A stretch of DNA of 64,000 nt, taken from positions 12,400,001 to 12,464,000 of the forward strand of contig CM022673.1 in NCBI GenBank assembly GCA_012295275.1, read 5' to 3'. The notes beneath the pieces are model-generated. The model was not told the DNA's origin, did not search any database, and worked only from the letters and a program-made list of their open reading frames with translations. The first letter of the stretch is position 1. The number at the start of each line of letters is the position of its first letter. The translations under genes and the position numbers were made by a program. Positions 1 through 64,000 of the stretch are shown here, piece by piece. The stretch comes from Chrysomallon squamiferum. Taxonomy: Eukaryota > Animalia > Mollusca.

Positions 1-55
1 AAAACATTTATAAATCACGTGACTCATTTATCTATCACGTGACCTCCTTTATTCT

Positions 56-381
56 TCACATCATGCCATACCTTCCCATCATCCCAAGCCTTCCCATCAT
101 TCCCATTCCACCGGGCATCCCAAATCTTCTCATCATCATCATCCGTCTGCGCATGCCCATCATCCTCATCCTACCCATCATTCCCATCCCTCCCATCATT
201 CCCATCCCTCCCATCCCTCCCATCCCTCCCATCCTTCCCATCCTTCCCATCCTTCCCATCCCTCCCATCCCTCCCATCATACCCATGCCGGGATAGCCCA
301 TCATCATAGGACGACGAAATCCCATCATGGGCCTCCTGTAGTAGCCACCCTCCATTTCGTCACTTTCGCCGCTTTCCGAAA
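56..381 (-). CDS. Secreted Met/Gly/Arg-rich low-complexity protein, last coding exon
   Basis: Acceptor tttttctag|TTTCGG at 381. Phase-1 join with exon 835-886 gives ...VVVSESGESDEMEGGYYRRPMMGFRRPMMMG...GRYGMM*. The last 99 aa contain 38 Met, 33 Gly and 16 Arg. Confidence 0.85.
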
Positions 382-482
382 CTAGAAAAAATTAAAAAAT
401 AAAATATATATATATATATATATAAACAAACAAATGTGGATAGTTTTATGATAATTTTTTGTAGATTCTAGTATTGAAAAAC

Positions 483-483
<1 letters not shown>

Positions 484-535
<52 letters not shown>

Positions 536-670
536 TAACAATGATAATAATATTAACATTAATAATAATAATAATAATAACAATAATAATAATAATACCA
601 GTAACAATAATAACATTAATAATAATATTAATAATAATAATAATAATAATGGTAATAATAGTAATAATTA
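484..670. repeat. (AAT)n microsatellite, intronic
   Basis: Directly visible imperfect AAT/AAC run. Confidence 0.95.
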
Positions 671-834
671 AATAAATAACATTCTAACATTTGTCATCTA
701 TAAAAAATCAGAATATGAATTTATTTATTTATTTAAAAATCGTATTCAGATTTAATTTACATACTAATGAGGAAAAGTATGTAGTATAAAAAGATCTGTA
801 GAAGAAAAAAAATGATTCCATGAACCTCACTTAC

Positions 835-886
835 CAACGACGGAGATAATAGCAGCAGCAACAGCGAACATCAGTGTCAACTTCAT
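835..886 (-). CDS. Secreted Met/Gly/Arg-rich protein, first coding exon (signal peptide MKLTLMFAVAAAIISVV)
   Basis: ATG at 886-884; donor G|gtaagt at 834; acceptor attttgtag| at 909. The 52 nt are phase 1 and join in frame to exon 56-381 (total 378 nt, 125 aa). Confidence 0.85.
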
Positions 887-1528
887 GTTGTGAGAGAAAA
901 TTTCAACGTCTACAAAATATATAAATTTAAAATGAACGCGTGTTTGTCAATTATATCGCGTCACATTTTGTTATTCTGTAGTCTTAGGCATTCTTATAAT
1001 TAAACTGAAAACTGGTTGCGATTACTCTTTAAGCTGTTATCAACAATTAACTAGGATTTTTTTCTTAATTTATTAATACTCGTTATTCATTGTCATTAGC
1101 TGCAGATTATTTATTTTGTTCTTTTCATTTTTATTTCTTTATGTAAATTATATTTATTTATTTATTTACTTACTTATTTGATATATTACAAATCATTGTA
1201 CGATTCTGAATTTCTAGAAATATATTTTGTAGCTATGCGATAATGACGGTGGTTATATTATTGTTCAGTAGGGAATGAATGAATGAAAAAATATCGATGA
1301 AAGAAAGAAAGAAAGAAGTAATAAATGAATCAATCAGTCAACGAAAACAAATTAAATTAACTAATGTTTAACGTTAAGATTGTGCTTAGATATTGTTAAA
1401 CAAATATTAATTGAAAACTTTAGAAATTCTTCTATTGTTTTTTCTTTTCTTTTTTTCTTTTTCTTTTCTTTTTTTCTTTTTCTTTCTTAAAAGTTAAGTA
1501 ACACTATATACCATATGTTATAAATATC

Positions 1529-1655
1529 ACAACATATTTTTCATTATATATCATTCACGTTTATGTTAAAAGTTATGTAACGGGAAATATGAGTAATAAA
1601 TATTACAACATACTTTTCACTACATATCATATACGTTTATGTTAAAAATTATGAC
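1529..1655. repeat. 76-bp-period imperfect tandem duplication, intronic
   Basis: acaacata..ttttca..a.atatcat..acgtttatgttaaaa.ttatg starts at 1529 and again at 1605. Confidence 0.7.
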
Positions 1656-1834
1656 ACATTATATACCATAATTATGAATTATACATATTACAATAGATTT
1701 TTCACTACAGACACAATATGTACGATATTAATTATACATTTTGTAATATATAGGACAGGTTATATATTATATTAATTATTATTATACAACACGTTTTATA
1801 TATATTTATATATTATTTACAACACACTACATAC

Positions 1835-1923
1835 CTTAAATGAAAAAACAAGTAATTTTGAATCACGTTGTTCACAAAGCTCTGCATGTCGATTTAGTTA
1901 GCAAGTTACGTCTTATATATAAC
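1835..1923 (-). promoter_or_regulatory. Probable TATA box (TATATAAG, ~1912-1921) and short non-coding exon 1 (~1835-1885) of the Met/Gly-rich gene
   Basis: Minus strand reads gttatatataagacg, then ~75 nt later a strong donor AAG|gtatgt at 1834; the acceptor at 909 needs an upstream exon. Confidence 0.5.
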
Positions 1924-2522
1924 AAAACGTAAGACAAAAAGAATACTTGATCAAAGGCCTTTGACACATAAATCAAAGTTAGATATGTACCAGTGTTGTG
2001 ACAGAATTCTCGAAAACAGAACAAAAAACCATCGGTCAGAAAATATAAGGGTTAATCTCCTTGGTATTATATATATATATACTGTTCAGAGTTATGTATT
2101 AACACATTTTGTAACTTTACGTTACAGATACTTGAAATATTTCGTGCCGATGCCCTGTTGTATAGATATGTTTATTCTCTGTACTGCAAAAGTGTTTAAA
2201 TTAAGTATCAACATTTGGAGTGTGTTTGTACATAAAGTTAGCTTAGTAATATTTTGGATAAATCTATTGGTTATTAAATTTTGTGTACTCATAACTTTCT
2301 GCGTAACACTCACTCACAAGGTTTTTTTTTTTAAATTTATTCTGAATGCGTGGGTAGGTGTAGTTTGTGTGTGCGTATGAGTGTGTGTGTGTGTGTGTAT
2401 TTTGTGATTATTTTGTTTTAATTATTTAAAAACCATGCTCGGGACGTTGTTTTAAAATGAAAATAAAAATAGTTAATTGTTTTACTTAATTATAGCAACG
2501 ATTTATCTCAACTAAGAAAGAA

Positions 2523-2553
<31 letters not shown>

Positions 2554-2747
2554 TAGTTCTCTTTCTCTGTGTGCGTGCCAAATAAATGTTGTTAAAATGC
2601 AATCACTCTTCACAAGAAATGGGCGTCAGTACATCTGAGTACATACGCATGTTATGCACATTACGATGCGTTACAAATCTCTTCGATGCTTTATACAGAA
2701 TCCGCTTTATATCGACTTTCCCAAGAGTGCATGTACTTTACGATATA

Positions 2748-3196
2748 CAGTGGAACCTCGTTCCAGAACTCGGTTTGTAAACAGAATTGTATGTAAACCG
2801 AAGCGATGTCAGACACACGAATGCCACTCTGATGTTTTGCAGTTATTTATTTCTTAACCTCTACTGTGATACGTTTATACTTTTCACCAGCATTATCATT
2901 TTCACTACTTGTTTTCTTAGGCGCCATATTGGAAAGGATATAATAAAAAAAATATACACATAATAGAAGCAACCCTTTACAAAATGCGAGCGCACAATCT
3001 CAATGCAAAAGCTATCAAGCTACAACTGCGTATTGAAGACAAAAGGCCCGACGTCAAAAGAAAGATGGTCATGGTGCATAGTTTTAGGTCGTAACTCGGG
3101 ACATTGTTCGTTAACCGAGACAGAAATAGCCCAAGCTCACGGTTTCTAATCCGATTTGTTCGTGTTTCGAGGCGTTCATAACCCTAGGTTCCAATG
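2748..3196. mobile_element. Non-autonomous Tc1/mariner (pogo/Tigger-like) MITE remnant
   Basis: Left end TA|CAGTGGAACCTCGTTCCAGAAC; right end reverse complement TA|CATTGGAACCTAGGGTTATGAAC. TA target-site duplication, imperfect TIRs, no transposase ORF. Confidence 0.7.
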
Positions 3197-4730
3197 TATG
3201 ATTTTACACGTGGCTTTAATCAACAATTTTGTCAAATGTAATTACAGTAATGCGTATATTTATTTGTTTGTGTGACGCAGTACTGGACGTTTTAACGGTT
3301 TATCCCCACTTTGCCTGACGCCTGAACAGATTAACGGTAACAGACCATTGCACGGGAGGTTATGGTCTGTTCCACTAAATACAGGTACACAATGCAGTTA
3401 TAATCACATCAAAATTTCCTGATCTAATCTTATCTCTCGATCACAACTCACATGAAAACTGTTCAAATGAGTAACCTTAACTACGTTTGTATCATGATAT
3501 TGAACGATATATCTTTTTATATTTGAATTTGAATTTATATATATAAAACAGTCAATGCTATAATTGACAAATTATTATCACATGCAATAAATTGAAGGCT
3601 AAAGTCCATGTTATAACTGCAATTTCACCTACGTGAATGTTAAAATGGATGTTATGAATGATATAATTTTTAACTGTGAATGTTAGGAGTGTCAGATGTA
3701 ATAAAATGAACGATAAAGTGATTGAAGTTATTTATTGACTTAGACTGTACCATAATCGCCTATTAGTACTAGCGATTAGCGCACATCAGTGATTTCTGTA
3801 TAAGAACAATAGCGTCCGGAAAAGTGGAGACATCGCGTTTTAACTTGTGCAGGTTTATATCTGTACACTTTGTGGAATTATATTTGTATAGATTATGTGC
3901 GATTATCAGATTATGTAATTTTTAATCTGTGTAGATTATATAACAATTATTATAATCTGATTTTATATTTGATTAATTCTGTATGAATGTTTATTAACAA
4001 AACAAAAACATGAAAATTCAAAACAAATATATATTTTTAATATTCTGAATTTCGTTTTCTTTTTTCTTCAATTGTCTGATGTGGGATATTTTATCACAAG
4101 TATTGTAGGTTTTTTTCTTCGTTTTTTTTTTCTTTTTTTCTTCCTGTTTTTTCCTTCTTTTTGTTATAAAAGTGAAGATTTCTGTTGATTATTTTTTTTT
4201 CCTTTTCGTTTATTTTTCTTTTGTCCTTTTCTAAAATCTGAAACAAAAAAACAATAGGAAAGGAGTTTAGAGAAAAAAAAAAAAAGTCAGTTTTCAATAA
4301 TGTGTGTGTGTATATTTTGAATATTAAATAAATTATTAAACAGAAATATATATTTTTAATTTTTATTTATATATAGTCAAGTCCTTAATTACTGTAATTG
4401 AAAATATATTTACTAGGACAACAGGCTACAGAATATAATTTTAAGTTTAACACAATTTATAATTAAATTTTAGGTTTAAACCCAATTTACGGATCAGAAT
4501 TCGAAGATTAAATAAATTTAAAGAATAAATTAATATAAAGAATATAATGTTAAATTTAAACTAATTTGAAGAACTAAAAATATTAACTTTAAATTACTTT
4601 GAAGTGTATAATTTTAAATTTAAAACAACTGACATCATATAACTTTCAGGACAATTTTGAAATTAAATTAATTAGAATATAATTTTTGGATTAAATTAAA
4701 TGGAAATATAAAAGTTCAATTTAAAATAAT

Positions 4731-4896
4731 TTAGAGTTTGGTCATACCTTTAGGTTCAAACGTGGCAGGAACTCTGCCATTCTTTCTGTGAAATGGTAAA
4801 ATTATTGTAGGATCAATAGGAATCCAAGGAACAGTGGAACAAGGTTTACTTGTAGAAACAAAAACTTTGTGGTCAAAATGTAAGTCATAGGATCCC
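4731..4896 (-). CDS. ICE2: ICE2 last coding exon (NARG2_C end)
   Basis: tttctcag|G acceptor; GSYDLHFDHK...VPWIPIDPTIILPFHRKNGRVPATFEPKGMTKL*. Confidence 0.9.
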
Positions 4897-7800
4897 CTGA
4901 GAAACAATAAAAACAAAAGAAAGAAATGTTCTCTATAATAACATGTTCAGTATATCTGCAATTTATAATCATGTGGTGTAAAATTTATAGTCTAGAAGAA
5001 TGGGAAAAATAGTACTGTAAGAAGAAGGGCTACTCTTTTTCAGTTAGCAGCAAGATATGTTTTTATGTTTCTTCCCATGGGCTGGAATGCAAAATAATGA
5101 TCTGTGATAAACCAGATTTAGACTACTGGTTGGGATGGAAAAAATGAAACAAAAACAAAATTGACATATTAAATACCAATATCTATTTATTGTTGTTTTC
5201 AAATATTTTTTTTTTATATTTAAAATTTAATAATTGTGACTGAAAAAAAAAAAAAAAAAAAAAAAAAAAATAATAAAAAAAAAAAATAATAATAATAATT
5301 GCAGTTTAAAAAAAGAGTAAAATTCATTTTTTTTATTTTTCTCATTTTGGTTCCCTGCTTAGACACCAATAAGATATTCAACAGCTGTTTACAACATATA
5401 TTATATTAACTGAGTTCAAGTATGCCTAACAATCCAGAACCCTTCATGGTCTAAACAGTACTAATATGTTAGAGAATCAGAGAAAATAAAGTTTTAACAG
5501 TCCTACACTTCACCAATTCATTTCTGGCAGAATCCAGTTCAAGGATTTGATCCAAGCATGTACCAGTCTTAAAGTAAAGGCTTAACCATTCATAGCATTT
5601 TGATATTAAAATAATAAGCTATAGAGTTTCATCTACTCACCGTTTTTGTCTATCAATGCTCTTCAAGATGCTAACATAGTTCTCTCCCTTTGAATGACTC
5701 AAAAGGTAGGTTCCAGTAGGAAGTCTAAAATTAATTAAAAATTAATTAGCCTTGTACAGTTTTAATTAATAAAAGTGAGATAATAAATTCTGACAGTGGT
5801 ACTAGCAAATCAGGGAGATATTTTTATATAGTTGCTCCAATAAATTCCAGATAGATAAATTGTATATAATTATGAAAATAATACTAAAGCAAAATTTAGA
5901 CTAATTTTAGATGCAAAAAAAAAAATTAAAAAATATATATATATATAATTTAGATGCTGTATAAACAGTAAAATGACTATTAAATTTTCTAAACATTTTC
6001 TAAATGGAAGAGAGTAATTTATTAATAATAAAGAATTTAGTATTATTGTTTATTTAATGGCATGAACATATTTTTGATATTAATTTTATTTTCACTTTTC
6101 CAGAAATAGGTCAACAGAAACGAAATCTTTGAGAAATAACCAAATGTTAACTAAACCCTTTGTCAATGTTACTATTAGCAGAAACAATATTTGACAATAC
6201 ATGTGTGTGTGAAGGTGTGTGGGTGTATATATATATATCTAAACAAAACACACACACAAAATACATATGCATGCATATATAAAGGCATATGTTGTAACAA
6301 TGTCTAGTTTATATAAAAAGAGATGACAACATTGTTACTTACTGTTTTAAATGTGAAAACAAACCATGCAAAAAGCAGAAAAATTCCTGAGGTCTGAAAA
6401 TGAAAGAGAATTAAATTAATTTGTAAATGGACAGAAATAAACAGTATGCAAATTAATAGTTACACACATGAATGATTCCGTTAGTTCATGTTTTATGTGA
6501 ATCAGCATATATTTAATATGTGTCTGAATAATACATGTATATGTGTGTGTGTGTGTGTGTGTATATTATGTGTATGTGTATGTGTGCATATGTATGTTTG
6601 TAAGTGTGTATATGCATATGTGCATATGTATGTATGTATATGACTGAATAAATCAAGATGACATTTTAAAATGTTTGTAAATAAAAAGTTTTATTACACA
6701 CTCACACAAATGGAATGGAGGGCTGAAGGATTTTAGTCATGTCCAAATCTTCTAACATAATAATTTCTGATGTCTGTGCATTTATTCGACCTGAAATAAT
6801 AAATAAAGGTATATATTAAGAGCTCTATAACTGATAGTATTGACATCAGTGAAAATCCTGATAACTGAACTACATTAACTGCTAAGAGAATGTCACCCAC
6901 ACATCTACAGACATCATTAATATTTTGATTTGCTCAGGTTAGTTTGCTGCATGTTTAGATAAACATTATATTTACACTTATTCACTTAAAAATGTACCAA
7001 AATGCATACACAAACACTCAGAAACACAGAAAGATAGAATAAACACAAATAATTTTGACAGAGATAAACACATATATATAAACATATATATAAACCATAA
7101 GCATACACAAACACAGAAACACACATACAGACTATACACAGACACACGAGACAGACAGACACTCAGAGACACACACACACAAATACGTACATAAATAAAC
7201 ATTGATTAACCTCTGATCAGGTGAGTGTTAGGTTTAATTAAACAGGACATCCAGGAACGTGACATCTCACTCTGTGTAATCTGCTCCACTCCAAACTTTG
7301 CCTGGTACTCTAACTTTGGTACAATACAAACTGGATACAACTGAAACAAATAACAAACAGCATCCTACACAGTTCCTTCATACAAGAATAGATTTTACAA
7401 TCTGTTTTTTTTAATACCTTTATGAAAATATACTAACTATATTTTACAATTTGTTTTATTATTTTTTTAATTATTTTTTTTTAATCAAATATTTGTTAAA
7501 ATACTAACTATATATATATATACAATTTTTTTTAAATTATACATTTATTGAAAGATCTTAATGGTATTTCATATCACTTTCAATTATACATTCATTAAAA
7601 TATACTAATTATAGTTGGCAATACTTTTTATACATTTATTTAAATATATTAATTATATTATATAATACATTTATTAATATACAAATTATATGTTGTAATA
7701 CTTGATATTCTAATTGTATTAATTTATCTTATAATACTTTTCATTATATATTTATTAATATATATTAACTAAATCTTACAATACATTTTTTTTTTAATAC

Positions 7801-8719
7801 ATTGATTAAAGTAAACTAATTATATTTTATCATGCTAAACATTCTGTATCTATTAAAATATATTACTTATTACTATATTCAGCAGAGATATTGCAGACCA
7901 TACATTCAGTTCTCTGTGGAATCCATTCATATGATTCAGACATTTCCAGTAACCATCATATTATAGCATGTACTTGTCTATCAGAAAGTCTATATGAAAA
8001 ATACCTAGCTGGTAATTAGGGATTAGTAACAATAAGCTGGGTTGTGAGTTGACAGAATTCTTCTCTCATAATATCATTAAAACAGTTTGACAGTTCATAA
8101 GTTTATAATACACTGTCTTCAGTAATAGGACTTCATACTTTGACATAAATAAAATAAAGTTATTTAATGCTGCTACACTCTGGAACATTACAGTTAATTG
8201 TTTAGTAATATAACTTCATTAAAGTTATTATTGGAGTATGAAACTGTTATATTTTGGAACAATACTATGCATGTTTGTTAGTTTATCACATCGTAAAGCT
8301 GATATGTAAAATAAAATAAAGTTCTGAGACCTTGTTAGGGTATTCTCTAAGTGTGCCATGACTAGACGTTCTTATCAGCAATTTCAGACCACTGAAGTCC
8401 CACAGATTGTAAGTGATTTTGCTCTGATCTGGCTCTTTAAATCTTTTACCACTGATATCTGTACAGAAAAAAATATTTCAAGTGAAACTAAAATGCAAAG
8501 AGAAAACACATGGGGGGAGAGACAGAGAGACAGAGAGAGAGAGATGGAGACAAAATAAAGAGACAGCTAGAGAAACAGAGAATATATCTTTACATACATT
8601 ATAAAGTTTTCTCATCACAATATTATTAGGTATGCATGTATGTGAGCTACACATTCAAATTACATTATACTTAAAATATAAATTCTACTGTTTGTATCTA
8701 TCTATCTATCTATCTATCT

Positions 8720-8757
<38 letters not shown>

Positions 8758-11700
8758 TTGCATATATGTATTTTTAAAAATATTTGTACCTAGTATTATT
8801 TGTAAAAAAATCACTGAATGACTACAACTATTATTTTAATTTTATATTTAAATAATAAAACAGTGGATTACCTTCCTCACACTGTGTATGTGGCTGGTTT
8901 GTTGCTGTGGTTAACATTTTGGTTTTGAAGTTGTAGTATTGAGTCTAGTGGAGTCACACCCACTGCTTTGGATGTAAAATCTTTTCTGAAAATCTCATTT
9001 TCTGGTTCATTACGATGAGGATCTTTCAGATAGAAATATTTTGAAAAAAAGGATGAATAGAGACAGGTTGAAATTCTATATAAAAGTAAATCACAAAAAT
9101 AATATACAGTAAATAACGCACAGAAACACTGAGAGAGACACACAAACACACACTCACATGGTCACATAAAACATGTACATACACATACAAAATGTAAAAT
9201 ATTTATGCTTTAATGTGAATATTTATGTGCTCATCAATAACTTGTTTAGAACAACAACAGTTAAAAATAATGTAAATATTAAATAAATGTAGATTTCACC
9301 AAAATAAATAGATTATTATATATAACAAACTACAACTTGCATGGTTATTAGGTTTAGAAAAGTGGAATTTTAGAATTCCATTTATAAATCAGAATTCTAC
9401 ATGTATCATATAAAATTAAAAATGACTATATATATATATTTATATTAATGTACTAGAGGTTTGTTTTTCAAAGTATAAAATGAAACTTCAACCTTAATAA
9501 TATATAAATACATTTTTTTATTATTATTATTTTTTTTATGGATATTTACTTGCATGAACTTCACAGATAAATTAAAAAGTTTCTGGCATACTGAAGAAGA
9601 GCTAAAATAAACAAAGTTATTCACCTGGATGTTCTTCTGTTATGTTATCAATGGGTTTTTCTGACATATCTGAATTTGCTTCTGTTTTAATTTTCTTGGA
9701 TGTTTTCTCAATTCTTTCTTTGCTCGGTCTTCCTCGTTTTCTCTTCGTAACATCGCCACATCCTTGTTCAGTTTCCTCTAAAGATGTCTCTCCATTTCCC
9801 GCTTGTCCTGATTCACAGCTATTCTGTTCATTAGATTTCCTTCTCTTATTGTTATTATCAGAGTTTCTGTCTAATAATCCACCAGATTTGGAAGCACTGG
9901 AGACAGGTTTCACCGGTTCAGGACTTGTATTCTTTGAACGATTTATTCTATTTGACCTTCGCAAGGCTCGCAGAGCTCTGGGACTAAGAAAAACTTGAGG
10001 ATTTTCATTTTCACTTTCGGCTGTTATATCAATCACTAAATTTTCATCATGTGAATCGGTCTCGCTTTCACTAAATGTTTTACCAAACAGTGATTTCTTT
10101 GAACCTTTCTTCTTAATATCTGGAGACTGTGGACTATCAGATATGCAGCTTTTGCTTTTGGAATCACTTTCAGAAGCATCTCTTTCATCCTGATTGATGT
10201 TGTAGCTGTTGTTAGGAGACATTGGTGAGTCTTGATCGCAATGTTCTAAAGGAATGAGCATTGTGAGTCTGTTGTTGAGTTTATCACATTGCTGGTGTCT
10301 TCGAGACGATGTGTTACCAATACCGTCTCTGTGTTGATCAGGTTCTTGGTTCTGTGATGTATTTTCAGGATCTGGAGATAATGGAGAGTCCTGATATTCA
10401 TCAGCATTTGGAGCAGTTGTACTGGAAACAGATTTAGCTAAAAATACATCAGAAGGTTTTAAATCTGTGTCTGGACATGTGGCTTTTTCATTTTCTGCCT
10501 GAGACTCTTCACAGTCAATGATTATCAAATTGTCCTCATCAGAATCTGCATCAGACTTTAAGATTTCCATTTCTGCTTTATTCTTCTCCCTCTTATTATC
10601 ACTACAAGTCAATGCCAAAGACTTCCCATCTGATTCAAAAGTCACTTCAGTATCTACTAAACAAACTGAATCTGGTTTACATTTATCACTGGCAGTCCTA
10701 TTTTTTTTTGGCAACAGTACCTCACAATCCAAATCTGGTTTACGATTTACATCCTCAACACTCACTTTTTCCTTGGGCAAAGTCATTTCTGAAGGTTTAG
10801 CTGCAGACATGGAAGGTAACTTAAAAATATTTTCTTTTCTGGACACAGAATTTTGTGGCTTTGTCACTGTACTTTTGCCAAAAGATCCGAAAGTTTCTAA
10901 ATCATCAATGGAAGTATCTGTCTCAAACAGGCAGTCTGGAGCTTGTACACTCGACCCTGACCTTGTAGAATATGAAGAATCAAACAAGCCAGGTTTTATT
11001 TCATTGTTTGTTCCTGTCTTTCCCTGCAAGTTTTTCTGGGTTTTGCTCTGAGGGAGACGGGTGATAAAAGCCTTCAGTGCATATTTGTGATATAAAGTGT
11101 TCTTCTCTCTGTTTGTGAGAACCTTCGCACAGAGAGGTTTATCAAGAAAAACGACTTTTTGTTGTGAATCAGAAACACCAGCTGAAATTTAAAAATATAT
11201 AATATATAATTTTTAAAAAATATATATATTTTCTTGTCTGTGAATTCAAAATACTGGTAAAATTTTAAAAATTATATATTTTTATATATATATATATACA
11301 CACAGTGGTACCTTGTCTTACAAGTTTAATTTGTTCCATGACCAAGTTGGGGTACCACTTTATAGATATATATATTTTTTTATTATTCTGTTATCTGTAC
11401 ATTTGTCTGTGAATTCAAAATATCAGTAAAAAGATTATTTTATTTAACATTTGACCATGATTTCAAAATTGAAGAATAATTTATTTTGTTTAATTATATA
11501 TATTTGTCCGTGAATTCACAATATTAGTAAAAAAAAATTAAAATATTATTTGAAATTCTGAAATATAAGCATATTCTTTATTAATATTATTTTATTAGCA
11601 TGGAAAATAACAAAATAGATACAAATTTTTATATATGAAAATTAATTTACTCATTTTTTTTTAGAGACAACCTCAAAACTATGTTATGAATATACTGATT

Positions 11701-11987
11701 TAAAAATTATAATCAAAGAAAATTATAATCATTAAATTGATTAGTAACCAAGATTTCTGCAGATTTCTTTACTATTTAGTTTAATTTTATTTAAAACAGA
11801 CTAAGGGACATAACTCCACTATGAATGGGAAAAAGGAATGGAACTATTGAATCACACAATTCTTGTGCTTTATTAAATTAAGCACAAATATTATAAATAT
11901 TATAAAAATCATATAAAACAATTTGATAAAATTTTCTCATTTGTTATTAGTATTATGTACAAACAGACACAAAACAGTTTGATAAAA

Positions 11988-12038
<51 letters not shown>

Positions 12039-15000
12039 CACACAGAGATACCTACATTTTGTTCTGATCACAAATGGAATCTGCCAATCTCTGTCATAGT
12101 TTGGTGAATGATTATCTACAAGAACGTGAAGAACACTGGAACTGAGAACAACATCACAACCATGTTGATCTGCGAGAATTTCAGTATTTGTGTCTTTACT
12201 GCATGGCTGAAAATATAAAAAAATAAAACTAAATAAATACATGCATAAATCTGTATGCATAGATTTTACATGGTCATTTATGTTCTTGTAATAAAATCAA
12301 GGTATGTAACCAGTTTGTTCACTATAGAGAAATAAAACTGTATAGAAATTACATTTCTTTAGTACAATGAGGAAAAAAATAAGAAATCTAGGTAGAGACA
12401 CCACTTCTGTAAACCTGTATGTTGTGAAAAATAATAGATTTATGTTTATATAAAATCATTTTTTCTATAAAGATGTCCATTTTGTTGTTCATGCTACAAA
12501 CAGAGGGCAGTATTTTTCCTATTAGTGACAGATAACTAGGTATTTAGTTTGTTATTGTTGTCTTGTTTTTGGAATGCAAACTGACAGTATATCATAATGT
12601 TTCTAAATAAGAAAATAATTTTTATAATTTACAGTTATTATTATTTTTCTATATATAAAAATCATTAGAAATAAATAAATAAATAAATAAAATAATAATA
12701 ATAAAAATTGTATTACAACAGTGAAGAATAATAAAAAAATGTTTACCTCATGGTTCCAAATATTTTCATCTTTCTTTGGGTATAATGGAGGGAATTGTCT
12801 CACAATTTTCTCATAACTTGTTGGTATCACTGGTTTTGTGCTTTTCATATCAGGCAGGAATACTTTGGGTTCTTGGCCCTCAAATAAACAATGATAAAAT
12901 TAAATAAATAAATAAAACTATTTGATACAGGTAATAGTAGTAGTAGTAGTAGTAGTAATAATAATAATAACAATAACAATAATAATAATACATTTGTTTT
13001 AAAGTGTATCAATAATAATAAATAATAATAAAAGTGTAATATACTAAATATATTACTTTACATAACAACAATAACAGCAATAATAGTAACGTTATTCATT
13101 TAAAATAAAATAGGAAGAATAATAACATTAGTAATTTAAAACATTAATTATAATAATTAAACAATAACAATAATATTAATTCAAAATAATAATTCAAAAT
13201 AATAATACTAATAATAATAATAATGGCAAATAATAACAACAGTAATAATAATATTAACAGTACATAGATATTAATTCATCTCTACCTTTTAATATATATA
13301 TATATTTTTTAATGATTTCTAAAGTGGAACATCCTACAAAGATATATCACAACTGTTAACATTCTAAATTTCTCACTGTTGTTACTCATAGTCATTTATG
13401 CCACTATTTCAAAATGTTGATGGTGATGGAAAAATCAGGTAAGACCCCATGAGGTAATGTTCTGTATTAATTTAAGAAGCACTGATCTACAGATATAACT
13501 TTTATATTACAATTTATTAATTTTCAGTTATTTCATACCATTTGAAGAACAGTCTTTTGAAACACCAAGTTAAAAGTTTGTCCTGGGGCTATTTTCTTCT
13601 TTATTGGAAAGACATCAGTTGTAGAGTAGTTTTTTGGATACTGGTTAACCAGATTATGTTGATGATGTAGCTTTTCCTGTTTAGAAACAAAAACAAAAAA
13701 AGAATTAATAAGCAATATCAAGAGAATATAATTTATAAATATAAATTTATTTTAATTACAAGAAGTGTTTGTATATTTCAATATCCTCAAAGCCTTGGTA
13801 TTTTGTTATATCAAAGGTTCTAGAAAAATTTAAAAATTATTTAGAAATCTGGTTCCTATCTTCACATAAGTAGTTAAACAGTCATAAATATAATTATATA
13901 TATATATATATATGTATATCAGTATTTTAAGTCACAGGAGAATATTTGTCAGTGCATTTCCTTTCACTGCTCATGTCTGGTTTATCAAAAAATATGATAT
14001 GTGCATTCCTGTCTACAGGGAAGGTGCTTATAAATTATCACTTCTTGCTAATCAGTGAGGGTAGCCTACAGAGTGGTGAATAGTGGGTTTCTCTCTGTTA
14101 ATGTTATTGATTATTACTCAAGGAAATGCACAAACAATACCAAACACTTAGTAATATATATACTGAAATATTAGTTGAGGTCATTAAACATCTATTTTAC
14201 ATTAGTGTATTTCCTGAACATGAAAATGATCACTTTTTGCTTTTCTGTGAAAAGTAGGCCCAAAAATTAGTTTCTTCTCTCATACCATTATTAATTATTA
14301 TACAAGAAAATGATACAAATAATTAGTAATTTTATGCATTAAAATGTATTAAGGGCATTAAAAATGTAGTTTTAGTTCCATGTATTTCCAGTTGGTGTCT
14401 TTTTCCACAATGATATTAAGCTATCAGACATTAAGCCAACACCAAATAACTGTTAATATATGTATTAAAATGTGCTTTAAAATTGTGTTTTTTACCTCAA
14501 TGTATTTCCTGGCATCAGGCAGTAAAGTGTTGTACTCAGCTATGGCAGATTTAGCAATGGATTCCAAACATTTCAAAAATTCACCTTGTTCTGCAGAAAC
14601 TTTAGACTGCAGAGACTGAATAGAAAAATAATATTTTTAACTAAGTTGTTATCATTTGTTATCAAAACATTTATTAATGCTTGCTGAATTTAATTTTTTT
14701 TATTAGTATTCTTTTTTGTGTAGATATAAAATGTGATATATAATGATTTTTATTTTTCTTAAATATTATTCTAATAAATAAATATAGAGATGATATACAA
14801 TTTTTAATTCAACATTAAACATGCATATTACCCATAATTTACTAATTATATCTTATATAACAGTACTGAAAATAATAGATATAGTTTTATACATGTGAAA
14901 ATGTACACAATATGTGAAATTTTCTAAAACATTTCTCAAACCATGTCTAGGCAAATTTCAGTTATAATACAGATTGAAGATGGTACCAATTATGTGCTGC

Positions 15001-16334
15001 TAATGGAATTTGCCAAATTTTGGAACATTAATACACTGTAATTATAACCTGTAAACTGTGCATGCATTAAAATAGTGCACAGCTAAACAACCAACACCAA
15101 ACAGTCTAGTGAAATTGTGTACAATGTTCCTCAGTGTAACTGCTTCATAAGATCTATTTTTTCTGTTATACTTAACACTAATCTTTCTTTTCTTGACAGT
15201 GCCAGTAGGAAATGATCCAGGGCACATTTTTCACTGCTTAGCAGCATAACAATGTCTACCAAATATTTAAAAACAAAGCACATACACAGACCTGCTGTGT
15301 ATATCGAAGATACAATGGCTGGTTGTCAAACGGATGCCTGGTAATGTGTTTGTTGCCAAGTATGTGAATTTGCTAAATCTGGGTCTTTGGTACTTTCAGG
15401 GTTTCAGAATGACAAATTTGGGAACTTCAACCTGTGCAGCTAGGGAGTTGCACTGGTATGATTTGTGTACAACATTTCTCTTTTTCTATTGGTGTACATA
15501 ATTTACTGAAGGACAGCCCCCAGCTTTAATTAGTTTTGAAAAATAGAGTAATTATATCATTGATGATGTTTAGACTATTACTTCTAGTTCTGTGAGTTCT
15601 CTGATCTCTGCTGGGGTTGGTTGTTTCTGAAATGGTGTCAAAATATATTTCTGAAATAGTTCCAGATAACGTTTCTGTTGACCATGAGTTAAAGAGGATG
15701 GTTTCTGAAGACATCTCCTAGAAAAAAAATTTAAGAAACAAAAACATTTATATATATATTGATATGCAAAATCAAAACAAATACACATGAAAACAGTGAG
15801 ACAGAGAAAGTATTTTAAAAAAACAAACACTGAAACAAAACAATAGATATATACATATATATGAATATTTTTGTTATATGTATTTATTTTATTTTATTAT
15901 TATTGTTATTTCACTGTTTAAAGGTTAATAAATCAAAAATATTGAAATAAATACTGACACACACAAGAGTCAAACACTCAAACACACATATATATATGAT
16001 GTAATTTAATAAAACAATAAATTTATGAATCTGTAACATGAAAACAAATACTATCACTAAAAATATAAACCTTAAACATTTTAACAAAAAGAGAAATGTT
16101 GCTAGAAATAATTACTTACAGCTTAGATCGGTCTTGAACCCTAGGTGGCAGTTCCTTTTTATCAACACTTTTTGTCTTAGGTGGTTTAGATTCTTGTTGA
16201 TTTTCTGACAGCTCTGTTGTGTAGCCCTGTTCATTCAGGCATCTGACAAGCCAGTCCTGAAAACTGTTTGGACCAATAACACGAAGAAAAGTTTCTTCTG
16301 TGAAGAAAACGTTCTTTCCATTTATTGGTTCCAT
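4731..16334 (-). CDS. ICE2: Little elongation complex subunit 2 (ICE2/NARG2), 14 coding exons, ~1080 aa
   Basis: Exons 16120-16334, 15582-15717, 14496-14615, 13539-13676, 12747-12878, 12056-12206, 9625-11181, 8872-9022, 8331-8458, 7211-7340, 6706-6790, 6343-6393, 5641-5724, 4731-4896. All introns are GT-AG with matching phases except one +1 indel in 8872-9022. Motifs match recalled ICE2 sequence: SKDTNTEILA..LVDNHSPNY..WQIP; KVVFLDKPL..TNREKNTLYH; PKLEYQAKFGVEQITQSE; GTYLLSH; VPWIPIDPTIILPFH..NGRVPATFEP (NARG2_C). Start codon uncertain. Confidence 0.9.
5027..5145 (-). mobile_element. Degenerate interspersed (SINE-like) repeat, copy A, in ICE2 last intron
   Basis: Reverse complement shares collinear blocks tctggtttatca / gcattcc / gggaag / tgctaa / gtagcc with 13955-14096. 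Confidence 0.55.
5641..5724 (-). CDS. ICE2: ICE2 exon 13
   Basis: ttttag| LPTGTYLLSHSKGENYVSILKSIDRQK |gtgagt; phase 2/2. Confidence 0.88.
6343..6393 (-). CDS. ICE2: ICE2 exon 12
   Basis: ttttcag| PQEFFCFLHGLFSHLK |gtaagt; phase 2/2. Confidence 0.85.
6706..6790 (-). CDS. ICE2: ICE2 exon 11
   Basis: atttcag| GRINAQTSEIIMLEDLDMTKILQPSIPF |gtgagt; phase 1/2. Confidence 0.87.
7211..7340 (-). CDS. ICE2: ICE2 exon 10
   Basis: tttcag| LYPVCIVPKLEYQAKFGVEQITQSEMSRSWMSCLIKPNTHLIR |gttaat; phase 0/1. Confidence 0.9.
8331..8458 (-). CDS. ICE2: ICE2 exon 9
   Basis: ctgtacag| DISGKRFKEPDQSKITYNLWDFSGLKLLIRTSSHGTLREYPNK |gtctca; phase 1/0. Confidence 0.85.
8872..9022 (-). CDS. ICE2: ICE2 exon 8 (contains +1 frameshift at ~8917-8926)
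   Basis: DPHRNEPENE...LDSILQLQ then, after removing one A, ..MLTTATNQPHTQCEE G|gtaatc. 151 nt lie between two phase-1 junctions. Confidence 0.7.
9625..11181 (-). CDS. ICE2: ICE2 exon 7 (large, mostly disordered central region)
   Basis: atttcag| GVSDSQQKVVFLDKPLCAKVLTNREKNTLYHKYALKAF..., contains ORF 9617..11029, ends HP G|gtgaat; phase 1/1. Confidence 0.9.
11303..11360. mobile_element. Internally deleted Tigger/pogo-like MITE remnant (~58 bp)
   Basis: CAGTGGTACCTTGTCTTACAAGTTTAATTTGTTCC ... GGGGTACCACTT; inverted AGTGGTACC ends; same TIR family as 2748-3196. Confidence 0.55.
12056..12206 (-). CDS. ICE2: ICE2 exon 6
   Basis: tttcag| PCSKDTNTEILADQHGCDVVLSSSVLHVLVDNHSPNYDRDWQIPFVIRTK T|gtaggt. 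Confidence 0.9.
12747..12878 (-). CDS. ICE2: ICE2 exon 5
   Basis: tttgag| GQEPKVFLPDMKSTKPVIPTSYEKIVRQFPPLYPKKDENIWNHE |gtaaac; phase 0/0; unusual GAG acceptor. Confidence 0.78.
13539..13676 (-). CDS. ICE2: ICE2 exon 4
   Basis: aaacag| EKLHHQHNLVNQYPKNY...LVFQKTVLQM |gtatga. Confidence 0.87.
13955..14096 (+). mobile_element. Degenerate interspersed (SINE-like) repeat, copy B, in ICE2 intron
   Basis: Inverted-orientation relative of 5027-5145 (shared collinear blocks). Confidence 0.55.
14496..14615 (-). CDS. ICE2: ICE2 exon 3
   Basis: ctattcag| SLQSKVSAEQGEFLKCLESIAKSAIAEYNTLLPDARKYIE |gtaaaa. Confidence 0.88.
15582..15717 (-). CDS. ICE2: ICE2 exon 2
   Basis: ttttctag| RCLQKPSSLTHGQQKRYLELFQKY...ELTELE |gtaata; phase 2/0. 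Confidence 0.87.
16120..16334 (-). CDS. ICE2: ICE2 first identifiable coding exon
   Basis: attttcag|A ATG; MEPINGKNVFFTEETF... resembles the ICE2 N-terminus; ends CT|gtaagt. Confidence 0.82.
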
Positions 16335-16374
16335 TCTGAAAATAAAATAGCCTGTGCTGTAAATGTTCTTCAAA

Positions 16375-16481
<107 letters not shown>

Positions 16482-17061
16482 TTTTTACTTAAAAGTTTAC
16501 ATTTCCCCGGCTTATTGACGACAAATAACTAATTTTTTAAATTTTTATTACTTTATTACTAGTAGGGTCGATCTCGCTAAGCTTCAGGCTGTTTCAAAAT
16601 CGTCCGATGACGAATTCGCGGAGTCTCTGTTATATCCTTTGGTAAAAGAAATGAAATATGTAATATATTATTACTTTTCATATTATTTCAGTATGCAATG
16701 TCATTGATATGTTATGATATAAACATCACAGTACCTTTACTAGGTAATTTCCCCCAACTTTTGCAGACGAATGAATCCATTACGATTTTGTTGATTTTAT
16801 TCCCAGCCTTAATAATTGGTGGTCCATTTATTTTCGAGTGAGTTCTATGTTCTCCTTCCTTATTCCTTTAAATGACAACAGCAATATATACTTCAAGAAT
16901 GATATAATAAGTAAAAAATAGAGTTAAACAAAAATATAGACTATTAATAAAAAAGAATATATTAGTTTTCCAATACCATAATTATGTCAATTGTGTCTTA
17001 CAACTGTTTTAGCGAAATAATTGAATGAATCCAATAAAACATTTCAAGTGCGCTCACATAT

Positions 17062-17067
<6 letters not shown>

Positions 17068-17112
<45 letters not shown>
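17068..17112. repeat. (CA)n microsatellite
   Basis: Directly visible. Confidence 0.95.
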
Positions 17113-17114
<2 letters not shown>

Positions 17115-19077
17115 TGCACATAAAAAGAATATTACCAAGAAATAAACAATAAACATTTTTTTATTTTTCAAAAATGGTTCGTTTATTTTATTCAGTTATT
17201 AAAGTAATATTTCTGAGTAATAGTTTTTACCACTTGACTTTTAGGAGCAACGTAATTCAATTGTTCTTCATTTATATTAGGCCATTCATTGAGATTTCTT
17301 TTCTTATGTTTAGCCAGATGTTGGTTTTCAATTAAAGAAAGAAATAAAAATAATAAAAGGGAAATGGCACAAAATAATGGCAAAAAGAAGTAAAGGAATA
17401 TGGAAAAAAGGAGAAAAGGTAAGTCACAAGCCTATTAAGTATTTGTATGTGAGTTGGTGTGTGTGTTTGTGCACGTGAGTGTGCGTGTTTTTCCTTGTGT
17501 ATTTAGGTGTATTTAGGTGTTTATGTGCATGTATAAATGTTATGAGGAATGCTGTTTAGCTGACAGATCAACCGCGTTTTCTTTATAATCGCCAACACTG
17601 TGTGCGTTACTAGTCGTTTCTCTCTTTATTTCTTTTCTATTTTTTTTTTTTTTTGTTATTATTATCATTTTTTTTTTCTTTCTTTCTTTAAATGCAAACA
17701 ATCTAAACAACAATAAGTCCCGTACACAAGTAGCTGAAACTAGAGTTAATGTAGGCGATATAAAAACACTGTCCACGTGAAAAGAAAATATAAACATGTT
17801 ATGTTGACCTAGAACATTTTTTAATACGACTCTTTTATGTTCATAAACTAAATATGAAAATCAATAATAATCACCACGCTGTGTTGATCGGCAAGAACCG
17901 CTTTTATTAACTACCAGACCTCAAACAGCAAGTTTTACAACTTAATCTAATTATTAGTAGTATCGCTTTAAATCACAGTTATAATTAACAAGTGATAAAA
18001 CAAAATGTAATTTCGTAGGAATAAGTGTCATATATTACCACTTTGTTTTTGTTATTAAAATTTGTTTCATTCATATTGCACGCAGAATGAGACTCGGTAC
18101 TTATAATCACTTAGAAAGAAAGACTGTAGCATGGGACAGCAAGAATCCTGAATGTTCATATTTTATATGGTCGTTCAAAACCATTACACAGTGTGAAAAA
18201 CAAGAGGTATAGTGTCAAACAGAGACCGGTTCTTAAACCAAATCACTCTTTCATTTTCGTCCCTATAGCGACTGACGTGCCATTTTGTTTTGTACCAGTA
18301 GTTTGTTCATGACGTCACAATGGGGTAACATTCTGCAAGACACTTCGTGAGTGTTACTTAATTACGTAATACCTAATCACTCGTTTTCATTAATTATCAG
18401 TTTGAAGCTGTATGCAATAATTCCGTGAATTAGATTAACATGTAGGGAATAAAGAAATGAAAGAAGTATGTAATATTACATGTGACGAGTTCTTTTCCCC
18501 AAGAACTTACTGTTATTCGCGATAATACCTGTAGGTAGATTAAACACATATTTGTTTGGATTGTGTTGGTAATGTTAACTTCCGACAGGAGAGAGACATT
18601 TTCATATATTTCGGTAAGTAAAACAAAGATATATAAATTATGGAAGCAGATGTTCCGTTCATGCATTGTCTTTCTAAAATAATAATTGATACAGTGTATT
18701 TAATATATATATATATAAAAATCGTTTTAATTTGTTAATAACTGATAGTAACAACAAAGACAATCGTTTTTGAAATTAAATATATTTTGAATACTTTGTT
18801 TATTTTACTGTTAGTAAATTCAGTCTGCCTCTCTCTTTCTTTCTCTTTCTTTCTCTCCTTCCTTCCATCCTTCTCTCTCTCTCATGCACATATATTCAAA
18901 GAGCTGTGACATTAAGCTGAATTTTTTCTTTAACTGAATATTCTTATACTTTAGAAATTAAATATTTCAATTAAAAGGATTTGTTTTTCGCTATTCCTAC
19001 AAAGTTTCCAAATACAGTCAACTTCAATTTACACAACTGAATATTAATTTTATCTCTTCTTCTATCAGTGTTAACAA

Positions 19078-19112
<35 letters not shown>

Positions 19113-19444
19113 CAGCATTAGAGTGTGCACAGCTAAACTAATTTGAATTCAGTTATCCAATAATAAATAAATAAAAACATCTATTATTTTATTTTCATGT
19201 AGTTTATCAAAATTAAATTGTATCTCTGGTAAAGGGAATAGCAGCTTAAATAGATCGTGTGAACATTTGCAAGTTAGTGTTTCGTTAGACTCAAAAGACC
19301 CAGTTGTTATTATTTTTTGTTAAATGTTTATTGTTAATTTTTATTATTTTTATTATTTTTATTTATTTTATTTTATTTTATTTTATTTTTATTGTTTATT
19401 TTTTTAAAATTATTATTATTGTTGTTGTTATTATTATTATTATC

Positions 19445-19488
<44 letters not shown>

Positions 19489-20029
19489 TTTTTTAAATCT
19501 TTTATTGTTATTTTTTTGTTTTTGTTTTGTTTTGGGGTAACATCCATTTTAAATATATATTTCATTACGAATTATTTTGAAACGCACAGTTTCATACAGA
19601 CGGACACACACACACAGAGATAAAGGGATTAGACGTACAGAGCGATTCCAGGGTTATAAAATATTTAAGCCCTTTTAATTTTGTATGGTTTTAATTGGTT
19701 ATGTGTTTGTGTTTGATCTATATATATACATATATATACACACCTTTCTGTATCTACGTTTATGCATATGCATAAGCATGTCTGTACGAGTTGCGCGCGC
19801 ATGTCTCCTTTTTTTTTTTATCAGCCACGCCTACTTCTTAATATATCTATGAACCTGTCTTATTAAGTTTTCATGTTAATATAAATTATGTTTCTTCTGA
19901 CAGCGGGGTATTTCTCGATTCCGTTGTTCACTCTGCCATAAAAAAAAACAAAAACAAAACCTGCTTTTCGTTAATATAAACATTAGCATGTATTTCAACA
20001 TTTCATTATTTTTCATATTATAATTTTCG

Positions 20030-20608
20030 CCTCCTTTTCACCACGCTGTGCGGTCAACCGCCTTTAATTGGAACCGGTAATGCTTTAGAATAACGGCGTT
20101 AATTGTTTTCTTAGCTACCGTCCGTTTGTAATTAACTATCATATAACTTATTCAGTATGTTTTCCACCAAATTTCCTTTTATTCCACTGACTGACGTGTG
20201 CTTCGTCGTTTTCGCATACATCTGCTTTCATAGCTGCCAAGGTTACCGTGAAATATACTAACATTTGACGTAACGATCATGTGATACAAGGGTGCGAGGT
20301 TTTCGCGGAAATATATTGATCGTTCATACGGTTACAGTATTAAATATCTGCGGATTATTTTCGGTTAGCTGTCGGGTATTGTGCGCATGTATTTATACCG
20401 AACAGGAATTTATAACGCTTTTCATTCGTGTCTGGAAAATAGAATTTTAATAGATTATTGTGAGATTTTAAACTGAATAAAAACAAAACACAACAACATC
20501 GGGTTAAAATTTGAAAATTGTGGTTTCAGTTCGCCCGGATATTAACAATATATCGACGAAAAAAAAAAAAAAAAAAAAAGAAGACAGAGTGATTTGTCAG
20601 ATAAAAAG
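20030..20608 (+). promoter_or_regulatory. CpG-enriched putative promoter and non-coding exon 1 of the giant Ser-rich gene
   Basis: Locally high CpG in an otherwise CpG-poor window; TGACGTG and TGACGTAA motifs; strong donor AAG|gtatgt at 20608/20609. The acceptor at 24478 needs an upstream exon. Confidence 0.45.
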
Positions 20609-21901
20609 GTATGTAAAGAAAGAAAATAGATGAAATTTCCTCCTTTGCAACTTCCTATTTTTTTATGTTGTTATTGTATTTTAATGATCATGTGGGTACA
20701 TTTTTGCGCGTTTTCTGCTATGTACTAGTATGGTATATGGAGAGTTTGTTTTTTGTTCTATATATAAACTGTGAATATAAATATATATTGCATGTATATA
20801 TATGTTTGTGTATATGTACGTATGTATATATTTTTATGTGTATGTATTTGCTTATATATATGTGTGTGTGTTTTGTTTGCGTCTGTGTATGCGTATATGC
20901 GTGAATGTCTATCTGTACGTATATGAGAAAGGGAGATATGACGTACCTCATTTGAAAATGTGTTTGAAAATGTGTTAGAACAATACTTTTGGTGCAAAAG
21001 TCTGCGTATATATAAGCGTGTATATATATATATATATATATAAAAAAAAAAAAGCCAAGTAAATCAACAGATAAATTAAATAATTAATTAATCTGTTTAT
21101 TTATCAGTCTCTCTGTATATTTGTCTGTCCACCTACATATCCGTCAGTTTATTTACCAACCTTCAATCTACTGATTTTAGCATGCGTCTTCTTCTAGCAA
21201 CAACATTTCGACAAGATAAGAACGACAATAATAAGGATATCAACAAACATAACAAAAACAGCAACAACAGTAACAATATTAACAATATGAACAAATACAA
21301 CCATAACATAATAATAATATCAAGAACAGTGACAATAACAGCAACAACGACAATGATAACAATACCGATAACAACAGTCCCATAACCGCGATAGCAGTAA
21401 CAGCGAGTTAGAAAATTAATTTCGGTCTTTGTTAACAGTGTGTACACAGTTACTTATACACCCAAACTGTTTACGAAGACACCGTGCTTGAAGGCAATGC
21501 ACGTGAAAGAGACTAAATATAATTGTCCGCCGCCACTGAAAATATTTATATAAAAGCTATAGATTAGTTTAATGCCTATAAACTGTGCATACTTAAAGCA
21601 ATACGAAATTTTAACTGGAAGAAAAAAGAAAGAGCAAAAAAGCAGCGGAAAAGATAAAAGAGAAGAACGAAATGAATAGAAAGAAACTAAACAAAAAAAT
21701 ACCGCTAATAAAATTTTTTCGAAAGAAAAGTAAATAAAAAATAATGAAAAGAAAGAAAAATTAATGATATGTGGAATAATTTTGGTTCCGTTTTATATTA
21801 TGTTTCATTTTTATATAGGTCCGCTAATGTAGTTAATTTGTAACCATTATAATATAATGTAAACGTGAAAAACTTAAATAGCACGTTTAACAGCTCAGGT
21901 T

Positions 21902-21952
<51 letters not shown>

Positions 21953-21990
21953 TAATAACAATAACAATAACAAATAACAAGAACAACATT
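21902..21990. repeat. (AAT/AAC)n microsatellite
   Basis: Directly visible. Confidence 0.9.
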
Positions 21991-23197
21991 AAAATTAAAT
22001 ATCTAAAGATATAAAATCTACCTATTTATCTCTCTCTTTTATTCTCTCTCTCTCTCTTATTATTATTATTGTTATCTTTTCACCAAATATACTCTGTACG
22101 ACTTCGTATTCTTATACATTTTCAACGTAAATCTTTAAGTGCTTCAGCTAAATCATAACATTCAATAAAACACAGCGTCAGTGATGCGTAAAACAACTTA
22201 AAGCGTTCTTTAAAGTTTGTGTAATGTTTATGACACTGTCACAATGACGACATAATGTCCTGCTTCTTAACACTTCAACTAACTTGATTTCCTGTTCCAG
22301 CGGAGATTAATTTCCTCATAGTATTATGATGATATAATTGAAAACGTAATTTAGTGCTTGTTTTGTTCGTTTTACTTCATTATGTAAATTATATGATTCT
22401 TTGAATGCAGTAGATTTCGTATCCGTTTTAACCGTATTTTGTTATTTTCCAAAGGTTCAAATCACGCAAAGTGTGGCATAAAGCTAATTGTTAGAATATT
22501 AATCTTTAATTGTAAAGAATAATTTGTATTCTGTAGTGTGTACGTCTTTGTTTGCAACTTCATTATATGATTACCAGTGTATGGTGTTTCCAAGTATGCC
22601 TGCATTGTTAATGTTTTTGTGTGAATTTTCCAACCTATGGGAAAGAGAATATAAAAATACAATGCTGCTGATCAGTGAGAGTGACCCGTGAATGTTCTAA
22701 CGCATTTTTTTTCTTCTCCTGTTTTTTTGTAATTACATCACACTATTATGTAGAAAAGAAAATTAAAAAGGGATGGCGTGTCATTAAATAAGTATTATTC
22801 CATTTATTGCAGGGTTTAGATCGTAGTCATGTTAGTATGTTAGAAAATTAGTTAAAGAGAACAAATTACATAGTGAGTTGTCTTACTCCTTCACACATAA
22901 AATTAGCTTAAAACAGGCCTCGATCCGAGCACTGTAAGGTCGAAGAATAATTTTTTTCGCGATATTGAATAATGCCAGTGTTATCTTGTATATTGTATAG
23001 TTTATGAGAGTTTAGATTTCATGTTTCTGTACGTTTTAAGATATTTGAATGAATGAATGAATTAATACATAGAGTGGGCGTATCGATGAAATGATAAACA
23101 GATGGATGGATGATAAACCAATGAATGAGCGAACAAATGTATAAGAATAAATAACATGGTATAAAATATAAAACCTTTCTTTAAAATTTAATTTAAT

Positions 23198-23232
<35 letters not shown>

Positions 23233-24145
23233 TTATCTTCATCTTGAATGTTTTTTTTTTTTTTTTTTTTTTTTTTTTTGGGGGGGGGTTGACGTTACTT
23301 TGATTTTTCGTATATTCGGCATGGAACAGAATTAGAGTGTATTATTGTGAGTTACCTTCTTAAAACGCGTGCTTTAGGCATTCGTGTTATGGGCATAATT
23401 AACTTTACCGCAAAGGACTCTCCAGAACAGTCGTCTTGCACTGGTATCCAAGAAAGTAAATTAAGCTTGTTATGTTAATTTACTATTCAGTACACGATCG
23501 TTCTGCGCTGGTTCATCTAGGTCATGACATTTTATCTTTATTTTTCTTCGAAGGATTTCCCATTAAGTGTCAATCCTATTGTGTCAAAAAAATCGACTAT
23601 CGGCGATCAGTCAACATAACAATAATTGATAGAACAATGCAAACGTTTGCCTGCGGAAGGCAAACAAACAATTTTTATTTAATTTTTTTTATATTTTTTT
23701 TATTCTTTTGCTAAATAGAAATGCCTGGCAGACAAATCAATCGTTCAACAAAATGACGCGAAAAGTACTTCTAGTGCAATCAACAAAAAAACCCAATGAT
23801 TCGTCTGCTTCAGAAATATTGTGTTTGTAGTTTTAATAGCATTCTATGCAGAATGCGACCATGCGATAAGTGTACTGTAATTACTAGTAACTAATAACGG
23901 TATTACCGTATTAGACTTCATGTCTTGATTGTCCAGAATAATCCATTTAAATCCAAAAAATACCAACAAAGTAATACCATTTCAATGATTAAAATAAACT
24001 GGTTCATTGTTTCTGAATTGTATTCTATAATGATATTTGTGAAGTGCCGATAAATGACTGTTATAATATAAAATTCCATATTAAACATTTAAGACTTCTT
24101 ACAAGATATTAAAGTAAGCCTGAGGGAGGGAGGCAGGGAGGGACG

Positions 24146-24300
<155 letters not shown>

Positions 24301-24563
24301 AGTTTTGTATTTATATACGTGTTTGGATGATTTGATGGAAGGTTAATGTGTATATAGGTGTGTGTTTTAGTAAATACCTAAATATTTAGGTATTCTCTTT
24401 AATATTTGTACATTTGTAGCTCTGTATTTTGTTCCATGAACTGTGTATTTTTTATATTTATTTCCTATTTATTTTCAGTTGAAGAAAACAGTGGCAAACA
24501 GTGGTCCAAAGAAGGCTGAAAAGTTGATATAGTGTACGAAAAAGTCTCTGAAACATTGTCACA

Positions 24564-27500
24564 ATGAGGTGGTCCCAGAAGGACAAGGGTTTTGTACACT
24601 ACTGTACGAGTGTAACAGTGATACTATCAGTAATGCTGAATCTTTCCTTAAAACACTTAGCATCAGCAACCTCTGATTCCCTTTTAACAACAGATTCCAT
24701 GGACCTGTCCACGACGTTAGACTTATCGTACTGGTTAGTGAGCAGCATCAGTGATTTGTCCAGCAGTGATATGTCCAGTACTGGGTATTTAACGACAGAA
24801 ATATTTTTAACTGACAGTAGTATGACATATGTGACTATTACCCCCAGTGCGTCGATTGATATGGCAACAGCTTCCATGGATATCAGTACTGGATGGAGTT
24901 CTCCGTTATATTCAGACAGTGCAAGTATTCCGTTGTCAGAAAGTGATGTGAGTGTGACTGTTGTCACTGGTTCAGTGTCAGTGACAGAAAACATTGCTGT
25001 TTCGTTGTCAGAATATTCTCTTTCATCAGTGGATGGTACTTCGTTTATTAGCGAATCAGTCCAAGCGACAGACACCGTCATCGTGGATTCTCAGACTGTT
25101 TCGTATTCAGCATCAAATGTTGGTCTGGATATGTCTGTGTCATCTTACACGTCAGACACTCTCAGCATCGGAGATTCTTTATCTTCAGGAGCAACTGCGT
25201 ATTTGACTCTCACAGACACCAGCAGTCAGATGATATCTGATTCATCCTTAGCAGAGGCGCCTGGAACAACAACACCAGCTATGGACACGACTTCACCTTA
25301 TTCAATGGACATTTCCTTGTCGGTTTCCATGGACACGATGTCTCAATATTCCTTGGATACGACGTCATCTTATTCTCTGGACCCTTTCAGCCAATCCTTT
25401 TCAGTAGCAACGCCAACGGCAAGCATAACTACATCAGAATCTGCAAGTTTTGACGGATCAGCATCAGTCATCTATACAGTAACCTCTATTGCAGTTTCAG
25501 CAATCGACAGTAACACTCAAATAATTGGAGACTCTTCACAAGGTGTACTGACATCAAGTCAACCAATCTTGAGTTACGAATCTACCAGCATCACCTCCTC
25601 TGATGCTATTTCTAATGCGATTATGGACACCTCAACATTCTCTCCAGCATCAGCAAGCTTCGTCAGTTCTGATTCCTTTGCATACACAACCTCGGACGCA
25701 GCTGGATCAGTTACAGACATCCTAAGCATTAGTAGCTCGGATTTATCAGAACTCGGGAGTATGTTGATATCAAGTCAAACCACGTCAAATTCTGAATATG
25801 CAACTATTTTTTCACAAGACGCCACAGTTCTCGATATGTCTTCGTCACATCCGGCAGTGGACACTAGCCAACCATCAGTGATCAACAGTCTCTCAAGTTC
25901 TCAATCTGCGACCGCCATACTTAGTGATACAACGTCTGCAATATATGTGGAAAGCAACGTCCTGGAAACATCAGCACCAACAGGCACGTACTCTTTGGAA
26001 TTTATCAGCCAGTCAGGTAATACTGTTGTACAGTCAAACATTGATGTGTCGTTGTCTACGTATCAACAGCCAGAATTCCCAACATCAGTTGAATCCCTTC
26101 TAAGTAATATCTATCTGTCGTCCTTTTTCTCAGAACAATCGTTGCTAGGGTCAGCAGAATCTGTAGAGCATACCTCTGCATCATCTTTTTCAGGGTCCCT
26201 TCAATCCAGTCCATATACATCGACAATCAACGTACAGTCAATATTCGTATCAGAACATTTACTGACCGTCTCATATGATCTAACGATGAGTAGTTCATAC
26301 GCATCGTCAGAACACTCAGTATCCGTCTTATATGATCCAATGATAAGTAGTTCATATACCTCATCTGAACAGTCACTGTCCGTTTCATACGATTCAATGA
26401 TGAGTAGTTCATACGCGCCATCTGTACAGTCGGTATCCGTCTCATATGATCTAACGATGAGTAGTTCATATGCCTCATCTCAACAGTCAGTGTCCATCTC
26501 ATATGATCCAATGTTGAGTAGTTCATATGCCTCATCTGAACAATCAGTGTCCGTCTCATATGATCTAACTATAAGTAGTTCATATACCTCATCTCAACAG
26601 TCAGTGTCCGTCTCATATGATCCAATGACGAGTAGTTCATATGCCTCATCTGAACAGTCAGTGTCCGTCTCATATGATCCGATGATGAGTAATTCATATG
26701 CGCAATCTGTACAATCACTGTCAGTCTCATATGATCCAATGTTGAGTAGTTCATATGCCTCATCTGAACAGTCACAGTCCGTCTCATATGATCCAATGAT
26801 GAGTAGTTCATATGCGCCATCTGTACAATTAGTATCCATCTCATATGATCCGATGATGAGTAGTTCTGATGCTTCATCTGAACAGTCAGTGTCCGTCTCA
26901 TACGATCCAACGATGAGTAGTTCATATGCGTCATCTGAACAATCACTGTCCGTCTCTTATGATACAATGATGAGTAGTTCATATGCGCCATATGTACAGT
27001 CAGTGTCCGTCTCATATGATCCAATTATGAGTAGTTCATATGCGCCATATGTACAATCAGTGTCCGTCTCATATGATCTAACGATGAGTAGTTCATATGC
27101 CTCATCTGAACAGTCACAGTCCGTCTCATACGATCCAACGATGAGTAGTTCTTATGCTTCATCTGAACAATCACTGTCCGTCTCCTATGATCCAATGATC
27201 AGTAGTTCATATCCGCCATCTGTACAATCAGTGTCCGTCTCATATGATACGATGATGAGTAGTTCTTATGCCTCATCTCAACAGTCAGTGTCCGTGACAT
27301 ACGATCCGATGATGAGTAGTTCTTATGCTTCATCTGAACAGTCAGTGTCCGTCTCGTACGATCCAACGATGAGTAGTTCTTATGCTTCATATGAACAATC
27401 ACTGTCCGTCTCCTATGATCCAATGATGAGTAGTTCATATGCGACATCTGTACAATCACAGTCCGCCTCCAATGATGCAATGATGAGTAATTCATATGCG

Positions 27501-30500
27501 CCATCTGTACAATCAGTGTCCGTGTCATACGATCCGATGATGAGTAGTTCTTATGCTTCATCTGTACAATCAGTGTCCGTCTCATACGATCCGATGATGA
27601 GTAGTTCTTATGCTTCATCTGAACAATCACTGTCCGTCTCATTTGATCCAATGATGAGTAGTTCATATGCGCCATATGTACAGTCAGTGTCCGTCTCATA
27701 TGATACGATGATGAGTAGTTCTTATGCCTCATCTCAACAGTCAGTGTCCGTCTCATATGATCCGATGATGAGTAGTTCTTATGCTTCATCTGAACAGTCA
27801 GTGTCCGTCTCATACGATCCAATGATGAGTAGTTCTTATGCTTCATCTGAACAATCACTGTCCGTCTCCTATGATCCAATGATGAGTAGTTCATATGCGC
27901 CATATGTACAGTCAGTGTCCGTCTCATATGATCCAATGATGAGTAGTTCATATGTTCCATCTGTACAATCACTGTCCGCCTCCAGTGATGCAATGATGAG
28001 TAATTCAAATGCGCCATCTGTACAATCAGTGTCCGTCTCATACGATCCGACGATGAGTAGTTCTTATGCTTCATCTGAACAGTCAGTGTCCGTGACATAC
28101 GATCCGATGATGAGTAGTTCATATGCCTCATCTGAACAGTCACAGTCCGTCTCATACGATCCAACGATGAGTAGTTCTTATGCTTCATCTGAACAATCAC
28201 TGTCCGTCTCCTATGATCCAATGATCAGTAGTTCATATGCGCCATCTGTACAATCAGTGTCCGTCTCATATGATACGATGATGAGTAGTTCTTATGCCTC
28301 ATCTCAACAGTCAGTGTCCGTGACATACGATCCGATGATGAGTAGTTCTTATGCTTCATCTGAACAGTCAGTGTCCGTCTCGTACGATCCAACGATGAGT
28401 AGTTCTTATGCTTCATATGTACAATCACTGTCCGCCTCCAATGATGCAATGATGAGTAATTCATATGCGCCATCTGTACAATCAGTGTCCGTGTCATACG
28501 ATCTGATGATGAGTAGTTTTTATGCTTCATCTGTACAATCAGTGTCCGTCTCATACGATCCGATGATGAGTAGTTCTTATGCTTCATCTGAACAATCACT
28601 GTCCGTCTCATATGATCCAATGATGAGTAGTTCATATGCGCCATATGTACAGTCAGTGTCCGTCTCATATGATACGATGATGAGTAGTTCTTATGCCTCA
28701 TCTGAACAGTCAGTGTCCGTCTCATACGATCCAATGATGAGTAGTTCTTATGCTTCATCTGAACAATCACTGTCCGTCTCCTATGATCCAATGATGAGTA
28801 GTTCATATGCGCCATATGTACAGTCAGTGTCCGTCTCATATGATCCAATGATGAGTAGTTCATATGTTCCATCTGTACAATCACTGTCCGCCTCCAGTGA
28901 TGCAATGATGAGTAATTCATATGCGCCATCTGTACAATCAGTGTCCGTCTCATACGATCCGACGATGAGTAGTTCTTATGCTTCATCTGAACAGTCAGTG
29001 TCCGTCTCATACGATCCAACGATGAGTAGTTCTTATGCATCATCTGAACAATTACTGTCGGTCTCCTATGATCCAGTGATGAGTAGTTCATATGCGCCAT
29101 CTCTACAGTCAGTGTCCGTTTCATATGATCTAACGACGAGTAGTTCATATGCCTCATCTCAACAGTCAGTGTCGGTTTCATATGATCCAATGATGAGTAG
29201 TTCATATGCGCCATCTGTACAGTCAGTGTCCGTCTCATACGATCCAATGATGAGTAGTTCATATGCGCCATTTGTACAATCACTGTCCGCCTCCTATGAT
29301 CCAATGATGAGTAGTTCATATGCGCCATCTGTACAATCAGTGTCCGTCTCATATGATCTAACGATGAGTAGTTCATATGCGTCATCTCAACAGTCAGTGT
29401 CCGTCTCATATGATCCAATGATGAGTAGTTCATATGCCTCATCTGTGCAGTCAGTGTCCGTCTCATATGATCCGATGATGAGTAGTTCTTATGCCTCATC
29501 TCAACAGTCAGCGTCCGTCTCCGATGATCCTATGATGAGTAGTTCATATGCGCCATATGTACAGTCAGTGTCCGTCTCATATGTTCCGATGATGAGTAGT
29601 TCTTATGCCTCATCTGAACAGTCTGTGTCCGTCTCATACGATCCAGTGATGAGTAGTTCATATGCCTCATCTGAACAGTCACAGTCCGTCTCATATGATC
29701 CAATGATAAGTAGTTCATATGCGCCATCTGTACAGTCAGTGTCCGTCTCATATGATCTAACAATGAGTAGTTCATATGAGCCATCTGTACAGTCAGTGTC
29801 CGTCTCATATGATCTAACAATGAGTAGTTCATATGAGCCATCTGTACAGTCAATGTCCGCCTCATATGATACAATGATGAGTAGTTCATATGCCTCATCT
29901 GAACAGTCACAGTCCATCTCATATGATCCAATGATTAGTAGTTCATATGCGCCATATGTACAGTCAGTGTCCGTCTCATATGATGCGATGATGAGTAGTT
30001 CTTATGCCTCATCTCAACAGTCAGTGTCCGTCTCGTACGATCCAACGATGAGTAGTTCTTATGCTTCATATGAACAATCACTGTCCGTCTCCTATGATCC
30101 AATGATGAGTAGTTCATATGCGCCATCTGTACAATCACTGTCCGCCTCCAATGATGCAATGATGAGTAATTCATATGCGCCATCTGTACAATCAGTGTCC
30201 GTCTCATACGATCCGATGATGAGTAGTTCTTATGCTTCATCTGAACAGTCAGTGTCCGTCTCGTACGATCCAACGATGAGTAGTTCTTATGCTTCATCTG
30301 AACAATCACTGTCCGTCTCATATGATCCAATGATGAGTAGTTCATATGCGCCATATGTACAGTCAGTGTCCGTCTCATATGATACGATGATGAGTAGTTC
30401 TTATGCCTCATCTCAACAGTCAGTGTCCGTCTCATATGATCCGATGATGAGTAGTTCTTATGCTTCATCTGAACAGTCAGTGTCCGTCTCATACGATCCA

Positions 30501-33500
30501 ATGATGAGTAGTTCTTATGCTTCATCTGAACAATCACTGTCCGTCTCCTATGATCCAATGATGAGTAGTTCATATGCGCCATATGTACAGTCAGTGTCCG
30601 TCTCATATGATCCAATTATGAGTAGTTCATATGCTCCATCTGTACAATCACTGTCCGCCTCCAGTGATGCAATGATGAGTAATTCATATGCGCCATCTGT
30701 ACAATCAGTGTCCGTCTCATACGATCCGATGATGAGTAGTTCTTATGCTTCATCTGAACAGTCAGTGTCCGTCTCATACGATCCAACGATGAGTAGTTCT
30801 TATGCTTCATCTGTACAATCAGTGTCCGTCTCATATGATCCAATGATGAGTAGTTCTTATGCCTCATCTCAACAGTCAGTGTCCGTCTCATATGATCCAA
30901 TGATGAGTAGTTCATATGCCTCATCTGAACAGTCTGTGTCCGTCTCATACGATCCAGTGATGAGTAGTTCATATGCCTCATCTGAACAGTCACAGTCCGT
31001 CTCATATGATCCAATGATGAGTAGTTCATATGCGCCATCTGTACAGTCAGTGTCCGTCTCATATGATCTAACAATGAGTAGTTCATATGAGCCATCTGTA
31101 CAGTCAGTGTCCGTCTCATATGATCTAACAATGAGTAGTTCATATGAGCCATCTGTACAGTCAATGTCCGTCTCATATGATACAATGATGAGTAGTTCAT
31201 ATGCCTCATCTGAACAGTCACAGTCCATCTCATATGATCCAATGATTAGTAGTTCATATGCGCCATATGTACAGTCAGTGTCCGTCTCATATGATCCGAT
31301 GATGAGTAATTCATATTCGCCATTTGTACAGTCAGTGTCTGTGTCATATGATCCAATGATGAGTAGTTCTTATGCCTCATCTCAACAGTCAGTGTCCGTC
31401 TCATATGATCCAATGATGAGTAGTTCATATGCCTCATCTGAACAGTCTGTGTCCGTCTCATACGATCCAGTTATGAGTAGTTCATATGCCTCATCTGAAC
31501 AGTCACAGTCCGTCTCATATGATCCAATGATGAGTAGTTCATATGCGCCATATGTACAGTCAGTGTCAGTCTCATATGATCCAATGATGAGTAGTTCTTA
31601 TGCCTCTTCTGAACAGTCAGTGTCCGTCTCATATGATCCAATGATGAGTAGCTCATATGCGCCATCTGTACAATCAGTGTTCGTCTCATATGATCCAATG
31701 ATGAGTAGTTCGTATGCCTCATCTATGGAGTCAGTTTCCGCCTCTTATGATCCAGTGATGAGTAGTTCATATGCATCATCTGAGCAATCAATGGCCGTTT
31801 CATATGATCCAATGATGAACAGTTCATATGCATCATCTGAACAGTCGGTGTCCGTCTCATATGATCCAATGATGAGCAGTTCATATCCGTTTCATCTCAG
31901 AACAATGATGAGCAGTTCATATCCGTCATCAGAACACTCAGTGTCCGTCTCATATGATCCAATGATGAGCAGTTCATATGCTTCCTCTGAGCAGTCGGTT
32001 TCCATCTCATATGATCCAATGCTGAGTAGTTCATATGCCTCTTCAGAACATCCAGTGTCTGTCTCAGTTACGAGTAACCTAATCTCCTCACTTGCAACAG
32101 ACCAACATGATTCATCTCAGCCAGCATCATTTTCTAATGAGTTATTTATGAGTACTTATTCTATTGTTAGTAATTACGCTACCGAAACACTAGTGAGTAG
32201 TAATCCATTGCTGAGTAGTTACTCTACTGAAGCAGTGGCAAGTACTAATCCAGGTGTGAGTAGCAGCTATCAGCAGATGTCATCCTCAGTTTCTTTCGGA
32301 CAACTGTTGAGTAGTGTGTATGTGTCATCATCTTTCGTTGGACAGTCCGTGTCAGCTTATGTTTCACAGACTGTGATGAGTGTTCTGGGTGCCTCAACAG
32401 AACAATCAGTTTTCTATGAATCTTCAGAATCACAACTGGATATAACGAGCAGCCCGGATTCCTCTTCAAAATCAATGGAAATGTCTTTCTCTATTCCTTC
32501 ATCTATAATGGAACTTTCATTATCGCAGTCGATACCAGAAGCAGCGAGTAGTAGCTATTCTTTTTCGTTTTCAGTGGAACATTCTGTAACAGGCTCAGTC
32601 GAATCAGTGTATATTTCCTCAGTGCCAGTAGAAGATACATTATCAACATCAAACCCATCTGAACCAGTCACAGGTAGTTTCTATGCCTCGGAACATTCGT
32701 TATCTGATGAAACAGTTATGAGTAGTGACTATTATGTCTCCTCATTCTCGACGGAACAATCAGTATCAACATCAGGTGAGTTAATGTCGAATAGTCTCTA
32801 TGCCTCGAATTTACTAACAAAACTTTCACTGCTAACCGCAATCTCAGTTGAACCTACCACCGTGTCGGTAAAACAATTAATATCACTAACAAATAACCTT
32901 TATGCCTCCTCATTCTCAGTGGACGAAGCTAAAGCAGTATCACATGACTTAATGTCGAGTAGTTTCTATGCCTCTTTTACATTCACAGACCAATCATTCT
33001 TAACCGTTAACTCAGATGAATTATTAAGTAGTATTTACGTGTCAAAAGAAAAACCAGTAACAGCCGAATCGCTAAAGAATAGTATATCTCAGGTTTCCTC
33101 TTTATTAGGGGATCAGTCCTTTACTGGTTCAGATGAGTCATTATCATATGTCATTTACTCCACTTCGTCTTTTAAAATGTCACCATCCACAGCATCAGAT
33201 TTCAGTGATTTCTTTTTTTCTTCATCATTAACAGAACAGCCATACTTATTATCAGGTTCCGAAGAAACTGTAATGAAAAGTGTATACACTTCTTTATCTT
33301 CCCTAGAACGGTCACTGTTACTCGAATCACTAATGATTAGCTCATATGTCTCTTTGTTGCAAATTTCCCAAGCTTTAGTTTCCGCTGAACCAGCAACGAA
33401 TTATCTTTTCAGCACAATAGAAACATCAAAACCATCTGAAATTGTAATGAGAGGTTCAGATTCTGTTTTGTCAAACTCAGTGACAGGCGAATTAGTATCG

Positions 33501-36500
33501 AATGGACTCTATATATCCACTTTATTAACCGAGCAAACGTCCACTTTATTAACAAAACAAAAATCCACTTTATTCACAGAACAAATACCCACTTTAATAG
33601 AACAGACATCCACGTTGATAAATTCAGATGAAGCTATCATTAGCCCCAATCTATATACCTCTAAACTCTCTTCTGAACACTCAAGTCAATTCATGTCGCA
33701 TAGTCTCTATATATCCACAGAAGAAATATCCATGTCAGTAAGCTCATATGAAACTGTCATTAATTCCGCTGTCGCTATAGATCAGTCAGTGTCCGCGGTG
33801 TCAATGACCGATGGTCACTATACCTCCACATTCTCTATGCAGCAGTCAAATGAATTAATAGCGAGTAGAAATTTTGTCTCTTCTTTACTAACTGACCAAT
33901 TATCACTAACATTGAATTTACTTCTACCTATGAGTAGTCGCTATGCATCAGTAGAACATTCAGCATCAGTGGAATCATTAAAAAGTGGTGTGTATGTTTC
34001 TTCACCATTAGTAGAACAATCAGGATTAGATGAGTCAGTGACTCATAGTCTATACGGCTCTTTTGTATTGACAGATCTGTCACCAATTATTATTACAGCA
34101 ATGAGTGACTTCTTTGACACCTTGTCAATAACAGAACAGTTATTCTCAGTATCAGGTTCTCAGGTTTTTGCCTCTTTGCCCTCGTTGTCAGTTTCAGCTG
34201 AATTAATAGTAAGGAATCCTGATGAATCCATAATTTCAGTGGAAGAGTCACCATCACTAGAATTAGTCATTATCGGTTTGAATATATCCTCGTCTATGAT
34301 AGATCCAACATCCCCAGATACCGTTTCAGCTGAATTAATAACTAGTAGACTGCATTCTTTCACAGAACAGCCAGGGTCATCTGAATTAATAACCAGTACA
34401 ATTCACTCTTCCGCAGAACATTCAGCGTCATCTGAATTAATAACTAGCAGACTGCACTCTTCCGTAAAACTGTCAGCGTCAGCTGAATTAATAACTAGCA
34501 GACTTCACTCTTCCGCAGAACAGTCAGCGTCAGCTGAATTAATAAGTAGTAGACTGCACTCTTCCGCAGAACAGTCAGCACCATCTGAATTAATAACTAG
34601 CAGACTGCACTCTTCCGCAAAACAGTCAGCGTCAGCTGAATTAATAACTAGCAGATTGCACTCTTCCGCAGAACAGTCAGCGTCATATGAATTAATAACT
34701 AGCAGACTGCACTCTTCCGCAGAAGATTCAGCATCATCTGAATTAATAACTAGAAGACTGCACTCTTCCGCAGACCAGTCAGCGTCATATAAATTAATAA
34801 GTAGCACACTGCACTCTTCCGCAGAACAGTCAGCATCATCTGAATTAATAACTAGTAGACTGCAATCTTCCGCAGAAGATTCAGCGTCAGCTGAATTAAT
34901 AACGAGTAGACTTCACTCTTCCGCAGAACAGTCAGCGTCATCTCAATTAATAACTAGTAGATTGCACTCTTCCGCAGAAGATTCAGCGTCATCTGAATTA
35001 ATAACTAGTAGACTGCACTCTTCCGCAGAACAGTCAGCATCATCTGAATTAATAACGAGTAGACTTCACTCTTCCGCAGAACAGTCAGCGTCAGCTGAAT
35101 TAATAACTAGCTGCAATCTTCAGAACAGTCAGAATGAATTAATAACTAGTAGACTGCACTCTTCCGCAGAACAGTCAGCGTCATCTGAATTAATAACCAG
35201 TAGACTGCACTCTTCCGCAGAAGATTCAGCGTCATCTGAATTAATAACTAGCAGACTGCACTCTTCCGCAGAACAGTCAGCGTCATCTGAATTAATAACC
35301 AGTAGACTGCACTCTTCCGCAGAACAGTCAGCGTCAACTGAATTAATAAGTAGCACACTGCACTCTTCCGCAGAACAGACAGCGTCATCTGAATTAATAA
35401 CGAGTAGACTGCATTCTTACGCACAACAGTCAGCATCATCTGAATTAATAAGTAGCACACTGGACTCTTCCGCAGAACAGTCAGCGTCATTTGAATTACC
35501 AACTAGTAGACTTCACTCTTCCGCAGAACAGTCAGCGTCAGCTGAATTAATGACTAGTAGACTTCAGTCTTCCGCAGAACAGTCAGCGTCAGCTGAATTA
35601 ATAAGTACCATACTGCACTCTTCCGCAGAACAATCAGCGTCATCTGAATTAATAACTAGTAGACTGCACTCTTCCGCAGAACAGTCAGCGTCATCTGAAT
35701 TAATAACCAGTAGACTTCACTCTTCCGCAGAACAGTCAGCGTCATCTGAATTAATAACTATGAGACTGCACCCTTCCGCAGAACAGTCAGCGTCATCTGA
35801 ATTAATAACTAGTAGACTTCAGTCTTCCGCAGAACAGTCAGCGTCATCTGAATTAATAACTAGCAGACTGCACTCTTCCGCAGAACAGTCAGCGTCATCT
35901 GAATTAATAACTAGTAGACTGCACACTTCCGCAGAACAGTCAGCGTCATCTGAATTAATAACTAGCAGACTGCACTCTTCCGCAGAACAGTCAGCGTCAT
36001 CTGAATTAATAAGTAGCATAATGCACTCTTCCGCAGAACAGTCAGCGTCATCTGAATTAATAACTATGAGACTGCACTCTTCCGCAGAACAGTCAGCGTC
36101 AGCTGAATTAATAACTAGCAGACTTCAGTCTTCCGCAGAACAGTCAGCGTCATATGAATTAATAACCAGTAGACTTCACTCTTCCGCAGAACAGACAGCG
36201 TCAGCTGAATTACTAAGTAGCACACTGCACTCTTCCGCAGAACAGTCAGCATCATCTGAATTAATAACTAGTACAGTGCAATTCTTCCGCAGAACAGTCA
36301 GCGTCAGCTGAATTAATAACTAGCAGACTTCAGTCTTCCGCAGAACAGTCAGCGTCATATGAATTAATAACCAGTAGACTTCACTCTTCCGCAGAACAGT
36401 CAGCGTCATCTGAATTAATAACCAGTAGACTTCACTCTTCCGCAGAACAGTCGACGTCATATGAATTAATAACTATGAGAGTGCACCCTTCCGCAGAACA

Positions 36501-39500
36501 GTCAGCGTCATCTGAATTAATAACTAGTAAACTTCACTCTTCCGCAGAACAGTCAGCGTCATCTGAATTAATAAGTAGCACACTGCACTCTTCCGCAGAA
36601 CAGTCAGCGTCATCTGAATTAATAACTAGCAGACTGCACTCTTCCGCAGAACAGTCAGCGTCATCTGAATTAATAACTAGCAGACTGCACTCTTCCGCAG
36701 AACAGTCAGCGTCATCTGAATTAATAACTAGTAGACTGCACTCTTCCGCAGAACAGTCAGCGTCATCTGAATTAATAACCAGTAGACTTCACTCTTCCGC
36801 AGAACAGTCAGCTTCATCTGAATTAATAACTAGCAGACTGGACTCTTCCGCAGAACAGTCAGCGTCATCTGAATTAATAACTATGTAGACTGCACTCTTC
36901 CGCAGAACAGTCAGCGTCAGCTGAATTAATAACTAGTAGACTTCACTCTTCCGCAGAACAGTCAGCGTCATCTGAATTAATAACCAGTAGACTTCACTCT
37001 TCCGCAGAACAGTCAGCGTCAGCTGAATTAATAACTAGCAGACTGCACTCTTCCGCAGAACAGTCAGCATCATCTGAATTAATAACTAGTAGACTGCAAT
37101 CTTCCGCAGAACAGTCAGCGTCAGCTGAATTAATAACTAGCAGACTTCAGTCTTCCGCAGAACAGTCAGCGTCATCTGAATTAATAACTAGTAGACTGCA
37201 CTCTTCCGCAGAACAGTCAGCGTCATCTGAATTAATAACTAGTAGACTGCACTCTTCCGCAGAACAGTCAGCGTCATCTGAATTAATAACTAGCAGACTG
37301 CACTCTTCCGCAGAACAGTCAGCGTCATCTGAATTAATAAGTAGCACACTGGACTCTTCCGCAGAACAGTCAGCGTCATCAGCATTAATAACGAGTAGAC
37401 TGCATTCTTACGCAGAACAGTCAGCATCATCTGAATTTATAAGAACAGTAGCACATCTGAATTAATAACGACTAGACTGCACTCTTCCGCAGAACAGTCA
37501 GCGTCAGCTGAATTAATAACTAGCAGACTTAAGTCTTCCGCAGAACAGTCAGCGTCATCTGAATTAATAACCAGTAGACTTCAGTCTTCCGCAGAACAGT
37601 CAGCGTCATCTGAATTAATAACTAGTAGACTTCAGTCTTCCGCAGAACAGTCAGCGTCAGCTGAATTAATAAGTAGTAGATTGCACTCTTCCGCAGAAGA
37701 TTCAGCGTCATCTGAATTAATAAGTAGTAGACTGCACTCTTCCGCAGAACAGTCAGCATCATCTGAATTAATAACTAGCAGACTGCACTCTTCCGCAAAA
37801 CAGTCAGCGTCAGCTGAATTAATAACTAGCAGACTGCACTCTTCCGCAGAAGATTCAGCATCATCTGAATTAATAACTAGCAGACTGCACTCTCATCTGA
37901 ATTAATAACGACTAGACTTCACTCTTCCGCAGAACAGATTCAGCATCATCTGAATTAATAACTAGCAGACTGCACTCTTCCGCAGAAGATTCAGCGTCAT
38001 CTGAATTAATAACTAGCAGACTGCACTCTTCCGCAGAAGATTCAGCATCATCTGAATTAATAACTAGAAGACTGCACTCTTCCGCAGAAGATTCAGCATC
38101 ATCTGAATTAATAACTAGAAGACTGCACTCTTCCGCAGAACAGTCAGCGTCATCTGAATTAATAACTAGCAGACTTCACTCTTCCGCAGAACAGTCAGCG
38201 TCATCTGAATTAATAACTAGCAGACTTCACTCTTCCGCAGAACAGTCAGCGTCATCTGAATTAATAACCAGTAGACTTCACTCTTCCGCAGAACAGTGAA
38301 TTAATAACTAGTATCTGAATTAATAACATAGCGTCATCTGAATTAATAACTAGCAGACTGCACTCTTCCGCAGAACAGTCAGCGTCATCTGAATTAATAA
38401 CTAGTAGACTGCACTCTTCCGCAGAACAGTCAGCGTCATCTGAATTAATAACTAGCAGACTTCACTCTTCCGCAGAACAGTCAGCGTCATCTGAATTAAT
38501 AACTAGTAGACTGCAATCTTCCGCAGAACAGTCAGCGTCATCTGAACTAATAACTAGCAGACTGCACTCTTCCGCAGAACAGTCAGCGTCATCTGAATTA
38601 ATAACTAGTAGACTGCACTCTTCCGCAGAACAGTCAGCGTCATCTGAATTAATAACTAGTAGACTGCACTCTTCCGCAGAACAGTCAGCGTCATCTGAAT
38701 TAATAACTAGCAGACTGCACTCTTCCGCAGAACAGTCAGCGTCATCTGAATTAATAACTAGTAAATTTCACTCTTCCGCAGAACAGTCAGCGTCATCTGA
38801 ATTAATAACTAGTAGACTTCACTCTTCCGCAGAACAGTCAGCATCATCTGAATTAATAACGACTAGACTTCACTCTTCCGCAGAACAGCCAGCGTCAGCT
38901 GAATTAATAACGACTAGACTTCACTCTTCCGCAGAACAGTCAGCATCATCTGAATTAATAACTAGTAGACTGCAATATTCCGCAGAAGATTCAGCGTCAG
39001 CTCAATTAATAACGAGTAGACTTTACTCTTCCGCAGAACAGTCAGCGTCAGCTGAATTAATAACTAGCAGACTGCACTCTTCCGCAGAACAGTCAGCGTC
39101 ATCTGAATTAATAACTAGTAGACTTCACTCTTCCGCAGAACAGTCAGCATCATCTGAATTAATAACTAGTAGACTGCAATCTTCCGCAGAACATTCAGCG
39201 TCAGCTGAATTAATAAGTAGCACACTGCACTCTTCCGCAGAACAGTCAGCGTCATCTGAATTAATAACTAGTAGACTGCACTCTTCCGCAGAACAGTCTG
39301 TGTCAGCTGAATCTTTAAGTAGTAATCTTTCCTCAATCTCTGTGGATACGTCAAGTGAGTTGATGTCAATTAATTTTTATTTATCTACTTTAGAGTCAGA
39401 ACAATTGTCACAAACGTTAAGTTTAGAACCCGTCACAAGTATCGCTCCCTTATTGGAGCATTTGGTATCGTCAGAGTTAGTAATTAGTAGCATGTATGTT

Positions 39501-42500
39501 TCTTCACTTTCAGCAGAACAATCTTTTCCAAGATTAGTTGAGTCATATGGCTCTTTATTTTCAACAGAATTGTTATCATCTTCATTTTCTATAAACCTGT
39601 TACCATCTTCATTTTTCTTAAAACTGTCACCATCAAATCCATTAGCTACGAATAGTCTCTTTGTCTCGTCGTTATTAACAGATCAGCCATTCTCAATGTC
39701 AGGTTCAAATGAACCACCAACGAGTAGTTTGCTGAAGGCCTCGTATGAACAGTCAATATCTGAAAATGTATTTGCGAGTACTGTATATGACTCTATGTTC
39801 TCATTAGAACAGTCGATATCGGATTCAGCTGAGGTAATGATAGGGAATATATATAATATATCGATACCAGTTGAATCAGTTACAAGTAGCTTCTATTTAT
39901 CTGTGTCACTAACAGAACAACCATATTCTGCAGAAACAATGGAGAGTAGTCATTATCTTTCAGAGGAGCATTCAATATCAGTTGAAATGATAACTAATAT
40001 TGCATATCCTTCATCATCATTAATGAATATGCCATATTCGATTTCAAACTCAATTGAATCAGTGATAAGTAGTAAATATGTCATTATTGATCATTCAGTA
40101 TCAGATGAATCTATCATCAGTAGTGTGTATTATTCTTTCCCGTCAATGGAAAAATCTGGGTTAATGTCGGAAAAATCAGGGTTAATGTCATCATCTTTGA
40201 AACTCTCACCATCCATTGTATCAAGTGTGAGCAATCTCATTTTATCTTCATCGTTAACAGAACAGCCATATCCAATCTCAAGTTCTGAAGAAACTGTAAC
40301 AGGTAGTTTATATGTCTATTTTCCTTCAATAAAAGAAACAAGTCAGTTAATAGTAAATAGTCTGTATGAACCTCCAATTTCGATGGAACACTCAGATCCA
40401 CTCGAATCAGTAATTATCACTCCATACGTTTCCTCATCAGAAAGAGAACAAATATTTTCAAACTCTATTCCAGTTGAAACAATAATGAACAGTCTAGATG
40501 TCTCATTATCAGTAATAGAACAGATATTTTCAAATTCTTTTTCAACTGAACCGTCAATAACAGATAAAACTAGTACCATATATTTTATCACCTCAGACTC
40601 AGCAAAGTCAGTGGCTGAATCAGGCGAGTTAATGTCGAGTAGTATCTTTGCCTCTACTTTATTAACAGAACAGTCATCTCTAACTGTAATCTCAGTCAAG
40701 TCAATCAGCAGTACCTCTGCCTCAATAGAACAGACAGTATCCGATAAATCAGTAAATGTGTACGACTCTTTATTCATATTGGAACAGTCGTTGCATGCAT
40801 CAGGTGAGTTTATATCTAGGACTTATTACTCCTCTTCTTTACTAACAGAGAACTTAGCTAAACGTTTAAGTTCAGTCGAATCTATCTACAGTCCTGACAT
40901 CTCAGCAGAAGAGTCCGTTTCTGTTGAATCAGAATCTAATCGTAAATCATACGAATTAATGTCGAGTAGTTTTTACGTCTCCGTTTTATCAACAGAACAG
41001 TTATTGCTAATCCGAAGCTCTAAAGAACCTATAAATCCTTCTGTCTCAGAAAACTCGTCGGTATCAGATGCATTAGTAAATGATAATTTTAATGGCTTCA
41101 CATTATCTTTGGAAAAGTCAGACCAAGCTTCAGGCGAATTAACATCGAGTAGTGTCTATTTATCTACTTTACCAAGTGAGCTGCTATCTCTAAAAGTAAG
41201 TTCAGAACCTTTCATTAGTGTCTACACTTCAGTGGAACAATCAGTATTAGTTGAATCAGGAATGAGTACAGCGTACGTATTTACACAGACACAAGAACTT
41301 TCACGGTCAGTTTCAGATGAACTGATGGTAAGCAGTGTCTATGATTCGGCAGTTTCACCGAAACAGTCACCATCAGTTGTGATTGATCTCTATGTTTCCT
41401 CGTCGTTAACATTTTCCACAGAACAGACACAATCAACAGCATCTGTTATGGGTGATTTCGTTGTAACCTCCTCACTAAATGAACATCATCTATACTCGGT
41501 CTCTTCTGAACTAATCATCAGTAGTTTCATCTCTACAGTCGAACAGTCGACATCCAATACACTTTTAACCAGCAGTGTGTATGTATCAGTATCTTTGTTA
41601 GAGCAAACAGTTTTAGGTGAGCTGATATTAAGTAGTCTCTATGAATCCATGATTTCTGTGGAACAGTCACGTTTAGCTGAACTGTTAACGAGCAGTGTCT
41701 ATATTTCATCGTCATTAATAGAACAGTCACATTCTGTCGCAATCTTAGCTGAACCAGTTATAAGTAGTCTCTTTGGTACGGTAGAAAAATCAGTTTCAGT
41801 TGAATTACTAGTAAGCAATCCATATTACGAATCCTCATTCTCAGTGGAATATTCGGTTCTAGTCTCCGATGAGTTAATATCAAGTCAAACCATCTCATCA
41901 GACCAACTATTCCTAACTGTAAGCTCAGACGATTTGGTTAGTAGTTCCACAGATTCAGTGAAACAGTCAGTTTCAGATGAATCACTAGTTGGTAGTATGT
42001 ATGTAGCTGTATCTTCTATAGTGTTAACTTCGAGCAGTCTCTATGCGTCTTCAGTACTAACCACAATTCCAGATGAATCTAAAAGTAACTTCTATACACC
42101 AGTAGAAGAATCAGGTGAATTATTAACAAGCGTACACGTTTCTTCATCTTTAGAGGAACACAGCGTTTCAGAGTTAGTTGAATCAATAACGAATATTCTC
42201 TACGCCTCATTAGCATCTATACAAATGACACCATCCACGGAATTATATGAAAGTAATATCATTAGTTTCTCATCACGTACTGAACAGTCATCCCCAGTGT
42301 CAAATTCAGATAATCCCATTACAAATAGTTCCCAAGTCTCAACTGAAGAATTAGTTCCAGATGATTTGATTGTGAGTAGTGTGTCTATCTCTTTGTCCTC
42401 ATTAGGTGAGTTGACATCAGTTTCACGTGAGTTAATAATAAGTAGTTTATATGAATCCATAATTTCAGTGGAACAGTTAACATCATTGATACATAATCCA

Positions 42501-45500
42501 TATGTCCTTCTCTGGGCTATCCGACCAAACAGCCCAATTATCGGTATCATCTGAACCTATTGCGAGTAGTCGTTATGCCTCAGTAGAAGAGTCGATATCA
42601 ATGGAAAGGATAGCAAGTAATAAATATGATGTTCCCTCATCCTCAGTAGAACAGACAGAGAAGCTAATGTCGAGAAGTTCGTATACGTTGAATATAATAA
42701 CAGAATTATCATTTTTAACTATAATTTCAGATAAACCTTTCAGTAGTTATTCTTTTGATGATTCATTATCTGTTGAATCCATAAGCGATAGTGTATATGG
42801 TTCATCATTTTCCTTGGAACACTCAATACAATCGTCAAGTGAGTCATTATCGAGTAATATTTACGCATATTCTTTATTAGCAAAACAGACAGCACCAACC
42901 TTAGAGCTAATCTCAGATGAGGTAATTACTAATAGTCTTTATGCCTTTTCATTTTCGATGGAACATCCACCATCAGTTACATTATTAATGAATACTCTAT
43001 TTGGCTCCACATCTTTGACAGAACAAAAACTTTTAGATTTTCAGACTTCATCAGAACAGTCATTAATAGTCGAAACAGTAGCATCTATTTTATATGCCTC
43101 ATCATTTTCAATGGAACAGTCTACATTAAATAATTTTATGCAGAATAGTCTGCATGTTTCAACTTTATCTCCAGAATTATCATTCCTAATCATAAGCTCG
43201 GATGAACCTACCAATAGTCTTACATCAACAGAACAATCGCTATTAATTAAATCGGCAAGTGGCAGTATACATGACCTTTCATTCTCTTTAGAACAGATGT
43301 TACAAGTGACAGGTAAATTAATGTCAAGTAGTTCTTATTATTCATCTTCACTAACAAATGAGACATCGCAAACATTAAGTCAAGAGCTTATTAATAATCT
43401 ATATACTTCGGTAGAACAACCAATATTAATGCAGTCATTGACAGATAGTGTATATATTTCTTCACCTTCCGCGAAACTTTCATTTTCTCAGCTGGAGGGG
43501 TCAATAACAAATGACGATATTGCATCATCGTCATTAACAGAACAGCTATACACAATCTCAGTTTCAAGTGAAGATATTACAAGTAGTTTTTACGGTTCAG
43601 AGGAACAGTCTGAATCTAATGGCTTGCTAATGGGTAGTCTATATATCGCTTCACTCTCATTGGAACAAGCGATACCAGTCTCAGAGTTGATGTTAACTAG
43701 TTTCTTTGATTCAACAATTTCTTTAGAACTGTCGCCATCAGCTGTTGTACCAGTGACGATAAGCATCTATATTTCATCGTCAGTAATAGATCAGTCATTT
43801 TCAATCTTATCTTTAGTGGAATCAGTTTCAAACAGTTTATATTCATCAAGGGAACAAACAGAAGCAGTGTACTGGACAACAAGTAATACTTTTGTATCCT
43901 TACATTCTGCAGAACAGTCAGAACCAGTTTCAGAGGAAACACCGGCAACTGATCTTTATGCCTTCTCGTTTTCAGCTGAACAGTTAGTTCCGTCATTTAT
44001 GAATAGTCTCTCTGCTTCATCATCTGTGATGGTAAAGATATTTTCAGATTTAAGCTCCGTTGAATCTTTAACGAATATACTTTTTCCCTCATCAAAGCCG
44101 TTCGAATCAGCTGAAACTGTAACAACTGGAATAGATTATATCCCGTCATTCTTAATGAAAGAATCTATATCAGATGAGTTGATGTCAAGCAGTTTTTTTG
44201 TCTCCACTTTACTAACAGAAAAGTTATCTCTTGTTGAAACACCAGCTGAATCTATGATTAATCGAACGTCATCTATAGAAAAGTCTGTATCTGTTGAATC
44301 AATAACCGATAGCTTTTATCTATCTTCTCTCTTTTTAGAATGGTCATTGTCAGAATCATCTACGATAATATTCAGTAGTCTATTACTAATAGAACAGCCA
44401 TCGATATCTGTAAGTTCAGTTGAATCTGTCAGTAGTCTTTATACATCATCTTCGGAGCAGTTAGTATTAGATGAATTAATAACGAAAAGTGAACATTCCT
44501 CCTCATTCTCAATGGAACAAACTTTGTCAGTTTTAGAAGAACTGACGGACATTAGTACTTATTACTTATCTGTTTCAGTGGAACAGTCACTTTCACTTGT
44601 ATCAGTATTAATTAGTCCGTATGTCTTTTCATCAGTAATAGAAAATATGATTTCATCTGAACAGGGAACTCGTAGTCTTTACCAGGAGTTAGCATCAGCG
44701 GAAAGCGTTTCAAATAGTAAATATTTTACTACTTCATTCTCAGTGGAACAGTCGGTGTCTGATTCAGATGAGTTAGTGTCGAGCAGCGTCCATGATTCCA
44801 TTTTACTGAAAGAAGTTTCATTAATAGCAATAAGCTCATATGAAGCTATCAGTAGTTCATCAAATTCTTTAGAACAGTCAGTACCAGTTGAATCGATAAT
44901 GGAAAGCACGTATGCCTTGTCATTCTCTTTTAATCAGTTATTGTCGGAGTCATCTGATGTATTGTCGAGTAGTTCACTTGCATCTTCTTTCTTAATAGAA
45001 CAGTCTTCACAAATGTTAAGTAGTTCAGTCGAACATGTTACTCATTTTCATACTTCACTGGAACAGTCAGTGTCAACTGAGCCGTTAACAAATAGTGTAC
45101 ATATATCTTTATACTCACTGGAACAGTTATCTTCAGAAAAGATCATAGGGAGTAGTCTCTATCATTCTTCTATTTCAGTGCAACAGTTATCGCCAGTTGC
45201 TTTAGATGTGAGTCTTCTATATGCTTCATCGTCATTAACAGAACAATCATATTTGGTCTCAGGTTCAGCTGAAACAATAATAAGTATTCACAGTTCCTTA
45301 CTAGAAGAATCATTTACTGATGAATCAATAGCAACCAGTATTTATTATATTTCCTCTCTTTCAGTGGAACAGTCGGTAATAGGATTAGGTGATACAAATA
45401 GTGTGTACGCCTCATCGACACTCCTAGCTTCAAGTTCAGTAATAGCAAATATTTTCTATTCTTCAATGCTTTATTCAATATCTACTGACTCATTAACGAA

Positions 45501-48500
45501 TGATTTGTCTATCTTATCGTTCTCTGTAGAACATTCATTGCCACTGACAGAGGATTTGATCTCGAATAGTCCGTATGATTCGACTTTACTTACAAAACAG
45601 TTATTAAAAGCTTCAGGCCTAACTGAATCAGTTACAAGTAACCTATATGCCTCAGTGGAATATTCATTAGTTACGTCTGAAGAATTAATATCTAATAATC
45701 TTAATGTTTCTTCTTTACTAACTGAACATTCATTATTAACCTCAAGCTCAGTTGAATTTATTATTGCTTTAACGGACTCCTTATTATCTGATAAACTGGT
45801 AACAATTAGTGTTTATGACTCTTTATCCTCACTCAGACCGTCGGTGATGTTTTCTGGAGAGTTGATAGGGAATAATTTATATGACTCTTCTACTTCAGTG
45901 GAACAGTCGCCATTAGTTGCGTCAGTAATAAATAGTCTTTATGCATTATCTTCATTGATAGAATATCCAGCCTCAAGATCAGATGAACCAGTAACAAGTA
46001 ATATCTTCGCCCCAATATCGACATCAGTTTCAAATCAGCTGGAAAGTAGTTTTTATAATAGAGGCATTTCAATAGAACCATCATCGTCACTTGCATCAGT
46101 CCTGAGTAATTTATATACGTTAAGTGATCAGCAATATTCCGCGTCAATCCCAGTAAAATCAATCTCTAGTAAACCGATAGAATACTCAAATTCAGTTGAA
46201 ACAGTTATGAGTAGTTCATATTATAGATTCTTATTGTCAGAGGAACAATCAGGGTCAATATCAGTTAAGTTGATGTCGAGTGGTTACAGTCCCTCTTTTT
46301 CACTGAACGAGCAGTCATTTCAAGCTCGAGGTTCAGATGAAGTAAGCACAAATAGTTTTTATAAATTTTTAGAAGAGTCAGTATCAGATGAATCGGTAAG
46401 TAGTAGTGTATCGGTCTCCTCGTTGGCAAAAGAGCAATCAGTTCTAATTTCAGATCAGTTAATGACGAGTAGTTTTTATGTTTCCACTTTTCCAACAGAA
46501 GAGTCATTACTGAATTCATCTGAACCTGTAGAAAGTCCAAGAGACTCATCAGAACAATCTGTATTTAACACCATGGTAAGCAGTAGTTTGCCTGCGTCTT
46601 CCTTCATACTGGAAACGACGATTTCAGTTTTAGATGAGACAGCGATAAGTAATTTATTTGGCTCCATTATTTCTCAGGAATATTCACCATCAGTTGTTCC
46701 TTCAGAATATAATAGTCTCTATACTTCCTCGATACTGACTGATCAGATGTATTCGGTCTCACTTTCAGCTGAAATATTGATGAGTAGTCTAGATATTTCA
46801 AGAGAAACGTTAATTTCAACTGAATCAACCATTTCATATTATGTTTCCTCATTTAGGTATTTGGCTGTATCAGATGAGTTAACGTCCTCAGTTATAGATC
46901 AGTCACTAGACTCAGGCCCAGCTGACACCATCTCGAGTAGTCCATATGATTCAGTTGAACAGTCAGAACGAGCTGAAACTATATCGAATACGCTACAATA
47001 CTCGTTATTCTCAAAGGAACAATTTGCATTAGTTTCAGGTGAACTGATTTTAAATAGTTTCTTTGACAGTACAACTTCAGTGGAACAGTCCTCATCACTT
47101 GAATCAGTTGTACTATATCCTGCATCAGTCTCGGTCGAATCAGTCATTAGTAATACGTATTCTTCAATAGATAATATTATATCAGTTGAAACTGTAATAA
47201 GCAGTTTATATGAATCCACGCCGATTTCAATTGAATATTCACCGTCATTCGTTCCATCAGTTTTTAATAATTTCTATATGACCTCGTCATTGATATATCA
47301 GGCAAATTCTGTCTCTTTCTCGGCTGAAACAGACATGGATAGTCCTTTCGATTCAGCTGATCAGTCAGTATCAGTCGAATTGGTATCAAATAGTGTAGAA
47401 GCTTCGTTATTGCTAGAGGAACAGTCAGTGTCAGATTCAAGTGAGTTGATACATAGTAGTTTGTTTGACAGAACCATTTCAGTTGAACAATCATCATCAT
47501 TTCTTTCAGTTGTGAATAATTTGTATACGTCTTTCTCAATCACGGATCAATTATATCCTGTCTCAGTTTCATTTGAATCGATAACGAGTAACCAGACAGA
47601 GAACTTTGAATCAGATAAATCTGTAGTCAGTAGTGTATATTATACTTCCAAATTGTCAGTGTCAGATGAGTTAATGTCGAGTAGTCCTGATGCTTATCTT
47701 TTAAAACAACAACAATTATCTATATCCATAAGCTCAGTTAAACCCGTCGATAGTCCTAGAGTTTCGAATGAACAGTCACTTTCAAGTGAATTATTACAGA
47801 GTAGTTTTGCCGCTTTTACATTAGAAACAGAACAATTATTCCTGTCCATAAAATTATCTGAACCTGCCACTAGTCCTATAATTTCTGTAGAACTGTCAGT
47901 GTCAGGTGAATTAATGTCGATTAGTTTTGATGTCATTATTTTAGAAACACAACATCTGTCGCTTTCCGTAAACTCAGCTGAATCCATCAGTATTCCAATA
48001 GTTATAGCTAAACGGTCAGAATCTGAAAAGTTGGTGTCGAATAGTGAATCTTTGCTATCACTTGAAACATCGATGTCATTTTCAGGTGAGATAACGATAA
48101 GCAGTTCATATGATTCCACGGCGATTTCAGTGGAACATTCACCAACAGTGGTTCCATCAGTATTTAACAGTCTCTATATGTCCTCGTCACTGATAGATCA
48201 CACATATTATGCTTCATTCTCAGTGGAAACGGTCACAAGAAGTTCACGTGATTCAGCGGAGCACTCGGCGTCAGGTAAATTAAATTCGAATAGTTTTGAT
48301 GATTCTGCACTAGAAACAGAACAATTGATAAGTTCAGATGAATCTACCAGTAGTCATGTCGTTTCAAACGAACTGTCATTATTAGGCGAATCAATGTCGA
48401 GTGATTTTGATGCTTTTACATTAGAAACGGAACAGTTATCAGACTTCATAAGTTCCCCTGAACTTACCAGTATTCGAATAGATTCAACTGAACAGTCAGT

Positions 48501-51500
48501 ATTTGAAATAACGGGAACGAGTAGTGTATCTTTGCTATCACTGAAAAGGTCGATATCACATTCGGGTGACATAACGGTAAGTAGTCTGTATGATTCTATT
48601 ATTTCTATAGAATATTCACCGTCTGTTGTTCAATCAGAATTTGATAATTCCTATACCTCTTCCTTACTAACAGATCAGACATATTCTGTCTCCTCATTCT
48701 CAACTGAAACAGTCAGCAGCAGTACATATGTCTCTGCGAAAAATTCAGATTCATTTATTTCAGTAACCGGAAATTCTAATTATATCTCCTCATTCACGTC
48801 ACTGGCAATTTCAGCTCAGTTATTATCATCACCTACATATCAGTTATTACAACTGTCAAGTTCAGATGAAACTATCAGGAACAGTCCATATGATTCATCT
48901 GATCAGTCACTAACAGCTGAATTAATATCGAATACAGTACAAGACTCTTTGTACACAAAGGTACAGACAAAATCAGTTTTGACTGAACATATATTAAGCA
49001 GGTTCTTTGACAGTACCATTTCAGATGAACAGACCTCATCACTAGTATCATTTATGAGTAATTTATATACGTCTTTCTCACTGACAGATCAGTTATATCC
49101 TGATCTCACTGATAAGCAAACTGAGTTTTCCAAACCTACTGAAATAGTAATCAGTATTGCAGAATCAGCTGAGATAATGTCATCACTAACAGATCAGTCC
49201 TTACTAGTATTAAGCTCAGCTGAAATGACTACGAGTAGACCATATCATTCACTTTTTCAGGAAATATCAGATGAATCGTCTCTGAATAAAGACTATATTT
49301 CTTCTCCCCCAGCTGAACAAACTGTGACAGATGAATTAATGTTTAGTGTTTATACTTTTTCTACCTTTTCGTTAGAACAATTTGAATCAGTTACTTCCGT
49401 AATCAGTGTGTTTTCTGTCTCTTCATCTTTGATAGAAGAAACGTCCTTAGTTTTAAATTCAGCTGAAGCAATGATTAGTAGTGACTATGTGTCAGATAAT
49501 AAATTAATTATTAGTTTATCTACTTCGTTTTCTTCTGTGAAACAGTTAGAGTCAGGTGAATCATCAGCAGACAGTTTGTATGCCTCATTATTGGATAGGA
49601 ATTCGGTCTCAGGATTACCACTGAGCAATCACATTTATACATATTCACAATCAGAGGAACAATCACTTTCATTTTCAACGACCATTTCTTATTCTATATT
49701 TCTGTCAGTTGAACAATCTAATTTAGTGTCAAGTTCATTCGAATTAGATTCGAGTAATCTTCAAATTTCATTGTCTACTCCAACGTCTTCACAGCCAATA
49801 CAGTTAATTTCAGTGTCAACAGATACAGACATACATACATATACTAGTAGTCTCTTTGGAGTTTCAGATTCAGATAATCAGAGGAGGTCAAAGTCACTGG
49901 AATTAACTTTGAGCACTTTTGAGTTTTCCTCGCTTTCGGTGGAATATTCAGCAACATTTATCCCATTTCTCAGTAGTTTATATTCTCCATCACCATCAGA
50001 GGAACAGTCTGTATCGATTCAGCGAATGTTAAATAATTTTGTTTCCTCATCATCCTCTAATGAATTTTCAGTAAAGGTTACAGATCAACCTTCGATAACT
50101 AGTTATGACATGTTCTCACCTACTGTGGAACAGACGACGTTTGATTCAGGCGACCTGACAAGTAGTTCTAATGACTTTTCGGGTACTCTTCAACTGCCAT
50201 CATCAGTTGAATCCCTAACAAACAGTCTCTACACCTCCTCTTCCCTGATAGAACAAAAACCTCCCACCTTAAGTTCAGATGAATCAGTGATGAATAATCT
50301 TTACATCTCAACAGAACCATTAGTATCATTTGACTCAGAAACAAGTAATTTGTACCTAACTTCCTCATTCTCACTGACACAGCCATTGTTAGTGTCAATT
50401 ATTTACACTGATTCATCATCAGTAATTGAACAGTCATTCCTAATCTCGAGTTCACCTGAAAACATCATCAGTAATGTCCATACTTCAGAAAAAACATTAA
50501 TGAATAGTATGTATTATGCATCCCCACTATCACTGTCAGGTGATTCAGTAATGAGTAGCCTTTATGCCTCTTCAATTTCTTTGCAACAGTTATTGTCACA
50601 ATCATCAATGTCAGCTGGTCACGTGCTCAATAATCTTATTTCTTCATCTTTCTCACCTGAATTTTTACTAACAGATTCACGTGAGCAATCAGTATTTGAT
50701 TATTACACTTTTTCACCCAGTATAGATAATTCGGCGTCAGTTACAGGTGAATCTAAAGATAATAGTTTCTATGATTTTTCGATTTCACTTGAACAGTCAC
50801 AATCAGTTGAATCAATAATGAGTAGTGCTTATGTATCCTCTTCACCAGTAGAAGAAACATTTTTCACCTTAAGCTCATATGAACCAATCACGAATGGTGT
50901 GTATATCGTAGTAGAACCGTCAGTTGAATCAGAAACAAATATTTTGTATTATACTTCAACTGTTTTAGAAGAGTCATTGTTATCGTCAGATGAATTAATG
51001 TCAAATATTTACAGTGTTCCGTCGTCATTAGCACAACAGTTATTCTTAGCCTTAAGTTCACATAAAACAATTATAAGTAGTGTTCTTCCATCAGAAGAAC
51101 TGTCCATAACGGATAAAAGAATAACAAGAAGTATAAATTATTATGCAACATCCCTGTCGCATGAAGAATCAGTATCACTGTCAGGTGATTCAATATTGAG
51201 CGGCCTTCATGCCTTAGTCTCAAATTCACACGAAATAATTACTAATATTGTCAGTCCTTCAGAGCGACTGTCCATATCAGATGAAACAACAAAGAGTGAA
51301 GTATATTATTCTTCTTCTCTGTTAATAACAGATGATTCGACGTTCAGTGGCCTTTATTCCTCGTCGATGATAGAAGAAATATATTCAGACTCACTTGAAA
51401 CTGTATCTGCGATTCATTACACTTCAGTTGAAAAGTCAGCATTAGTGTCAGTTGAATCAGTTTCTGTCTCGTTTGAAACGATAATAAGTATTTCATATGC

Positions 51501-54500
51501 CGTTTCTTTCTCAGTGGAACCATCCGTTTTAGTCTTAAGTTTATTTGAACCAAATTTCAGTAATCTCTACCTGTCACTCTCCTCCCAGTCTGTACCAGTC
51601 GTTTTCGAATCAGTTAGTAATACACTAGTGTCTCCACGGTCAGTACAGTTAGTTTCAAACTCAGTAGATACATATAGTAGCAATCAACATAGCTCTTCAC
51701 TGTCATTTGATCGGATAGAGTCAGAATTATTTGAATCAAATAGTAATAAGCTTTATGCTCCCTCACTCTCTGTGGCAGAACCACCATCTTCTGAATCATT
51801 GCTGAGTAGTCTGTATTTTTCATCTTCCTCAGTGGAGCAATCCTTATCTCTTGATCCAGTTCCCAGTACTCTTGTTTCTTCATTTTCCTCGACTGGATTT
51901 GTACAAGTTGTTTCAAATGAACAATCATTAAACAACTTGTTGTCCACCGGAGAGCAATCGGCATCAGTTAAAGACGAATCGACACTAAACAGTTTCTACC
52001 ATTCTTCGATTTTACTTGAACCGACACGATCAGCTGAATCAGAAATGAATAATATTTATACTTCCTCTGAACAGATATTTTCAACTTTAATCTCAAAACC
52101 GTCAGCTGAATCAGTTAAATCAGAATCAAACAATTTGTACTACAGCTCCTCACTCTCTCTCGAACAGTCACTGATAGTGTCAAATGAGTTAATACCAAAT
52201 AGTTACTCTGTCTCATCGCCACTTATAGAGCAGATATCCTTAACCTTAATGTCACATAAAACAATTACGAGTAGTCTGTTTGCCCCAGCGGAACAGTCAG
52301 AATTAGCTGAAAAAGAAAAAACAACAAGTGATGCGTATTATGTCTCGTCATTCTCAGTGGAACAGTCACTATCAGTTTCAATTGATCCACTGTCGAAACC
52401 TCTTTATACATTTTCTTTTTCTGTGGAACAGCTAGTATCAGTAGCATCTGTAATGAACGATTTATCTGTCTCTTCTTCTGTGTTAGAGCAGTCGTTTTCA
52501 GACTCAACTGAAACAATAACAAACAATCGTTATACTACATATGAACAAATTACTAGTCTGTTTTCCTCATCATCTTCAGGTGAACAGTTAGTGTCAGTTG
52601 AATCAATTTCAGACATTATTTATAGCTCCTCATTCTTTTTGGATAAGACAACTGCAATTTCGGCTGAGCCATTGATGAGTAATGTTTACACCTCTTTGCA
52701 CACAGAAGCATCATCCTGGTCATTCTCATTCACAAGTAGTTCCCACACCTCAAAGTCAGTATCAATTGAAACAGCAACAAAAGATTTATATTATACATCG
52801 TCGATCTTTGTAGAACAGTCTGTACTAAAGTTAGTATCGAGTGGCCTTTATGCTTCTGTTTCTTTGGAAAAAAATGTTATCAGCTGCATCAGCAATAAGT
52901 TATCCTTTTGTCTCGTCATCTTCAGTAGTACAAACATTCTTAGCCTCTGTCTCGACTGAAGCAATAACTAGTAATCCTGATACGTTATTTGAGGAAACAG
53001 TGTCATCTGAACAAACTGATATTAATCTCTCTAAATCATTAACTTCAGTGGAACATTTAATTTCAGTTTCATTTGAATCCGTTAGTTCTTATACCTCCTC
53101 GTATATGTTGGACGTGTCATTGATGATTAATATTTATGCCTCCTCGACCTCGGCCGAAAAATCAAGTATATTTGAACCGATGATAGATAGTACTTATGCT
53201 GAATCATTGTTAGTGAACCGGTTTATTTCGGTCTTGTCCTCACCTCTCCACACTTCAACGACATTTCAGTTGGCTCCATCTTTTACAGAATCGGTTAGTA
53301 ACGTACGTGCATCTTTACAAATCTCACAAACTGTAAATTCAGTAATCAGAGATTTCAGCAGTTCTTCACTTTCAGATGAATATGTAAAGTCAGCATCTAC
53401 TGAATCAGAGACAGACAGTACGTACATTTCCTCACAAACAAAACCAATAGTAACTGAAACAATGTTGGGTAGTCTGTATGTTTCTTTATCTTCACTGAAA
53501 CAACAAGCATCATCTGAATTACAGCTCAGTAATCTTTATGCCTCAACTAAGTTATCGATGCCATTAGAAGAAATATTCAGTAGTATTTATCCTTCCTCGC
53601 AATCAACTGAATATTCAGTGGCAGTTTCAAGTGAACCTTCATTAAATAGCCATTCTATTTTTTCGATGTCTCTGGATCAAATTGCTGGTAGTATCTTTGC
53701 TTCTAATTTCGTGGAACAGTCTTTTTCTGCCTCTGTTCACTCTCTGAAGAATATCTATCAGTCCTCTGATACAGCGGACCAATCTGTTTCAGGTTCCACT
53801 TCAGTCGAACCAGTTTTCACTTCTATTTCTTCCTTATCTTACACAGAGTCAAAATCGGGAAATACTGATGAATATATTTCTTCATACCTAATCGAACCTT
53901 CTTTTTCTGTTTCAGATGAATTGTTAGTCAGTAGTTTTTATTCCTTCTCTCAGCCTAAGACACTGTCAGCTTCGATATTAACATCAGACGAACTTATTTT
54001 CACTTCTTTCTCTACTTTGTCTTATACGCTTGAAGAATCGGTTTCAGAAAAATCATTGATAAATACTGTATCTGTCGCTACGAATTCTAAAATAAAAAAT
54101 GTCTACGTCACGACAATCTTAGCTCAGTCACAATCTACAGTTTCGTTGGAACATTTAGCTTCAGATACGTTATCGCTGGTTGGTAATGACATTTTCTCTT
54201 TACTAATAACCCACGGGTCAAGCACTATCTCAGCAGAGTCATTTACCAGTAGTTTTTATATCGCATCGCCTGAATCAACATCGGATATTATTTCTTCTTT
54301 CATAACTTATGATCAGTTCTCATTCTCGTTTGAACCAGCGACAAGTAGCATTTTTACCTCCTCCCAATCTCCGAAACATGTATCACTCAACTCAGAATCA
54401 ACGGGTTTGGAATCCATTGTTTATGAAATGAGTAATACCCATCTCCACACGATGGAACAGATACAACTAAGTTCAGTTTCAGTAGAACCATCAATAAGCA

Positions 54501-57500
54501 GTTTCTATTTATCCTCAGTTCCGAATGAACAGTCATTTTCAGATTCAGTTTCGAACTCCATCAAAGCAAATTTTACTTCTTTCTCTACATCATCACACTC
54601 ACTGGAACAGTTGATTTCAGGCAGTTTGTTGGAGGAGAATGTATTTATTTCTTCATCTTTTGTAGAATATTCTTTTTCTAAATTTGATGAACCATTAATA
54701 AGTACCCTGTAATGGCTCTACTTGGTCAGCTTCAGATCAAATTTCGGCAATTTCAGTTAGTTTCTCGTCAACTGAATCAGTGATGACTAGTTTATATGTA
54801 TCTCCAACATCTGTGGAAAATTCTGTTACTCTGTCTCAAGAAATACCGGTCACTAGCATCTATATCTTTTCACAATCAATGGAACCACTTTCAGGCTATT
54901 TCTCTTCGTATTCAACTGACCATTCAGTGCCCGTGACAGAAGAACTTATAAGTGTTTCTTTAACATCATTATCTGAATCGATATCAGACAGTTTATATAT
55001 TTCTCCTAACGTAATGGAAAATTCGCTATCAATACCTGAATCAAATGCGAGTACATTTTATGTTCCTTCACACTCAATATCAGTATCAGTTGATCCCGTT
55101 TCGAGTAGTCCGTATACACTGTCAACTACAGCAGAACAATTACGTTCAGTATCATTTAAGCAAAGTATAAGTAGTCTATATTCCTCTTCGTATTCCTTGG
55201 AACAGTCAGTATTAACTAAACTTGCATTAAGTAGTTTCTATGCATCTTTATCCTTAATGGAACAGTCCGTGTCAGTATCAGTATCAATTGAACCACATTT
55301 TACTAGTCAGTATACATCTTCATACTCACTGGAACAGTTGTTATCAACCGAACCACATCTGATTAGTCTATATACATCCTCTTACTCAGTGGAACAGTCA
55401 GAATCATATTTGAGTAGTTTGTATATAACGTCTTACTCGGAGGTAAAGCATGTGTCAGTTGAACCAGATTTGGATAATCTCTATTCATCTTCATACCCAA
55501 TGGAACAGTCAATACTGCTATCAGAAAATTCAGTTTCTGCTAGTTTATATATGTCTTCATATTCAGTGAAAGAATCAGTTTCAGAATCGACTGATCGAGA
55601 TTTGAGCAGTATATATATATCTTCATACTCGGCGGAAGACTCTTTGTCACTATCAGTTAAACCAAATTTAAAAAGTCGCTATATGTCAATACAACCTCTT
55701 TTTAGTAGTCACTATGCATCTTCATATTCAGCGGAACAGTCAGTCTCAGCATCAGATGAATCAATTTCGATTATTCCGTATATACTCTCATCAACTGAAC
55801 CAACAGAATCATTCTTGATTGGTCTCTATACATCTTCGAACTCCGTTGAAAAGTCAGTGTCGTTATCAGCTGAACCAGTTTTGAGTAGTCTTATTGTTTC
55901 TTCATATTCACTGGAACAATCAGATACAGTATCAGTTGAAACAGATTTAAGTAGCCTTTATGTATCTTTATATTCTGTGAAACCATCACGGTCAATATCC
56001 ATAGAACCAGTTTTGAGTAATATCTCTACATCTTCAGACTTAATGGGACAATCAATATCAGCCCATCCGGTTTTGGACAGTCCCTATAAAACTTCGTACT
56101 CAGAGTCAGTGTCTGAATTAAATCAACTAGTTAATAGTAGTCCATACTTATTAGAACAGTCAATATCATTATACTCATTGGAACAGTCATTTAATGGTCT
56201 GTCTACAACTTTATACTCAGTGTCAGCATCATATGAACTAGCTATCAGTATTTTTATACATCTTCTTATTCAGTGGTACAGTCAGTATCAAATGAATCAC
56301 ATCTGAGTAGTATGTATCTATCACCTTACGCAATAAAGCAGGTGGTTTCTGTATCAACGCAACCACATTTGAGTAATCTCTATACATCTTCTTATTTAGT
56401 GGAACATTCAACAACTTCATACTCAGGAAAACAGTTAAAATCAGTAACAAATGAAATACATTTCAGCAGTCTGTACACATCTCTATATTCTGTGACACAG
56501 TTAAAACCAGAATCAAGTGAACCATATTTCAGTAGTCTGTACACCTCTACTTACTCAGAGGAACAATTAATATCACAATCAAGTGAACCACATCTGAGTA
56601 GTCTGTACACCTCTGTTGACTCTGTGGAACAGTTAACATCAGAATCAAATGAACCACATTTTGGTACTCTGTACACATCTGCTTACTCAGCGGAAGAGTT
56701 AATATCAATATCAAGTGAACGACTTTTGAGTAGTCTGTACACATCTCTATACTCTGTGGAACAGTTAATACCAGTATCAAGTGAACCATATTTCAGTAGT
56801 CTCTACACCTCTACTTACTCAGAGGAACAATTAATATCACAGTCTAGTGAACCATATTTGAGCAGTTTGAACACATCTGCTTACTCAAAGATACAATTAA
56901 TATCAGTAACAAGTGAACCACATTTGAGTTATCTGTACATATCTGCTTACTCAGAAAAGCAGTTAATATCAGTATCAATTGAACAACATTTGAGTAGTCT
57001 GTTCACATTTGCTTACTCAGAGGAACAGTTAACATTAGTACATAGTGAACCACATTTGAGTAGTTTGTACACATCTGCAAACTCAGAGGAGCAGATAATA
57101 TCAGTATCAAGCGAAGCACATTTGAGTAGTCTGTATGCCTCTGCTTACTCAGATGAACACTTTATATCTGCAGTTAATATCACACACAGTAACAAATTGT
57201 GAACAACATTTGACTTTATATCACAATCTAGTGAACCACATTTGAGTAGTGTGTACACATCTGCTTACTCAGTGGAACAGTTAATATCAAGTGAACCACA
57301 TCTGAGTAGTCTATACACCTCTGCTGACTCTGTGGAACAGTTAATTTCAGTATCAAGTGAACCACATTTGAGTAGTCTGTACACATCTGCTTACTCAGTG
57401 GAACAGTTAATATCAAGTGAATCACATCTGAGTAGTCTGTACACGTCCGCTTACTCAGAGGAACTGCTAATACCAATATCAAGTGAACCACATTTCAGTA

Positions 57501-60500
57501 GTCTGTACACATCTGCTTACTCAGAGGAACAATTGAGATCGGCATCAAGTGATCGACAAATGGATAGTGTGTACAGATCTACTTACTCAGTGGAACAGTT
57601 AATATCAAGTGAACTGACATCTACTGACTCCCGAGAACAGTTAATATCAGTATCAAGTGAAGCGCCTTTGAGTAGTTTGTACGCCTATGCTTACTCAGAT
57701 GAACAGATAATATCACTATCTAGTGAACCATATTTGAGTAGTCTGTACACATCTGCTTACTCAGTGGAACAGTTAATATCAAGTGAATCACATCTGAGTA
57801 GTCTGTACACGTCCGCTTACTCAGATGAACTGTTAATATCAATATCAACTGAAGTACAGTTCAGTAGTCTGTACACATCTGCTTACTCAGTGCAACAGTT
57901 AAAATCAGTATCAAGTGAACCATTAGTATCACTATCTAGTGAACCACATTTGAGTAGTCTTTACACATCTGCTTACTCAGAGGAGCAGTTAATATCAGTG
58001 TCAAGTGAACCACATTTGAGTAGTGTGTACACCTCTTCTTTATCAGAGGAACAATTAATATCATTATCTAGTGAACCACGTTTGGGTAGTCTTTACATAT
58101 CTGGTTACTCAGAGGAGCAGTTAATATCAGTATCTAGTGAACTATATTTCAGTAGTCTGTCCACGTCTGCTTACTTAGAGGAACAGTTAATATCAGTATC
58201 AAGTGAAGCATATTTTAATAGTGTGTACACATCTTCTTACTCGGTGGAACAGTTAATATCAAGTGAACCACAACTTAGTAGTCTGGACACCTCTGCTGAA
58301 TCTGTGGTACAGTTCATATCAGTGTCAAGTGAACCACATTTGGGTAGTCTGTACAAATCTGGTTACACAGAGCTACAGTTAATATCAGTATCAAGTGAAG
58401 CGCATTTGAGTACTCGGTACACATCTGCTTTCTCAATGGTACAGTCAATATCAGTGTCAAGTGAACCACTTATGAGTATTCTGTACACCTCTGGTTACTC
58501 AGATGAACAGTTAATATCAATATCAAGTAAACAATATTTGAGTACCCTGTACACATCTGCTGACTCAATGGTATATTTAACATCAATATCAAGTGAACCA
58601 CATTTGAGTATCCTGTACTCATCTGCTGACTTTGTTGTACAGTTAGTATCAAGTGAATCACATTTCAATAGTATGTACACATCTGCCTACTCAGTGGAAC
58701 AATTGATATCGGTATCAAGTGAACCACATTTGAGTAGTTTGTACACGTCTGCTGACTCTGTAGAACAGTTAATATCAAGTGAACCACATTTGAGTAGTTT
58801 GTACACAGTATCTATTGAACCACATGTGAGTAGTTAGTCTGCTGACTCTGTAGAACAGTTAATATCAGTGTCAAGTGAACCACATTTGAGTAGCCTGTAC
58901 ACATCTGCTTACACAAAGGAACAGTTAATATCACTATCAAATGAACCACATTTGAGTAGCCTGTACACATCTGCTTACACAAAGAATCAGTTAATATCAG
59001 TATCAAATGAACCACATTTCAGTAGGCTGTACACGTCTGCTTACTCAGAGGATCAGTTAATATCAGTATCAAGTGAAGGACATTTGAGTAGACTGTACAC
59101 ATCTGCTTACTCAGTGGAACAGTTAAAATCAGTATCAAGTGAATCACTTTTGAGTAGTCTGGGACAATCAGTGTTTACCTTAGCTCTGTCTTCGATAACC
59201 TCTGTAGAACCAGATTTCAGTAGTTTCTACGCCGCCTCTTTATCAGAACAGCTGTTATCATCTATTTTTATTGAGCCTGCAAGTAGCATGATTGACTCCC
59301 AAACTATGACAAATCCGTCAGTGACATTTGAAGTGATGTTTAGTGGTGATTATACATCGCCATATGCACTGGAACACTCAGATGAGTCAACGTTAGATAG
59401 TGTATATATATCATCACACTCTGTGGAACTTTCAGTATTTGTTTCATCAGAGACATTACTGAGTGATAGCTATACCCACTCGTCTTTGGTATATATATCT
59501 GTATACGCTGAATCGCTTGGGGATAACCTCTTCACCTCTATCCACGTCAGTTGAATTTTCACTGTCAGATGAACCGCAGTTCAATGGTGAGTATGTCTCC
59601 TCTCATTCATCTCAGCAGTCGGTATCTGTCTCAGATGAACCGCCTTTCATTAGTGTATACACCTCCTCAGTAGAACAGTCTTTACCTGAATCTTTCTTAA
59701 GTAGTCGCTATGCCTCATCGCACTCAATAGAACAATCACTATCGATGGAATCAATGTTGAGCCATTTCTATGCTTTCTCTACTTCACTGAAACTGCCAGG
59801 ATCCTTTGAACCACTGCTTTATGTTTCGTCAGACTCAGTAGAATACTCGATATCAGTGTCATTACCTTCGTCATTAAACACAGTGCAACAATCTGTTTCA
59901 TTCGATCCATTAGTAAGTAATATCTATTCCTCCTCATATTCAGTGGAAATATTAGTAGCAAGTTCAAGTTTACCTCTAATAAGTAGTCTCCATACCTATC
60001 TACCATCGTTAGATATTCACGTTTCAACAGAACCACTTGGACTCTACACCTCTTTACAAATAATGGATTCGTCAACGTCTAAGACCCCAAATAGTATTAT
60101 TACAAGCTCAGATGTTTCTTCTGTTATAAATATTTCAATATCTACGTCACAAAATGACCAATCAGTATCATCGACTTCAGGACCAGTGATGAACAGTATC
60201 CACATCTCATCACTGTCTGTGTTAGTGTCATCGATCATCAGTAGCCAGTATATGACGTCATCTTCGTCTCAGATCTTGGTGTCAACCTCGCTTCATCCTT
60301 CTGAGAATATCCTGTTTCATTCGCCCTCAGCATCCATAGAATCTTTGACAACAATTTTCCATTCATCCCTTTCATCAACAGAACCAGAATCAGGTTTATC
60401 AGATTCTCTATCGAGTAGTATCTTTGGACCATCAGTTTTAGACATTTACGTATCAACCGTTTCTGCTGAGCTCCTGCTAAGCAGTTTCCTTGATTCTACG

Positions 60501-60654
60501 TCATCTTTATCTATATCACACTCTGCTGTTTTAGTTGTAGCAAGTGGTTTTCTGTCAGCTCCACAATCATTTGAGTTGTCGACGAGCGGCATGTTTCAGT
60601 TTCTAACAACTGAAAAGCAGTCAGTATCTTCTGATGTTTTTATCTTTTACTCAG
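24564..60654 (+). CDS. Giant secreted/extracellular Ser-rich acidic repeat protein (mucin/adhesin-like), ~36-kb first coding exon, ~12,000 codons, interrupted by probable assembly indels
   Basis: Acceptor tatttattttcag| at 24478; ATG 24564; signal-peptide-like MRWSQKDKGFVHYCTSVTVILSVMLNLSLKHLASA. ORFs 24564-36311, 36475-, 37681-, 39300-42554, 42502-52959, 52841-54712, 54780-56306, 56273-57202, 57242-58837, 58868-59554 and 59463- abut or overlap with the same composition and no intron-like DNA between them. Phase-1 donor TCA G|gtatct at 60654. Confidence 0.75.
26253..32066 (+). repeat. Coding tandem array 1: 57-bp/19-aa unit EQSVSVSYDPMMSSSYASS, ~100 copies
   Basis: Unit gaacagtcagtgtccgtctcatatgatccaatgatgagtagttcatatgcctcatct is directly visible; copy number estimated from span/57. 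Confidence 0.95.
34326..39311 (+). repeat. Coding tandem array 2: 51-bp/17-aa unit EQSASSELITSRLHSSA, ~95-100 copies
   Basis: Unit gaacagtcagcgtcatctgaattaataactagtagactgcactcttccgca is directly visible. Confidence 0.95.
56275..59160 (+). repeat. Coding tandem array 3: 66-bp/22-aa unit EQLISVSSEPHLSSLYTSAYSE with a 57-bp/19-aa short variant, ~45 copies
   Basis: Recurrent gaacagttaatatca(gtatca)agtgaaccacatttgagtagtctgtacacatctgcttactca. Confidence 0.9.
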
Positions 60655-61653
60655 GTATCTTTTCTTTACAATTATTGCATTTCTCGTGTGATATGTGTGT
60701 CACATTAGACGTGGAAGTAGTTTAGAAGGTAACACTTTTTTACTTCATTTTCTACTTCAGGCTGCGCTTTACAAAGCAGTCTAGTCTTTAAGGATTTAAT
60801 ATGTACCTTTGTAGTTTAGTAATGTAACATATGATATATATGTACAATGTATAATTGTTCATGTGGTATATATGTAGAATGTACTGGTATAATTGTTCAT
60901 ATGGTTTCAGATTATTAAAGTCTTTGTGAATAGAGGACTGGATTTATGAATATTTAAATATCGTTATGATTACAAAATGAAAAGCATTGATAAAATGTTT
61001 AATATAATAAAAGTTTTACTAATTTAATTACCATCAGTGATTGTATGTGAGTATACATATATGGTAATTTATGATATATATATATATAAAATACTCTTTT
61101 CCTCTTTTTATGGTGCATTCATCTATGTCTATCTAACTACCATTCTTTAAAAAAGATAAAGAAAATTAGGTTAATAACAGTAAAAATGTGAACTTTTAAC
61201 AAAATGTTTTATAACCACAAATGTCAACACTGAACTAATCCTTTTCTTTCATAATTAGAATTTTACTAACATTTGTCACATAATTTAGAATTGTACATTT
61301 GAAACTAATTTCACTTTTGTATCATTATGCTGATTTATACTCTTGATACCACAAACATCGTATATGAATTAATAAATATAAATAAATATTTAAAAAAAAC
61401 AGTTGTTATAAAATCATTCATGATATTTTGTTTATATGGAACAGTCATTCAAAATAAATCAACTGAAATTTATACAATTCACTACATCAATATTACATCA
61501 GTACTATGTATATTTTTTTTTTAATTATTTTTATTAACATTGATTAGAATAGTACTTTAAAACATTTTCACGCATTATCCACCTAGAAATGAATGCAAAT
61601 GATAAGATTCATCATATTTAAAAATATTAATATTTTAAACTCTTCTGTTTCAG

Positions 61654-64000
61654 TGGAATCCAGCGGTATAGCACCAACAGCAAGTTACATATCTACGGGA
61701 TACATTCTATCAACGTTGTCTGAAATGATGACATCCTCGGAATTTCATTTAACATCTGATTTAGGACCGTCCAGTTTGTCAGCTTCTTACGAAATGACTT
61801 CTGTAAACGAACTAAGTTCATCATATGCTGCCGACCAATCAACTTCGGATTTAACTTCATTGTCTTTCACTGAGCAGTTTGGTTCATCGGCCTCCGCTGA
61901 AGTAACGTCTATGTCCTATTCAAGTCTGGCCTTTGTCTCCGAATCCAGCTTCTTGTATGGTGTAAGTTTCTCAAGCTCAGCGATTTTGGAAGTCACATCA
62001 TCGTATATTAGTGATACTGCTTCATACGATGAATCAAGCTCAATGTATGTCGCTAGTCTGTCAAGTGAAGTATTTACTGACATCCTGTCATCTTCTACCA
62101 GTGGACTGAGTTCAGTGTTTATTACCGGGCAGAACAGTCCAGAAATAACAGCAGAATCATCGGTTATGATTTCCAGTCCATTTTCTTCAGCTGATCAGTC
62201 TAGCTTTATTACAGATGGACTCGTAACATCTTCTGTAACTGAATCTACAATCTATCTGACAAGTTCAGAAATGACAATGTCATCAGTTGTTGATACAAAC
62301 ACAATGTCTTCAGTGGATTACCTTAGTTCAGTCTCTGTGGACGTCTCTACAGTATCAAGTATTTCTGATTCCAGTTCATTAGCTATGGATTTCATCACAG
62401 CATCAAGTATCGTTGAGTCCAGTTCACCATCTGTCACTGAATTAAGTTCAGTGTACGAAACATCTTCAGTGGTCATGACATCAATAATTGAAACATCAGC
62501 AATCGTAGATTCAAGTTCGATAGCTGAATCATCTCTAATCCAATCCAGTTTAATAGCTGTTTCGTCTGTAATTTGGTCAAGTTCAGTAGCTGATTTCTCG
62601 GCATTTGAATCAAGTTCAATATCTCAGTCATCTGTAATTGAATCAAGTTCAGTAGATGAATCATCTGTAATTGAATCAACTTCAATAGCTGAATCATTGT
62701 CTGCAATTCAACCAAGTTCAGTAGCTGGTTCATCTATAATTGAAACAAGTTCATTAGCTGTGTCATCAGTAATTGCACCAAGTTCAGTACTGGAATCGTC
62801 TGCAATCCAATCAAGTTTAGGTGCTGTGTCATCTGCAATTGAATCAAGTTCAGTACCTGTGTCACCTGCAATTGAATCAAGTTCAGTAGCTGAGTCATCT
62901 GCAATTGAATCAAGTACAGTGCCTGTGTCATCTGTGTTTGAATCAAGTTCAGCAACTGACTCATCAATAATTGAATCAAGTTCAGTACCTGTGTCATCTG
63001 CAATTGAATCAAGTTCAGTACCTGTGTTATCTGTGTTTGAATCAAGTTCAGTAACTGACTCATCAATAATTGAATCAAGCTCAGTACCTGTGTCATCAGT
63101 TATTGAATCAAGTTCTGTAACTGACTCATCGCTAATCCAATCAAGTTCAGTACCTGTACCTGTGTCATCAATTATTGAATCAAGTTCAGTACCTGTTTCA
63201 TCAGTTATTGAATCAAGTTCAGTACCTGTTTCATCAGTTATTGAATCAAGTTCAGTGCCTGTACCTGTTTCATCAGTTATTGAATCAAGTTCAGTACCCG
63301 TGTCATCAATTATTGAATCAAGTTCACTAACTGGCTCATCAATAATAGAATCAAGTTCAGTAACTGACTCGTATCTAATCCAATCAAGTTCAGTACCTGT
63401 GTCATCTGTAATTGAATCAAGTTCAGCACCTGTGTCATCAGTTATTGAATCAAGTTCAGCAGCTGACTCCTCTCTAATCCAATCAAGTTCAGTACCTGTG
63501 TCATCTGCAATTGAATCAAGTTCACTACCTGTGTCATCTGTTATTGATTCAAGTTCAGTAACTGACTCATCTCTAATCCAATCAAGTCCAGTACCTGTAC
63601 CTATGTCATCTGTAATGGAATCAAGTTCATTACCTATGTCATCTGTAATTGAATCAAGTTCAGTACCTGTGTCATATGTAACTGAATCAAGTTCAGTACC
63701 TGTGGTATCTGTTATTGAATCAAGTTATGTAACTGACTCATCTCTAATCCAATCAAGTTCAGTACCTGCGTCATCTGTTATTGATTCATCTCTCATCTCT
63801 AATCCAATCAAGTTCAGTACCTTCATTACCTGTGTCATATGTAACTGAATCAAGTTCAGTACCTGTGGTATCTGTTATTGAATCAAGTTATGTAACTGAC
63901 TCATCTCTAATCCAATCAAGTTCAGTACCTGTGTCATCAGTTATTGAATCAAGTTCAGCACCTGTGTCATCAGTTATTGAATCGAGTTCAGTAGCTGTGT
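61654..64000 (+). CDS. Next exon of the giant Ser-rich protein (incomplete, runs off window)
   Basis: Acceptor tcttctgtttcag|TG at 61653 is phase 1, matching the donor at 60654 (G+TG=Val, then ESSGIAPT...). The 999-bp intervening DNA is AT-rich and intron-like. A garbled unit at ~63790-63835 shifts the frame, then the repeat continues. Confidence 0.8.
62470..64000 (+). repeat. Coding tandem array 4: 33-bp/11-aa unit VIESSSVPVSS
   Basis: Recurrent attgaatcaagttcagtacctgtgtcatc. Confidence 0.92.

Follow-up and report, generated by a model that had tools for sequence, protein, structure and literature searches.

Caddisfly H-fibroin has nearly its whole coding sequence in exon 2, with a length of 12,709 to 29,502 bp; the serines of its (SX)nE blocks carry phosphate and bind Ca, Mg, Fe, and Zn (PMC10387566, PMC13267644). 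In human, exon 3 of MUC16 exceeds 21 kb, and MUC12, MUC4, MUC17, and MUC5B also contain giant internal exons (PMC3467050). The spider aggregate glue AgSp1 has a coding sequence of 42,270 bp in two similarly sized exons (10.1101/492025), and among flatworm adhesive proteins, Mlig-ap2 is 14,794 residues long and one exon of Mile-ap2 measures 15 kb or more (PMC9229212). In limpet shell matrix, about a third of the phosphosites match the Fam20C motif, and the proteome includes the kinase itself, with kinase-site conservation in invertebrates stated by the same source as unknown (PMC4094399); knock-down of fam20C in oyster disturbs nacre (PMC5824888).

The locus described here lies in a 64,000-nucleotide window (the whole stretch of snail DNA analysed; all positions refer to it). 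A neighbouring, ICE2-like gene suggests that the DNA comes from a relative of Gigantopelta, a vent snail. Like H-fibroin, its product is a Ser-rich, probably secreted repeat protein from a giant exon, with Glu-closed Ser motifs and allelic length variation; unlike H-fibroin, the chain is without Gly-rich spacers (Gly, 1.1%), the exon is longer and has a 3′ donor after which the gene continues, and no sequence similarity was detected. Caddisfly (SX)nE blocks have n of 3 to 5, whereas the snail exon holds 26 (SX)3E, 3 (SX)4E, and 0 (SX)5E. For a chain that binds metal through phosphoserine, H-fibroin would offer the closest functional parallel, with no family membership implied. A single very large exon with hydroxy-amino-acid-rich tandem repeats and an extracellular product also recalls the human mucins, but the snail exon is 36 kb and rich in Ser and Glu, not Thr and Pro, and the SEA, vWD, or transmembrane parts of human mucins are absent within the window, where the snail gene is incomplete. 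AgSp1 has a coding sequence of similar scale and several kinds of repeat block; it differs in being split in two exons and in having spidroin terminal domains, none of which Pfam found in the snail protein (N-terminal domain, residues 1 to 3,900, E ≤ 0.1), and the host is no arachnid. Mlig-ap2 and Mile-ap2 are likewise giant, secreted, repetitive marine-invertebrate proteins, which needed long reads; no similarity to them was detected, and Mlig-ap2 may rival the snail exon in size. The Fam20C-type limpet shell phosphoproteins share low complexity, predicted secretion, and S-x-E sites; the snail chain is far larger than those listed, and its phosphorylation and shell location are predictions (PMC4094399).

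The earlier note had set the exon above the largest human exons, which it does exceed, but had understated its rivals, since caddisfly h-fibroin exon 2 reaches 29,502 bp (PMC10387566). If confirmed by RNA, the exon would surpass the largest human internal exon by ~15 kb and the largest silk exon found by 7 kb, and would offer a natural test of the limits on exon definition and uninterrupted transcription. Leaving aside Drosophila dumpy, the nematode giants, and Mlig-ap2, a literature search gave no animal exon of greater length. Intronless fungal peptide-synthetase genes can exceed 45 kb, so no record is claimed outside animals. Among the matches listed, the “giant exon” literature mostly concerns ankyrins.

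Exon boundaries and reading frame

The giant exon runs on the plus strand from a strong acceptor at 24478 (polypyrimidine tract plus AG) to a phase-1 donor after 60654 (36,176 bp); its coding part, from the ATG at 24564 to 60654, comprises 36,091 bp and 12,030 codons (Table 1). Judged from DNA only, the interval probably forms a single coding exon, intact and spliced as one unit. The absence of intron-like DNA from 24478 to 60654, as the earlier note had it, was borne out: the lowest GC per 300 bp was 0.31, where the 999-bp intron falls to 0.19 and the upstream DNA to 0.18; the longest homopolymer was 7 and the longest dinucleotide run 10; and the codon score was above 0 in one frame in all 1-kb bins from 25 to 59 kb, except six bins with frame shifts, and between 16 and 24 kb each bin scored below 0 whatever the frame. 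Its description of an exon free of microsatellites stood, but three long coding tandem arrays (57, 51, and 66 bp) are present. Its pairing of the phase-1 donor at 60654 with the acceptor at 61653 also holds; the split codon GTG across 60654/61654 keeps the frame and unites both Ser-rich frames. Contrary to what had been supposed, the exon does not code from its first base, given a first segment with three in-frame stops and no ATG. All three frames of that segment are closed, so the candidate upstream exon adds no coding sequence, and the 20608/24479 junction, if real, would lie within the 5′ untranslated region. Two apparent 5′ breaks are an artefact of forcing a phase-1 start. A SEA-like domain at the exon start, reached via three frameshifts, was dropped; the main frame gives an unbroken ATG and leader.

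Table 1. Features of the locus (window positions)
Feature	Position	Strand	Details
Candidate upstream non-coding exon	20530..20608	+	79 bp; AG before, GTATGT after
Untranslated first 85 nt of giant exon	24479..24563	+	No ATG; in-frame TGA at 24480, 24525, 24549
Start codon and signal-peptide-like leader (~35 residues)	24564..24668	+	First in-frame ATG; by inspection
Ser/Thr-rich, non-repetitive N-terminal region	24669..26240	+	Without repeat unit
Young tandem array, 57 bp/19 residues, ~100 copies	26241..32066	+	Ser, Tyr, Met rich
Degenerate ~20-residue units	32067..34325	+	28 profile matches in 753 residues; within training set
Young tandem array, 51 bp/17 residues, ~100 copies	34326..39312	+	6 apparent frameshifts and 1 apparent stop (36282-38316)
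Degenerate ~20-residue units, 17 kb	39313..56429	+	Frameshifts 42505, 52866, 54711, 56250, all corrected elsewhere
Diverged tandem array, 66 bp/22 residues, ~40 copies	56430..59161	+	Apparent stops at 57200 and 58835
3′ end of giant exon	59162..60654	+	Ends in phase-1 donor; all four runs correct the frameshift near 59537-59540
Intron	60655..61653	+	999 bp, GC 24%; GT-AG; closed frames
Next coding exon	61654..64000	+	Ser-rich; continues beyond window; apparent frame break near 63800

Fourteen breaks, comprising 11 frameshifts and 3 stops, interrupt the coding frame as assembled. Contigs from four DNA runs, representing up to three studies, were compared with the assembled window outside the 57-bp array, the 51-bp array, and the 5′ end; joints with sides of ~20 to 31 letters and one edge-of-stretch joint were discounted as misplaced repeats. 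Elsewhere than in the 51-bp array, the five frameshifts all disappear in independent contigs: a frame-restoring indel was present in 4/4 runs at 42505/42508, 52866, and 59537/59540, the frameshift at 56250 was corrected in three listed runs, and that at 54711 was corrected in two, with a single gap there in a third contig. The stop at 57200 lies inside a 54-bp block that two runs (X1 and X2) skip, leaving the joined frame open. Six breaks were resolved in this way, all as assembly errors, which supports the earlier proposal of a very large, probably intact exon; the other eight are seven in the 51-bp array, where 66% of 31-mers are non-unique, and the stop at 58835, and if any of these were genuine, the protein would end after about 3,900 or 11,400 residues. 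In run X2, the joint at 55339-55350 skips 10, with a fill that is unsized. Summed contig depth was higher over parts of the 66-bp array but is no measure of copy number, and array lengths are therefore given as assembled. If confirmed by RNA, the locus would also illustrate how a gene of >12,800 codons can drop out of annotation via a dozen assembly errors.

Repeat architecture and selection

Beyond the first ~560 residues, the exon is built of one ~20-residue unit, amplified about 500 times. This single ancestral unit, with its S-x-E motifs, is new and absent from the earlier description; its founding form carries two S-x-E-type positions. In a held-out test (39313..56429), the unit profile gave 122 matches, versus 11 ± 3 in shuffles, with spacings that peak at 17, 20, 22, and 24. 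The N-terminal region gave 2 matches versus 1.8 in shuffles, and the next exon 1 in 714 residues; a 33-bp array in the latter, from 62511, is unrelated to the giant-exon unit. Spacings were 57 in 100/101 cases in the 57-bp array (one of 36) and 51 in 89/99 in the 51-bp array (the other 10 being garbled units). The exon probably grew by tandem amplification of the founding unit within one exon, with three local homogenisation waves (57, 51, and 66 bp). Distinct variants within the 57-bp array gave 29/37 for synonymous versus 49/120 for non-synonymous (p = 7e-5).

Polymorphism was scored on 79 of 868 differences, with indels also taken from among the matches listed. All 16 sizable polymorphic coding indels (hand-made list) were multiples of 3, versus 1/3 in the intron 60655..61653 (+1, −32, and −9 among runs). 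None of the 79 listed coding SNPs is a true nonsense change (about 3 expected); an apparent nonsense SNP at 56932 was rejected, as in one contig it belongs to a change of three bases giving Arg. Synonymous SNPs (25/78) matched the neutral expectation of 0.30 (p = 0.71), single-codon indels segregate, and the repeat unit ranges from 17 to 24 in length. Base composition predicts 109 Cys for the 7,572 non-array codons, which hold 0, whereas a control exon from the neighbouring gene has 13 in 523 codons; one listed SNP (42033) creates Cys. Asn was followed by x-Ser/Thr in 15/126 cases outside the unit core, versus 60/219 for AGY serines, which differ by a single mutation (p = 7e-4); the control exon gave 7/38 (background, 19%). 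Cys and N-glycan sites are purged, and other residues drift almost neutrally. These patterns point to a living extracellular protein in which selection appears to maintain frame, length, and composition rather than exact sequence, and which would be a clean case of selection acting on frame and composition while sequence is neutral.

The leader has a hydrophobic core with a peak of 2.31 (11-residue Kyte-Doolittle) and ends in small-x-small at residues 33 to 35, although other stretches of the protein equal it in hydrophobicity; K/R occur in the first 559 residues only at positions 2, 6, 8, and 30. The leader, seen by eye, and the purging of Cys and N-sequons indirectly support the secretory pathway and with it the earlier suggestion of a secreted protein. 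No relatives of the N-terminal 559 residues were found among 1.84 billion representatives, a blank weakened by low complexity, and no homologue of the next exon's unique part among proteins of 500 to 2,000 residues or of the 3,453-residue middle among proteins of 1,899 to 6,043 residues, blanks that the length limit and low complexity weaken. Pfam, run on 8 gene segments that exclude 56238-57202, 58835-59525, and parts of the 51-bp array, gave no domain, including vWD/CK or SEA plus transmembrane (best E of 0.098, noise). Atlas matches to Candida Als (0.77) and a hypothetical protein (0.83) were rejected as under the reliable range. A 24-base pattern had no match in metagenome contigs. A run search listed 10 runs, 7 with at least half of the words; RNA was absent among the matches listed, which is uninformative on expression.

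Nature of the product

Residue counts bear out the Ser-dominated, Cys- and Trp-poor composition of the earlier note (Ser, 29.8%; Leu, 9.5%; Glu, 7.3%; Val, 7.0%; Thr, 6.3%; Pro, 3.4%; Gly, 1.1%; Lys plus Arg, 2.5%; only 2 Cys and 7 Trp in the whole exon product), and the chain has a net charge of about −990 before any phosphate. S-x-E motifs number 580, versus 258 ± 13 in shuffles, and are at expectation in the N-terminal 559 residues (5 versus 5) and at the start of the next exon (6 versus 6). The best reading, to which we give a probability of about 0.5, is an intact exon encoding a secreted, disordered, Fam20C-phosphorylated polyanion, predicted to bind metal. The leader would direct the protein to the secretory pathway, where the signal peptide would be cleaved; the Ser-rich chain would be disordered, and hundreds of S-x-E serines would be phosphorylated in the Golgi by a Fam20C-type kinase, although some serines may bear O-glycans rather than phosphate. 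The resulting megadalton polyanion could bind metal ions in extracellular matrix, mucus, or glue.

A lesser but serious contender keeps the exon intact and has it encode an O-glycosylated spacer within a protein that is membrane-tethered or multidomain. The spacer would keep a distal tip off the cell or provide a protective glycocalyx, the S-x-E motifs being an accident of the founding repeat. Candidate spacer-bearing families are of the mucin, KIAA1549-like, adhesion-GPCR, and polycystin type; the C-terminal domains and membrane segments of the last three would be encoded past position 64000. Phase-1 junctions, such as that at the 3′ end of the giant exon, commonly separate the modules of extracellular mosaic proteins; Ser plus Thr reach 36%, a second Ser-rich exon follows without S-x-E excess, and all frame and secretion tests fit a spacer equally well. 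The largest human internal exons, in the cited account, are nearly all mucin exons (PMC3467050). Within the held-out region, conservation in the motif columns is about equal at the third codon position and at the first two, so that, two Ser columns apart, the motif decays at roughly the DNA rate and its excess may be inherited from the ancestral unit. Counting against the spacer, S-x-E-type positions are retained in all three separately homogenised arrays. Composition also speaks against a spacer of this kind, with Thr/Ser at 0.21, Pro at 3.4%, and only 111 of 1,194 windows reaching the PTS criterion (Ser plus Thr ≥ 40%, Pro ≥ 5%, windows of 100 residues), 104 of them at 26 to 34 kb (nearly all 57-bp array), in keeping with the earlier contrast to typical PTS mucins.

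That the stretch is not translated whole, through in-frame introns, alternative splicing, a real break (51-bp array or 58835), or early gene decay, is improbable. Stop-free in-frame introns are compatible with the DNA evidence, amino-acid polymorphism is near-neutral, and 8/14 breaks lie outside those resolved, but all six resolved breaks are assembly errors, and the irregular units of the 51-bp array are garbled, short copies that lack both the length and the signals of an intron. Frame-preserving indels and the absence of stops and Cys persist downstream of the 51-bp array, where constraint would fade if translation stopped there, which counts against a real break. A parallel beta-solenoid, with each ~20- to 22-residue unit as one rung of a rod a few hundred nanometres long, is about as improbable. 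The unit length is typical for solenoid rungs, and AlphaFold2 modelled 180 residues of the 66-bp array (pLDDT, 81; pTM, 0.74; 3/5 models; an alignment of 21 internal stretches) with a predicted one turn per repeat; the top structural matches of this model are beta-helices (7akv_G: Z, 14.6; rmsd, 2.7; 177 aligned; 3lyc_A: Z, 14.2; rmsd, 2.5; 157 aligned). The model is confident for the young array but not for the old region, AlphaFold2 has a known bias, and Foldseek with the solenoid model gave no match at E ≤ 0.001.

The phosphorylated polyanion can be taken further, tentatively and with more doubt than confidence, to a phosphoserine polymer peculiar to this lineage, with a mass of at least 1.3 MDa and ~580 kinase sites, encoded by the longest animal coding exon spliced on both sides (36.2 kb), a molluscan convergence with caddisfly silk that would bind iron or calcium in vent gastropod shell, scales, or mucus. 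In the hydrothermal-vent snail family that includes the iron-sulphide-armoured scaly-foot snail, the protein would be a concrete candidate for a matrix polymer that binds metal. A Gly/Met-rich secreted gene 24 kb upstream, similar to a major limpet shell protein (PMC4094399), gives the phosphorylated polyanion weak support.

Extent and composition of the predicted giant exon

The predicted giant exon, from the acceptor ending at 24478 to the donor after 60654, is 36,176 bp long. Its GC content is 0.38 and never below 0.31 in any 300 bp, with homopolymers of at most 7 and dinucleotide runs of at most 10, whereas GC falls to 0.19 in the 999-bp intron 3' of it and to 0.18 in the upstream DNA, which carries long microsatellites; the earlier note's statement that the interval holds no intron-like DNA was borne out. 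Plus-strand open frames of a single composition tile the interval, as that note described, and the split codon at the phase-1 donor joins in frame, through the proposed acceptor at 61653, to another Ser-rich exon, which starts at 61654. The interval had been taken as coding throughout; this stood from 24564 onward, because the first 85 nt contain three in-frame stops and no ATG. The coding part is thus 36,091 bp (~12,030 codons, 1.29 MDa), and the predicted product including the next exon is more than 12,800 residues long and extends past the end of the window, as claimed.

As predicted from DNA, the exon is larger than human MUC16 exon 3 (>21 kb) and the titin exon (>17 kb), as the earlier note held (PMC3467050), and the available text of other sources gives up to 29,502 bp for caddisfly h-fibroin exon 2 (PMC10387566), at least 15 kb for a flatworm exon (PMC9229212), and 42,270 bp in two halves of similar size for spider AgSp1 (10.1101/492025). 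A non-exhaustive search of partly accessible literature found no longer animal coding exon. This predicted exon is well supported as an architectural extreme among genes, and the mechanism proposed for it lends itself to testing; the C-terminus lies beyond the window.

Features of the window
Feature	Position	Strand	Remarks
Small two-exon gene	55-886	minus	17-residue signal-peptide exon from 886; second exon near 55-383
ICE2-like (little elongation complex subunit 2) gene	about 7200-16640	minus	exon match to Gigantopelta aegis
Short hydrophobic frame	20629-20700	plus	ATG just within presumed first intron
Giant exon	24479-60654	plus	Ser-rich
57-bp array	26241-32066	plus	in giant exon
51-bp array	34326-39312	plus	in giant exon
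66-bp array	56430-59161	plus	in giant exon
33-bp array	62511-64000	plus	in next exon; 11-residue Ser-Val-Ile-Glu repeat

The short hydrophobic frame in the presumed first intron is unable to join the giant frame via the 24478 acceptor and may have arisen by chance.

Repeat unit and constraint

A profile of the 66-bp array matched the 57-bp array 44 times (2.8 in shuffled sequence), the 51-bp array 13 times (1.1 shuffled), and non-tandem parts of the exon, with no unit signal in the first 559 residues or the next exon. A second profile, built from four degenerate parts, found 122 units of the ~20-residue ancestral repeat, spaced 17-24 residues, in the held-out middle 3,453 residues (11 ± 3 in 100 shuffles). 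A unit reads approximately S-x-E, then three variable residues, then S-S-L-Y, x-S-S, and S-x-E-Q, and units total ~500 (array copies, about 100 + 100 + 40; degenerate matches, about 240). One unit throughout arrays and degenerate parts indicates, at the sequence level, that the exon grew by repeated tandem amplification. The 33-bp array, unrelated to this unit and without S-x-E, shows that repeats expanded a second time, independently, in this gene. S-x-E occurs 580 times (258 ± 13 in shuffles); in the held-out motif columns, third codon positions were conserved to about the same degree as first and second ones, two Ser columns aside, so its retention is largely ancestry and no proof of selection.

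Sizable polymorphic coding indels among the listed rows were all multiples of three (16/16, one in the next exon), compared with 1/3 in the 999-bp intron (sizes from difference tables, gap counts, and joints; one 10-base joint with unknown fill left out). Among the 79 coding single-nucleotide polymorphisms (SNPs) listed, out of 868 rows and after removal of one intronic row, there was no true nonsense change (~3 expected), and 25/78 were synonymous (neutral expectation, 0.30; p=0.71). Synonymous variants were favored among 57-bp copies (29/37 versus 49/120 nonsynonymous; p=7e-5) and showed no preference among 51-bp copies (12/39 versus 43/104; p=0.33). The frame is guarded and the exact sequence mostly free, resembling disordered spacers. 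A 33-bp in-frame insertion at 52090-52095, absent from the window, was present in three DNA sequencing runs (X1, X6, and X7); with the other in-frame indels, it makes protein length polymorphic.

Proposed function and alternatives

By inspection, residues 1-35 resemble a signal peptide, with basic residues at 2, 6, 8, and 30 (the only ones within the first 559) and then a hydrophobic core, of a hydrophobicity also reached in other stretches. For proteins of the secretory pathway, it matters that free thiols and N-glycan sites are avoided. The non-array part has 0 Cys in 7,572 codons (109 expected from positional base use; His and Gly near expectation), while a neighboring-gene exon has 13 in 523; one listed SNP creates Cys. 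There are 23 N-glycan sequons for 266 Asn, and outside the repeat core Asn lies in a sequon in 15/126 cases versus 60/219 for AGY serines (p=7e-4); the neighboring-gene exon shows no such shortfall. These two independent sequence signatures agree with the signal-peptide-like leader in pointing to secretion.

Our main reading, at roughly even odds (about 0.5), is that the chain would be secreted and disordered, phosphorylated at S-x-E serines by a Fam20C-type kinase, and would then bind multivalent cations in matrix, mucus, or adhesive. In the available parts of the sources, S-x-E is the Fam20C site, about one-third of limpet shell phosphosites match it or a related motif, and a Fam20C-type kinase is present in that shell proteome (PMC4094399); fam20C knock-down disturbs oyster nacre (PMC5824888); and caddisfly fibroin, phosphorylated and cation binding, works in the proposed manner (PMC10387566, PMC13267644). 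By analogy, the product would work like known giant Ser-rich extracellular proteins, and it is a member of none tested. The main rival, an O-glycosylated stalk whose folded domains or anchor would lie downstream, is a tentative possibility and overlaps the phosphoprotein reading, because a tethered protein could be phosphorylated too. No Pfam domain was found in eight scanned gene segments (best E, 0.098). Homologues were found neither for the N-terminal 559 residues (1.84 billion representatives) nor for the next exon (proteins of 500-2,000 residues) or the 3,453-residue middle (1,899-6,043 residues), searches weakened by these length limits and by low complexity. A beta-solenoid fold of the units is quite improbable: AlphaFold2 modeled 180 residues of the 66-bp array as a parallel beta-helix (pLDDT 81, 3/5 models) matching known beta-helices (Z up to 14.6), but a 200-residue piece of the older region yielded no structure (pLDDT 46), the program reportedly invents such solenoids for repeats (PMC11795689, available in part), and tolerance of substitutions and single-codon indels favors disorder.

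Truncation or hidden splicing of the giant exon also appears improbable. Its frame as assembled carries 11 shifts and 3 stops, which were compared with short-read contigs from four DNA runs (from no more than three studies; the best-matching run could be the source sample) over 39400-56420 and 56300-62500, covering ~21 kb of its 36 kb. Each of the five frameshifts in this range was corrected in other contigs: one base was lost at 42505/42508 and 52866 in 4/4 runs (at 52866 in run X6, in 29 of 110 depth), one was lost at 54711 in two listed runs (with one gap there in a third contig), and one was gained at 56250 in three listed runs. At 59537-59540, alleles of -10 and -1 together made up the entire depth in 4/4 runs, so the assembly merged two haplotypes. 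The stop at 57200 lies in a 54-bp block skipped by runs X1 and X2, with the frame open across the joint. Six of the 14 breaks are thus absent from other contigs; the other eight comprise seven in the 51-bp array, which lies outside the compared range, and the stop at 58835, on which the listed rows give no verdict. The six shifts and one stop of the 51-bp array fall in garbled units (regular spacings, 89/99), in an array where 66% of the 31-mers are repeated and short-read polishing is unworkable. Garbled frame-keeping stretches at about 31900 (57-bp array; 36-bp unit) and 35097-35190 (51-bp array; units of 35 and 55 bp), which provide one of the exon's only two Cys, are likely further assembly errors.

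Neighboring genes

The sole match to one exon of the minus-strand neighbor was a little elongation complex subunit 2-like protein (81% identity, 94% of 51 residues) of Gigantopelta aegis, a peltospirid vent snail according to the available text (PMC7895826). The host is therefore likely a gastropod related to G. aegis but of another species. This ICE2-like gene, the head-to-head neighbor of the giant one, offers a synteny anchor for locating the latter in relatives. The second exon of the small gene encodes a Gly/Met/Arg-rich peptide, alike in composition to the limpet glycine- and methionine-rich protein, described in the accessible part of the source as a major shell component (PMC4094399).

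The CpG observed/expected ratio was 0.20 across the body of the ICE2-like gene and 1.08 in the spacer upstream. It was 0.76 over the initial 31 kb of the giant exon and only 0.15-0.23 in two stretches, 56-59 kb and 63-64 kb. A housekeeping gene that is methylated, next to a gene of tissue-restricted expression, would fit this profile, as would mere repeat composition.
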